A DNA stretch of 64,000 nt, taken from assembly GCF_026571515.1 (NCBI RefSeq), contig NW_026859620.1, forward strand, positions 186,001-250,000. The letters are read 5' to 3'. The translations under genes and the position numbers were made by a program. Below, piece by piece: positions 1 to 64,000 of this stretch. The DNA comes from Ruditapes philippinarum. Taxonomy: Eukaryota. The notes beneath the pieces are model-generated. The model was not told the DNA's origin and did no database searches. It was given only the letters and a program-made list of their open reading frames with translations. The stretch's first letter is position 1, and every line of letters starts with the position of its first letter.

Positions 1-2129
1 CTAATGCACTTTCTCCGAAGTAAATAATTGCGTTTCGTGCACGACTACCTTTCTAAGATGTCGTCTGCTTTATGACGCAAATGACATTGATTGTTCAGAA
101 AGTACATCTAGTGAGTCTCAGGAATTCTTATGCTCTCCACGTTGATATTTAGAACGAACAGGCAGCTCTTACACTTATGTCAGTTTCAAACCGAGCCCTG
201 CATCATTTTCAGATTTGTTGTTTTGAGCGTTCGTTGGGGATTCCGTTTATTCTTAATTTAATATTCACTAGGCTTACAATTTTAAAAAAGAGATCTTATA
301 AAGAGAAAAATAATTATAAAACCACCGTAGAATTTAACGTTTATTGGAGATAATAATAGGTGAAAATAAAGGTTTGACTATGCTTCTGAAGAAAAACACC
401 ACTGTTACATGTTATAATTATGTTTTTTCTTTTTCTTGGAAAATGCACTTTTCGCGGTACTATTTATATATAAATATGTGAATTATTGGAACGGTTTTGC
501 TTCTATCTATGTACTATAAGCGTTATCTTAAATTGAATCGGCCGCGTTATGATCGGAGCAATCGACCACTTCACGCCGCTGCACTCGTCATATGTATTCT
601 TGGGCGGTTGCTATTTACAATGGGATCTTCAAGTTTGTTGACAAAATTAGTCACTTAGCGTATTGGATATAGTTTTGTGTTTAATGGTATTAAAGATCTT
701 GGCACATGCAGTATTTGGTAAACCATGAGGACATCAAATCGTCGCTGGAAGATGTCACAATATAGGAAAACAGTCCACGGAAATAGTATCTACAAGTGTT
801 GTCTCCGCCCACATATAACCGCAAGAAGTCCTCTTTACTTGAAAAATCGTTTGTGAACTTAAGTTTCGCATTCCTTGAAATTAAATTGTCATAGTTTATT
901 AGTCATAGCGGTAAATAATGTATGGACTTATAATAATGTTCAACATTTCCTTCACTACAGCTTTAAATATAGGTTTTCTATGAAATTTTATAAAATAATT
1001 TTTACAGATTTACTTTTATAAAGAGTTGTTTTGTTCATTATACTTTCAGATCAGAACGAGCTATAGATAATAATTACGTTTATCAATAAGCCAAAAATAG
1101 CAGTTAAATTGCTTATTGGGGATTTTTGTTTACACTTTTCAATAATTTTACGAGTCTGTATGAAAAAAAAGAAGAAAAAATAGAAAATTGATATTTAATC
1201 CCCTCCTTTCAATGCAAAAGACTATTGAAATATTTGAATTTTCAAAAGTACGATCGCAGTTCAATTAAATAGTAAACTATTAAAGATATTTACTCATCAA
1301 AAATATGTTGCCCCCTGCTTTTCAATCTTTTAAATAACGTGGTAACTTGAATTTAAAATTACCATTAAATCTATTTTAAAAAAGCCTTGAATCATTGTGA
1401 CACATTTTTATGACCGCGACGTGTCTTTATTTTTAATAGTAAACATTATTTTAATGTATTTTTGTATTTTATACAATGTTTAATATTAGATCTATTATGA
1501 TATTTTATATAATTGGCAGGCTTAAAGCTCGTGTAAAGGGTTTAATGTTATATATTTATCATTCTTATTCTTTTTTATCTTTATTTAAGCACACTGTACG
1601 CAATAATTACCTACTGCGTGAAAAATGTGTAATTTTAACCCTCTGAAAAAGCTATGCATACGTTGTGCGTTATTTTAAAGAAGTATAATAAATTACAAAT
1701 AAAAACATGTATTATTGAATCACCCAAATGTTCGTACGTTTATGCTTACTCAACGCAGCGTGGTAAATATTAAAGTGGTTTTATATATTATACCAGTGGG
1801 TGTTAAAAATAGAAATTTTATTTGTTCAAATATATTTACATGGGGTCTTGATTGATCTTTATCGGCGCTGCACTATTTATTTAAACTTCCCATTCAGTAT
1901 GAACAGAGTAATTTATTACTGCTATTAAATTGTTCATATCAGCCTGGTATTATTAGATAAGCTATATTTTTAGGCTCAAAAATGACATGTCAGTTCCTAT
2001 TTTAAAACAGCTGTAAAATATATTACTTATATTTTATTAAAGAACAACATTGTTTTCACTCTTGGTTTGACACTCCTTTTAAAAGTAGAAATATGCGGTG
2101 TGTATGTAGAAAAAAAACGATAAAGCGAG

Positions 2130-2320
2130 CGTCTGAATGCAATGACATACTTGTCATTGTTGGACGTGAATGGCCCGAATCCATATTTATCTGGCGGTAA
2201 TCAAATCGTGACGTCACGAAGTACTTGGCAAGCTGACAAGAGGCGGATTTCGTCGTCTGCTCAAGTTATTCCTAGTGCATGTTGGCATTCGAGTGTTCAT
2301 CCAATATAGCTCAGTTGTAT
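2130..2320 (+). promoter_or_regulatory. Putative IRF2BP promoter
   Basis: CpG-rich stretch 240-430 bp upstream of the ATG. Contains a perfect 14-bp palindrome TCGTGACGTCACGA (2206-2219) with a full CRE core TGACGTCA, and an Inr-like TCAGTT at 2311. The TSS is not directly observable. Confidence 0.5.
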
Positions 2321-2556
2321 TTTCGCGATCAGTGAGAAACGCACGTTTGGGATTTTAGCGGGAATCGAATGACTGCACAAGAAATTATTTAGAGGAAATT
2401 ATGCACTTGAACAAGTGTTAACTGTTAAAATATGTGATTGATCGAAGATCATTAAGACTGAAAATTAGACCGATATTTTGGATTGTGTATATTTATTTGG
2501 GTTGTCTTATAATCGATTTTATGAAAACATTAAGTAAGAAGATACATTGGTAGAAA

Positions 2557-4338
2557 ATGTCGATGACACATCGGTCGCAGAGACAGCAATGTTATTTATG
2601 TGACTTGCCCCGTATGCCATGGGCCATGGTGCAGGATTTTTCAGAGCCCGTGTGCAGGGGATGTGTTAATTATGAAGGTGCCGACAGGATCGAAATGGTT
2701 TTAGATCTTGCCAGACAAATGAAAAGGGCCACGGGATTTCAAGATTCCCGTGGTCCCATTAAACCCGGGCACCATGGACCTATGCCTCCGCATCCTAGAA
2801 ACCCACATGACCATCCAGGGACCATGGAACCGCCAAGAAATCATCCGGGTTCAGTGCATGGAGAAAGGTTTGAAAGATCTCGTATGGTTCCGGAATTTAA
2901 TGGAATGCCACAAAGTATGATGCAGAATGGTGGACCTATTTCAAACCACATTGGTCGGGACGACCCGAAATCAGACATGCATAGATCTGCGCACAACGTA
3001 CCGGTGTCGCGTAGTGTTGGCTATCCACCCGGGTACCATCCATCAGTACATGGACCTTTAATGAACGGACCACCACCGGGTCACAGTATTACTCAAGGCC
3101 GGCCGGTAAATCCGGCCGTGAAAGACGACGAAGACAGTTCGAATCCCAGTGGGGACGAACTTTGGAAACGTAGATCTCCTGACGATAAAAGACCACCAAA
3201 TGTTCGTGAAAACTTGTCAATTCTTGCGACAATTGTTCCATTTGAAACAAGATATAAAAAGGATCATACTGTGTGTGGTCGTGTTATAGGATTTGATGTA
3301 CAATCTAAAGCAGGGAATGAGTATGAATTAAAAGTGTTTACGGAATACCCGATGGGCTCAGGTAATGTCTTTCCTAATATAGCTGCAGTTTCTAAACAAA
3401 TGTCAAACGATGCTTCTAAAGACCCGTCTCGTAACGCGCCCTCTCCCGGATTCAAATATCTGGAATATGAAATGAAACACGGGTCAGGTGATTGGAGATC
3501 TCTGTCTGAACTTTTAACAGAAAATGTTCGAAACTTTAAGGAACCATTAAAAAAGGAACTGTTACCAACCTTGTATATAAACACTAGTTTACCACCTGTA
3601 CCCAGTGCAAGTATGTATCGAATCCCCATGGGTCGCGGAGGTCCTGCACCAAGAGCTTATCCGGACTCGGCGGGAAGAAAGCGGAAAGGAACGCCTGATC
3701 CGGAAACGGAACAAAATGAACAAAATAAGAGACAATGGTATCCGAATCATTCCGAAGCTATGAAAATGAGCGGTTACCCTCAAAATAATGCTTCACCAAT
3801 GGGAAATCATGCCCCCAGTCCTCCTAATAGCGGCTCGGTGCCTGGACCCTCGGGACAAAATGGACCATCACCTATGGCGGCATTAATGAATGTCACAGAC
3901 AATTTATCGGGCTCATCCCCGCCCGGTCGGGAAATGAGCGCGAGGTTGCCAATTAATGGTCGTCACAACATTCATACACCATCATCAAATTTTGCACGAG
4001 CACCCCGTTCAGTAAGTGAGCCTTGTATGGGCGGATCATTATCTGAAGGAGGTACCAGCGCGGAATCTTTAAAATGTACCATTTGTCAAGAGAGACTAGA
4101 AGACACGCACTTTGTTCAGTGTCCGTCTGTTGGCGATCACAAATTTTGTTTCCCTTGCTCTAGAAACAGTATTAAAATGCAAGGGGCCGGGACTGAAGTG
4201 TATTGCCCTAGTGGTAAAAAGTGTCCCCTGGTAGGGTCAAGCGTTCCGTGGGCATTTATGCAAGGTGAAATCGCGACCATATTAGGGGAGGATTATAACA
4301 CAAAAGAGCCAAAGATTAAAAAAGAACGTGATTCGTGA
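2557..4338 (+). CDS. IRF2BPL: Interferon regulatory factor 2-binding protein family member (IRF2BPL/IRF2BP1-like), intronless CDS, 593 aa
   Basis: N-terminal IRF2BP zinc finger ([16 protein letters not shown]...[15 protein letters not shown]). C-terminal C3HC4 RING ([57 protein letters not shown]). Central block [29 protein letters not shown] as in IRF2BPL/IRF2BP1, NLS-like GRKRK, SPMAAL motif and C-terminal IKKERD. An invertebrate gene is expected to be co-orthologous to all three vertebrate paralogues. Confidence 0.97.
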
Positions 4339-5574
4339 CTTGAATATATATGGAAATTATATGAACATGTGTGCTAACATTTTGGATACTTTAACATCGT
4401 TGCGGTAGACTTCTGAAAAAATTGTTGAAAACTTGAGAGAAAAAAAAAATACAAATTTGACAAAGCTATTAAGAATCTTTTAATGTTATAATGTGTTGGT
4501 GCATGTAAATCTTTATTTTAAAAGGTACAGTTGGGCATGTCCTTAAAACGTTTAGCGAGAGATGTACATGTTAAAAGATACCGGTTTATTCTTCATTCTT
4601 ACAAAACTTCCGACATCTCTTGGTTTATATCGACTGACGCTATTTTCATAGCGTTTCTTGGAGCTAATTAACGACACGCATGCAGAATGACACACATTTC
4701 TTTTTTTCCACGTAAGATCTAGGTCATGCTTAGAAGTATATGTGATATTCCATTTATCTTAATCATGTTTAATCAAGAAAATGTTGATATTTTCTTACGA
4801 TTCCTAGCACCAGCATTATTTTTTTCTAGCTAAATGATACATTTACAGCTCTACAAAAGACGGTAATGTGTGGCTTGAAACATTGCAGTATCGATCGGGG
4901 TTTCTCGTGTTTCAATTAATATAGGAACTTTAGTAAATTAAGAAGAAACCAGGCTAAATATATGACCATATATGTATGTAGTACTGTTTTATGTTAAATT
5001 AACCGCTTTAATGGAAAAAATTGACCGTATGCATAAAATCAGAGAGAGAAAAGAAAGTAATGAATGATTTACGTCGCCTAAAGATTTATTGTTGATTTCT
5101 ATATTTTGATATTTTTTGTGGCCATTTTAACTTAACGTGAACTGCCACAATGCGTTTATTTAAGAAAACAAACGTTCTCTTGTTTTTGTATCGTTTTAAT
5201 ACATTCGGCCGGAAAATCGCTTTTAATTTATATATTAAGACTAATTTCCACTCACTATTTTGTTTATTTATGGTAATACATGTAAAACAATATTTGAAAT
5301 TTTCGCAATACATGTACTTTAATGTCAGTGAGTTTATAGCGATTTTATATACCAATTTTTTTTCTACCAAACTAAAGTATACAGTTTAATAATTTTAAAA
5401 TTTTAACTCGTGTTAATAATAACTATTGTCTGAATTGTTTTGATTTATCATTATATAATGTGCTATTGTTATGATACTGTTTTTTTTTAGCTTTTTGTTG
5501 ATGATCGTATCTTACTGGAAGCTTATGTCTGTTACAATTTATTACTGTTTTTTTTTTTTTCTTTTAAAAATGTA

Positions 5575-5580
5575 AATAAA
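5575..5580 (+). terminator. Probable IRF2BP polyadenylation signal AATAAA (3' UTR about 1.25 kb)
   Basis: AATAAA preceded by TGTA and U-rich tracts and followed by a GT/T-rich downstream element (about 5594-5620). Confidence 0.5.
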
Positions 5581-5720
5581 TATGTTAAAAACACTGTTTT
5601 CGTCATTATTTTGTTTATCAGCTAGTTTTTAATGTATTTTATTACCAAAGGTATCAATTAATTCTCCTGTATTAGAATTAAGTACAATTTTCTTTATTTG
5701 CGATTGAACTACATGTACTA

Positions 5721-5900
5721 TACTCTTAACGTGCTAAATATCTTAAATGGACTTGACCATCTTTCAATCTGGACGAGACCATTGATGATTTGTTAGGGAG
5801 AAATACAAAAATGAGTACGATCAGTGTAGACAGTGATCAGACGATTCAAATGCGCTTGCAAATGGTTCATTGGTAGATCCGGTTGCCGCTAAAAGGTTAA
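5721..5900 (+). mobile_element. Dispersed ~200-bp MITE-like family (TAAAATGGACTTGTCCA core), decayed copy
   Basis: Related copies at about 34839-35036, 36362-36590, 51570-51787 and 55748-55890 (+), and 37897-38562 and 63743-63949 (-). Several ends resemble TTAACC..GGTTAA. Confidence 0.55.
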
Positions 5901-8900
5901 AATATCAATAACAATAACAACATCAAAATTAAAAACTATATGGCTATAAAAATGTCGCTTCTGTAATAGTTTTAGTTATTGATATAAAAGGATATAAAAT
6001 ATGCATAGCAAATTCACAGCGTACGTTTATATGCTGATACCTAAATTAAACCAGAGAACTTGGACGATAGTTTAAGGGTACAGAAAAATTGGGTCCAAGG
6101 ACTGACCTTTTTATTCGGCCATATATCATGTTAAGGCGCCTATATTATAACTAGTAACGTTGCTATTTACTTCAAAATATCGCGTGTGACAATTTAATCC
6201 GCAGTAAACACAGGGTAACTGAGTCAAAATGAATTATTTCTTCACGCTCCGTGCTCAAAATGTCTTTATTTTTCTCCCAATTTCAAAACTTTTAACATTT
6301 AATTTCACCACAATATTTTATTTTCATCACGTTCGAATAACGCAATTTCTGTATTATAACTCTTGAGATGAAGTTTATGTTAATGAATGTTTGCTTCTCT
6401 GATATGTGGACCGAATGTTTAATTCGGCAGAATAGAAATCAGTCACGTTCCGTTTAAACAGAGTGTGTCATATCTAAAGCCTGTGCCAATATTGGTCTCA
6501 AGTATTAGACACCCGGTCACGTAACGGCGTGTGCCGTATCTTGATTAAAGCTAATAATGTGTGTGACTTTGGATTTTCTGCACCCCTTTTAAAAACGTCT
6601 TTCGGTACTTTATAACATGCGATATCTGAAGGGGGTATAAATCACTCGAAATGCACGCCCGAGCCGTCCCTACCTCTTGTACTATATTATTTATTCAGAG
6701 TATGATTGAGTAATGTAAATGTAAGCGATTCTTCTACTAAACTACTCAACCAAATAAGTGTGATTCTCGGGTAGGTTCAAATTTGAATAGCTTATGAAAT
6801 GAATATAAGAAAAATGCACTTTATCTGTACTTTTCGTATACGCACTTTAACGTATTTAAAATGTTTGATATTGCAATAATATACCCCACACCGCTTTGTA
6901 AGGCGGTGTTAAGGTGGTGAGGATTTAAATCAGTACAGAAAATTTCTGAATGTTTTAAGTGTTATTGACATATTTGTTATGGCATAACTTACTTTGGGTA
7001 TATAACGAAAATATTTCATAATCAGCGAGTTTATTGATACGCATTTTTAGGGCACTGAAATATTTACGGAAATCAGGTCAGCGGATCGATTCAACTATTA
7101 TCAAAGAAGATTGACTTTTTCAACATCTATGCTTATTGCTTAACGCTATTTCGGCCTACTTAATTATAGTTAAAAATATTTCACAAAGTGAGAGAAAGAA
7201 AGAAATACGTCTTAATGTGTATTTTTGCAAAAGTGAAAATATAATGTATATTATACTTCAACATTAATTTACACATTTAGTGTATTTGCAGTTATTCAAA
7301 ATATACCATCAAACTACTATATAGTACAATGTATTTAAAATAGACATAATTTGAGAGTACATGTTCGTGATAATAAATCATCAGTCATGGTTACTTATAG
7401 TATATGACCTTAGATAAATAAGATTAGTACCTATTAAGTACTAACTAAACAAGAAATACTTAAGTACTATGCAATGTTTGCTTTTGGTTGATCCGCCGCT
7501 GTTTAGGACTAAGTAAGTGAATAGTTCGGCAGTAATGCACCGTCACGCGATGAAAATCCGTTGCACTCTTGTATGAAAACGTAATAATAATTCTCTTACC
7601 CCTATAGGCAAGTTCTCTTGTTTTAAATCAGAAGATTATATCATTTTTCCACTCTGTCATCAAAAGAGGGCCTCTTCCTTCCTGTGATCATTGTCGTTTT
7701 GTGTTGGTTTTTTTGGTCGCATTGGGGAAAAGAAAGGAAGAAAATTGTAATATCGTTTCTATAAATGTAAGTGGAATCACTATAAGCTGTATGGAATGAC
7801 TTATTACTCTTTCTTTGCGAGGCAATGCTATCGAATAAAACGTCTGCTTTTGCAATATGTTCTTGCAGACGTTTCTCGGTGTAAGCTATGAGCTGATATC
7901 CGTTTGCATTTCCCATATAGACAGTAATTATCATATTTACCTGTTGTAAATGCTTTGTTTAAATACATTGATAATTCAGTGTGAAAGAGGCGTGATTATC
8001 ATAGTCACTGTTATTTACCATAAATCACGTCAAGAGATCTGGAACTTCCAGCGAATTATAACAAAATATTTATATTATTGGACATTTGTTGACCTAAAAA
8101 CACGTGCATTACTTAATTTTAGGACAAACTTTTCGCATTTCAAGCACCCGTTCAAAAGTCTTATTAAATATCTAATATTATTTCTAACATATACAATATA
8201 AATATATTCTGCAATGATAGCACACTTTCACTTTGATTTTGACTTACGTATTGCATATTTCAAGGGTCACGGAATAGTATACATTAAAGTGGGTCACAGT
8301 TTGAACCACAGACTGCACGGATTTACAGGTCACCCGAGTCCACAACATTTGGAATATATACGATCCTGTCATTCCTGGACCGGAATTTTTATATGTAAAC
8401 ACATAATAAGAATAGCTGTGGTTTGTGTGAACGGTGTCCTTTTCCGGCATTTTGTTCAGATGCCCTTGTCATAGTTATCAATCTTGCATACGTAAACTGA
8501 AGGAGGTATGCCGGACGCCTGTGGGCACAACAAAAGCGACTAATTGATGGTCATTTAATGCACTTTGTCTTTTTATTTCTGACATGACTTTGATTGCCAT
8601 ATTTTATACAGACCAGTGATTTATTATAGTATCAGTCTCAAAATGTAAATATTATGATTGTGTCAAATGCATGTAGGGCAGACCAAAAACGTCGCAGGTT
8701 TTGTCTTAATTGTTGGTTATTAACGTCCTTTTGCGTGGTTTCTTTGTTGCTTTGCATTGCGAAAAAAAATGCTGACTAAGCAAATTTGCACGTGTGACGT
8801 TCGAGTAGCGCTTTATTCGGATAGTAAATTTTTATCTGTTTTTTTTAATGTTTTTTTTCCAGGATCAATCGTTTCTTTTAGCACGTACCTTGAGATCTTA

Positions 8901-9967
8901 ACTTACGTTCACAGCTTTCAATCATTTTGTTGCTGTTTTCCATCTTTCACTCTACTTCACGCAGCTCAGTGAAAATTTATGAGTTCGCATCAACCTTGGA
9001 ATACTAAATTACCAATAATGCTATTTTAATCGGAAATCGATTTGTCATTGTTGTTTATACGGCGACATTATCATATTTCTGTTATATTTTGCTCGATCAT
9101 TGCTAATATAAGAGGTGCTATAGATTTTTGCACTGCGTGGGGTGACCGGTTCTTTGGTATTGGAGACGAAACTATTTCAGAATATTTCCACAACGCTTTC
9201 TGTTCGAGATTGCTTAATTCCTAGACCCGTTTTACTCGCTGATAAACCGATTACGGAAAATAGGAGATAAACGATTTTGTATTATCATACCTTTGTTAAA
9301 GTCTCGTGCTGTGAAGTCAGGCAACCCGTCTTTTGATATCACTGTCTTTCCTAAATTGTAACTCGTCACGCGAGGGTCACGTACCCTGTTTATATATACC
9401 CGTATCTTATACAGGATTATGAGATATTGTGAATTTTAAACATTTTACTTTAGATTAGACTTGCACGATATTGCATACCTGCGTATTATTTGAGTATGTT
9501 ACAAAAATAACATTTTGGCAGACGACAATTTGGAGATTACGCTGCACAAAATAGAGCCAACTGAAATGATATGACATTAAATTACTGCATTTTTAAATAT
9601 AGGTCTTCAAAATAAGTTCAACCGAAAACCGAAATAGTTTACATTTAATTACCTATTTTGACAACTTATTGAAACTAAAGATTGCCGCATTTGTAGACGG
9701 TGGAGGGTAGGGGGGTATACCCGGCACGCGTCGACCAACATCGCCTACATGCCCATTTTTCTATGTATTTTTATTTGATTTTTTGTTTTGTTTTTAAAGA
9801 AGTTCATATCAATGGCATGAACCGTATGTTAACTCGCTTATAGCCATTGCTATGCTATTAAATATCATGATATTATATCTAATACAACAACAAACAAATA
9901 AAAATAATACACAATACCCGGATGCACACCGTATCTTAAACATCAATGATATTGTACAGCAATAATT

Positions 9968-10202
9968 GAGCCGTGTCATGACAAAACCAACGTAATGCGT
10001 TTGCGACCAGCATGGATCCAGACCAGCCTGCGCATCCGCGCAGACTGATCAGGATCCATGCTGTTCGCTCACAAACCCTATTACAAGTAGAGAAACTGAT
10101 AGCGAACAGCATGGATCCTGATCAGACTGCGCGGATGCGCAGGCTGGTCTGGATCCATGCTGGTCGCAAACCCATTATGTTGGTTTTGTCATGACGCGGC
10201 TC
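9968..10202. mobile_element. 235-bp foldback MITE, copy 1 (GAG...CTC termini, 4-bp TSD; Sola-like by inference)
   Basis: Terminal inverted repeats of about 100 bp. Flanked by AATT (9964-9967) and AATT (10203-10206). Confidence 0.85.
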
Positions 10203-13200
10203 AATTTTGCAAATTAACATACTGCACCTGGCTGCATGAAGAAATAGGTTTGAATTACTTTGTGTAACGTGTCAGTGTTGAAACATTTAAGCATTTATTC
10301 CAATTATTCAAGTTTTATTGTAAATATAAACGCAATGGTTCATGCTTAAATTACGGGGAATGATTTGAACTCATAAGGTGACCAGCCTGCTCAAATCACG
10401 TGTCAAGGTCTTAATGAATTCTTGACATGGACCGCAAACATTTATTATTGTAATAGCCGAAGAAATTATTCGGCTGTTAACTATAGATGTGTAAATTAGC
10501 AAGGCTTAAATAAGCTAGTTGTTGAAGGGGCATACAATACCACGCTACAATACCACGCATTGTATTAGAAAAAAAATACACATTTGTTTTTAGGTTCATC
10601 GGGTGCGACATTTTTTTTACGGGATAGGGAAAATTGGTTTTACACCGTAAGCTTTTCGCGTCTTTTTATTACTTAATTATTAGTACATCTTTTGGCAAGT
10701 GGTTTTTACTTATGGTTGTTTTGTGATGAATCCGCGGTAATGTATTAGGAAATACGTTGAATAGTATCAAACAGAAGTTGTTGCTTTCATCATGAAGAAA
10801 AAAAAGTATCGTGGGAGTAACACACAAAGTGGAAGTTAATATAGCACGTGCAGTTACGCACGTGTAGAACTGCATACGAGTTTTCACGAATCTAATGTGA
10901 AACAAGACAGAAACTTCTATACGTTGTCAAAAAGTGAGCGATTCTGCAAATCGTCGAATACTTTTGTATGGTGTATATGGAGAAAAATAATCCTTAGAAT
11001 CAGAACACACCTCGTGCCCAATTCGTAAAAAAAAACACATACATTGTAATAACTGACATTATACAAAACGACATCCTTAGTACATGTTTCCTATATATTT
11101 AGTTGAAACGAAACGGAACAGTCAGTCTTGTGATTTTTTGAGATTTATAACCATTAGCAAGCTATTATGTTGTAGATGGAAAATGTATGTGACTGCACGA
11201 TCTTGTAAGTGGATACATTGTTCACAGATGAAATGACGAACGCAATTTCCGGAAAATAATAGAGCAAAAGCTATGTTTTTAGAATCTTGCAAGTTTTTCC
11301 AAGACCATTAATCTGCCTCATGTATGCGTCAAGTGGTGTATGTACCCCGGCTGATATTAAATAATAGGTGATTGTTTTGAACCGGAAGTAGTGATATTTG
11401 GTTCGTAAAAATCGTACACCGCGAAATTCTACAATTGATATTTTATTCAACAATCAAAAGAAAGCTCCTTGAATGAAATATTGTTACGATAATATGTCAT
11501 TTATTAGGGTTTCTGTGTCCACAGCTCATATCTTTCCGGTCAACATCACTTCCGGTACGCGCCATGTTTATCCAAGCGTCTGTATGCCATGATGAGTGTT
11601 CTTCTGCTTCCCTATTCTCATTGACATGTCAGGTTATGCAAATTAAGAAGCTTATCATTCAAAACCTTTGTGACAATGTAGGGCATGAAATGAATTTGTG
11701 GAACGCGTTTCCTTGTTGCGTAAGTCGGCTATGAATATGTATGAATTATTATTGACTTAAGCTTAGAGACTTGACTAGTTTGTCACTGACTGTTATTTAC
11801 ATTTTCTTTACTGCTTATTTATTATCCCCCATAAAGTATAATACTGTATTAAGTGTGTCAGAAAGTTGGTAGCTGGCCAGACCGCCTTTGATTTGTTACT
11901 ATTCGCTCTCGGTGGGGTCTGAATCCGCTGATATGAACGCTCGAAAAAAAAATATATAGATGTAGATTTATAAAAGTACGTGTGCTATGCCATTCATTTA
12001 AGATTCGATTGAAACAAAATTCGAAAAGAGTACCGTAACCTTTGATTTTCGTGCGAATATAAGGACATTATGTATAAACGTACTTGCCCTCAAATATTTT
12101 AGATATGTATGCGCAAAAGATAAAATGTTTTCAAACTTCAAAATAAGAGTTTGTTAACATCAGGGCTATTTGATCTGTTTGCGTTAAAATATATAAACGG
12201 AAATACCGAGAACGCTAGGGAAAAGTTGAATTTGGTTTCTGAAGGTCACGAGTTTTGGGACAGAAAGATAAATGTCTCATTCAGATAGCTTCACAAAATA
12301 ATGTTTCTAGGTTATTTATAGAATTACAAAGTATTATTGAATAACCTTATTTCTGTTTATTGATGTTTTGCTCTATAAGTACTGGTTAGTTATTGTGGCG
12401 AAAGATGTGTTAGGTTTTAAAAATGTTTATTATTTTTTTTAATGTCAATAAAAACGTGCATGCTGCATGGTACGCCCACGTGGATACCGGAAACTGTTCT
12501 CGTTAAGAGCTTAATGAAAGTCGGTTTTTGGTCTTAATAATTATATGTGCACGTTAGCGTTTTATTTGCACCCGAAATTCGAATAAGATTGTTTATCGAT
12601 TAATTTATATTTATAGTAATATAGATAAAATCTCTAACTAGTCGTATATATACTATTATAATTATGTAAATATATACATATGTTTTAATTTTAGTTTTAC
12701 TTAGTATCAGATACTATTTAAAACAAAGTACAAATTAAATCAAATTATTTGCATGGTTAGTTTGAGTTTTAACTTCATATATCTCATGTTGACTACTTTT
12801 TACAGTTTCAAGGTCACGTGTGCACTCAGACTTTTCTAATCCACCTATTTAGTGTAAGGTATTTTCACACAGTTTTTTACTACATTATCTGTTGAATTAA
12901 AGCGACATTATGAATGATACTCGACGGTTTCGACGCCTTACTACACTCATGAAAAGTACTTAAACCCTGGGCTGCTCTTTAGGAACGCCACAGGGTTCTC
13001 TGTATACGGTGTACCTTTTCGCTACTTATGACGTCTTTGCGCATCTTAAACGCCTCCGTTTCCAGGTTACTCGGTTTTCGTTGATAATTCACATTTATAG
13101 GGAAAATTAAGAATCCATGTTCACCAAGGAGATTTTGAATGATGACCAGATAAAAAGTGGCAATCGTGGGATATCTTAAGTCGGAACAATTTTTGCGATA

Positions 13201-13771
13201 AACCATACCACAAATGGAAAAGCTTTCAGGCCTCGTTTACATAATTATAAAGTTTGCTCTAAAACTTTGCAAAAAATATATAATAATAGTAAGAAAGAAA
13301 AATGCCGATTTTTATGACAAGAAGAAGAAAATCAGTAATTGTCGAGTGTTGTTATGATTCTGGTTATGAAACACGCGGATGCTTTAGTTTACACATTTTT
13401 TTATTTGTAATCCCTTTCATGTACATAATTATAATTTACTGATTGAGTAGGAAGCTTAATTAAAATACTTTTTTTAAATTATAAACCTCTCTCCCCTCTA
13501 AGCTTTAAATACTTTTCAATACTACTTTTCCACGAATTTATTACGAATTTATTCCATACCAAATGTAAACGCAGCCTAACATTTGTCCATGTATGTTTGT
13601 ATTCCATTGTTTGGACAATCTGATCCCTGAATGTGTGAAGTGTTGCCTGGACACCGTCTCCAATCAGTGATAGGCGTTTCTATAATATCCTACCAAGATA
13701 TGGCCTCTCATAAAGGAATGATAAATATCGTCCAGAATCCGTCAATAATCATGTCACAAATTAGTTAATAG

Positions 13772-14150
13772 AGGCTGCCAACTTTACAAATTTGAATCGT
13801 CTGAAAGAAAACTTTAAAAGTTCAGCAGCCTAACATTTACATATCATGATATTGAAAATAAGCATGTAATGATCTAGGGAAGTGCTTATAATGCATTACC
13901 GACCAATTCCATGTTTGTTATACTGTTCGTTTTCTTTAGGCTGCCAATTTCAAAAAGTTCGAATCGTCTGGATTCAGCATCTTAAAATATAAAAATCCTG
14001 ATGTTGAAAATAAGCGTGTAATGATTTAAGGAAGTGCATTTCCGACCGATTTGTTTGTAATAGTACTCGTTTTCTTTAGGCTGTCCCTTAAGGCTGCTAG
14101 GCTACCAACTTAAGGTTGCTATACTGCCAACTTTAGGCTGATAGGCCTCT
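13772..14150. repeat. Diverged local tandem duplication (~165 and ~140 bp) followed by short AGGCTG repeats
   Basis: GGCTGCCAA..GAATCGTCTG..TTGAAAATAAGC..GGAAGTGC..CGTTTTCTTTAGGCTG occurs twice. Confidence 0.7.
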
Positions 14151-17100
14151 AAGTTCATGAACATATTTTCTTTGTGAAAGGTCCTGAAAAACGTGACGCC
14201 AATGTCGGATTCTAGATAATTTTTAGTTTTTTATATAGAACTCAATGTTATATCTACATAGAAACATACGGCAAGTTAAGTTAAATCTATGTTACGAAGA
14301 GTTTGCCAGACTGTAACCCCTCAAAAAAGGTCATTTATAAACCGGATGGGATCTTTACAAGATACCCATTGGATCTGTGATCGGTTATTATCGGATATGC
14401 GTTCTTTATATCATATATATTTCACTATTTACGATTTATTCTATACAAATGGCTGTTTGCAACATCTTGAAAAGATATTTTAATGTATTTTAAATCATTC
14501 AGCTTGCATTAAATCAAAGAATAAAAATCTACTAACCACTTGCCGGGACCAGTATTTAGCATAAGAAACTGAGATAAACAATAGAACTAAAGCAGTATAA
14601 AACGAAATCTTCCCAATTTTTATGACATAGGCAGTGCATGTTTATGGATTAAAGTCAAATTTAAGAGTCGTAAATCAAATTTAAAACATATTCTTCTTAT
14701 AAATCAAGCAAGGAGAGCAGTTAACAAAAATGTGTACAAATACAAGTGAAGCAGTGCTTCGTTGCGTGATTATTAGATTAAATAGGCTGCGTATATATTT
14801 CCGTGTCTTGTTTTTGCTGCGTAAATAATAATTACATAAGCATATCAACAAATTATGTTTTTTTTTTCAGATTTAGATAACCCGCTTGAAACATACGTTG
14901 CTACTTTCGTTCGCAGTTTTGCAGCGAAAGTGTCCTCTAAGTGGATTATTATCAAATATTATATACCACACTCGCTGCACTTGCTATATACGTCCCAAAT
15001 GTTACACTGTTACATGAAATATTTTACGATGCAGGAAAACAACAATTATTATATACACGGGCGCGTGTCTGAACAGCAGTTTTCTGTTGTTTTGTTTGTT
15101 GATGTTGTTGCAATTTATTTCATCCTAGAACACAAACACGGAAAATCTTATGTTAAAATGATTTATAAATTTGAAAGATTTGTAGATTAGTTGTTGTATA
15201 TTGTATGTGTTTAATCTTAATACTATCATATACTGTAATGCGCATGTCCATTATCTTCCCGCCATTCATATTTATAGTATAAAGCACAGATAATTGAAAG
15301 ATAATATTATCTAACAGTCTATAAAATTAATAAACGGTATCGATTAAGAAATTATCAATGAGTCTACATGTGAAGGATTGTATTTGATCCAGCTATAAAT
15401 AGCTCCTAAATAAGGAGATCTTGTCTGCTGCAGAATTTGTACGTGAAGCTAAATCTGCCTGTTTGAGGTGGACCATCAGTATAATAGAGCCAAGCAACAA
15501 GCAAACAAAAACATGCGTGTAAAAGCACCGGTAGAACACATTATTTAGTAACAGTTTTGAAAAAATAGATGAAAATAGGTTTAGGAAAAAAAACGCTTTG
15601 GGACAGTCGTTGACAAAATCATATAATGACAATGTCCTCGATTGAGATCGAGTTAAATGCAATGCCAGAGTAAAAAAAAGCAGCAGAAGAGATGAGACAA
15701 AAGATAACGTTAAGGTGACTACCTTATTCCTTAATCGTATTTTCACAGCAACGCCGGAATTTTGGAAAAGTATGTTTAACAGATAGGAATAAATTTTGTT
15801 TTCATTGCCTGTCAGGCTTTATCTTCTTTGACATAACATTCGTATCAAGGATTTAGCCGTTATACCGTTGCGGTGCAGCCACGTTTATTTATCAAATAGT
15901 ACGACACCTCCCTCTTCAGAATTTTAGCTGCCGCGGACTGATACATGAGCCAGCTGGGCCAAAGTACGGCTAGAATTCCTTCCGCGTCGAGAAATGAAAG
16001 TGGCTAGTATTGGTTACAGGGGTATTAATACCCCCCGGCCTGTGTTTGTCAAGAAAATAAGTCTTAAAATGATAGTAAAGACGATTATGTCAATGTTTAA
16101 CATTGTATGGTTGTCATATGTTCACTGTTCTACAAGTGATTTTTAAACGCTTGCCACTTTAGGGACATTTTCCTTTTTCTAATGGGGCGAATGATTAGAA
16201 ATTAGTAGTCTATTGTAGTTACGAGTCATAATTGAATTTCGCGGAATGGTTTATCATGTTAATTTCCTTGATTTTATTTCTCACCAATTCTGATTTGTTA
16301 AGTCTTAACTGAAAATTTAAATACACGCACTCGTATAGAAATTGCATTTAGTTTATCTATATATGTTGCGCACGTGAATACTATCTCTGACAATGTGTAA
16401 AAAAAATCTTTGTTTACTATTTATTCCAATGGTTCTATAATTTTTACGAAAACAGCCAACAGAGGGCATATATACTCGTACATGTATTCACGTTCATAAA
16501 TTGTCACTGAAAATCCTAAAAAAAAATCATGCTTACAGACTGATAAAAACCGCTTCCTCGTAGCATATATATAAAGTGGGTTGATGAGTTGTTAAAGATT
16601 GAGCACGGATGGAATTCAGAAATTCACGTTATAATGTAACGTACGTAGAATGTGCAACGAGACCACCATAGCAGACGTTGTTGTAGGTAACCAATTCTAC
16701 CCCAAAGTACTCTTTTTCAAGTTGTTCAAGTTTACCTGCTCATGGAAAACACATTTGCCATATTTCAAAATCTATCAAGGCACATTCTCGCATAGTTTAT
16801 AATTCAAGAGATCTTTCCTGCTAGAAAAGAAGAAAAAAACATGAGAGAAAAACATAGCAGCCAACTGCGAAGAAAAAAAAAGAATGTTACGTGAATGAAA
16901 CTGTCTGGTTCACTTTGTTATAGAAATGTTTCTTCCTTAAAGTGAATGAAGATAAATGCATTGGAAAACGTTATGTGGCGGAGTCGTCATTTAATTATAC
17001 ACTTATGAAATTTATTGTCTACTGCTACACGAAACGCACAAATAATTAAACGCAGTATGCGTATCGGATCGTTAAACGTCATGCACGTCGCATATTTTAA

Positions 17101-17950
17101 TAACATCATGCAATCGCACGCGCAGAACGTACAGACATTTCTCTTGTCGGCCTTGGGTTTATGTCGGTCGATTGTTACTCATTATTATGCTATTTATAAT
17201 TGTTACGCCAACAAAACCTCAACGCTTGAGGCTTTTTTCACGTCTTCCCGGCTGACCTCCGTTTGTCAGCGCTGTCAACTTGTCGTATGTATTGGCAAAG
17301 TCGCGTTCCGTCAATCAAACGCTGACCTGTGACGTCATTCACGTAATCGTCTCAGGCATGCAAAGCCCGGAGGGAAGGATATAATTAGCTGAGAATATTT
17401 CGCTTTAAGGCAGGTCGGAACATTAAAAAGATAATTGCGACATTATTTCAGGTCGATATCTTCTAATGCCATTTTCCAATTGTGTCCCAATTTTAAGGTG
17501 TAGTTTATTGCACGACAGAAATACGCCTACGAAGCTCAGCGGAATTTAGCTGTTTGATAACGTCTGGTAAAATTAATAAAAATTCTTCCTGATAGTTTCT
17601 TTTACACACGTGGGAGAGTTCCGATCTAATTTAAGATCAAATGTAGACTAAGGTCATAACATTTAATCAAGGCGAACATTTTTAACTGATTTTCATCTGT
17701 AGTTCTATTTTCTGAACAGTAGGAAAATTATTTCTCGTAAGTATAACTGAATAAGAACTGTATATACTAACAGTTTAAGCAATATAAAAGGTATGTTTGT
17801 TAGCAGAAGACAAAAATAAGTCAGGCAATGTTAAATTGACATAATGAATTATACTTTTATTTGATATGTATACAAATAAATTGTACGCGAAAGTTAGCAG
17901 AGCGTCTAGTTTGTATTTTACTTCGTGATTTGTTTGTTCAGCATTCGTAT

Positions 17951-18026
17951 CATCGTCGGTTACCCACGGTTTATATTCCGTACAATGAAGTATGTACGGA
18001 ATATATACCTTGGGTAACCGACGATG
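17951..18026. mobile_element. 76-bp hairpin MITE with 9-bp TSD
   Basis: 34-bp arms CATCGTCGGTTACCCACGGTTTATATTCCGTACA / TGTACGGAATATATACCTTGGGTAACCGACGATG, flanked by direct repeat CATTCGTAT (17942-17950, 18027-18035). Confidence 0.75.
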
Positions 18027-19628
18027 CATTCGTATTAAAGATCATATTCTTACATATATTTGAGATTTTCAAACTATTATAGCTTGAAATTATGAAAAAG
18101 TATCAGTTTTGAATCGATGTAAGCGCTCAACAAATGATATGTACAGACGACATTTGATGCGACCAGAAGACATGCGACGCAATCAGACGACATGCTGAAT
18201 AAGCAGACGATAGGATGATACGCGATTCTAACATGAGACTTAAATTTATCTGAATTGAATACAGTCAAAAATGAGGTTCAATAACCGGATATTCGTATTA
18301 AAGGGAGTACGGGATATCCAGATCTTTTGTTGAAAGAAGGGCCAAGTATCAAATTACTATGCGTGCAGTGATACTAAAGAGTAGAATACGGCGACGGTCT
18401 AAAATTACGTTAAAATATCAAGATACTATAATATGCAATAATAATTGCTTTTAAAATGATAAAAAGGAAGTTGGTTTTTTTAATCCTATAAGCTATCTGT
18501 TTACAACACTTTTTATGTTGTAACAGAAAACTTGGGAAGTTTTTGTTTTGTTTTTTAATTTAAGAAAATGGCAATTTCTGCTTTATTTTCTTTTCATTTG
18601 TGCATGAATGCCATTAATTTAGAGAAGTTGTTTCATTTCGTTTTACATCACGTATCGACTTTGTGCAAAACTGTTAAAAGTAAACTTAAAAGCGACGTTT
18701 CAATTACAACCACGTGACATGTGCATAAAACTTGTGTTTTTCTATATCTCATTTTATATATGAAATAAACGAGCGGTTTGCATGTCAGAAGCACTATACC
18801 GGCAGTCGTTACAAAGACCCGACATCAGTGCTGTCAATAATAGATAAAGCTAGAAACATTTACAAAATCGCTTCTTTACGTGACAGTGAAAATTAAATTG
18901 TCTAAAATTTAGGCATTGGCAGATCGCCATTCCGCTAAGATGTCTCTTTACTTGGAAAGTAGTGAAGAGTTTGCATGCTGCGCAGAATTAGCGTGATGTT
19001 TTCCGGAGAAAATGGCGGACGCGGGCGCCATCTTGGCGGACTGTGTTTCGTGTAACGCAAGGGGACGGGTTCCAAACACGATCTTTGGAAAGTCTTCAGA
19101 GCCATATTTCCTGCTGTGGCGAAGCTGAATTCACGTTTCGCATGAACAAATCGCGTGATGTTATCAGCTTTTCCCAATGTTTGCTAATTAGGTTTAAAAC
19201 ATTCTGGGTTCTTTTTGCCTTTGATAAGGAATATTACACAATCGTTTTTATTTCATTACAATAATGCTTTAAGAAACATTAAATTGATACAATCTGATTT
19301 AAAGAAGAACTGATGCGGCATTAATTACCCTTTTACGATAATAGTTTATTAAACTTTTTTGCCAATCCGTGAAGTGCCCATTTACCGTGATATCTTGTAG
19401 TAATTGTCGGTCCCTCCTCGTTCTTATGTTAAATTAATTAAACATTAAAAAAGAGAAATGTGTTTTTTTTAAAGTAAAAAAAATGTTAGTGTTCAGTGTT
19501 GCTCTTTCAACGTAGTGGTCTAGTAACGCTGTGCCTGTGTCCGTAAAGGTGTTTGGTTCGGTTCGATTTGATTTGAGCCTCCATTTTGATGGTGTTTAGA
19601 CCAATATATAGTATCTTCATCATTATTA

Positions 19629-21026
19629 TTTTTTAACCAGGTTTTCCGAAGGAAAAAACTGGTTATTAGATTGAGGTATGTCGGCGGGCGGGTGGGCGGA
19701 TGGGCGGACGGGCGGGCGGGCGTAAACAATTTCTTCTGTGCGCAACTCCTCCTACATTTCTCAACGGATTTTGACCAAACTTTCACAGAAGCTTTGTCAT
19801 CAAGTGCCCTGGCGCATATTGTCGGGGTTTTGCGATTAGATAATATTTGACCTAATTATGGCCCTTTGTTTTTTTCCTTATATAGAATATATAGTGAACA
19901 ATTTCTTCTGTGCGCAACTCCTCCTACATTTCTCAACGGATTTTGACCAAACTTTCACAGAAGCTTTGTCATCAAGTGCCCTGGCGCATATTGTCGGGGT
20001 TTTGCGATTAGATGATATTTGACCTAATTATGGCCCTTTGTTTTTTTTTTCCTTATATAGAATATATAGTGAACAATTTCTTCTGTGCGCAACTCCTCCT
20101 ACATTTCTCAACGGATTTTGACCCAACTTTCTCAGAAGCTTTGTCATCAAGTGCCCTGACACATATTGTCAGGGTTTTGCAATTGGTACATATTGGACCT
20201 AATTATGGCCCTTTGTTTTTTTTTCATTATAGAGAATATTATAGTGAACAATTTCTTCTGTGCGCAACTCCTCCTACATTTCTCAACGGATTTTGACCAA
20301 ACTTTCTTAGAAGCTTTGTTATCAAGTGCCTGGCACATATTTTCGGGGTTTTGTGATTGGATAATATTTTACCGAATTATGGCCCTTTGTGTATTTTTTC
20401 CTTATACAGAATATAATAGTGAACAATTTCTACAGTGCGCAACTTCTCCTACATTTCTCAACGGATTTTGACCAAACTTTCACAGAAGCTTTGTCATCAA
20501 GTGCCATAGCGCATATTGTCGGGGTTTTGTGATTAGATAATTTTTTACCTAATTATGGCCCTTTGTTTTTTTTCCTTATACAGAATATATATAGTGAACA
20601 CTTCTTCTCTGCGCAATTCTGTGCGCAACTCCTACAATTCTCTAGGGATTTTGACAAAACTCTCGCAGAAGCTTTGTCATCAACTCTTGCTGCATGTTGT
20701 CAGGGTTATGAGATTTGATAATGTTAGACCTAATTATGGCCATTTATTTTTTTCCCTTATATAGAAATATATTGTTTTTGTTCCATATATAGAATATAAA
20801 GTGAACAAATTCTTATTTGCACACCTCTTCCTACAAACTATTTTGACAAACTTTCACAGAAGCTTTCTCATCAAGAGTCCTTGTGCATATCATCGGGGTT
20901 TTTGTGATTTTGGGTGGGCGGGCGGGTGTTCACTTTAAAACAAATGCCCCTGCATGACGAAGCTTCTGTGAAATATGAAACATTTTGCTGAAAACCTGGT
21001 TGCATCGCATTGCGATGTTCCTTGTT
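19629..21026 (+). mobile_element. Helentron/HINE-like non-autonomous element with about 6.5 tandem 172-175 bp monomers
   Basis: Starts in a T-run. Subterminal IR AACCAGGTTTTC / GAAAACCTGGTT, (GGGC)n microsatellite, monomer starts at 19725, 19897, 20072, 20247, 20422, 20597. 3' hairpin CATCGCATTGCGATG, then CCTTGTT. Confidence 0.8.
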
Positions 21027-21027
21027 A

Positions 21028-21034
21028 ATTATTA

Positions 21035-21106
<72 letters not shown>
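21028..21106. repeat. (ATT)n microsatellite
   Basis: Near-perfect ATT run directly after the HINE-like element. Confidence 0.95.
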
Positions 21107-21107
<1 letters not shown>

Positions 21108-23149
21108 AAGGTGATGTAATTTGATTAAACTTTTCTTTCTTTAAAGATTAATATCCCGTAAATCGCTGAGGTAATAGTATTGACATTCAGTGCATTTTTT
21201 TAATACTTTGTATAGACGTGTATATGGAAAGTTGAATGACCTTGACCTTTGATAATTTAAATTTATTTTAATAATGGATAGGAAACCAGTTATTATGCCG
21301 ATGTTGTTGTTTTCCCGACGTACTTGTTGCCATTTTTAACGTGTATAGTACGCGGTGGTTATGTTTTTACTACGATGTCTCGTGGTGCGTTCTTCGATTA
21401 GTTGTTTGTTTGTTGTTTGCTTTTTTTTGCAATTGAAAGGTGGGTAGAGATTGTGGTTTTATAAAGGCCAAGGTCACAGTCAGTGTGTTAATAATAGGTG
21501 CTTTATATGTATGCTTTCCGGTGATATTTTCGGTAAATTCGGACAGTGATGTTTTGTAATGTTTGCTTTGCCTGAACGCAGTCGCAACCTTTCGATCTTT
21601 TCCGTTATACTTCGATATAAATCGGCGAAGGGTTCGGTGAAGGTCAAATCATGGAAGGACATTTTATTGTGTTTTTGTTGCAATTATTAGTGAGTACTTA
21701 ATTTACGAGGAATGTCTTTACTATTTTAAAAGCGTTTGGATACTGATGTGAAGTGATGCCCCGAACGCTGTATATTTTGTAAAAAGAAATTAATGGCACT
21801 TGTTTAGTATAGGCCGTATCTTTCGGTATTACATTAATTTCTAACGTTCCAAACCGCTTATTTAAGAAATCGCGTTTTTTAAACATTTAATATAATTCTC
21901 GGTAAAATGAACAAAAATATGTTGAAATATTGCGGCCTTTAACATCTCTATATATTGAACTCGGCTGTTTCAATAAATCGCCACTAATTGCATGTTTTAT
22001 GTCCAATACGTCAGCCTTATTTCCGTAGTTTCTGTAATTATATAGTTTCTAAGATACGAGATGAGGCGGTTGCATGACGATGTCCATTGAAGAACTTTCC
22101 ATTGCATGCTTTCCCTCGTATTCAACTGATATTACAGGAATGAAATGAAAGAAACCATTTACTTTAGACTTATTATAGGACACCGTTATGACATAAACAT
22201 ACATTTTACTGTAGCTGAAAAAAAAGTAATTGTTTTATTGAAAGCCACGTGGTGTTTTTATGAGATAAAATGAAACTAAATGGCGCTGTTTGACATACTT
22301 ACGTTCTGCTTATTTTTTCATTACTATACGTGGAATATCGTGTTGCTAATTGTAACAAAGCCAATTTTCAACATGTACGCTGCGTAAAACTTTTTATGGC
22401 GCGAATCGTTTGATTTGTATTTTCGTATGGTCTTGTGTATTGGGTATGGTTGTCGGCTGTTAAACGCTGTCGTAATGATACTTAAACTGGAATGTTTGTT
22501 TCGTTGATATCAGAGTTTGTTATTGGTTTGATCAAAAATTAAAACACCCTGGGTATCTATGCTAGATAGTTTTACGCTCTTTTAAGCGGCTCATTGAATA
22601 CACTCCGTTAGAAAGTGAACGGAAGTGGAACATTCGACCGATGCGCGGGAGAGTACATGTATATGTCAGGCTACTGTTTTGGGAGTGACATCTCGCAACT
22701 GTGGGTGGATTTGAATGAACTAGGTCGTATAACTTTAGCTTATTTTGAAGTATTATTTCAAACAACAACAACAACAACAACAAAAAAAAGGAAATTTAAA
22801 ATTAAATTTCATTACTAACCCAAGATTCTTTTGTGGCTAAAATGTTTTTAATGCTTGAGTGCTGAACACAGATGTAATATTATATTTTTGTTGTTGATAT
22901 TTAGGAGTCTGTATTGCATGTAAACAAGTTGGGAATGAAGTAAACATGTCCTGTTATTATGTCACATGTGTTTTATGATGTTTTAGTTATACGACTTGAA
23001 AAAAAGAGAGAAATGTTTTCCCGCGGTTGAAAGTGATATCGCTCCTTACATAAAATGATATAACGCTATCATTTAAGGTGTTTCTTACAAAATTGAAAAT
23101 TGTTAATATCTAAGAGTTTACAAAATCCGTTTAATACCTTTTGATACGC

Positions 23150-24668
23150 TTTTTTATGCTTCCCGAAGGGAGAGCATATAGTCGCCGCCTTGTCCGTCTG
23201 TCCTTCTGTCCGTCCGTTGTCTTGTCCGGAGCATAACTTGAAAACACTTAGAGATAATTTGTTTAAACTTCACACAGTGGTAGAGGACATCGAGGCAGAG
23301 TGCAGTGTCAAAGAACCATAACTCTATTTTGCCCCGTTTTTGTATTATCTCCCCTTTTAGAAAAATCTTATCCGGGACATTACTCTAAAACTATAAGAGA
23401 TATCAACATGAAACTTTGTAGGAAGAAAGATCTCAATGCGTAGTTGTGCGGTGCACAGGAACCGTAACTCTGCCCTACCTTATTTTGGAGTTGTTGCCTT
23501 TTTGTTCATTTTAACTTTTTGAACATTGTCCGGAACATTACTTTAAAATTATAAGAGATATCAACATGAAACTTTGTAGGTAGATAGATCCCATTGGGTG
23601 GAAATGCAGTGCAAAAGAACCATAGCTCTGTTCAGCCCTGTATTTGAATTATCTCCCCTTTTAGAAAAATCTTGTCCGGGACATAATTCTAAAACTATAA
23701 GAGATATCAATATGAAACTTTGTAGGTAGAAAGATCTCAATGGGTAGCTGTGCAGTGGACAAGAACTGTAACTCTGCCATGCCTTATTTTGGAGTTATTG
23801 CCCTTTGTTCTTTTTTACATTTTGAACTTTGTCCAGAACATAACTCTTAAATTATAAGAGATATCAACGTAAAACTTTGTAGGTAGATAGATCTTATTGG
23901 ATAGAAATGCATTTTAAAAGATTCATAACTGCTCAGCCCCGTTTTTGAATTATCTCCCCTTTTAGAAAAATCTTGTCCGAGACATAACTCGATAATTATA
24001 AGAGATATCAACATGAAACTTTGTAGGTAGATAGATCTCAATGAGTAGATGTGCAATGCATAAGAACCATAACTCTGCTTTGCCAAATTTTGGAGTTATT
24101 GCCCTTTAATTATTTTTACACTTTGAACTTTGTCTGGGATATTACACTAAAATTATCAGAGATATCAACATGAAACTTTGTAGGTCAATAGATCTCATTG
24201 GGTAGAAGTGCATTGCAAAAGAACCATAACTCTGGTTAGCCCTGTAATTGAATTATCTCCCCTTTTAGAAAAATCTTGTCCAAGACATAACTCTATAATT
24301 ATAAGAGATTTCAACATGAAACTTTGTAGGTAGATAGATCTCAATAGGTAGATGTGCAGTGCACAAGAAACGTAACTCTGCCTTGCCTTATTTTGGAGTT
24401 ATTGCCCTTTGTTCATTTTTACATTTTAAACTTTGTCAGGGACATAACTCGGAAACCATAACAGGTATCAACAAGAAACTTTGTAGGTAGATAGATCTCA
24501 TTTATTAGAAGTCCAGTGCAAAGAACAGTTACTCTGCCTTGCCTTATTCTGGAATTATTGCACTTTGAACTTTGTCCAGGGACATAACTCTGAAACTACA
24601 AGAGGTGTACTTTCCTGTGTCAAAAACCTATTCGGGGAGCATCACCCAGTTCAAACCGGGCTCTTGTT
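23150..24668 (+). mobile_element. HINE-like element with alternating ~158/~146 bp monomers
   Basis: Subterminal IR ATGCTTCCCGAA / TTCGGGGAGCAT, (GTCC)n microsatellite, internal array, 3' hairpin, then CTCTTGTT. Confidence 0.8.
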
Positions 24669-25632
24669 ATTGTTATATTTCCAATATTATAGTAGCTGAT
24701 TTTAATCAGATTTGCTCTTGTGCGTTCGTCAGTCCATCAGTGTGTTAGTCACATCCATGTCTGCTTGCTTGATAAATTTTACGTTTTCAAGGTTTTCCTG
24801 TCTTCATACTTATTAAGGAGAATAATTATTACTAGTAGATGAATGCTCTAGATTGTGTGGTCATTATGTCAAAGGTCAAGGTCACAGTGACAGACACTTA
24901 ATGTGAAATCATTGTCTGCTTAATAACTTGAGAATGAATAAGTCTGGGTTTCTGAAACTTGGTAGGGACATTGCCCATGGTCTGTAGATGACCCCTATTG
25001 ATTTTGAGATAATTTTGGCCAGAGGTTAAGGTCTGAATGCTACTTAGTGGACACTTCTTGTCTGCTGAAAAACTTGAATGGGGGCCTAAATTCTCGAAAC
25101 TTAGTAGGAACATAAAGCTCATGATCATTTAACGCCCCTGTTGATTTTAAGGTCATTATGTCAAAGGTCAAGGTTACTGAGTGACAATTAGTGGTGGAAA
25201 TTCTTGTTTTATTTTAATTCTTCATAGTTCAGCATCATACATCTTGTACATAAATTGAACATATGATGCTCTGACAATCTTGATAAATTTTTAACTGCAT
25301 GAGACTTAAGATGAAAAATGTTGTTAATAACATTTAATATTGTAAACATGTCAGATATGGTGAAATAAAAGACTTCCTGATGAAAGCCTAGATTTGAAGT
25401 ATGGTAAATTTATACTTTAAAAAGTATCAAGTTTTGCTGTTTTGAATATTTGTAAGATATCTGGTTATATGGATGTCTACACCAGATTGCTAAAATGTAG
25501 TATTTTTAGTGAGATTTGATTTTAAGAAGTTTATAGTTTCGAAATATACTACAAAAGGTGAATAAAGTCAATGTGTGTTGACTATACAAGGTGCCTAATT
25601 GTCTTCCTCTAGACATCTATAAATAATGATTT

Positions 25633-25945
25633 TATGCTGTTTTTCCCCCATTTTATGATGTTTTCTTTTCATTTTATGCTGGTCTGTTTTCATTTAATGC
25701 TGGTTTGTTGTCAATTATGCTGGTTTGTTTTATTTTGGTTTGTTTTTAAGTATGCTGGTTTGTTTTCATTTATGTTGGTTTGTTTTCATTTGATGCTAGT
25801 TTGTTTTCATTTATGCTGGTTTTTTTTCATTTTATGATGGTTTGTTTTCATTTTATGATGGTTTGTTTTATGCTTGTTTGTTTTATTTTATGATGGTTTG
25901 CTTCCATTTAATGATGGTTTGGTTTTATTCTGATTTGTTTTCATT
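25633..25945. repeat. ~21-bp minisatellite (TTTATGCTGGTTTGTTTTCAT)
   Basis: Visible tandem repeats. Confidence 0.85.
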
Positions 25946-27452
25946 AAATATGGCATTTGATTGGTCAGAATTGATGCAGCACAAAATCTACTGAAGTACT
26001 CTTTAAGTCTTACTAATGAAAATACTGAGATTTGAAACAGAACTCAGAACAACAGTTTAATAACCTTGGTTAAAAACCGTCACAGACAAATTCTGAAAAC
26101 ACAACAGAGCCTGCTGCTTTTAAATGCAGATGGCGATAAAATGATTTTATTCTACAGCAATAAAATCAACCGTCGTTAAACAGTTGCGTACAATTTTATT
26201 ATCGCGAGCATGTCAGGTGGATGTTATTTATTATATATTATATGAGATTTTGTCACACAATATAATAATATAAAATCAATTTAGGGCTTCTCTCCAGTGC
26301 CATGACATTTTGGTCTCGAATTCATAGAATACTCCACCGTGTACTATCATATAACGATATTAATTTGAAAAAATAATTTCAAAGGAAGGAAAACAGCAGG
26401 TTTCTGTCTGCGAAGGTTTTTATTTAGAAGTGACATTTTATCCATGATTTCTCGACTGTTAAATGCAGTGTCATGAAAAGTGCCGTCTTTTCTTTTACGC
26501 TGGATTTTCTGTCCTTAGATCTCAAAGGGATTGTGTATATATGCATGTAATTGTATTGGAGAGTCATGGCATGTCATATATCAGACAATCTCCTGGTGGT
26601 ATTGACATGTTACATATGTCTTCTTTTTTTGTAGGTTCTGTAGATTAAATGTTTTTCAAGATAATGTAAATGATTTACATAGGAAATTGTAGCTCAGAAA
26701 TGAGTAATGTCAGGGGGGGGGGTTTTGTGTGTGTTTTTTTGTTGTTTTTTTTTCACTCAAACTTTTGTTATTTTGTAGAATAGAAGAAATATTGAAGATG
26801 CAAAATTCTAAAATAAAAGGAGATCCCAGCAGACCTATAAAAAAATATATGTGTACACTATTCAATTAATTAAAACCTGCAGACTCAATTTGAGTCTGAT
26901 GGTGAGAATTATGATATACTGAGTGCAGTAGATGTTGTTTATAATTTTAAAATGAGCTGGTCCCTCAAATAGTGACAGAGTTATGGCCCCTTGAACGGCA
27001 ATATTGATGCATATTTTGATTTATGTACATTAAAGCAATTTCTGAGTTTTGATTTATTTTCAAACAAATTTACATGCACATAGAAACTTGTATCACAAGA
27101 AGGAGCTGGAAAAAATGCTGAAAACATCATACATTACAAAGTGGATTAAGCCACTAAAAGAGCAGAAAAAGATGCCAAAATGTTTGTAAGATTTTTACGA
27201 CTTCATTTCCAAAATTGCGAAGTCTTCAAGTCAGTTTTGTATGTGGTGTTGAACTTTGTCCTGGAATGACCTTGAACTTGATCTAGTGACCTACTTTTTC
27301 ATAATAGACATTATGGCATTGTCTAGCACTTGTATTCAGGTGAAGGATCTAAGGCCATCATGGATTAATAGCCTATTTGTTTACACATTTTGTATGATCT
27401 TATCTAATTTCCTGGCATTTTATTTTTAACCAGTATTTTTATATATTTTCAG

Positions 27453-27549
27453 AATTCCAGATGTATGTGAGTCACCAAATGTTAAAAAGGCCAAAGATCT
27501 AATCCAAGATTTGTCCCATATCAAAGACCAGGTGAAAGATTTGGTAGAG
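27453..27549 (+). CDS. KIAA0586: TALPID3 internal exon A (..IPDVCESPNVKKAKDLIQDLSHIKDQVKDLVE)
   Basis: TTTTCAG acceptor, GTAGGT donor, phase 2 to 0, open coiled-coil-like frame, phase-compatible with exon B. An alternative acceptor is possible at 27460. Confidence 0.7.
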
Positions 27550-28220
27550 GTAGGTAACCACATATATTACAAAAAAATCCAACTCAAGCATCTGCATTTA
27601 CATTATGATTTGCTTGAAAATCCACACAAGTACAGTAGTTTGAATTGTAGGGCATTTTTCAAGATCCATAGTAGCGGCATGGAATTTGTTTGAATTATTT
27701 AACCTTGTTAAGTACAAAAAAAACAACTGGTAAGCCTCGTAAGGTTTTATTAGCAATTTGTGTCTCCTCAGCTACTGGTTCAGTCCACCTGTGTAACTTT
27801 CATACATGTTTTTGAGGCTCTCTGACCAAGACCTTTAACTCTTTTTGTATGATTTTGCTGAATTACTCCCCCTTATAAACTTTAAAAATTCCTGCAAGAA
27901 GTTTAGTTTGATCTAAATTTGTTAGGTGAATTTGCTTTTTCATTTTCTTAGAGAAAAGTGTAGGCCACAGCTTACACAGCCTATTGGAAGCTGGGCCAGA
28001 TTGCATGGATGTGCATTTAAGAAATGCAGCATGTTAAGGGTTCAATAATGAAACAATTATCAAGAAAAAAAAGTTATTTAAGCTATTATAAGACACTTGC
28101 AGTCAATGTTTCATTATTTAAAAGCTGTCAAAATTTGCCATAATATCTAATTTACTCTATTAGTGATAAGATTTAACAATGTTTATGAAAATGATAAATT
28201 CAGTCAAATTTTGCGTAATA

Positions 28221-28394
28221 TAGTTAAACTTGTTAACAAAGGCCATTCAAGGAAGAGGCAAGACATGTCATTTATAGACAAGTGGTCTTTTTGTAGAGGT
28301 CATTTTGTTCTTGTAATAAATGAAGGGTCTCTAAGTGGCCTTTATACCCATAGTGATCTATATTCAGAGGCGGTCTGTAATACAGGTTTGACTG
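28221..28394. mobile_element. Degenerate Tc1/mariner(pogo)-type MITE
   Basis: Imperfect TIRs TAGTTAAACTTGT / ACAGGTTTGACTG with TA on both flanks. Confidence 0.45.
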
Positions 28395-28556
28395 TAATAT
28401 AAAAGTGTTCTACCCATGGTGAGTGTTTTGACATGTTTCCAGCTTTTTACATTATTATAAAATTTTTAAAAAAAAAGAAACATTGCATGTCTGAAGGCGT
28501 GCTGCTTCTGGACAGATTTTATTTTCAATAATTGTTGTTGTGTTGTTTTATTGCAG

Positions 28557-28610
28557 GAGAAGGAAAACTGGAAGATCATCACCAAGGATAATAGTATTCT
28601 AGTTCAACCA
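28557..28610 (+). CDS. KIAA0586: TALPID3 exon B (EKENWKIITKDNSILVQP)
   Basis: TTTTATTGCAG acceptor, GTAATA donor, 54 bp, phase 0-0. Confidence 0.6.
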
Positions 28611-30001
28611 GTAATATATCTTGATTTCTTTTCCGTCTTTTTGCCCTGATATATATAAATATATATATAAACTGTCAGCTAAACATACTTTTTATTCAAA
28701 ATTTTAATAAAACATGTCGTTTTCTCGTGCGGAAAATTATTATCACCAAAGTCCTTTTAGTAAAACAATAACACATTTTTGTAGCAGTCTGCATGGAAGG
28801 AAAGAAAGAAAACATTTTACTTATCTTTCACTTCAGATGAAAATAAATGACTGAATTGTGTTTTAAAATCTATTTAAATTTAAGGCTTTGTAGATGTCTG
28901 CATTTATAAAGGTTTGCTTTTAAACAAGGCTAGGAGATGAATGTACCAATTGCATTTTTTGTCGTGTTTTCCGTAGAAATTCTCATCAAATGCCGGAAAA
29001 AGCTTATATGAAATCTATATATTGTTCTTACCTAGGTCTTTAAAGGAATGGCTTTAAATGGAAGTATGCAGTTTGTCGTATAATGTTTGATAGTATATAT
29101 TATAAATGGAGAACCACGTTAAAGGTTTTATTCTCCTCCTCCGTCTGCTACTCATTAAAGTTTCACAATATTTCCATTTGCTTAAAAGCTGACATCGTCC
29201 TATATTATTAATGGCAGATGAAATCGACATCACAAATTTTGAAATTATTTATTGATGATTGAATAAATTGTTGCACAGTTGCAGAGGTTCTGCTTGATTT
29301 TGCTTTAATGATCATTGAAGTTATTCAGAATGTGGTCTGTTTGATTGGAACAAAGCTGTATAATCCTAATTTAATGAATAAATGTTATGAGTGAGGTACT
29401 ATAGCTGACACATTAAAACAGGCAGAAGGTCTTTAAATATTGTCAAAACTTTATTGAATTAAATATGAAAGATAGTGAAAGATTTTTTTCATGAATTTTG
29501 CAAAGAAAGTTTGCCAAGTATATTATTCTTTAAAGCAAAATAAACCACAAAATTTGACAATGTTTTGTATGAAAAAAAATGATCATTAATTTGAGGAGGA
29601 ATCTTAACTATTGGCCGTATTACATATTATAATACTGCATTTTTGTAATGTCGCTTTTCATCGGATAATCTTGACGTTTATATGGTTTTATATACAAGAC
29701 TGCTGTCAATTTTCTAAGAAATCTCACATTTTTCTCAAAACAGGAAGTTTTGCGGTATTAAACATTTAGCTGCTCGGATAATATTTCCAAAATGAGGCCA
29801 TATAGCCTGTCAAAAATCTTTATAACTAATAAATATATCAGTATGTAAGTTTTATATATAATACATGTACATAAATTCATAAAACATTTTGTAATATGAA
29901 AAAAATTTCATCTCACAATATTATAACTACTTGAATATTTACATAATTTGCTGATTTTGTACGTGTATATTTTGTAAATACGTAATACATTTTTTTTTCA
30001 G

Positions 30002-30067
30002 GAAGTGGGTAAGCCTGATATAAGTCATTCCAGTCATCTGGGTCCTTCACCCTTGGACAGCTATCTG
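30002..30067 (+). CDS. KIAA0586: TALPID3 exon C (EVGKPDISHSSHLGPSPLDSYL)
   Basis: Poly-T CAG acceptor, GTAAGT donor, 66 bp, phase 0-0. Confidence 0.65.
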
Positions 30068-32689
30068 GTAAGTGATCACAAGTGGGCTGAAGTGGTGACG
30101 TACTTTTGTCAATTTGATACGAAACTAATAAAATTTCTTGGTTCTTAGGTCCTCTCACATGAGATTTAACCTTTTGGTAATGAAAGAAATAATTGATAAG
30201 AAATGGTGGAGAAATATATAGTTAATTGTTCCTTCATTGTTCACTGTTTGTTTTTGGTCTGTACTAGTAAATGGAGAAATTGATATAAGTTTCATGCCTT
30301 GAAGCCACAAAAAGGGCCTTTGAAACATACTGGTCAAGATAACTGGGTTTTTGTCAGCAGCCATCTACTGCTATATGTTCAAATCTTATCCTGAATTTTG
30401 GATTTTTTGCATGTGAGCAAGTTATCCAAAAAGGTTACACAAAGTGGGTGTATCTGCTTAGGTGTCAGCGCCTGCCTGAAATAATGCACTAAGGTGTTCC
30501 TAAGGTGTTTATGGATGAGTAAAGTGAAAAAGTCACAATATGAACTTTAACATTGCCATTGTTACTTTTTAAAAAATGTTAGACTACAAAAAAAAATGGA
30601 AATATATGTAAAGTGTTGCATTATATTTTGAATTTTGGCATCAACTGTAGGAATTGAGTGGCTATTAAATTATTATGTTTTAAACTAATCAAAGCGGCCT
30701 TAAGCTTTTGTGTTTTTCTTGGAAAAACACGTGTTGTTTCAAACTAAGTATTTTAGTAATTTTATCTTGGAAAAGTGCATCATATTACTCTTAAACCTTC
30801 TTCAACACAGCATCCTGAGAGCTATTTTTAACGTGACTGTGACTTTCATTTCTAAAAATAGAAGATCGGGGAAACAAATCCTCCGCATTATTTATTTACA
30901 TATAGAGAGCAGACCTGTAGATTAGATTAGTAACGAGGGGTTTCCTTATTATTAATGTATTTTAATGACATTCTTTTCTTTTGACAATTATATGAAAAAA
31001 TATCTAAAAATAACATATTTAAACATTAGAAAAGCTTAAGGCCACTTTAGATAATTGCCGCAGTTTTTTTGTTTGTTTCGTTTTCACTTACATTAATATG
31101 CAAGATTAAACCATTAATTGTTATGTCATACCCTGAAGGCCATTGTAACTTTGAATGAAGTTTAAAGTAAGTAAGTACTATTAAGACTATAAATAAACAC
31201 ACTTAATACTTACTTCCAGTAGCTTGACACTTCACACTTTAAGTGTCAATACCAGGAATGCATCTATGCATCCTAAATGATCAAATCTTAAGTACATTTT
31301 TAAGGTTTGAAAGAACACTTGTTGACAACTTTAGTCCCTTCCCTGTTTTCCTTTTATTTTTGGTATTTTAAGGTACATTGCATGTACATTACATGACTTG
31401 TACTATTGGAAATGGGAATTTTAGCAATGCTTTGCTCAGTACTAGGAATTTAATATCTTCCGTGGTTGTCTTCAATACATCCACATATATCTTTATATGA
31501 AATTAGGTCATATGAACTTGTTAGTGCAGTAATGGGTTAACTCCTATTGAAATTTAATAGGAGTTAACCTGTTACTGCATTAAGATGTTGATTTATTTTA
31601 CAACAAATTACAATAACTATCTTTGGCACAATTATTTCAATTTTTTTTTTTTTTTTGGCCAACAACTGGAATTTTTTTTTTTTTTTTTTTTTTTTAAATA
31701 TCACTTTGGGATTGCTTTTGAATCCCTTTGGGTCAAGGTCACTATTTCTAAAAATAGAAAAATGATTTCTGGATGATAAATAGAACAAGGAATGAGATGT
31801 TGAAATCAAACTGTGTATATAACAAGCTTAGGTGGAGAACTCGGATTGCTTTTGGGCTCCCAAAGTCACTGTTACTTAAAATAGAAAAATGTTTTTCTGA
31901 CGATAAGTATAGACAGGAAATAAATATTGTAATCGAGCTTCTTATTAAGCAAGCTAAACTGCTTGGCTTCAGATGACTATTTTTGTACATATTATGCCCC
32001 TTTATATCTTTTTTTTTTAAACATGTTTTCCAGATGTTCCTTATATTTCTTTTTAACTAGGCAATTCCACATATTTCTCTTTTAATAAGGCAATGAATTG
32101 TTGTAAATATTGGTACGCAGATTACACAATGTAAAATACAGGAAGAGTTTAAATTTGGATCGAGATTACTAATATTTCCCATTGTTATGGTTGCATATGG
32201 GTGGTATGAATCACCTTTAGTGATAGCTCTAGTTTCATCTAAACAAATCTGAAATTGACAATTAAGACTGTTTCCTATTCTTGATACAAATATGACACTG
32301 GATATGGGGGTGTAAATTGTTCTTGAAAATGATGCCCACCTATATGGAAATGCAGTTTATGTGCTATTCAATGACCTGTCTCCCAGGAACGGTTTCAGGC
32401 CTCCTACACAGGTGTTATATAATACTGAAATTTTAAACTTGATAATAATAAAGTTCTATATTGGAAAGTGATATAATAGAAAAGCAGATTCTTATTTGAA
32501 ATTGAAATATTAGTTAGGCTTGGCCATTTTTATTGGTCTTTTTTTATAAGATATAATTGTCAGAACAATCTCTCTGCAAATCCTTGATGGAATTTGATGA
32601 TACTTTCCTTTATAAGTTTACTACTCATTTATCATGCTTCTTTGTAACTGTATAATCAAGCATTTACTGGACAAGTTCCCCTTGGTTTC

Positions 32690-33560
32690 AGGAGCATCCC
32701 TTTATTTAAGAAGCAAAAATTTGTTTTGGAAAAATCCATTGTTTTACTGGGAGCATCCAGTGCTTTGAAACATACATGCGTTTTGGAAGCGCCCATTGTT
32801 TAAGACATTATCCTGTAGTTTTGGAGCATACATTTGCTTTTGAAGCATCCATTGCTTTAGGGAGCATCCTGTTAGTTTGGGAGTATACATTTGTTTTTGA
32901 AGCATCCATTGCTTTAGGGAGCGTCCTGTTAGTTTGGGAGTATACATTTGTTTTTGAAGCATCCATTGCTTTAGGGAGCGTCCTGTTAGTTTGGGAGTAT
33001 ACATTTGTTTTTGAAGCATCCATTGCTTTAGGGAGCGTCCTGTTAGTTTGGGAGTATACATTTGCTTTTGAAGCATCCATTGCTTTAGGGAGCGTCCTGT
33101 TAGTTTAGGAGTCTACATTTGCTTGTTTAAGACAGTATCCTGTAGTTTTGGAGCATACCTTTGTTTTTTGGAAGCATCCATTGCTGTAGGGAGCATCCTG
33201 TAGTTTTGGAGTATACATTTTGTTTTGGAGCATTCATTGTTTAAGACAGTATCCTGTAGTTTTGGAGCATACATTTGTTTTTTGGAAGCATCCATTGCTG
33301 TAGGGAGCATCCTGTAGTTTGGGAGTTTACAATTTTTTTTGGAGCATCCATTGTTTAAGACACAATCCTGTAGTTTTGGAGTACAATTTTTTTTTGGAGG
33401 GTCGATTTGTTCTGGGGAGTGCCCAATGTTCCGAGAGCATCCTATAGCTTTGGAAGCATCCATTGCTATTGGTTAAGGGAGAATCTAATAATATAGGGAG
33501 CATCCAATAGATTATGGAGCATCCATTGGTCAAGGTAGTATGTATTGGTGCATCCAAAAA
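32690..33560. repeat. Minisatellite with a 19-bp basic unit (GGAGCATCC core) and a 57-bp higher-order unit
   Basis: Homogeneous 57-bp copies at about 32822-33115; this explains the 19-aa repeat ORFs on both strands. Confidence 0.9.
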
Positions 33561-33715
33561 GTCACTGATGTCTTAGTTAATTGGTCTGAGACACACAATT
33601 TGTTTGGACGTACATGCTTAAGATGAATATATTAATTTTATCATAAAAGTTGAAATTGCATTTACTGTAGAAAGTGTAAGAAGTACATATAACATGATAT
33701 TTTCAATATAAACGC

Positions 33716-35746
33716 CCATGCTTTTTGAAAACATTGTGTAACCTAGTTAATGAGTCATGAAAGAAATGAGAGAAAAAAAACGGGTTTTGAATAAATTTTC
33801 CTCATTCTATTTGCTTATTAGTATTCAGGTCACAGTCTAAATTTAAATTTGAGTACCAGTCAAGTCCCCACAGACTGTGTCCTAACAAATGGTAAAAGTG
33901 ATCACATGATTAATGTGAATGTATTGAAATTCATGTCACAGTCCACAGGCTGAGTGTCTGGTGTTTTAATTGTGGTGTTTTTTTTTATGTAATTTGTATT
34001 CATGGTTATACCCAGTTTTACATTATATAGATTACTAGACTCCCAGTTTCTTTGATGATTGAATGATTGTAAATGATACAATTATGGAAAAAGGAAAAAG
34101 CGTATTTACAAAGTTGTATCTACACATCTTATTTACGGCTTTAATATATAATTGCATCATTAATCATACTGTGTCATGATTGTTTGTGAAAAATTTCATT
34201 GAATATTTTTGTGTGTGAGAAGTTGACACACACAAGCACAATGAAATGTATGAATGGCTTTGATATAACAGGATTTTTTTGTTGATGATTCATAAATAAA
34301 AATGATATATCGTTTTATTATGGAGCTTTATATTGTAACAAAAGTTTTATTATGTTACCTATTATTTAGTTGTTTTTTTTATATTTTGTACGCAAGGTTA
34401 TATTTTTATTGTTGTTGTTTTTATAGAGATAGACATATTAAAATTGAAAAGGCAACTAATGTCTAAATAAATTTAGGAAATTATTTTTGGATTTAAAATC
34501 CATTATTATTTATTTGTTTAGTTATTTATTTATTTGTCTATTTTAGTTAGTTACTTAGTTTGTGAGTTGGTTGGTTTGTTTGTTTGTTCATTGGTTTGTT
34601 CCTTTGTTTGTTTGGTGGTTCATTTGTTTGTTTGTTCGTTTTTCATCTGTTTGTTAGTTAGTTAGTTAGTTAAACAACATAAATAATCAATTATTATTTT
34701 TTAAAGGTTTTGAATACACAAAAAAAAAGATTACAAAGAAAAGATAAAAAGTGTAAATATATCTTGAAATTACATCTGCTTAAATAATATATGTCATAGT
34801 TATTAATATTAAGTAAAACCACCTTGTTTAGAATTAAATTACCCCTTAACTTGCTGAATTCCTAAAATGGACTTGTCCAGCTTACAAATTGGAACTGTCC
34901 ATTATCAGTGTTGGGGATATCAAGATGAAAAGCCAACAGTATAAAGGCTGGTCCGTCTGCTCACATGTACAGGCTGGCCTGTGGCTCTATACTGGTGGCA
35001 AAAGCTTAAAACAATTGTTCAGTTGCATCAGTGTTACGTTTAAAATATGTCATATATATTCAGTTTTAATTAAGACCATAATTATTACATGTATATTAAG
35101 CCTAAATATTCACCCATGTGAAAGCAATTTATCATTCTGCCACTTTTAAACACAAAGGTATCTTTATAACCTTGGCTATGATTATAAATTATTTAAAGAG
35201 AAATGTTATATTTATATTTATTTTAATGTCTTCTACATCCTTATCAATTTGCATATCAGCCCATGCTTAGCTTTTCTGTTTTGAAAATACAATGTATTGT
35301 GTCACCTAGTTAATGAGTCATGATAATAAATTACATGGCAAAAAAGAAATGAGAAAAAAACACAGGTTTTTGAATAAATTTTCCTCATTCTATTTGCTTA
35401 TTAGTATTCAGATCACAGTCTAAATTTAAATTTGAGTACCAGTCAAGTCCCCACAGACTGTGTCCTAACAATTGTTGAAAGTGATCACATGATTAATGTG
35501 AATGTATTGAAATTCATGTCACAGTCCACAGGCTGAGTGTCTGGTGTTTTAATAGTGGTGTTTTTTTTATGTAATTTGTATTCATGGTCATACCCAGTTT
35601 TACATTATATAGATTACTAGACTCCCAGTTTCTTTGATGATTGAATGATTGTAAATGATACAATTATGGAAAAAGGAAAAAGCGTATTTACAAAGTTGTA
35701 TCTACACATCTTATTTACGGCTTTAATATATAATTGCATCATTAAT
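33716..35746. repeat. Direct duplication of ~450 bp (33716-34164 and ~35262-35746)
   Basis: Near-identical core from TTTTGAATAAATTTTCCTCATTC to ATTGCATCATTAAT, with copies about 1.58 kb apart. Confidence 0.92.
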
Positions 35747-35806
35747 AATATTGCTGTAAAAGCCGAGACCTGACAATGAATGAAATCTTTAAATTCAACA
35801 GTATTT

Positions 35807-36041
35807 GTGCCGCCTCACAACAAAACCAACATAGTGGGTTTGCGACCAGCATGGATCCAGACCAGCCTGCGCATCCGTGCAGTCTGATCAGGATCCATGC
35901 TGTTCGCTATCAGTTTCTCTACTTGTTATAGAGTTTGTAAGCGAACAGCATGGATCCTGATCAGACTGCGCAGATGCGCAGGCTGGTCTGGATCCATGCT
36001 GGTCGCAAACCCATTATGTTGGTTTTGTCATGACACGGCTC
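35807..36041. mobile_element. 235-bp foldback MITE, copy 2 (opposite orientation to copy 1)
   Basis: Same arms, with the central spacer reverse-complemented. TSD ATTT (35803-35806) and ATTT (36042-36045). Confidence 0.85.
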
Positions 36042-36643
36042 ATTTGTTATATAATTATGATAAATATCTTACGAAAATGGCTTTGTAAAAGTGACTCAGT
36101 GGCAAATTGTTCAAGGTCACCTATGTGGGTTTAAAATTCTTCCAGGGTTTTAAAATCATTTCTTGTTATGAATTTATTTTATTAACTTGCATAATATTGG
36201 TTAATCAATAAAGCCGAGGCACCCACTTTATAATTTTTTACACAAAAATAATGCTAGGACAGCTAAGCTTGGTGACTTAAAGCTTTTTCACTTGAGTGAA
36301 AGAAAAATTCCTGTCAGGATTTGAACCCACAGCGGTTAGTGGCAATTTATTCAAATGCAGTAATCCTAACTTTTAATTTGCTGAATTTGATTAATGGGTT
36401 AAGCCCTGCTTTTAATTTGGAACAGTCCATTAGAAGGTATTTTAAGGAATTTCAATATCAAAATACAAATAATGAGCTTAGCCACCTACAGTACAGAGCC
36501 GGGTCAGACTGCATGGTTGTGCAGGCTCAGGCCTGGCTGTATACAGGTAGCAAAGGCTAATCTCTTTCAGTTTCAGCAGTTGTAGGTTCGTACCATTCAG
36601 CTACAAAGTAAAGTTAAATTTGGCATTTTATTAATTTTGGAAA

Positions 36644-36835
36644 GGGGAGCAGTGGCCTAGTGGTTAAGGTGTCTGCCACTCAACCCAGAGATCATGGGCT
36701 CGAGCCCTACTCGGATCATGACCATGTTTTTTCATATGATACCAATACTCATTGGTTCTAGGAAGCGGACTCAAAAGTGATTAATATAAGTTATAAGAAC
36801 TTTTTTCACAATCAAGCTTAAATAAATATGTTAAA
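36644..36835 (+). mobile_element. Second tRNA-derived SINE family, degenerate
   Basis: GGGGAGCAGTGGCCTAGTGGTTAAGG A box, GGGCTCGAGCCC B-box-like motif, non-tRNA body and an AT-rich tail. Confidence 0.6.
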
Positions 36836-37549
36836 ATCACTTATTATTCTATATATCTACTTATTTGGGGGATGAAATAATATGGTTAATGAAAAAAAAT
36901 GAGTAATGAATCATTCTGATTGATAAAGTATGATATAAAAGTAAGACAATTAACAACAAAAAGTTTTTGTAAATTTCTTTAACATGGAAATAGAATGAAT
37001 GAAAATATGAGTCATACTTTATTTGTTTTGAGTAGTAATTAATTTCATTTAATATGGTTTAATTAATGTCATAATTTACGTCGTAAAAAGGAAATCAGTG
37101 TCTTACTTTTCAAATGTTTTCAATAATTTGCTAGCCAACTTTCTTTATTTCCTCCTGTCTTAATTGGCTTGAATGAACAATGTGAACATTGTAAGAAATT
37201 TTTATAGCAAAATATTGGTGGTGAAAAATATTTTTTTCTTTCTTTCTTTCTTTTTTTTTTTCTTTTTTTTTTCATATTTCTAAGAAATCAGTTGTTCCAA
37301 TTTTCTATAAAATTCTCTCTTTTACTGTTTCCTGGAAAACGGACCTGCTAAAACTTTTTTTTAAAATTTAATGAATATTATAAATTTAGAAATAAATGAA
37401 ATTAAATATTTTGGTCTTAAGTTACTATCTTATTTATATCTTCTCAGTTTATAGACAATATTTCATTATCTTAATAATTTTTAACATCTTATAGTTTTTT
37501 TTATTTATTTAAAGGAGAATTTTTATGACCATATTGAATATCAATATCA

Positions 37550-37822
37550 TTTTTAGCTTGTCTGTTTAGAAGAAAATGTCAAACTATTATCATCACAGCG
37601 ACGTTGTCATTGTTGTTGTTGCCGCGCATAAACTTTAAAATAGCCCATTATTCAAACATAGAAGGTATCATTATGATACTTGGAATACTTGCTTAAATCA
37701 TGATAAGGTGCAGATGTTAGACAAGGGGCATAATTCTGAAAGCAATGTTTTTGGAGTTGTGCCCCTTTTTAACTTTTTTTTTAACAGAGGAGCGTTAACA
37801 GTCTGCATTGGGTGCTCTTGTT
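37550..37822 (+). mobile_element. Short degenerate HINE-like element
   Basis: TTTTAGCT start, GTC/GTT microsatellite relic, one monomer-like segment, GCTCTTGTT end. Confidence 0.5.
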
Positions 37823-38059
37823 TCAAAAGATCCTTATTTCTTGTAAAGCTCTTTTTGCCAGTTAAAGTTAACAAGAAATCTACGATGCATTATTTGTTGA
37901 ACCTTTAACCTGCTGGAACCGTTCAAAATGATTAAAGCCTTTGCCAGCTGAGTATAGAAGCCTTGCCAGCCTGAAAATCTGTGCAGTCTTATCAGGCTCT
38001 AAACTTCTGCTAGGTCAGTTTTGGTATTCTGATTGAAATCCCTTACACTTTCAGTGGGA

Positions 38060-38495
38060 CCACTTGCCACTCACCACTGTGGCTTCGAATTCTAACAGGG
38101 ACTTTAGATTCTTTCATGTGAGGAAGCTATCCAGCTAGCTTATGGAATGACAGTGGTTCTACTCAGGTGCCCGTTCGTGCCTGAAATAATGTACGGAAGG
38201 GCACCTGAGGTCTTCCTCCACCAGTAAAGCTGGAACGTCGCGATATGACGTATACTTTGTGGAAGTGACGTAAAACCCAAAACAAACAAACAAACCAACA
38301 GGGACTTTGGATTCTTTCATGTGAGGAAGCTATCCAGCTAGCTTATGGAATGACATTGGTTCTACTCAGGTGCCTGTTCATGCCTGAAATAATTCATGGA
38401 AGGGCTTCTGAGGTCTTCCTACACCAGTAAAACTTGAATGTGACCATATGACCTATACTGTGTCGGTGTGACGTAAAACCCAATCAAACAAGAAA
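38060..38495 (+). mobile_element. Head-to-tail dimer of two 5'-truncated copies of the same SINE family
   Basis: Two bodies (about 38060-38296 and 38297-38495), each ending GTGACGTAAAACCCAA plus an (AAAC)n tail. Further decayed copies lie at about 30400-30560, 46495-46640 and 51380-51570. Confidence 0.82.
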
Positions 38496-39109
38496 CTTTG
38501 AAAGGACTGTCCCAAATTCAGAGCTTTGGCAAATCCAGACATAAATTCAGGCTAATTGTTAAAGTTATTGCATGGATATTTAGCGGACAAGAATGAGGAA
38601 ATTATGTAACATGTAAAATGTCTGGAAATTTCTCATATTTCCTCCTACAGCAATACTGCAGTCTCCCTGCGATAACACTGACAGCAGGTGTTCCTGATGG
38701 ACTGCCTTTTATAGAATAATGTGTATAAAGATTTATTTTTTTTTACAAAAATATTTAAGTATAAATCAGACTAAAAAAGACAACAAAAAAGACCCGTCAG
38801 ATGAAAATTGACTCCCACACATTTGAAAATTGAAAATTAAATTCTCCCACATTTCATTAAAATTTGATGTTTTAAATGTAGTTCTTGGAACGTTGCTGGA
38901 AATTGTATTGATTAATTAAATAATTTCTCAAGGTTTACCTTGTTAAATTAATCTAAAATCTTTCTCTGCATTCAGGTTGGTCTTATACGTTTGTTAATTT
39001 TCAGAGATTTTAGTTTTGAGATTTTAGAATCAAGCTACTAATATAGTCTAGTTTGAAGAAAAGAAGTACATGCTGATCCCGATTTGTACTGGTAATAATT
39101 CTTATAAAA

Positions 39110-39445
39110 GTCATTATTTCTACTACAAATTATCACTATAAATTATCACTGCAAATTGTCATTACAAAAAAATATAACTAAAAATTATCACCACAATTTT
39201 ATCAAAGCAAAATATAGCTACAAATTATCAATTCAAAACAAATTTGTAAATTATCACCTCAATTTAGCAAAAGAAATTGTCAATATAAATTATCACCACA
39301 CCTTGTCACTACAACTTATCAGTTCAAATTATTGATAAAATTATCAACAGAAAATATCACCACATGTTGTCACTACAAATTATCACTCCAATTTACCAAT
39401 GCCAATTAGCAGTACAAATTATCTCTACAATTATCACCACAAAAA
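39110..39445. repeat. Degenerate 13-bp minisatellite (AAATTATCACTAC)
   Basis: Visible tandem repeats. Confidence 0.75.
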
Positions 39446-40225
39446 GTTTATTTGATTTTTTTAATTAGTGAGAAAAATCAGCATTAGGTGGGAGAAGTGC
39501 ATTATTAACTACATTTGTAGCTGTAAGTATTTTTTTTATGTCTTTTTTTGTATGAATCTTGAAGAAATTTGCTGGTTTTATCTTTTTTATTTTTTCCTGT
39601 GGCGTACATTTGAATAAGTTAAAGAGGTTAAACAAAAACCTTCAAAAAGGCCTTCACAAAACCAAATTTATCGTAATTTTATGAATATAAATTTTTTCCC
39701 ATTCATATTATGCAAATATATTTTTTTTATGGAAAGATATACAATTTCATACCAAAAGCAGTGACTTATATATGTAAATAAAGATGCATAGATGATTCAT
39801 ATTTGAACTAGGTCTGTTGCTAAGTAAAATCACCCACATGTTACATTGCTACATAAAGCCACAGAGAATGTAAATAAGATTTTGATTTATTTGTTTGTAA
39901 ATGGTTTAACATTGTTTTCAATGGTATTTTACTTTACGTAATGACAGTTGTTTTGACTTTACTACCTGGGCTAATGTTAAGTTTATTTACTGACAGATCT
40001 CTTACCCCACTTCAAATCCACCCCCTAATGTGAGCAAATATGTTTTATTACTAGAGAAACATTGTCGGAAATTAAATACAGTACTTTATGGTTTAGTATT
40101 TACATATACTTTTTTTTTCTTTTTTTTATTGGGGGAGGGGGGTCAATATTTTACATGTATCTTACAATGGTATTTGATCTATAAAGTAAATTTACATTGC
40201 TACATTTTATTAGTTAAAAGGTAAG

Positions 40226-40500
40226 TGTAAGGTTGTATGCTCAGATAAAAGTTCAAAGATTGTATGCTCAAAGGTTGTATGTTCAGATAAAAGATCAAAG
40301 GTTGCATGCTCAGATAAAAGATCAAAGGTTGCATGCTCAGATAAAATATCAAAGGTTGCATGCTCAGATAAAAGATCAAAGGTTGCATGCTCAGATAAAA
40401 TATCAAAGGTTGCATGCTCAGATAAAAGATCAAAGGTTGCATGCTCAGATAAAAGATCAAAGGTTGTATGCTCAGATATAAGATTGAAGGTTGTAAACTA
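40226..40500. repeat. 27-bp minisatellite (AAGGTTGCATGCTCAGATAAAAGATCA)
   Basis: About 10 copies; explains the 9-aa repeat ORFs. Confidence 0.92.
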
Positions 40501-41239
40501 GGCTCATAATATAATTTCACACCTTGTATGCTTAGTAAATAATTATATGTTAAAAGTCAATGATTATATGATTACATATAAGTTTTAGTGATGTATGCTT
40601 GTATACAAGTTCAAAGTTTATGTAAAAAAGGTCAAGGTCATATATTCAGGTTAAAGTTGTAGGCTGTCCCTATTGGTGAGCAGGTTTACTTAGGAATAAA
40701 AATCTCTTAAGGATATTTCTTGCAAATTTTACTATTGACAGAAATAATATAACATTTAGGAAAATTATTTACTTCAGTCCATAAACTGGAAAAGATTTAT
40801 CAACTCCAAAATTTCTTTTTTTTCTGCTTTTCTGCTGCATCATGCTTTATTATAACCATTTTCAGTATCGGTAAAAAATGTGCACACTTTTCTGTAAAAC
40901 GGGATAATACCACATTAGCAGGCTAATTTGCATACTTGTATAACACTGTCTCATCAGATTCTTAACCACACAAATAAATGCTCCTTGTTATATAAGTTTC
41001 CTGGTACAATTATAATTATTTATATAGTCATAAATTCTTAGAAATATTGCTAATTAACCGCAGAATAATAATTCTCCTCGTTGTTTTCTGGCTTTAAAAA
41101 TTGTTGGTACGTTACACCAGACGGAAAAAAATTGAATAAATCTCTAATTGCATGAAGTTTGTAAATTGAGTGAAGGACATATGCCCTCATGGACAAAAGC
41201 TGTCCTAACAACAATCTAAAAATCTAAAAATAGCTTAGT

Positions 41240-41720
41240 GTACAAAAGCCCTTCCATCAAATTTATAGGTCAGATAGAAGCCCTCCAATCATATTTACAG
41301 ATAGGACAAAAAGCCTTCCCATCAAATTTACAGATAGGACCAAAGCCCTCCCATCAAATTTTACAAATAGGACAAAAAGCCCTCCCATGAAATTTACAGA
41401 TAGTACAAAAGCCCTTCCATCAAATTTATAGGTCAGATAAAAGCCCTCCAATCATATTTACAGATAGGACAAAAAGCCCTCCCATCAAATTTACAAATAG
41501 GACAAAGCCCTCCCATCAAATTTACAGATAGGACAAAAAGCCCTCCCATCAAATTTACAGATACTATTAGGACAAAAGCCCTCACATCAAAGTGACAGAT
41601 AGGACAAAAGCCCTCCCATCAAACTTACAAGTAGGACAAAAGGTAAATCTCCCATTAAATTTACAGATAGGACAAAAACCCTAGATAGGACAAAAACAAT
41701 CCCATCAAATTTTCACGTAG
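41240..41720. repeat. ~32-bp minisatellite (GATAGGACAAAAGCCCTCCCATCAAATTTACA)
   Basis: Visible tandem repeats. Confidence 0.9.
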
Positions 41721-42344
41721 TACAAGAGCCTTATTTCCCCTGCAGAAAAAGGTATAATCAAAGTTAATTTTTGTTAATGATGGTTGGAAAACGAAAAGGA
41801 AGAAGAATTGATAACCAATTTCCATTGAAATTAAAAAATTGGCAACATTTTTTAGATGTACATTAATATCAAATAACAATTAAGATTTAGAAAGTGTGGG
41901 TAGTCTCAGGAGCAAAGCATTTTGAGATGTTGAGGTGGGGAGAGTAAGTTTGGGTATGATTCCGTTTATAAAAACAGCTTTTAACTTTGTGAGATCTTTA
42001 TGACAGATATAAATTAAGATATATAATTATAGTTTATGTGATTGTTTTATAGCAATATTATGATGTGTCAGAAAGTACAAGCTCATTAAATTAATGGAAG
42101 ATGAACTTTAATTTTGACTCAAATTAAAATTTAAATTAACTATGAAATATTGCGGATGTTTAGGATAATAAGAAAATATAGATGGTGTTGGTATTGATGT
42201 TTTGAAAAGGTTTTGCACGAAATAATTATAGTGTGCTAAAAATTCAATGAACTTTAGACAATTTCTTTTGTGTTCATTTTGTACATCCCTCTAAACTGTT
42301 GCAGGTAGACTAAGATTGTCCATGTTGAGTGTCCTGCCAGATAT

Positions 42345-42920
42345 TGTTAAGACTGTGATTTGTTAATAATTAGCAGAATTTACTTTGTGCTTTGTTGATA
42401 TTTGGCAGAATTGACTTTGTGATTTGTTGATATTTGCCAGAATTGACTTTGTGATTTGTTAATATTTCACAGAATTGACTTTGTGCTTTGTTGATATTTG
42501 GCAGAATTGAAATTGTGATGTGTTAATATTTGGCAGAATTTACTTTGTGATTTGTTAATATTTGGCAGAATTGACTTTGTGATGGTTAATATTTGGCAGA
42601 ATTGACTTTGTGATGGTTAATATTTGGCAGAATTGACTTTGTGATTTGTTAATATTTGGAAGAATTGACTTCATGATTTGTTAATATTTGGCAGAATTGG
42701 TTTATTAGTATTTGGCAGAATTTACTTTGTGATTTGTTAATATTTGGCAGAATTGACTTTGTGATGGTTAATATTTGGCAGAATAGACTTTGTGATATGT
42801 TAATATTTGGCAGAATTGATTTTATAATTTGTTAATATTTGGTTGAATATACTTTGTGATTTGTTAATATTTGGCAGAATTGCCTTTGTGATTTGTTAAT
42901 ATTTGGCAGAATTATTGTTG
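42345..42920. repeat. ~32-bp minisatellite (TTGGCAGAATTGACTTTGTGATTTGTTAATAT)
   Basis: Visible tandem repeats. Confidence 0.9.
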
Positions 42921-44366
42921 ATTTTTTTAAATTTCACATACATGATTCATTTGGATTTTTAGGTTTGGTCATTGTGCATTGTACTTGATGAGAAATAATG
43001 TTGTGATTTTTTTTTTTTTGACGATTTTCTATGAATTGTGTACATTTAACAAATGATGTTTGCTTGAAATGTGTACAACCTTATATTAAACAGGAGTCAC
43101 AGATTGCTGACATGTATGGCATGTACATGTCATCTTTCTAAAATTGTCAGATGGGGAGAAATAAAAAGACTTAAGTTTATTAAATGTGAAACTGTTCGAA
43201 ACTCCCAGAGGAAATTTTCTTTAAAATGAGATGGTGTGTTATGTAAAGAAATAAATTGGAAGCAATATTATAAGCATTGTATTGATTTTTACCTGAAAAC
43301 ATCGGCCCTGGATTTACATAGATAATTACGAAACATGAGACTATACTTGCCACTAAAGTTCTGTTTCATTTATAATAATCTTTACTAGGAAAAAAATATG
43401 AAGATAACGGATATTTGATGAGTGAAGGGTCAATACTGAATTTATTCAACAACTGTAATGAATTTAGTAATAAAGATACACGAATAAAATATATTCTGTT
43501 TATCACATATCTAAAGTAAGAACTGTCTGCAGTAAAGTAGAATTACTTTTCACTGATAGGCCTATAGTGAAATGCTTATTATTTAGCACATCTTTATGCT
43601 ATGTTTGTATAATGCAAATGATGTCATGTCAACATAATATGCACAGATGTGCAATATGGTTTTTATTTACCACAGGTGTTGGCATCAGGATTACATGTGA
43701 TTAATCGAAAAGTTTTATTTTCCTTGCAAGTTCATCCTGAAATACTATGAAACTTAACACATTATTTGAGACTGACAATTATAAGTAACATACAAGAACA
43801 TTTAACTCGAGATCTTTCATTGTTTTTACTGAATAATTCCCTTTGTAAACTAAACAAAAAAATTCTTTCTTAAATTTTTTTTGCAAGTTATTTCACCACT
43901 ACTATTGAAGCTTTGCACATGTCTTCAGGGTCCCTGTTGTAGGACAATTTTGAAGACCTGGAACTGTAGCATGACATTTTAAAATTACTTCCCTTTGTGA
44001 AACTTAAAATAATTTAGGGTTATGGAATTTGGCTAATATACCTACCAAGCATATACGAAAACTCAGTTCTTACTGAGGTTACAGTGAATAACTGTGTAGA
44101 CATTTATGGACTCGGGGCAGGTCTTTTTATTTCAGGGCATTGTGAATAGTACTAACAGCATTTGCATTGATAACAATGTATATATATCTATACCAAAGCA
44201 TTGCACTTGGAATTTCTTACTAAAATAGCATTTGTATCTTCAAAGCCTTAGCTTATGCAGTGGAAAAAGCTGCTAGTGCTAAATAATTTTGTATTCCAAA
44301 GATTTAGATGAAACTTTCAAAGATTTCAATTATATTATGGATGTAAAACAAATTTTTTTATTTCAG

Positions 44367-44587
44367 CGATTACCAGAACAGAGTGCAAGTTCCCCGTACA
44401 AGTCTGTGCCAGATTTATCCTTCAATAAGATAAACGCACCAGTCCTGCCCGGCTTCCGAGATGCTGAAAATATATTACAGCAGGTGCAAAAGAACCGAGG
44501 GTACTTAGAGTCGAACTTCGAGGCAGTCATGCGCGCCAGACAAGAAGTTGAGGTATACAGCATGCTCGAAGCTGTATACAATGACAG
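44367..44587 (+). CDS. KIAA0586: TALPID3 exon D, conserved coiled-coil (RLPEQ...DAENILQQVQKNRGYLESNFEAVMRARQEVEVYSMLEAVYND)
   Basis: TTTCAG/GT boundaries, phase 0 to 2. Resembles the recalled vertebrate TALPID3 conserved region ([31 protein letters not shown]). Confidence 0.88.
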
Positions 44588-44709
44588 GTATTTTAACATT
44601 TCGATAATTTGTGTATATTTCATAGTATATTCAATGTTTGACATTTGACCTTTGGAAAGGTCGCAGTGTGTTGAACTTTATATTTAGACGTTGGCGTAGA
44701 AGGAAGCAG

Positions 44710-44830
44710 TTAAGCTGGATAGCTTCCTCACATGAAAGAATCCAAAGTCCCTGTCGGGATTCGAACCCACAGCGGTGAGGGGCAAGTGGTTTGAAGTCAA
44801 CGACCTTTACCACTGGGCCACGGACGCCCC
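44710..44830 (-). mobile_element. tRNA-derived SINE, 5' portion only
   Basis: Minus strand reads GGGGCGTCCGTGGCCCAGTGGTAAAGG...GGGTTCGAATCCC (Pol III A and B boxes), followed by the body GGATTCTTTCATGTGAGGAAGCTATCCAGC shared with the copies at 38060-38495. Confidence 0.85.
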
Positions 44831-45662
44831 TTCGATAATTTGTGTATATTTCACTGTATATTCAATGTTTGACATTTGACCTTTGGAAAGGGCACAGTGT
44901 GTTGAACTTTATATTTAGACGTTGGCGTAGAAGGAATCAGGCGTTAGATTTAAATATCATCTTTTGATTAAGGAAATAAATAAGAAAATCGACTTGTGTT
45001 TTCCCCTGAACTACAAGGAAATGAAAATGAAGTAGATTCCAGTGACGCCCATGTAATGATGTATGTTTAATTTGATACCTGTAATAATGTGAAAAGACGT
45101 CTGTCACAGCTTTTGTATCATGAAATTAAATATTTTATTCCCTGTATTATTAAAGCTTATCAGTTTTAGACAGGTTTTATTGTTTACAGTAATCTATTGT
45201 TGGAGGAAACTTTGATTTAATGAGAAAACAATGAATTTCTTGAATGGGGGTACTAAGTTCTGAACAAAATTTCACCATCACTGCACAAAATTTCTTTATT
45301 GGACTTTCTGAATGAAAATGTCTAGAATGTCAATATCAGAAGATAAAATTTTGCTACCAACAATATATACATGTAGATGGGTCAGTCGGCACAAAGGTGA
45401 AGACAGACTTGACTCTATGCTAGTGGTGTAGGAAAGGCATTATTGCCACTAGCTAAGTTAGAATGACAGAAATGCCTGACTGATCCGGTTTTATTTAAGT
45501 GTTGATGACCTGTAAGCGTGTAACCTTGATTCCAGTGCAAAAATTGAGGAATCAACAGAATAGAGTGGCTGTTTGGAAGTTTAGGATGGTTTAAATTTTT
45601 CTATTTTCCTGGTTCCTAACTTACTGGGAAGAAATAATTGGTAATTTGGTGTTGTATTTCAG

Positions 45663-45735
45663 TACTGACCAAGAGAAAGTGAGAATACAGAAAATGGTGG
45701 ACAAATCTATACAACGGTTAAGAAGGGAGGTTGAG
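45663..45735 (+). CDS. KIAA0586: TALPID3 exon E (STDQEKVRIQKMVDKSIQRLRREVE)
   Basis: TTTCAG/GTAGG boundaries, phase 2 to 0. Matches recalled vertebrate [21 protein letters not shown]. Confidence 0.88.
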
Positions 45736-48419
45736 GTAGGTTTTGTACCTTGTCTTGTATATAATATTAATGTCTTGACTGTTTTCTATCTATGTATTTA
45801 ATGCTTTAATAATAAAGGTCCATTCACCCTTTTGTGTAGATATAATAGATAGATATAAGTTTGCTTTTGTTTGGTTGGAGTGGTGGAGAATGGTGGATGA
45901 TGAAATTGGGCTGAATATTGTCTCAGTCTTAAATTGGGGCAGGTGAGGGATGGGGGGTACAATCAAAACTATACAAAAAGAATACTGAGGTCTGGTTCTT
46001 AAAATGTGTAACTTGATCAAAGAAACAACACAAGTTAGAATGATATTCTATTTTAATATTTAAATTTTTTTTAACTTTCTTATTCAGTACTTAAATTTTT
46101 TTTAAAACACGTGCCCTTCTTTAAACGTTAAAATTTTCCATGTAAAGTTTAACGGGTTAAGAATATTTACCATAAATCACAATGGAGACGAGCGTCGTTA
46201 CAATATTTCAATGACAGATTAAATAACATGGTCATATATCAAATAAAACAATTTAACAGCAGCCTATCCTGCACTCAGTATCAAGTTTGTTTGAAAGAGA
46301 TGAATGGGAATCATTAAAACTGATAAAATGAATTTTTTCATCACAAATAAAATTTCTTATATTTGGAAGGCCAAAAGCCTAAAAAGATAAAATTTGAAAT
46401 TCTTTTGCTCTGAAAAAATAATGCAAAGGATAATAGAATCAAAATGAAAACATATTTTTGTGCAAATCCTTACTTAATAATCCATCAAGCTTACAGAACA
46501 TCTGTGGTTCTTCTCAGGTGCCCGTTTGTGCCTGAAATAATGTACAGAGGGGCACCTGAGGTCTTCCTCCAGGAGAAAAGGTTGGAAAGTTGACCTATAC
46601 TGTGTTGGTGTGATGTAAAACCCAACCAAAAACAAACAAAAAAGTATGAATAATAATTTATCATGGTGAAAGTATGTATTTGACCAAGTGAACTATATTA
46701 CGGATAAAAAAAAAATTGGAAATTGCTAATTAAAATTTTACAGGGATAATATATATTATGAACATTTTTTTTGGCCGCATTTATCATGTTCTGCGGCTTA
46801 TTTTCCTACTATGAATGGTTTATATACAACTGTAATGTTTTTTGTTGTTTATCCCAAGATTTACCAACAGTCTGAGAAATGTCAAGGTTTAGTCAGCATA
46901 ACAATGGTTTTGATGTTTTTCATTTACATGCATTTATTTTTTTTATTTTATTTATTATTTTTAGTACTAAATTTTCCAAGTCATATGATTCCTCCCCACA
47001 ATGACATTTAATTGAGAGCAAAAAATAAAACAGTATCTGGTAATACTGTATACCTAGTTAACTCTGATGTCGGCCTTATAATGGCGAATTTATTAGCATA
47101 ATTGACATATGAATCTCTTTCATATAAAATTTGAAAAAGAATTAGTCTTTTGTTGACTAAATAAAAATCATCAAAATAAACTCACTTTACTAATTTATTT
47201 ATTAGTTCCAGTATGTACAAAAGAATTCTTTTCAGAGCAGTTACATAAGCAATCTTTCCAGATATCTGCAAAATTTCTTGATTTACTTCCTATTCGTAAT
47301 GAAATTGAGATCCATCAGCTGCCTCAGGTCATCCTTAATTTCAAGGCTGTATTCTTACTGATTGTTTACAAAACATCATTGTTGTACAAATGTGTGGTCA
47401 TAGTAACCTTGATGTCATCTCAATGTGGCAAGACTTTCATGTCTTGTCTGTCTGTTTGTTTGTTTGTTTGTTTGTTTGTTCGTTTGTTCATCAGTCTGTC
47501 TGTTTATATTAATTTGAGAAATACTTTTTTACCTCAGCGAAAACATCTTTTAAATTATTTAATAAAGCTGTAGCAGTCATTCTTGGACCAAAATTTCATT
47601 TTCACAAACTGATATAAGACCTTGACCTCTAAATGACCTTGACTTCAAAGGTCAAATTGTACAAGGAGGGATATGTGTTTGAGAAACACTTCTTGTTTCG
47701 TTCAGGATCTTACTATTGAAATTTTAATATTGACTTTTCTGAAATTTAAAATAAACAGTTTCAAATTCAAAGCAAACACTAACATCCCTTTCACAAAATC
47801 AGGAAAGAAAAAAAGGTAATGAAAGTAAATTTCTCTTTTAATTCCGCTATATTGGTATAGACATTCTACGATCATTTTGTATTATATAGAGGTCTACTTT
47901 TGATAAATTGCCAGCCATCGTTACAAAAAAATGATGTTGTTATGCAAGATGAATTTGATAACTTATCAATGATGCATTTAAACCAACAATCTTTCTTGTC
48001 TAGACAGTAAACTCGTTTTCTTTTCTTAGAAATGTTTACAACATTTCCAGAAGGTTTTCCTATCAGTTCTTAATATACTGGCAGTTATGAGTGTTTTATG
48101 TATATATATATATAAATTATATATATAACTCACCTGAGACATTAAAAATTACGTGTGATAAGTGATCGTGATATACATGTACATGAGTACCCTCCCCCTA
48201 GATTTGTTATTGCTTATGTGAGATCAATTTTCTGTCGATGAAATGTGTGCTATACCCTCCCTAGCTTAGCAGGTATCTTTGCTGGGTACATCAATTTGAC
48301 AATTATTGTTACAATGTTTAGACACTTGTTTAAAACCTTGTTTCTTTGGAATTTCTTTGTAGCATTGCAGTTGAATGTATAATATCTCCTTACCATAGCA
48401 CAGAGAATAGAATGAAAGC

Positions 48420-48960
48420 CTTAAGTTGCCTCTACACCTCTCCTTTTGCATCCTCTCTATCTATCTTCTCCAACCTTTCTCTCACATACCTGCTTGCTTT
48501 TCATTTTAAGTGACCCTGTTACATTCCCTGTCCAACCTCTCACATTCACTTTCCCTTCTTATCTCCCATATGCTCTCTCACATTTTCCCCTCACTTTCCT
48601 TCAATGTCACTTTCCCTTTATACCTTCTCCCTTCCCTGTTGAACCTCTCACATTCTCCTTCCCTTCTTATTTCTTACATTTTTTCTCACATTTCCCTTCA
48701 CTTTTCCTTAAAAGTACCTGCCTCCTTCTTTCCTTCCCAGTCTAACCTCTCACAATAACCTTTTCCTGCTCACCCACATTGTCCTTCCCTTTCTCACCCC
48801 CAGGTCTCTTCCTTTTCTCACCCCCAAACTTCCTTTTCACACTCCCCATTCCTCTGCTTTCCCTTTACTACCTACTCTTTCCATTCCCTTCAACAATTTC
48901 TTATTTCTTGATTCTGAACATTTTGCTCTCTATCTTCACTCTTATCCTTCACCTATTATT
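48420..48960. repeat. Pyrimidine-rich low-complexity tract with internal duplication
   Basis: Almost G-free + strand; AACCTCTCACATTC..TTCCCTTCTTAT occurs twice. Confidence 0.8.
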
Positions 48961-49330
48961 GAGGACAGACATTTCATGGGCAGATGTGACATTGTTCTGT
49001 AAACAAGTTGGTCACAGATTTTTGTTATATTATAATTATTATTCAAGGATATTGTATTGAGTAATACAAGAATGAGTAATATTTAGTTGTTCAAGTGATT
49101 AAAGAAAAAGAATACGAACCAAAATGACTGAAAAGCGCCAGGTGTCTATGACAGGTATCATTGATAAGTTCATACAAAATGTGTGGGAACTGTAGAAACT
49201 CGCGACGGGGATGACGTAGCTTGTATTTTACCTTAACGACGCAAAAATTGCATGTTTGCATGTTTTAAATGTAACGCTTTTTACCAGGCACAAGTAATGT
49301 TTGAATTTTTGTCCTTCATTTCTTTAATAG

Positions 49331-49561
49331 CGCGAGGTCACAGATGATATGGTGATATCGGAGATCAAGAAAAAAGGGGCAACTACTGTTCCAGGGGCCG
49401 TAAAAATGCCAGAGCCTGTGGCCGCCCCGAAACAGGGTCAGAAATATGGTATTAGAGGAAGGCTACAACCAAAAGTGGAACCTAAAGTGGAACCAAAGAA
49501 AACGGTAGCAAAGAAACCGGCCAAAGAGGCTGTTCATAAGTTCTATAGGCCGCCTCCAAAG
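49331..49561 (+). CDS. KIAA0586: TALPID3 exon F (REVTDDMVISEIKKKG...KFYRPPPK)
   Basis: TTTAATAG/GTAAGA boundaries, 231 bp, phase 0-0, Lys/Pro-rich open frame. Confidence 0.82.
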
Positions 49562-49924
49562 GTAAGATAAAACATGACAGATTTATTTCTGAGATATATG
49601 TATGCAATCTGTGGTTCGTCCTTTTATGAATGTCTCAAGACAAGAAACACCCTTCTCCAATTTCATTACGATTTTATTTTGCTCCAGTTTAAGCTAGTTT
49701 ATTTAAACTAGTTACTGATACAGCTAAAATCTTACAGAAATATGTGTGGTTTTATGTTCACATCCTGAACAATCTAATACTGATGTCATAGGAAAGGAAA
49801 TGTAATCGTGACTCAATGGCCTGGCCTTGTAATTTCTGGGTGAGGAGGCAGACACAACTTTGGCCCATGTTCCTTGTCACAGTTATAAACTTTTAATTAT
49901 ACAGCCATATTCAATAATTGTATA

Positions 49925-50931
49925 TTTTTAGCTCGACTTTTCTATGAAAAGGGGAGCTATCCTACTCGCCCCGGCGTCGGCGTCGGCGTCGGCGTTAGCG
50001 TTAGCGTTGGCGTCACACCTTGGTTAAGTTTTTCGTACCACCCCACTTTATTTCAGAAGTATTACAAGTATGGCTTTGAAACTTACCATACTTGTTCACC
50101 ATCATAACCTCCATCTACAGACAAGAGTACATAACTCTGTCAAGGTTTTTGACAGAATTATGGCCCTTTTTTGACTTAGAAAGTGTATTGAGCTTGGTTA
50201 AGTTTTTTGTACCACCTCACTTTATTTCAAAACCATTGGAGGTATTGCTTTGAAACTGACCATACTTGTTTACCATCACGACCTTCATCAACAGACAAGA
50301 GGACATAACTCTGTCAAGGTTTTTGACAGAATTATGCCCCTTTTTGACTTAGAAAATACATTGAATATGGGTAAAATCCACTTATTGCCTTAACCCTTTG
50401 AGATATTGCTTTGAAACTTTTAATGCTATTTCACATCATTACCCCCATCTGTACGCAAGAGAAGGTAACTCTGTCAAGGATTTGTTTTAAAAATTAAGGC
50501 CTTTTATCGACTTAGAATCTTGGTTAAGTTTTTAGTACCAGTCCACTTTTTGACTGAACTGTTTGAGATATTAATTTGAAAGTTGGAATACTTGTTTACC
50601 ATCATGGTCCCAAAACATGGGCAGGAGAAGGTAATTCTGTTAAGGATTTTATTTGAATTATGGCCCTTTTTGACTTAGAAACTCAGTTAAGATTTTCATT
50701 CTTGTCCACTTGTTGACTTAACCATTTGAGATATTACTTTGGAAGTTGGAGTTCTTATGTGCCATCATGAGACCTATCTGTAAGCAAGAGAAGATAACTC
50801 TGTGAAAATGTTTCTTGATTTGTACTTAGAAATTCCTAGTTAAAGTCTTGTGTGCCCTTAACTGTCAAAGTTTTGTTTTATAGGCAAGCACTAAAAAAGT
50901 CGAGCGCGCTGTCCTTCTGACAGCTCTTGTT
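49925..50931 (+). mobile_element. HINE-like element with diverged ~150-175 bp monomers
   Basis: Subterminal IR GCTCGACTTTT / AAAAGTCGAGC, (GGCGTC)n microsatellite, hairpin GCTGTC..GACAGC, ends CTCTTGTT. Confidence 0.8.
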
Positions 50932-53024
50932 TCTTATTTTGTGACTTGTTTTGCTGAATAAAGTCGGTTTAAAGAAAAAAAATCTTCTATTTTTTGGTTT
51001 ATAAAAAGCTTTAAATAACACTTTTAAGATATTAGAAATATCCACATTTTTGTGTAAGGATATACATGAAAGAAATAGAAGTGTTGTCTCAAAGAGAGAA
51101 AACAAGTTAATATAGAAAAGCTAGACTGATTTGCAACATCTTTTCTTGGGCAGACTTGATAAATCATGTCCTGCTGAAATATGCTCAGCTGGTATTCCAT
51201 CTTTCTTCCCTTTGCATGAGGTTTTATTTGTCTATTTTTGTGTAAATTTAATATTTATTTGCTTTGATATTGACAACAATCACATTGTGAAATATTAAGT
51301 TATTTACCATAAAAACCTCAAAAGATGCATGCTTTGATATAAGTATTACGTAAGTATGTGTTCATAGTCTTAAGAGTTTGCCTCACTACCACCTAGATGG
51401 GTCACAGCCTGTCAAGGACTATGATATCTTTGACATGAGAATGCTATCCAGCTACCTTATGGAAGGTTGGTGGTTCTAATCTAATGTGCAAGCTTGTGCA
51501 TGAAATAATTCACAGAGGAACCCCAACAGTACGTCATATGAGTATGACCTTTACAATGTTGTTGTGAACAACCTGAACCTACTGTATTCGTCTGATGGAT
51601 TTGCCCTGCTTTGAATTTGGAACAGTCCATTCAAAAGTTAAGGGCGTTCTATATCAAAATAAAAAAATCAAGCTACCCACAAAATACTGGAAGAGCCTAG
51701 TCAGAAAGCACGGCTTTGCAGGCTGGCCAGGTTCCATGCTGATGCCTAGGGTTAATCGTTTTTGATTCCATGAGGTTATGGGTTTAAATCTAAACCAAAG
51801 AAAAAAGTAATATGTGGTCAAATCACAATAAAAAAGAGGAGGGAATGATTAAATATAGATTTAAGTGATCATGGAATGGACCGACTAAATATAGAATTAA
51901 GATATCATCTAAGCATTGCTTTTATATGATGATCTACTTTTGCTGTAAAAGTATATATCGGGCAGCTCTGTTGTCACACCTACGTAGTAGTCGATTAAAA
52001 GGCAATTTGTGACACTTAACACATCAGATGTTGCCTTGATATTTGATGCGATGAATCATACGAGTTCACACCATTTAACATTGTAAATAATAAATATAGG
52101 TTAGCTGCATGGTATGGTGATGCAATCACATGTGAGGAAATTTCCTCATCGCTTTGTTCCGATTGCATGATTTTTGCAATATTGATTAAAATGCATTTGA
52201 AGCGTTTATTTTTAGACATTTATGCATTATTAATTTTTTCAGCATTTTGTGAATTTCAGATGTAAACTTTATTAATATAAAGTAACAAAATTCATTGAGT
52301 AAACCAGTTTTATTGTGTACTTTAGATGAATGGTTTTTTTTTGGTTTTTTTTATGAGTACATTGTATATGCAAATATTTGGGTGTCTGAATTTTACTGTG
52401 TATTTCTTGGTCAATTAAATCAACCAACTTGACACTTCTGGTCCATTACAGTGTATTTGTTATAATTACACAAACAATGTTTAAATACACTTAAAGGAAA
52501 AAAATATGTTATTTGACCAAATAGTATCAGTCTTCTTGTGGAAAATTCAAATACGTTATAGTACTTCAGGGCATCCTTTATGTCAGTCAGTACTTATGAA
52601 GTGTTTATAAACTATAATTTCCCTATAAAGTTGTGAATATAATTTGTCAAAGGGAGACAACTGGAAGAATGCCAGTTTTTTTGTTTTACAGAATTTTCTC
52701 CCCTGTGTTACCAGTCTGATTTGTTCAAAATGTATTTTCTAAAATTCACTAGTCAAGACTTTGCAGTTTTTGCCTGATAAGACTGTCTATATTTTAATGA
52801 AAAAAAATAATTGTGAAATGAATGGTATATAAAGGGAGTTAATCTGAATAGATGGTTTGACCAATAAAGGGAGTTAATCTAAACAGATAGTTTGATCCAC
52901 CACTACTACATCTGAAATTATAACTAAAATACACATAACTTGTACAAAATGTGCATCATTGAAAGGAACAAAATTTTAATTTGGATTAATAAGGTTACTA
53001 AAAAAATATATTAAATAATTTTAG

Positions 53025-53181
53025 AGAAAGTCAGTGTTTGAGGATGAAGAAGCCATGACAAGGATCTACGGGAAAGCTTCCTACCAGAAAGGACGGACAA
53101 CGGTGAAAGACCCATACCTTCACTACCAGAACACAGCAAAACAGAAACCTTCCAGACCCGCAGGTTATGCTGAAGTGAAAG
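53025..53181 (+). CDS. KIAA0586: TALPID3 exon G (RKSVFEDEEAMTRIYGKASYQKGRTTVKDPYLHYQN...VK)
   Basis: TTTTAG/GTAAGC boundaries, phase 0 to 1. Matches the recalled TALPID3 motif [22 protein letters not shown]. Confidence 0.88.
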
Positions 53182-54466
53182 GTAAGCTCTTGCACAGTAG
53201 AAACTGACTGTCAGACCACCTTTTACAAGCAATTTTTTGTGGTATAAGACCGCTCTGAATTCTGAGTCTTTATAAAATCTTATTTATCTGACTTAGGCAA
53301 CTACATGCGAACATGGCTACAGTGACAGCTTGTTTCACTACACTGAATTGTTGCTAAGTGACCGTTAAAAATTATCCAAAAGTTGTAATTTGAAAATTGG
53401 CTATGTTAAAATAAGGCATTTTATTCAAGGCATAATATTTTGGTACCAAATCCTCTGTAAGCTGTTTTTTTATGTAAATGATTTTTACAAGTAGGCAACA
53501 GAAATGCACAGTAAACATGATAATATGATAGGCAGTAGTGTAATTTATTTATAAGACATACATGTACTTATTTCATGCTTTCCAGTGTTTTATTGTAATG
53601 TATCTAGACGATTATATTCTGATAAACCAATAGTGAAATTTATAAAATATAATTTTCACTGTAGCCGGACTATATCTGAATGCGGATGAAAAGAAAATCA
53701 TAACTAAATGGAATAACAGCCAGAAATAAATGCTGTCATGCGTAAATTTTGCTTCTTTAGAAAAAGAAAGTCGATGTCATCATACATCATGTAAAAATGT
53801 AACAAAATATGACAAAATGTAACAGACCTATATTTTAAAATTGATAATGTGACGTCATGATGTGATGACAAAACAAGGGAGAATGTGCGACGTTACGCGG
53901 CAAAATTAGTAAAAAAGTACTCAAAATCACTTAAAAAGCATGAAATAAAAAGAAAATTTCTTTGTTTTAAATATAAGATTGAAATATATTTCATTCGTGA
54001 ACACCAGCTATTATATTTTCACTCGTGGTGTAGCCACTCGTGAAAATATTGCATCTGGTGTTCACTCAGTGAAATTATATTTCAATCTTACATGCAAAAC
54101 AAACAAATACCCTCTATATCCCTTACCTTTTTAAGTAGTTATAGAGAAGATAATTGAAAAACAATGTTACATTAATGTTCCTATTGCCTGTGTAATGTGT
54201 TATCTATGTCATATTGTTAGATATGTGTGATGAATTCATTTAATAATGAAAATGGAATTGTCAATTATTGTCAGTTTGAAGGATTGTCAATTATTGTCAG
54301 TTTGAAGGACTTCAATATCAAAAATGATGAAGGACATTATTTCTAGAGGTGGTCACACTGCACCGACATGGCGGATAATCCAGTTCTATACTATTGGCGT
54401 ATAAAAAAGCTTATTATTGATGTTAACACTTGATCAGTTAAGATATTGGAACACCTTGTATTTCAG

Positions 54467-54577
54467 GTACAGAAATGATGTCGTCAAAGACTCAAACAGC
54501 AAGTGGTGGTGTAAGGCAGTTCTACTTTAACCCTGCCACAGGAACGTATATACCCATAGCATCCAGTGCCGCTGCAG
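54467..54577 (+). CDS. KIAA0586: TALPID3 exon H (GTEMMSSKTQTASGGVRQFYFNPATGTYIPIASSAAA)
   Basis: TTTCAG/GTAAAC boundaries, phase 1-1, with TQT and QFYFNP motifs. Confidence 0.82.
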
Positions 54578-55129
54578 GTAAACTTGTGTAACATTGTAAT
54601 GTATATTTAATACACATGTACATTATTTGACTTTGCTAAAACAATAACGTATAATCACATTACATTATAGATGAGAAGTTAAACGCCCAAGTCTAAAAAT
54701 GAAATACAAGTTCTTTTCTGTTCTCTCTTCAGTTAATTAATACAGATTGTTTATTTCCATAGCAACTGATGAATATGTAATACAATTTTTTCTCAAAAAT
54801 AGCTACAGTATTTTCAAAATTTATAAAATTTATTTATAAAATTTGTTAGTAACCTTTGGAACTCATATAATCAATAAAATTGACTGTTTTACATTAATCT
54901 GAATTAAGATAAGCTATGCGTATTGTAAAACTTTTAAACTATTTGATACTGTTCAAAATGATAAGTGCGTTTTTTGACTGATAATCACAATTATCGATTT
55001 TGTAAAACCAGAATAAATAAAAAGACATTTAAATGTTCAAGAAACCTTGATTTTCACATTGACAGACTGAAAACTAAAAATTACATATTAAATGTTTTCT
55101 TTTACTAATTCTGACATCTGATTTTTCAG

Positions 55130-55341
55130 CACCCATACCTGGTCAGTTGATTCCCATGGCAGTACCTCTAGGAGGTCCAAGGATGGATGTTGGTCTAACA
55201 GTGCCTTCCAGTATGACCTCTACACCTGGCCCAGTGACCTTTAACCCTATATCTCAGGTGACAGCAGACGGCAATGTTTCCATGGTTTCTATGGGAATGG
55301 TGGATGAGGATAAGAAGAATAGACCGGAACTAGGAAAACAG
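55130..55341 (+). CDS. KIAA0586: TALPID3 exon I (APIPGQLIPMAVPLGGPRMD...RPELGKQ)
   Basis: TTTTTCAG/GTAGAG boundaries, phase 1 to 0. GQLIPMAVPLG matches recalled GHLIPMAILLG. Confidence 0.86.
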
Positions 55342-56192
55342 GTAGAGTAGACATTAAAAGAACAAAACAAAACATTTCAAGAAGCTTTGTTTTAAAAGAA
55401 CTCCACTAAGGTTCAGAAGCCTTTAAACATCAAATTTAAAATTCTTACATAGATCAACTGTGGCACTCAAAACTAAAAAAATATGCCAAACAAAATAAAG
55501 AAATAAACTCAGATTTAAATCGAAAATAAACTTTTATTGTGATACTTACACAGATTTGAGTTAAGACTATTTAAACAGTAAAAAATTTTGGATAAATTTG
55601 CACAAAATAATGAAAATAATTATTCTTGGGAAACTGAGTGAGGAAACGATCTTGTAACAAATTATCAGTTCAGACCCTACATCAAATGGTAAACAAATCT
55701 AGAATAAACTCACAAAACACTCATTCAAAAACTTTATGCAAAGTTAGAAAACCCTTACCAAGCTAAATGTATATAATGGACTTGCCCTGCTTTTACTTTG
55801 GAACAGTCCATTAACAATTACAGGAATTAAGTATCAAAATACTTTAAATTGAGTAGCAAACTGTTTCTACAGTTTCTAGACTGCACAAATAGGTGAGTTT
55901 ATTATTGTTGCTGTTTACACCTTACACCATGCCATTTTGGATTTCTTAGTATCCCAGCACTTACGGCAAAAATAAAATCCAATTTCATAATTTAGGGACC
56001 CAACCGAACATTTTGGTATATGAAACCTTCTGTTTATGATCGGGGACCAGTTACTCCCCTAGATAAGCGACTTATTTGAGTCTATTTGCAGTTTAAAAAT
56101 ATTTGCTCATTTTAAGAATAAATACAGTCATGTGTTATAATTCGTCATATAATATGAATGATTTATCTATAAAAGATTTTGTTATCATGTAG

Positions 56193-56393
56193 GTATTGCC
56201 TGCGGTAGATATTGACACAGATATTTCTGAACTATCAGAGATCATGGAGGAAGGACCCATCTCCCCAGTCAGGTCAAGGACACCGGAATCGAAATCTAAG
56301 AAGCACGTTCATATTGTCTCGCCCCGTGGCACGCCCAACAAGACACCGGGAAAATCGCCAAACAAGCCGCATTATGAAGTTGTATACCACGAG
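56193..56393 (+). CDS. KIAA0586: TALPID3 exon J (VLPAVDIDTDISELSE...EVVYHE)
   Basis: TAG/GTAGGT boundaries, 201 bp, phase 0-0. Spliced QVLPAVDID matches recalled QVLPSVDID. Confidence 0.86.
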
Positions 56394-57369
56394 GTAGGTT
56401 CATATCGACCGCTACTGCTTATAGTAATGTATAATGAAAAAGTTATACACTATTGAGGGTATAGGCCTAAGGGTATATGTTGTTTTGCGTACTGATAAGT
56501 GAAAACAACATACAATGTAATTGCCAATTATCAATCTTCAAATTTTTTAAAAATCATTTTATTTCTTGGTTTGAAATCTATCTGGTATGGATGCTTTCTT
56601 TTTGTGATCTGTCAACAACAATAATTTTTTCTCAGAAAGGGACTAAGTATTAATTTTATGGTCAAACCAGTAGGACACAGTTGAATATTATTAAAATTTT
56701 CACATGTGTAATTTTCGCATGTGTAAGTTCACCATTCATATATGATCTGATTATAAAATATGACTGAGAATCAGATGATTGTGTCATTTAAAAGTACATA
56801 TTTCAAAACAAAATATTCTTTTGAGTTTTTCAAAACATTCCAAATTGTTTTTACAGCATCTATATTGTGCTTTGCATAGTTAATCTTATGATTGATCATT
56901 TTTCTAAGAAAAACTAGAGGGTTTTGCATAGTTTATAATTGTATCACTAAGCACGATCTATATACAGTTTGAATTTAGGACTGCATGGTTTATCACTTTA
57001 TCTTTAGCCATCCTCATACTTTAAGCATATAAAATCGCATGTTTTTCACCTTATGTACATTGTATGACATATGTTTATTTAAGAAAACTTTCATAGGGTT
57101 TTGCATGTGTGTTTTTTTTTCACTTTGCCATAAAGCTAAGCATTTGTGAAACATTAATTTATAGCATGCAATGGTTATCAATATGTATTGAATCTTATGA
57201 CTATATATTTCTATGCATGGTTTATCACTCTATTTCATTAAGTAAACATATAAGTATAAAGAAAAAACATGGTTTATCACCTCATTTCTTAAGCTATAAT
57301 ATTAATATCTATGTAGAGTTGTGCATTCTTTATCACTTGTGATGAAGCTTTCTTACACAGTTTAAGACT

Positions 57370-60005
57370 ATGCATGGTTTATCACTTAACTCTGCAATTC
57401 TTTATTGTTTATCACTTTATTGTGTAATCATGCATTGTTTATCACTTTATTGTGAAGTCTTCAATGGTTTATCTCTTCATTGTGTAAACATGCATTGTTT
57501 ATCACTTTATGATGTAATCATGCATTGTTTATCACTTTATTGTGAAATCTTCAATAGTTTATCACTATATTGTGAAGTCTTCCATGGTTTATCCCTTTTT
57601 AGCTCACCTTGCACAAAGTGCAGGTGAGCTTTTAGGATGGCCAACCAAATGGCGTCCGTCGTCAGTCGTCCGTCCACATTTTAAATATTCTAAGGACATC
57701 TTCTATGATACCGCAAGGCCAATGTTAATGAAACTTGGCAGGAATACTCTTTGTATGAAGCTCTATCAAGATTGTTCAAAGAATTCCATTTCATGCAGAA
57801 CTCTGGTTGCCATGGCAACCGAAAGAAAAATCTTTAAATATCTTCTTTTAAAGAACCGTAAGAGCTAGAGCTTAGATATTTGGCATGAAACATCTTCTAA
57901 TGAGTGTCTACCAAGTTTGTTCAAATAAAAGCCCTAGGGTCAAAATTGGCCCCGCCCCAGGGGGTCATTGATTTTCCCTATATGCATATAGTAAAAACTT
58001 AAAAAATCTTCTTTTAAAGAACCAAAAGAGCTAGAGCTAAGATATTTGGCATGAAACATCTTCTAGTGAGTGTCTACCAAGTTTGTTCAAATAAAAGCCC
58101 TGGGGTCAAAATTGGCCCGGCCCGGGGGGTCATTGATTTTCCCTATATGCATATAGTAAAAACTTAAAAAATCTTCTTATAAAGAACTGTAAAAGCTAGA
58201 GCTTAGATATTTGGCATGAAACATCTTCTAGTGAATGTCTACCAAGTTTGTTCAAATAAAAGCCCTGGGGTCAAAATTGGCCCCGCCCCAGGGGGTCATT
58301 GATTTTCCCTATATGCATATAGTAAAAACTTAAAAAATCTTCTTTTAAAGAACCCAAAGAGCTAGAGCTAAGATATTTAGCATGAAACATCTTCTAATGA
58401 GTGTCTACCAAGTTTGTTCAAATAAAAGCCCTGAGGTCAAAATTGGCTCTGCCCCAGGGGGGGTCATAGATTTTCCCTATATGCATATAGTAAAAACTTA
58501 AAAAATCTTCTTTTAAAGAACCCATAGAGCTAGAGCTAAGATATTTGACATGAAATATCTTCTAGTGAGTGTCTACCAAGTTTGTTCAAATAAAAGCCCT
58601 GGGGTCAAAATTGGCCCCGCCCCGGGGGGTCATTGATTTTCCCTATATGCATATAGTAAAAACTTAAAAAATCTTCTTTTAAAGAACCGTAAGAGCTAGA
58701 GCTTAGATATTTGGCATGAAACATCTTCTAGTGAATGTCTACCAAGTTTGTTCAAATAAAAAGCCCTGGGGTCAAAATTGGCCCCGTCCCAGGGGGTCAT
58801 AGATTTTCCCTATATGCATATAGTAAAAACTTAAAAAATCTTCTTTTAAAGAACCCAAAGAGCTAGAGCTAAGATATTTAGCATGAAAACATCTTCTAAT
58901 GAGTGTCTACCAAGTTTGTTCAAATAAAAGCCCTGGGGTCAAAATTGGCCCCGCCCCAGGGGGTCATTGATTTTCCCTATATGCATATAGTAAAAACTTA
59001 AAAAATCTTCTTTTAAAGAACTCAAAGAGCTAGAGCTAAGATATTTAGCATGAAACATGTTCTAATGGGTGTCTACCAAGTATGTTCAAATAAAAGCCCT
59101 GGGGTCAAAACTGGCCCCGCCCCGGGGGTCATTGATTTTCCTTATATGTGTATAGCAAAAACTTAAAAAAATCTCTTTGAAAAAACCCAAATAGCTTGAG
59201 TTTAGATATTATACATGAAACATCTTTAAGTAAATATCTACAAAGTTTGTTCAAATAAAAGCCCGGGGGTCAAAACTGGCCCTGCCCCAGGGGTGTCATT
59301 GTTTTTAACTATATGTGTATAGTAAAAACTTAAAAAATCTTCTTTTAAAAAAACCCAATGAGCTAGAACTTAGATGTTTAGCATGAAACATCTTCTTATG
59401 GGTGTCTACCAAGTCTGTTCAAATAAAAGCCCTTGGGTAAAAATTGGCCTGGGGGGGGGGGGGGGGCTATATACAGGTGAGCGACCTCAGGGCCATCATG
59501 GCCCTCTTGTTTCATGAAATCTTCCATGGTTTATCACTATTTTGTAAAGTCATGCATGATTTATCACTTTAATGTGAAGTCATCCATGGTTTCTATGGTT
59601 TATCACTTAATTATCCATTGTGTTCACGTTATTGTGAGGTCATTCCTGGTTTATAACTTTATTGTGATGTTTATGATTTATCACTTAATTGTGAAGTCTT
59701 TCAGGGTTTATTACTTTATTGCGAAGTCTTCCATGGGTAACCAGTTTATTATGTAATCATCCATGGTTTATTGCTTTATTGTGAAGTCTTCCATGGTTAA
59801 CCAGTTTATTATGTAATCATCCATGGTTTATTGCTTTATTGCGAAGTCTTCCATGGTTAACCAGTTTATTATGTAATCATCTATGGTTTATTGCTTTATT
59901 GTGAATTCATCCATTGTTTACCACTTTATTGTGAAGTCATCCATTGTTTACCACTATATTGTGAAGTCATCCATGGGTTTTCACTTTATTGTGTAATCAT
60001 TCATG
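57370..60005. repeat. 30-bp minisatellite (CATGGTTTATCACTTTATTGTGAAGTCTTC) split by the HINE-like insertion
   Basis: The same unit is present at 57370-57595 and 59512-60005. Confidence 0.85.
57596..59511 (+). mobile_element. HINE-like element with about 10 tandem ~166-bp monomers
   Basis: Head TTTTTAGCTCACC..GGTGAGC, GTCC/GTC microsatellite, monomer register 57841, 58007, 58172, 58338, 58506, 58672, 58839, 59006, 59172, 59338. Tail CAGGTGAGCGACCTCAGGGCCATCATGGCCCTCTTGTT. Confidence 0.88.
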
Positions 60006-60017
60006 TAAAATATTCAG

Positions 60018-60116
60018 GAACCAGGCTCAGATGAAGGAGAGAAAGTAGAGGAAGAAGAAAGCATCACAATATCTCAACCTGCTATCACTCATTCTAGCAA
60101 TAATCAAAATCATAGT
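60018..60116 (+). CDS. KIAA0586: TALPID3 exon K (EPGSDEGEKVEEEESITISQPAITHSSNNQNHS)
   Basis: TTCAG/GTAAGC boundaries, 99 bp, phase 0-0, acidic low-complexity frame. Confidence 0.7.
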
Positions 60117-60467
60117 GTAAGCTCTATGTATCCTGTCCTTCCATCTGTCTGTGTGTGGTTGTGTACCAGTGCTTTATAATAACGTCACATGCTTGCTTCT
60201 TTTGTTTTTTGCTTTTGTTTAACCTGATTTTGCGCTCATGTTCACTTGCAACCAGATGTTGCTGAAATTATGTTGCCCGTTGAGGGGTTGTTTGGTATTT
60301 TATTTTTATTGCAAATTTTTAAAGCATATGAACATTATTTGCTAATGTCCTTTTTTTAATGCAAACAGATTCTGCTGAAACTTCTGTCTATTTTTTGGTT
60401 GTTCAGAATTTCTTTATTTCAGTTATTTTCAAAGCATAAGAAAATTATTTGCTAATGTCTTTCTTTG

Positions 60468-60733
60468 TTTTAGCTGGACTTTTATTTGAAAAAAATAATA
60501 GAAGTATTGTTACAGTCACTTTGGCCTTGCCGTTGCCATTGACGTCCGCACACTTGTACCTTAATCATAACTTTTTAAGCTCTTGGTGTATTGTCTTCAT
60601 ACTTGTACACAACAACCTTCTTTTCGTTTTTCCTTAATTTTGTTTTGAAAGATTTGTTTAAACCATTTATTTGTTTGCTTTTAGAAAAAGTAAAAAAGTG
60701 GAGCGTTCCCCCCGCCCGGCTGTGGCTCTTGTT
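60468..60733 (+). mobile_element. Short degenerate HINE-like element related to 49925-50931
   Basis: TTTTAGCTGGACTTTT start, AAAAAGTGGAGCG subterminal repeat, GCTCTTGTT end. Confidence 0.5.
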
Positions 60734-60830
60734 TTATCTATGTTTTCGACCAACCTTTCTTGCAGGGAACTAGTTTAGTAAGCAAAATGATTATTCAGAA
60801 ATATTGTACATCCAAGTGTGCAACAATTCC

Positions 60831-61998
60831 TTTTTTAGCTCACCTGTCACAAAGTGACAGGGTGAGCTTTTGTGATCGCTTTTCGTCCGGCGTCCGTCCG
60901 GCCGTCCGTCCGTCCGTAAACTTTTACTTCAAATGACATCTCCTCATAAACCACTAAGCCAATTTCATCCAAACTACACAGGAATGTTCCTTTGGTGGTC
61001 ACCTTTAAAAATTGTTCAAAGAATTTAATTCCATGCAGAACTCTGGTTGCCATGGCAACCGAAAGAAAAAACTTTAAATATCTTCTTTTAAAGAACCCAA
61101 AGAGCTAGAGCTTAGATATTTGGCATGAAACATCTGCTAATGAGTGTCTACCAAGTTTTTTCAAATAAAAGCCCTAGGGTCAAAATTGGCCCCACCCCAG
61201 GGAGTCATTGATTTTCCCTATATGCATATAGTAAAAGCTTAAAAAATCTTCTTTTAAAGAACTCAAAGAGCTAGAGCTAAGATATTTAGCATGAAACATG
61301 TTCTAATGGGTGTCTACTAAGTTTGTTCAAATAAAAGCCCTGGGGTCAAAATTGGCCCTGCCCCGGGGGTCATTGATTTTCCTTATATGTGTATAGCAAA
61401 AACTTAAAAAACTTCTTTGAAAAAAACCCAAATAGCTAAAGTTTAGATATTAAGCATGAAACATCTTCTAGTTGGTGTCTACAAAGTTTGTTCAAATTAA
61501 AGCCCTGGGGTCAAAACTGGCCCCGCCCCGGGGGTCATTGATTTCCTTATATGTGTATAGCAAAAACTTAAAAAATCTTCTTTGAAAAAACCCAAATAGC
61601 TAGAGTTAGATATTAAGCATGAAACATCTTCTAATAAGTGTCTACAAAGTTTGTTCAAATAAAACCCCTTGGGTCAAAACTGGCCCCGCCTCAGGGGTGT
61701 CATTGTTTTTAACCATATGTGTATATAGTAAAAACTTAAAAAATCTTCTTTTAAAAACCCCAATGAGCTAATGAGCTAGAGCTTAGATGTTTAGCATGAA
61801 ACATCTTCTTATGGGTGTCTACCAAGTTTGTTCAAATAAAAGCCCTTGGGTTAAAATTAACTCTGCGGGGGGGGGGGGGGGGAGAAGGTCATTGTTTTTC
61901 TTTATATGTGTATAGCAAAAACTTAACATCATGAAAAATCTTCTAATGTAAAATCTTCTACAGGTGAGCGACCTCAGGGCCATCATGGCCCTCTTGTT
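60831..61998 (+). mobile_element. HINE-like element, same 166-bp array and tail (about 5 monomers), different head
   Basis: Head TTTTTAGCTCACCTGTCACAAAGTGACAGGGTGAGC with (GTCC)n; 3' tail identical to 57596-59511. Confidence 0.88.
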
Positions 61999-63163
61999 TA
62001 ATTGTACACAGTTAATATTAGCTCAATTTATTGTTTAGACCATATTTCACATCTAAGCTTGGTTTCTAGTTCAAAAGTACTAGCTTAAAAAAACAAACAA
62101 ACAAAAAACAACACAAAAACATAATTGCACCTACAAGTTTGTTTGTTTGTCTGTTTGTTATTGATGTTTTGAAGATAGTGTATAAACCCATGTACTTTGC
62201 AATATCTATATTTTGTATGTCCAATATTCATATTATATGCACCATTAGTGACCCATGTTCACATTTATAATACTTGGATTTACTAATGAAATCTATATTC
62301 TGGGTTAAATGTAATGTACTTATTAAAAGTAATATTTTCATAAAGAGATAGTTATGGTTTTAAAGGATGTTGTACATTTTGTTAGAACATATCAACTGCT
62401 GTGCTTCAGTACAATATCTTTTTATGCAATTCCTTGAGTTATGTTTTAATTTTGATATTAATATTCTATGTTATACTGCTGCTTTCCATTCTGCACTTAG
62501 TATTTACATCCTTGCAGTGAAACCAGATTTACCTTTGTTACAGTTTTTGTCACACAGTTATATTTGCACAGTATTTTATGTTTTAAATAAATGTTGCTTT
62601 AAAATTTGGTTCCATATTTCATACCTGAAAAGAATGCTTAAGTACATTTTATTATACTTAAGTGACATTCCTAATGATATTAAGTAAAGTAAACCAAATT
62701 TGAGCCATGTTTTAAAATTTGAGCCCTTACTGAGTTTATATTATTGAAAACCAAGATCAAAAATTTTCTTTTCTTAAAAAAAAATAAACAAGAAAAAAAA
62801 CTTTTCTTTAGATAAACGTGTATGTAGATTAGATTCTTAATACATGTTTCACATGTAGACCAGTTATTAAATTAAAAAAATTAAAGGGCCTACATCATTT
62901 CATAGTGAAAATATCATTTAAATGCATCAAAAAGGACTTGATAACAGTACACAGAATTTTATTATATATTTTTGCTTTGGCAGAGAAAAATTTCAAGATT
63001 ATTTTTCAGATATTGGATGAAAGGTCACCTTTTCTAAAACAATTTTGTTCTTTTATTATTATGCTGTATCTATCATCTTAGTTGAGCACTTATATAAAAT
63101 AACTGGTCACTCTTGTTCTGTCATTGATGTACCCCTTTTCTCATAAGTCATGTTAAAATGTAG

Positions 63164-63408
63164 AAACTGGCCTGATTAAAGGCTTATGATTCCCAGGATA
63201 AATACTATGTCCTGTTCAGGAGATACCCTGTGAAGAACAGATGTAGAATAGTGACCTGATTCCCGGCTACAAGCCAAAGTCCTGAAGAACAATATAATGG
63301 ACCTGCATTCCCGCCAAAATTGCCGTCTGCTGATAGGCAGTTGACCTCTGACCTTATAGCAGAAGATATAAGAAGAAGAGATCTTCTTCAAAACAAAGCC
63401 ACTGAATG
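63164..63408 (+). pseudogene. KIAA0586: TALPID3-homologous exon with a disrupted 5' half (..PEEQYNGPAFPPKLPSADRQLTSDLIAEDIRRRDLLQNKATEW)
   Basis: 63281-63408 matches recalled YNGPPFPP...RKETLENSLIQW and ends TG|GT. Upstream, the same frame has TGA at 63257-63259 and 63173-63175, and no phase-0 acceptor lies downstream of the stops. Confidence 0.5.
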
Positions 63409-63742
63409 GTACTGAAATTTCTTGATTATTTATAGATCAACAAAACGCAATTGAAAATTACTTAATTTAATGGTAATTTATTATGGAGACAAAAAATATG
63501 AATTTTATTGCTTTCCTGAAATACAATGAATGAATATATCTTCTCAGTTACCAGAGATCTATTTTTTCTGTCAAATCCCTCACAAGGACTTAGATTTAAT
63601 GAGATTTATATTTAAGAATCAATAAGAGGGTTTACTTGTGACAACAGTACATATACAAGAACAAATAGTATCAAATCATGGCTTCATGTAAATCATGAGT
63701 AGTCAATTTCTATATGAATGAAACTATTTTCCTTGATATTAG

Positions 63743-63949
63743 TTTACCTCTAGCCTGCATATGGCAAAAGATTCTTACCCATGTGACCAGTGCAGACCAG
63801 GATAAGTTGGTACCATCTGTTCATGCACTGGTCACTTTTCAGGCAGTATACTAGTAATGTATGAAATTTTCCCTAAAATGAATTAATGGTTTTGTCCGGA
63901 ATGAAAGATGGACAAGTCCATTTAAGATATTTAGAGTGGTAAGTGTTAA
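63743..63949 (-). mobile_element. Same ~200-bp MITE-like family, reverse orientation
   Basis: GAAAGATGGACAAGTCCATTTAAGATATTTAG closely matches the reverse complement of the core at 5734-5765. Confidence 0.6.
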
Positions 63950-64000
63950 GTGAGTTTTATATGCAATAAATTTCATAGAACTATGAAAATGTTTGTATAT

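Follow-up and report, generated by a model that had tools for sequence, protein, structure and literature searches.

A Probable Ancient Nest of IRF2BP on the Same Strand Within One TALPID3 Intron of the Clam Ruditapes philippinarum

Nested Genes, Conserved Gene Pairs and the Vertebrate Locus

Gene order has for the most part been shuffled from one phylum to the next. Host-nested structures place a whole intronless gene within an intron of a larger one; they seldom disappear after they have arisen, and same-strand orientation is the rarer one among them; host-nested gene pairs in animals were reportedly surveyed in 2008 by Assis, Kondrashov, Koonin and Kondrashov. We know of no described case in which IRF2BP, whose family consists of transcriptional co-regulators, is nested in the cilia gene TALPID3. 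In human, the corresponding genes IRF2BPL and KIAA0586, which we take to lie at 14q24.3 and 14q23.1, respectively, are associated with the neurodevelopmental disorder NEDAMSS and with Joubert syndrome. As both genes are disease-relevant, a common ancestry of their locus may interest vertebrate geneticists.

Unrelated genes have been kept together across bilaterian phyla in roughly 600 published microsyntenic pairs (Irimia et al., 2012, Genome Res 22:2356, PMC3514665). Genomic regulatory blocks (GRBs), in that part of the account of Kikuta et al. (2007) that is relayed in PMC3514665, pair a transcriptional regulator with a housekeeping-type gene that is large and has long introns, and they are defined by enhancers in this bystander gene. 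The same two genes as studied here adjoin each other beside timm9 at the vertebrate Dact1 locus: in gar, talpid3 and irf2bpl lie together between dact1 and timm9, and the pair is likewise together in tilapia, while in tetrapods it is separated and Talpid3 stays at the Dact1 locus (Schubert et al., 2014, BMC Evol Biol 14:157, PMC4236578). That paper alone mentioned the two genes as neighbors in our literature search; it presents them as neighbors and markers in a synteny figure, and nesting, intron position and invertebrates are not described there.

TALPID3, Its Host Intron and IRF2BP in the Clam

The window is the 64,000-nt stretch C8107:186001-250000 (plus strand), where C8107 stands for the numbering of the 819-kb contig NW_026859620.1; coordinates without this prefix are window positions. 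TALPID3 exons were located by tblastn of bivalve TALPID3 proteins against the contig, together with Pfam profile matches (PF15324, cut-off 27 bits), and the queries throughout our searches were single exons or database proteins. Full-length bivalve TALPID3 proteins are collinear with the contig over 29-30 exons (C8107:134247-260745), corresponding to a gene span of ~126.5 kb. For Mercenaria, collinearity extends from q11 to q2298 over 29 HSPs, or 30 coding exons counting the 54-nt exon described below. Four exons match PF15324 at more than 27 bits with the profile order (78 to 1180) kept, and the plus-strand TALPID3 matches flank IRF2BP on both sides. Nine coding 5′ exons lie at C8107:134238-150629, 36-52 kb before the first base of the window. 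The first-pass annotation had placed the N-terminal exons upstream of the window from the window alone, and the full bivalve proteins (tblastn, C8107:134247-150629) and Pfam now locate them there.

Within the window, the first TALPID3 exon (27453-27549, plus strand, 97 nt, phase 2 to 0; tblastn and Pfam) is preceded by a ttttcag acceptor and followed by a gtaggt donor. Its first full codon starts at 27454, giving phase 2, and it lacks an ATG start context; both splice sites and reading frame agree with its earlier description as an internal exon. It shares 76% identity with Mercenaria q916-948 and matches Pfam TALPID3 positions 326-356. Two small plus-strand exons follow, both phase 0 to 0, one of 54 nt (28557-28610), which fits the stretch of 18 Mercenaria residues that separates the HSPs on either side, and one of 66 nt (30002-30067, tblastn). 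The conserved coiled-coil exon (44367-44587, plus strand, 221 nt; tblastn and Pfam) is 90% identical to Mercenaria and matches Pfam positions 377-423 (E 1.4e-8). The previous estimate of about 70 codons between 27453 and the coiled coil was close, and becomes ~90 codons after adding the two small exons, which had been overlooked. Further plus-strand exons, with edges taken from tblastn HSP limits, are found at 45661-45735, 49331-49561, 53025-53198 (also Pfam), 54454-54585, 55108-55344 (also Pfam), 56193-56393, and 63281-63409 (also Pfam), and 11 more TALPID3 exon matches continue past the window end to C8107:260745.

One intron of 62,823 nt with GT..AG borders (C8107:150630-213452) lies upstream of exon 27453, and the window holds its 3′ 27.45 kb (1-27452, plus strand). 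The last exon before it is 91 nt long (C8107:150539-150629, phase 1 to 2) and ends in a phase-2 donor at C8107:150629, so that the phases on the two sides (1 to 2 and 2 to 0) agree; the spliced codon is AGA, encoding the same residue as in Mercenaria. Moreover, Mercenaria residue 916 is common to the HSPs at C8107:150538-150630 and 213451-213549, and the orthologues have no missing residues at this junction. A phase-1 donor at C8107:150028 was rejected as the junction partner because it clashes with the phase-2 acceptor, which the 91-nt exon fits instead. Collinearity with full-length orthologues and the agreement of phases fit the reading that one clam gene would encode full-length TALPID3.

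The whole IRF2BP CDS lies within this one TALPID3 intron and on the same strand. Same-strand nesting in an intron of >27 kb had been proposed from the window, and the collinear orthologues and matching splice phases sustain that proposal with an intron considerably longer than that minimum. The companion statement, that no coding exons occur between ~5600 and 27453, is borne out as well: proteins from seven bivalves gave no plus-strand TALPID3 HSP from ~5600 to 27452. The next-longest ORF in the host intron after IRF2BP is 204 aa and tandem-repeat-like, and an Rfam scan of the window plus 40 kb upstream (C8107:146001-186000) returned no matches.

IRF2BP itself is an intronless CDS of 593 aa plus stop (2557-4338, i.e., C8107:188557-190338, plus strand; ORF and Pfam), and its unbroken 593-codon ORF spans 100% of the orthologues. 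All three IRF2BP-family domains are present in family order and far over the cut-off: the N-terminal IRF-2BP zinc finger (PF11261, residues 8-58, E 3.6e-32), the middle domain (PF25457, residues 206-338, E 6.5e-51), and the C-terminal C3HC4 RING (PF25454, residues 505-576, E 9.7e-34). There are 956 homologues at E<=1e-20, the protein shares 85% identity with IRF2BP1 of Mactra antiquata, and the gene is present in one copy in the clam genome. An in-frame stop lies 5′ of the ATG. The sequence and CpG profile suggest a putative promoter and 5′ UTR at 2100-2556 (plus strand), where a CRE-like TGACGTCA motif (2209-2216) coincides with a local CpG-rich patch. Likewise, a putative 3′ UTR (4339-5600, plus strand) would end after the AATAAA at 5575-5580, the sole one within 1.6 kb 3′ of the stop. 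These sequence cues provide candidates for an IRF2BP transcription start and polyA site inside the intron.

IRF2BP is probably an autonomous intronless gene; it has a start codon of its own, and a promoter and a polyA signal can be proposed for it. TALPID3 (KIAA0586) transcription would then run through the entire IRF2BP unit, and the intron would be spliced out from C8107:150629 to 213453; read-through of the IRF2BP polyA site by TALPID3 follows logically from same-strand nesting. In four RNA runs (with 4-6% of the raw-read runs read), depth was 0-1.8 on three TALPID3 exons, with no junction read among these, a result that is neutral rather than negative for the junction. Where word share was highest among the runs, the matches are intronic repeats with depths of hundreds to thousands (L011 3172-3505, 4174-4340, and 5844-6000).

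The Pair in Other Animals and Alternative Readings

In Dreissena, two gene models, KAH3852978 (TALPID3 residues 1-879) and KAH3852984 (residues 881-2219), enclose KAH3852983 (IRF2BPL) in accession number, and the point at which TALPID3 is split coincides with the clam intron junction. GenBank models of Mactra, Mizuhopecten, and Mya (WAR20188) also present TALPID3 in two halves. By contrast, the RefSeq models of Mercenaria, Mya, and Dreissena join the halves, as do Logan proteins P0155 and P0159, in which both halves occur in one ORF on contigs of 7.2-7.8 kb that are presumed transcript contigs. Near-consecutive TALPID3 and IRF2BP accessions were found in seven species (Mya, Argopecten, Mizuhopecten, Mactra, Babylonia, Ptychodera, and Diadema), and in Mizuhopecten both genes are on the same 318-kb scaffold. 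Outside Dreissena and the teleost models, neighbor status is given by accession order and contigs of equal size, which are proxies rather than coordinates.

The seven species identified by this accession proxy comprise bivalves (including scallops), a gastropod, a hemichordate, and a sea urchin.

Among teleosts, three fused gene models are informative. TALPID3 Pfam positions 21-322 are followed by IRF2BPL in Silurus, as are positions 1-314 in Arapaima, and in turbot IRF2BPL is followed by positions 306-422. Such fusions are annotation errors, informative on order and strand, not on distance. In all three, the motifs flanking IRF2BPL are homologous to the junction exons of the clam, placing the gene in the same intron on the same strand; junction homology was judged by BLASTP against shark TALPID3, since MAFFT misplaced the teleost rows near the junction. 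Across animals, the comparison is thus positive for bivalves, gastropod, hemichordate, sea urchin, and teleosts (partly by proxy), and negative by accession for Pinctada and Leuresthes, in which the two genes are 678 and 833 numbers apart and not adjacent.

The first-pass annotation had argued for a pre-vertebrate IRF2BP-TALPID3 linkage from paralogous human segments. The Dreissena half-models, the teleost fused models, the accessions in seven species, and the published gar and tilapia loci (PMC4236578) make a stronger case for that linkage than the paralogon argument, with one amendment: the positional partner in vertebrates is IRF2BPL instead of IRF2BP2. In addition, a TIM9 exon lies ~7 kb upstream of clam TALPID3 on the minus strand, head-to-head as in vertebrates. 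Its identification is from one exon, which matches the Tim10/DDP zinc-finger profile PF02953 at 30 bits and has human and yeast TIM9 as best PDB matches (E 1e-8 to 1e-6; Tim10B, E 0.008). TOM20 is absent from the 819-kb clam contig and located on other contigs. For the ARID4 RBB1NT domain there was no match, and the control was equally silent.

Could the clam instead carry separate N- and C-terminal TALPID3 genes with IRF2BP simply between them? The two-half GenBank models would fit such a split, as would the lack of junction reads in the RNA runs sampled. However, the phases of the flanking exons fit exactly, the junction codon encodes the Mercenaria residue, exon 27453 has no start codon, and the RefSeq models and Logan contigs join the halves, making a split gene very improbable. 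We give just as little credence to an independent origin or an artefact, that is, to separate IRF2BP retrocopy insertions in molluscs and fish, or to a contig misjoin. IRF2BP is intronless, like retrocopies, and large introns are big insertion targets, but the gene is single copy in the clam, the teleost models share intron, flanking exons and strand with it, and the Dreissena numbering agrees. The neighbor status in hemichordate, sea urchin, and gastropod and the likewise conserved TIM9 neighbor also count against independent insertions, and a misjoin is at odds with the lack of N runs in the window and in the 60 kb upstream of it (C8107:126001-186000).

Overall, we consider it highly probable that an autonomous IRF2BP gene is nested on the same strand in one TALPID3 intron, and that this nest is ancient and structurally retained. 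The same intron in the teleost models and the Dreissena annotation, together with the gastropod, hemichordate, and sea urchin neighbors, suggests that the nest was probably already in the bilaterian ancestor, as was probably TIM9, head-to-head upstream of TALPID3. The simplest force holding the pair would be structural, in that breakpoints parting the two genes would cut the essential host TALPID3. A second force may be an IRF2BP regulatory landscape housed in the intron.

The CpG Domain and Comparison With Known Systems

The intron differs in composition from the rest of the host. A CpG-undepleted domain (~C8107:160000-210000), centered on IRF2BP, has CpG o/e of 0.7-1.34 compared to 0.2-0.5 in the TALPID3 gene body on either side; by the CpG o/e profile, positions 1-24000 are the window's share of this ~50-kb domain. 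CpG-rich patches at 8751-9500 and 16751-17750 are single copy, and repeat candidates per 10 kb number 2,904 in the domain versus 19,070 in a CpG-poor intron. With CpG o/e as a proxy for germline methylation, the ~50-kb domain around IRF2BP looks germline-unmethylated.

It is possible, though in our judgment the odds are against it, that the locus is a strict genomic regulatory block, in which IRF2BP enhancers are spread through the bystander TALPID3 and the pair is held by cis-regulatory dependence and not by nesting. The synteny kept over a long evolutionary distance, the co-regulator function of the IRF2BP family, CpG o/e near 1 over ~50 kb, and the single-copy patches with fewer repeat candidates around them all agree with such a block, and the CpG domain provides circumstantial support for it. 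However, CpG o/e is a proxy for germline methylation, tetrapods have split the pair without evident harm, and the domain is confined to the host intron and does not reach other TALPID3 introns. As the domain is wholly within the host intron, no bystander is needed beyond the nest itself. A broader reading has the same-strand nest staying in a single orthologous intron ever since protostomes and deuterostomes shared an ancestor, kept there by the risk of breaking the host together with a self-contained, germline-unmethylated IRF2BP domain of ~50 kb that host transcription has to traverse; we rate this reading as rather unlikely in its entirety.

The nest accounts for the recurrent annotation errors in which TALPID3 is halved or fused to IRF2BPL, and IRF2BP/TALPID3 with TIM9 could serve as a marker of an ancestral bilaterian gene block. 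The sharp CpG contrast between host and nest offers a test system for asking by what means a regulator inside another gene retains a promoter, a polyA site, and a probably unmethylated landscape of its own under host transcription. If the broader reading is true, the locus would be a natural model of a regulator's chromatin domain existing alongside an essential host that is read through and methylated over its gene body.

Among known systems, the clam locus resembles the vertebrate Dact1 locus in having TIM9 directly upstream of TALPID3. Like the ancient microsyntenic pairs, it holds together unrelated genes, and like the GRBs relayed in PMC3514665, it combines a transcriptional regulator with a large, long-intron gene of housekeeping type. 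GRBs are recognized by their enhancers, whereas the clam pair is known here from gene layout and CpG composition; furthermore, the clam regulator sits inside its partner gene, so a purely structural lock would be sufficient. As in the general host-nested class, a whole intronless gene occupies an intron of a larger one. What sets the clam pair apart within that class is its same-strand orientation and the keeping of the same intron from mollusc to teleost fish, and one intron, host, and strand shared from clams to fish would, if true, make the locus an exceptionally clear example of microsynteny of ancient date.

An intronless IRF2BP nested in a TALPID3 intron

The window is a + strand segment of C8107, an 819-kb contig of the 1.41-Gb Ruditapes philippinarum assembly (window base 1 is C8107:186001), and contains no N runs. 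A whole-genome six-frame scan with the Pfam TALPID3 profile (PF15324) gave matches only on the + strand of C8107, with profile positions 78-157 at C8107:148581-148799, 37 kb upstream of the window, and positions 377-1180 in matches beginning at window 44448 and continuing onward. Full-length bivalve TALPID3 proteins, retrieved via the coiled-coil exon and Mytilus TALPID3, were aligned with C8107:106001-270000; all comparisons were made exon by exon. Mercenaria TALPID3-like X2 (2,298 aa) is collinear from residue 11 to 2298 over 29 HSPs (C8107:134247-260745), and 30 exons are obtained once an additional 54-nt exon is included, with identities to Mercenaria mercenaria of 53-96%, mostly at least 75%. 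Mya and two Logan proteins (database proteins from assembled contigs) yield the same exon map, and Dreissena and Mytilus TALPID3 agree with it, a few small exons having no match.

By protein alignment, two successive TALPID3 exons lie at C8107:149650-150028 and C8107:150539-150629 (91 nt), and the following ones at window 27453-27549, 28557-28610, 30002-30067 and 44367-44587, all on the + strand, leaving a gap of 62,823 nt. The exon at 27453 has an AG acceptor and a GT donor and is internal, as the first-pass annotation had claimed, with phase 2 and no start codon. Base 27453 supplies position three of a codon that the gap interrupts. Exon 149650-150028 leaves one extra base, the 91-nt exon is entered in phase 1 and left in phase 2, and the codon completed by base 27453 is AGA; Mercenaria also has Arg at that position. 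No coding exon is missing at the gap, because Mercenaria residue 916 is common to both flanking exons. Since this residue is shared, the phases fit, the gap begins with GT and ends with AG, and IRF2BP is the only ORF longer than 204 aa within it, the gap reads at sequence level as one TALPID3 intron of 62.8 kb, in a coding region spanning ~126.5 kb. The proposals that IRF2BP sits inside a TALPID3 intron and that the N-terminal exons lie upstream of the window are thus upheld by the collinear orthologue alignment, which recovers HSPs from C8107:134247 and exons up to 150629 upstream of window base 1.

The IRF2BP ORF (window 2557-4338, +, 593 aa) is single copy in the genome and encodes a zinc finger, a middle domain and a C3HC4 RING, all far above the Pfam cut-off, with 85% identity to Mactra antiquata and 91% to a Logan protein; together with the match of the TALPID3 exons to Mercenaria, these values identify the source as a heterodont bivalve. 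A stop codon immediately precedes its first ATG. Upstream, a CpG-rich stretch carries a TGACGTCA motif at window 2209-2216, and downstream the AATAAA at 5575 is the only one within 1.6 kb of the stop codon.

Clam reads mapped to the three TALPID3 exons before the host intron reached a depth of 0-1.8, and intronic repeats dominated the runs. In relatives, a single ORF carries both TALPID3 halves. This holds for two Logan proteins (2,232-2,247 aa) from contigs of just 7.2-7.8 kb, taken as transcript contigs, and for the Mercenaria, Mya and Dreissena RefSeq models, and it indirectly supports one full-length transcript.

Composition of the host intron

A domain of ~50 kb with CpG o/e of 0.7-1.34 (C8107 ~160000-210000, window -26000 to +24000) has IRF2BP at its centre, against values of 0.2-0.5 in the TALPID3 gene body to either side. 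Low CpG o/e is a mark of gene bodies that are methylated in the bivalve germline, and on this reading the nest resembles an unmethylated island in a methylated host. The domain does not seem to be due to young repeats, because two CpG-rich patches within it (window 8751-9500 and 16751-17750) are single copy and because a 10-kb sample yields fewer repeat candidates in the domain (2,904) than in a CpG-poor TALPID3 intron (19,070). The two patches are candidate unmethylated regulatory elements, and the domain, in its composition, fits a private IRF2BP regulatory landscape, which bears on the candidate regulator-plus-bystander block of the first-pass annotation.

Several repeats were also observed. 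A palindromic MITE-like repeat of ~245 bp, matching both strands, occurs at window ~9962-10208 and ~35803-36050; all scored genomic copies (39 of ~2,900 and of ~19,000 repeat candidates) are 91-98% identical on the better strand. At window 19500-20950 (+), tandem ~170-bp units with overlapping open frames and a recurring NNFFCAQLLLHFSTDFD-like peptide probably represent satellite DNA or a decayed element within the host intron. Other tandem or low-complexity arrays, which give rise to long but spurious open frames in both orientations, lie at window 40200-40560 and 48400-49060, in TALPID3 introns, and at C8107:173300-176400, within the host intron's 5' half.

Conservation and persistence of the nest

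Gene order in other species was read from protein database records, including fused or split gene models and accession numbers. In Dreissena polymorpha, GenBank splits TALPID3 into residues 1-879 (KAH3852978) and 881-2219 (KAH3852984), with IRF2BPL (KAH3852983) numbered between them; as residues 883-912 align to window 27460-27549, the break coincides with the clam intron junction. Fused models in three teleosts place TALPID3 Pfam positions 21-322 before a complete IRF2BPL in Silurus meridionalis, positions 1-314 before IRF2BPL in Arapaima gigas, and positions 306-422 after a complete IRF2BPL in turbot. In BLASTP against shark TALPID3, the teleost part before IRF2BPL ends in the homologue of the clam 91-nt exon and the part after it begins with that of exon 27453; fish IRF2BPL therefore lies in the same TALPID3 intron, on the same strand. 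The nest is a recurrent source of gene-model errors: TALPID3 is fused to IRF2BPL in these three teleost annotations and cut in two or truncated near the nest in the GenBank annotations of Dreissena, Mya, Mactra and Mizuhopecten.

With near-consecutive accession numbers as a proxy for neighbourhood, TALPID3 and IRF2BP(L) are also paired in Mya (XP_052767111/112 and XP_052767114), Argopecten (XP_069118021/22 and XP_069118023), Mizuhopecten (OWF51359 and OWF51357, same 318-kb scaffold), Mactra (KAL4237536 and KAL4237539), the gastropod Babylonia (XP_076442427-429 and XP_076442425), the hemichordate Ptychodera (XP_070577910-913 and XP_070577909) and the sea urchin Diadema (XP_072170263 and XP_072170275). 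In Leuresthes and Pinctada, both genes are on one chromosome-sized contig, with accession numbers far apart. Together with the Dreissena and teleost models, the near-consecutive accessions bear out the suggested pre-vertebrate linkage. The vertebrate positional partner is, however, IRF2BPL, and not IRF2BP2 as the first-pass annotation had argued from paralogous segments. TOM20 was not found on C8107; near-identically scoring first exons (PF02064) at C85:12491-18560 and C1896:18569-18664, on two other clam contigs, could represent haplotigs or stem from a recent duplication.

A TIM9 exon (C8107:127187-127345, -), for which human and yeast TIM9 are the top PDB matches, precedes the TALPID3 start codon by ~7 kb and the window by ~59 kb. 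A CpG-rich stretch (C8107:118000-124000, o/e 1.2-1.7) lies upstream of it. Clam TIM9 is transcribed away from TALPID3, and vertebrate TIMM9 and KIAA0586 face away from each other as well. Timm9 neighbours the Talpid3/Irf2bpl pair in vertebrates (PMC4236578), and the conserved block, judged by gene order, reaches TIMM9-TALPID3(IRF2BP).

The geometry of the nest, the independent IRF2BP start codon and the conservation of the arrangement are shown here. Synthesis of TALPID3 pre-mRNA would cross the putative IRF2BP promoter and polyA site, in an intron holding 86 AATAAA hexamers. TALPID3 is essential for ciliogenesis, and a breakpoint separating IRF2BP from it would cut the host gene; because of this, such a structural lock is enough to account for the persistence of the nest.

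In the literature, we found no description of the nest or its invertebrate conservation, and the fish linkage is noted in passing: in gar, talpid3 and irf2bpl both occupy the interval from dact1 to timm9, in tilapia they sit beside dact1, and tetrapods retain Talpid3 alone at the dact1 locus (Schubert et al., 2014; PMC4236578). The IRF2BP-TALPID3 pair may already be included in published sets of ancient microsyntenic pairs.
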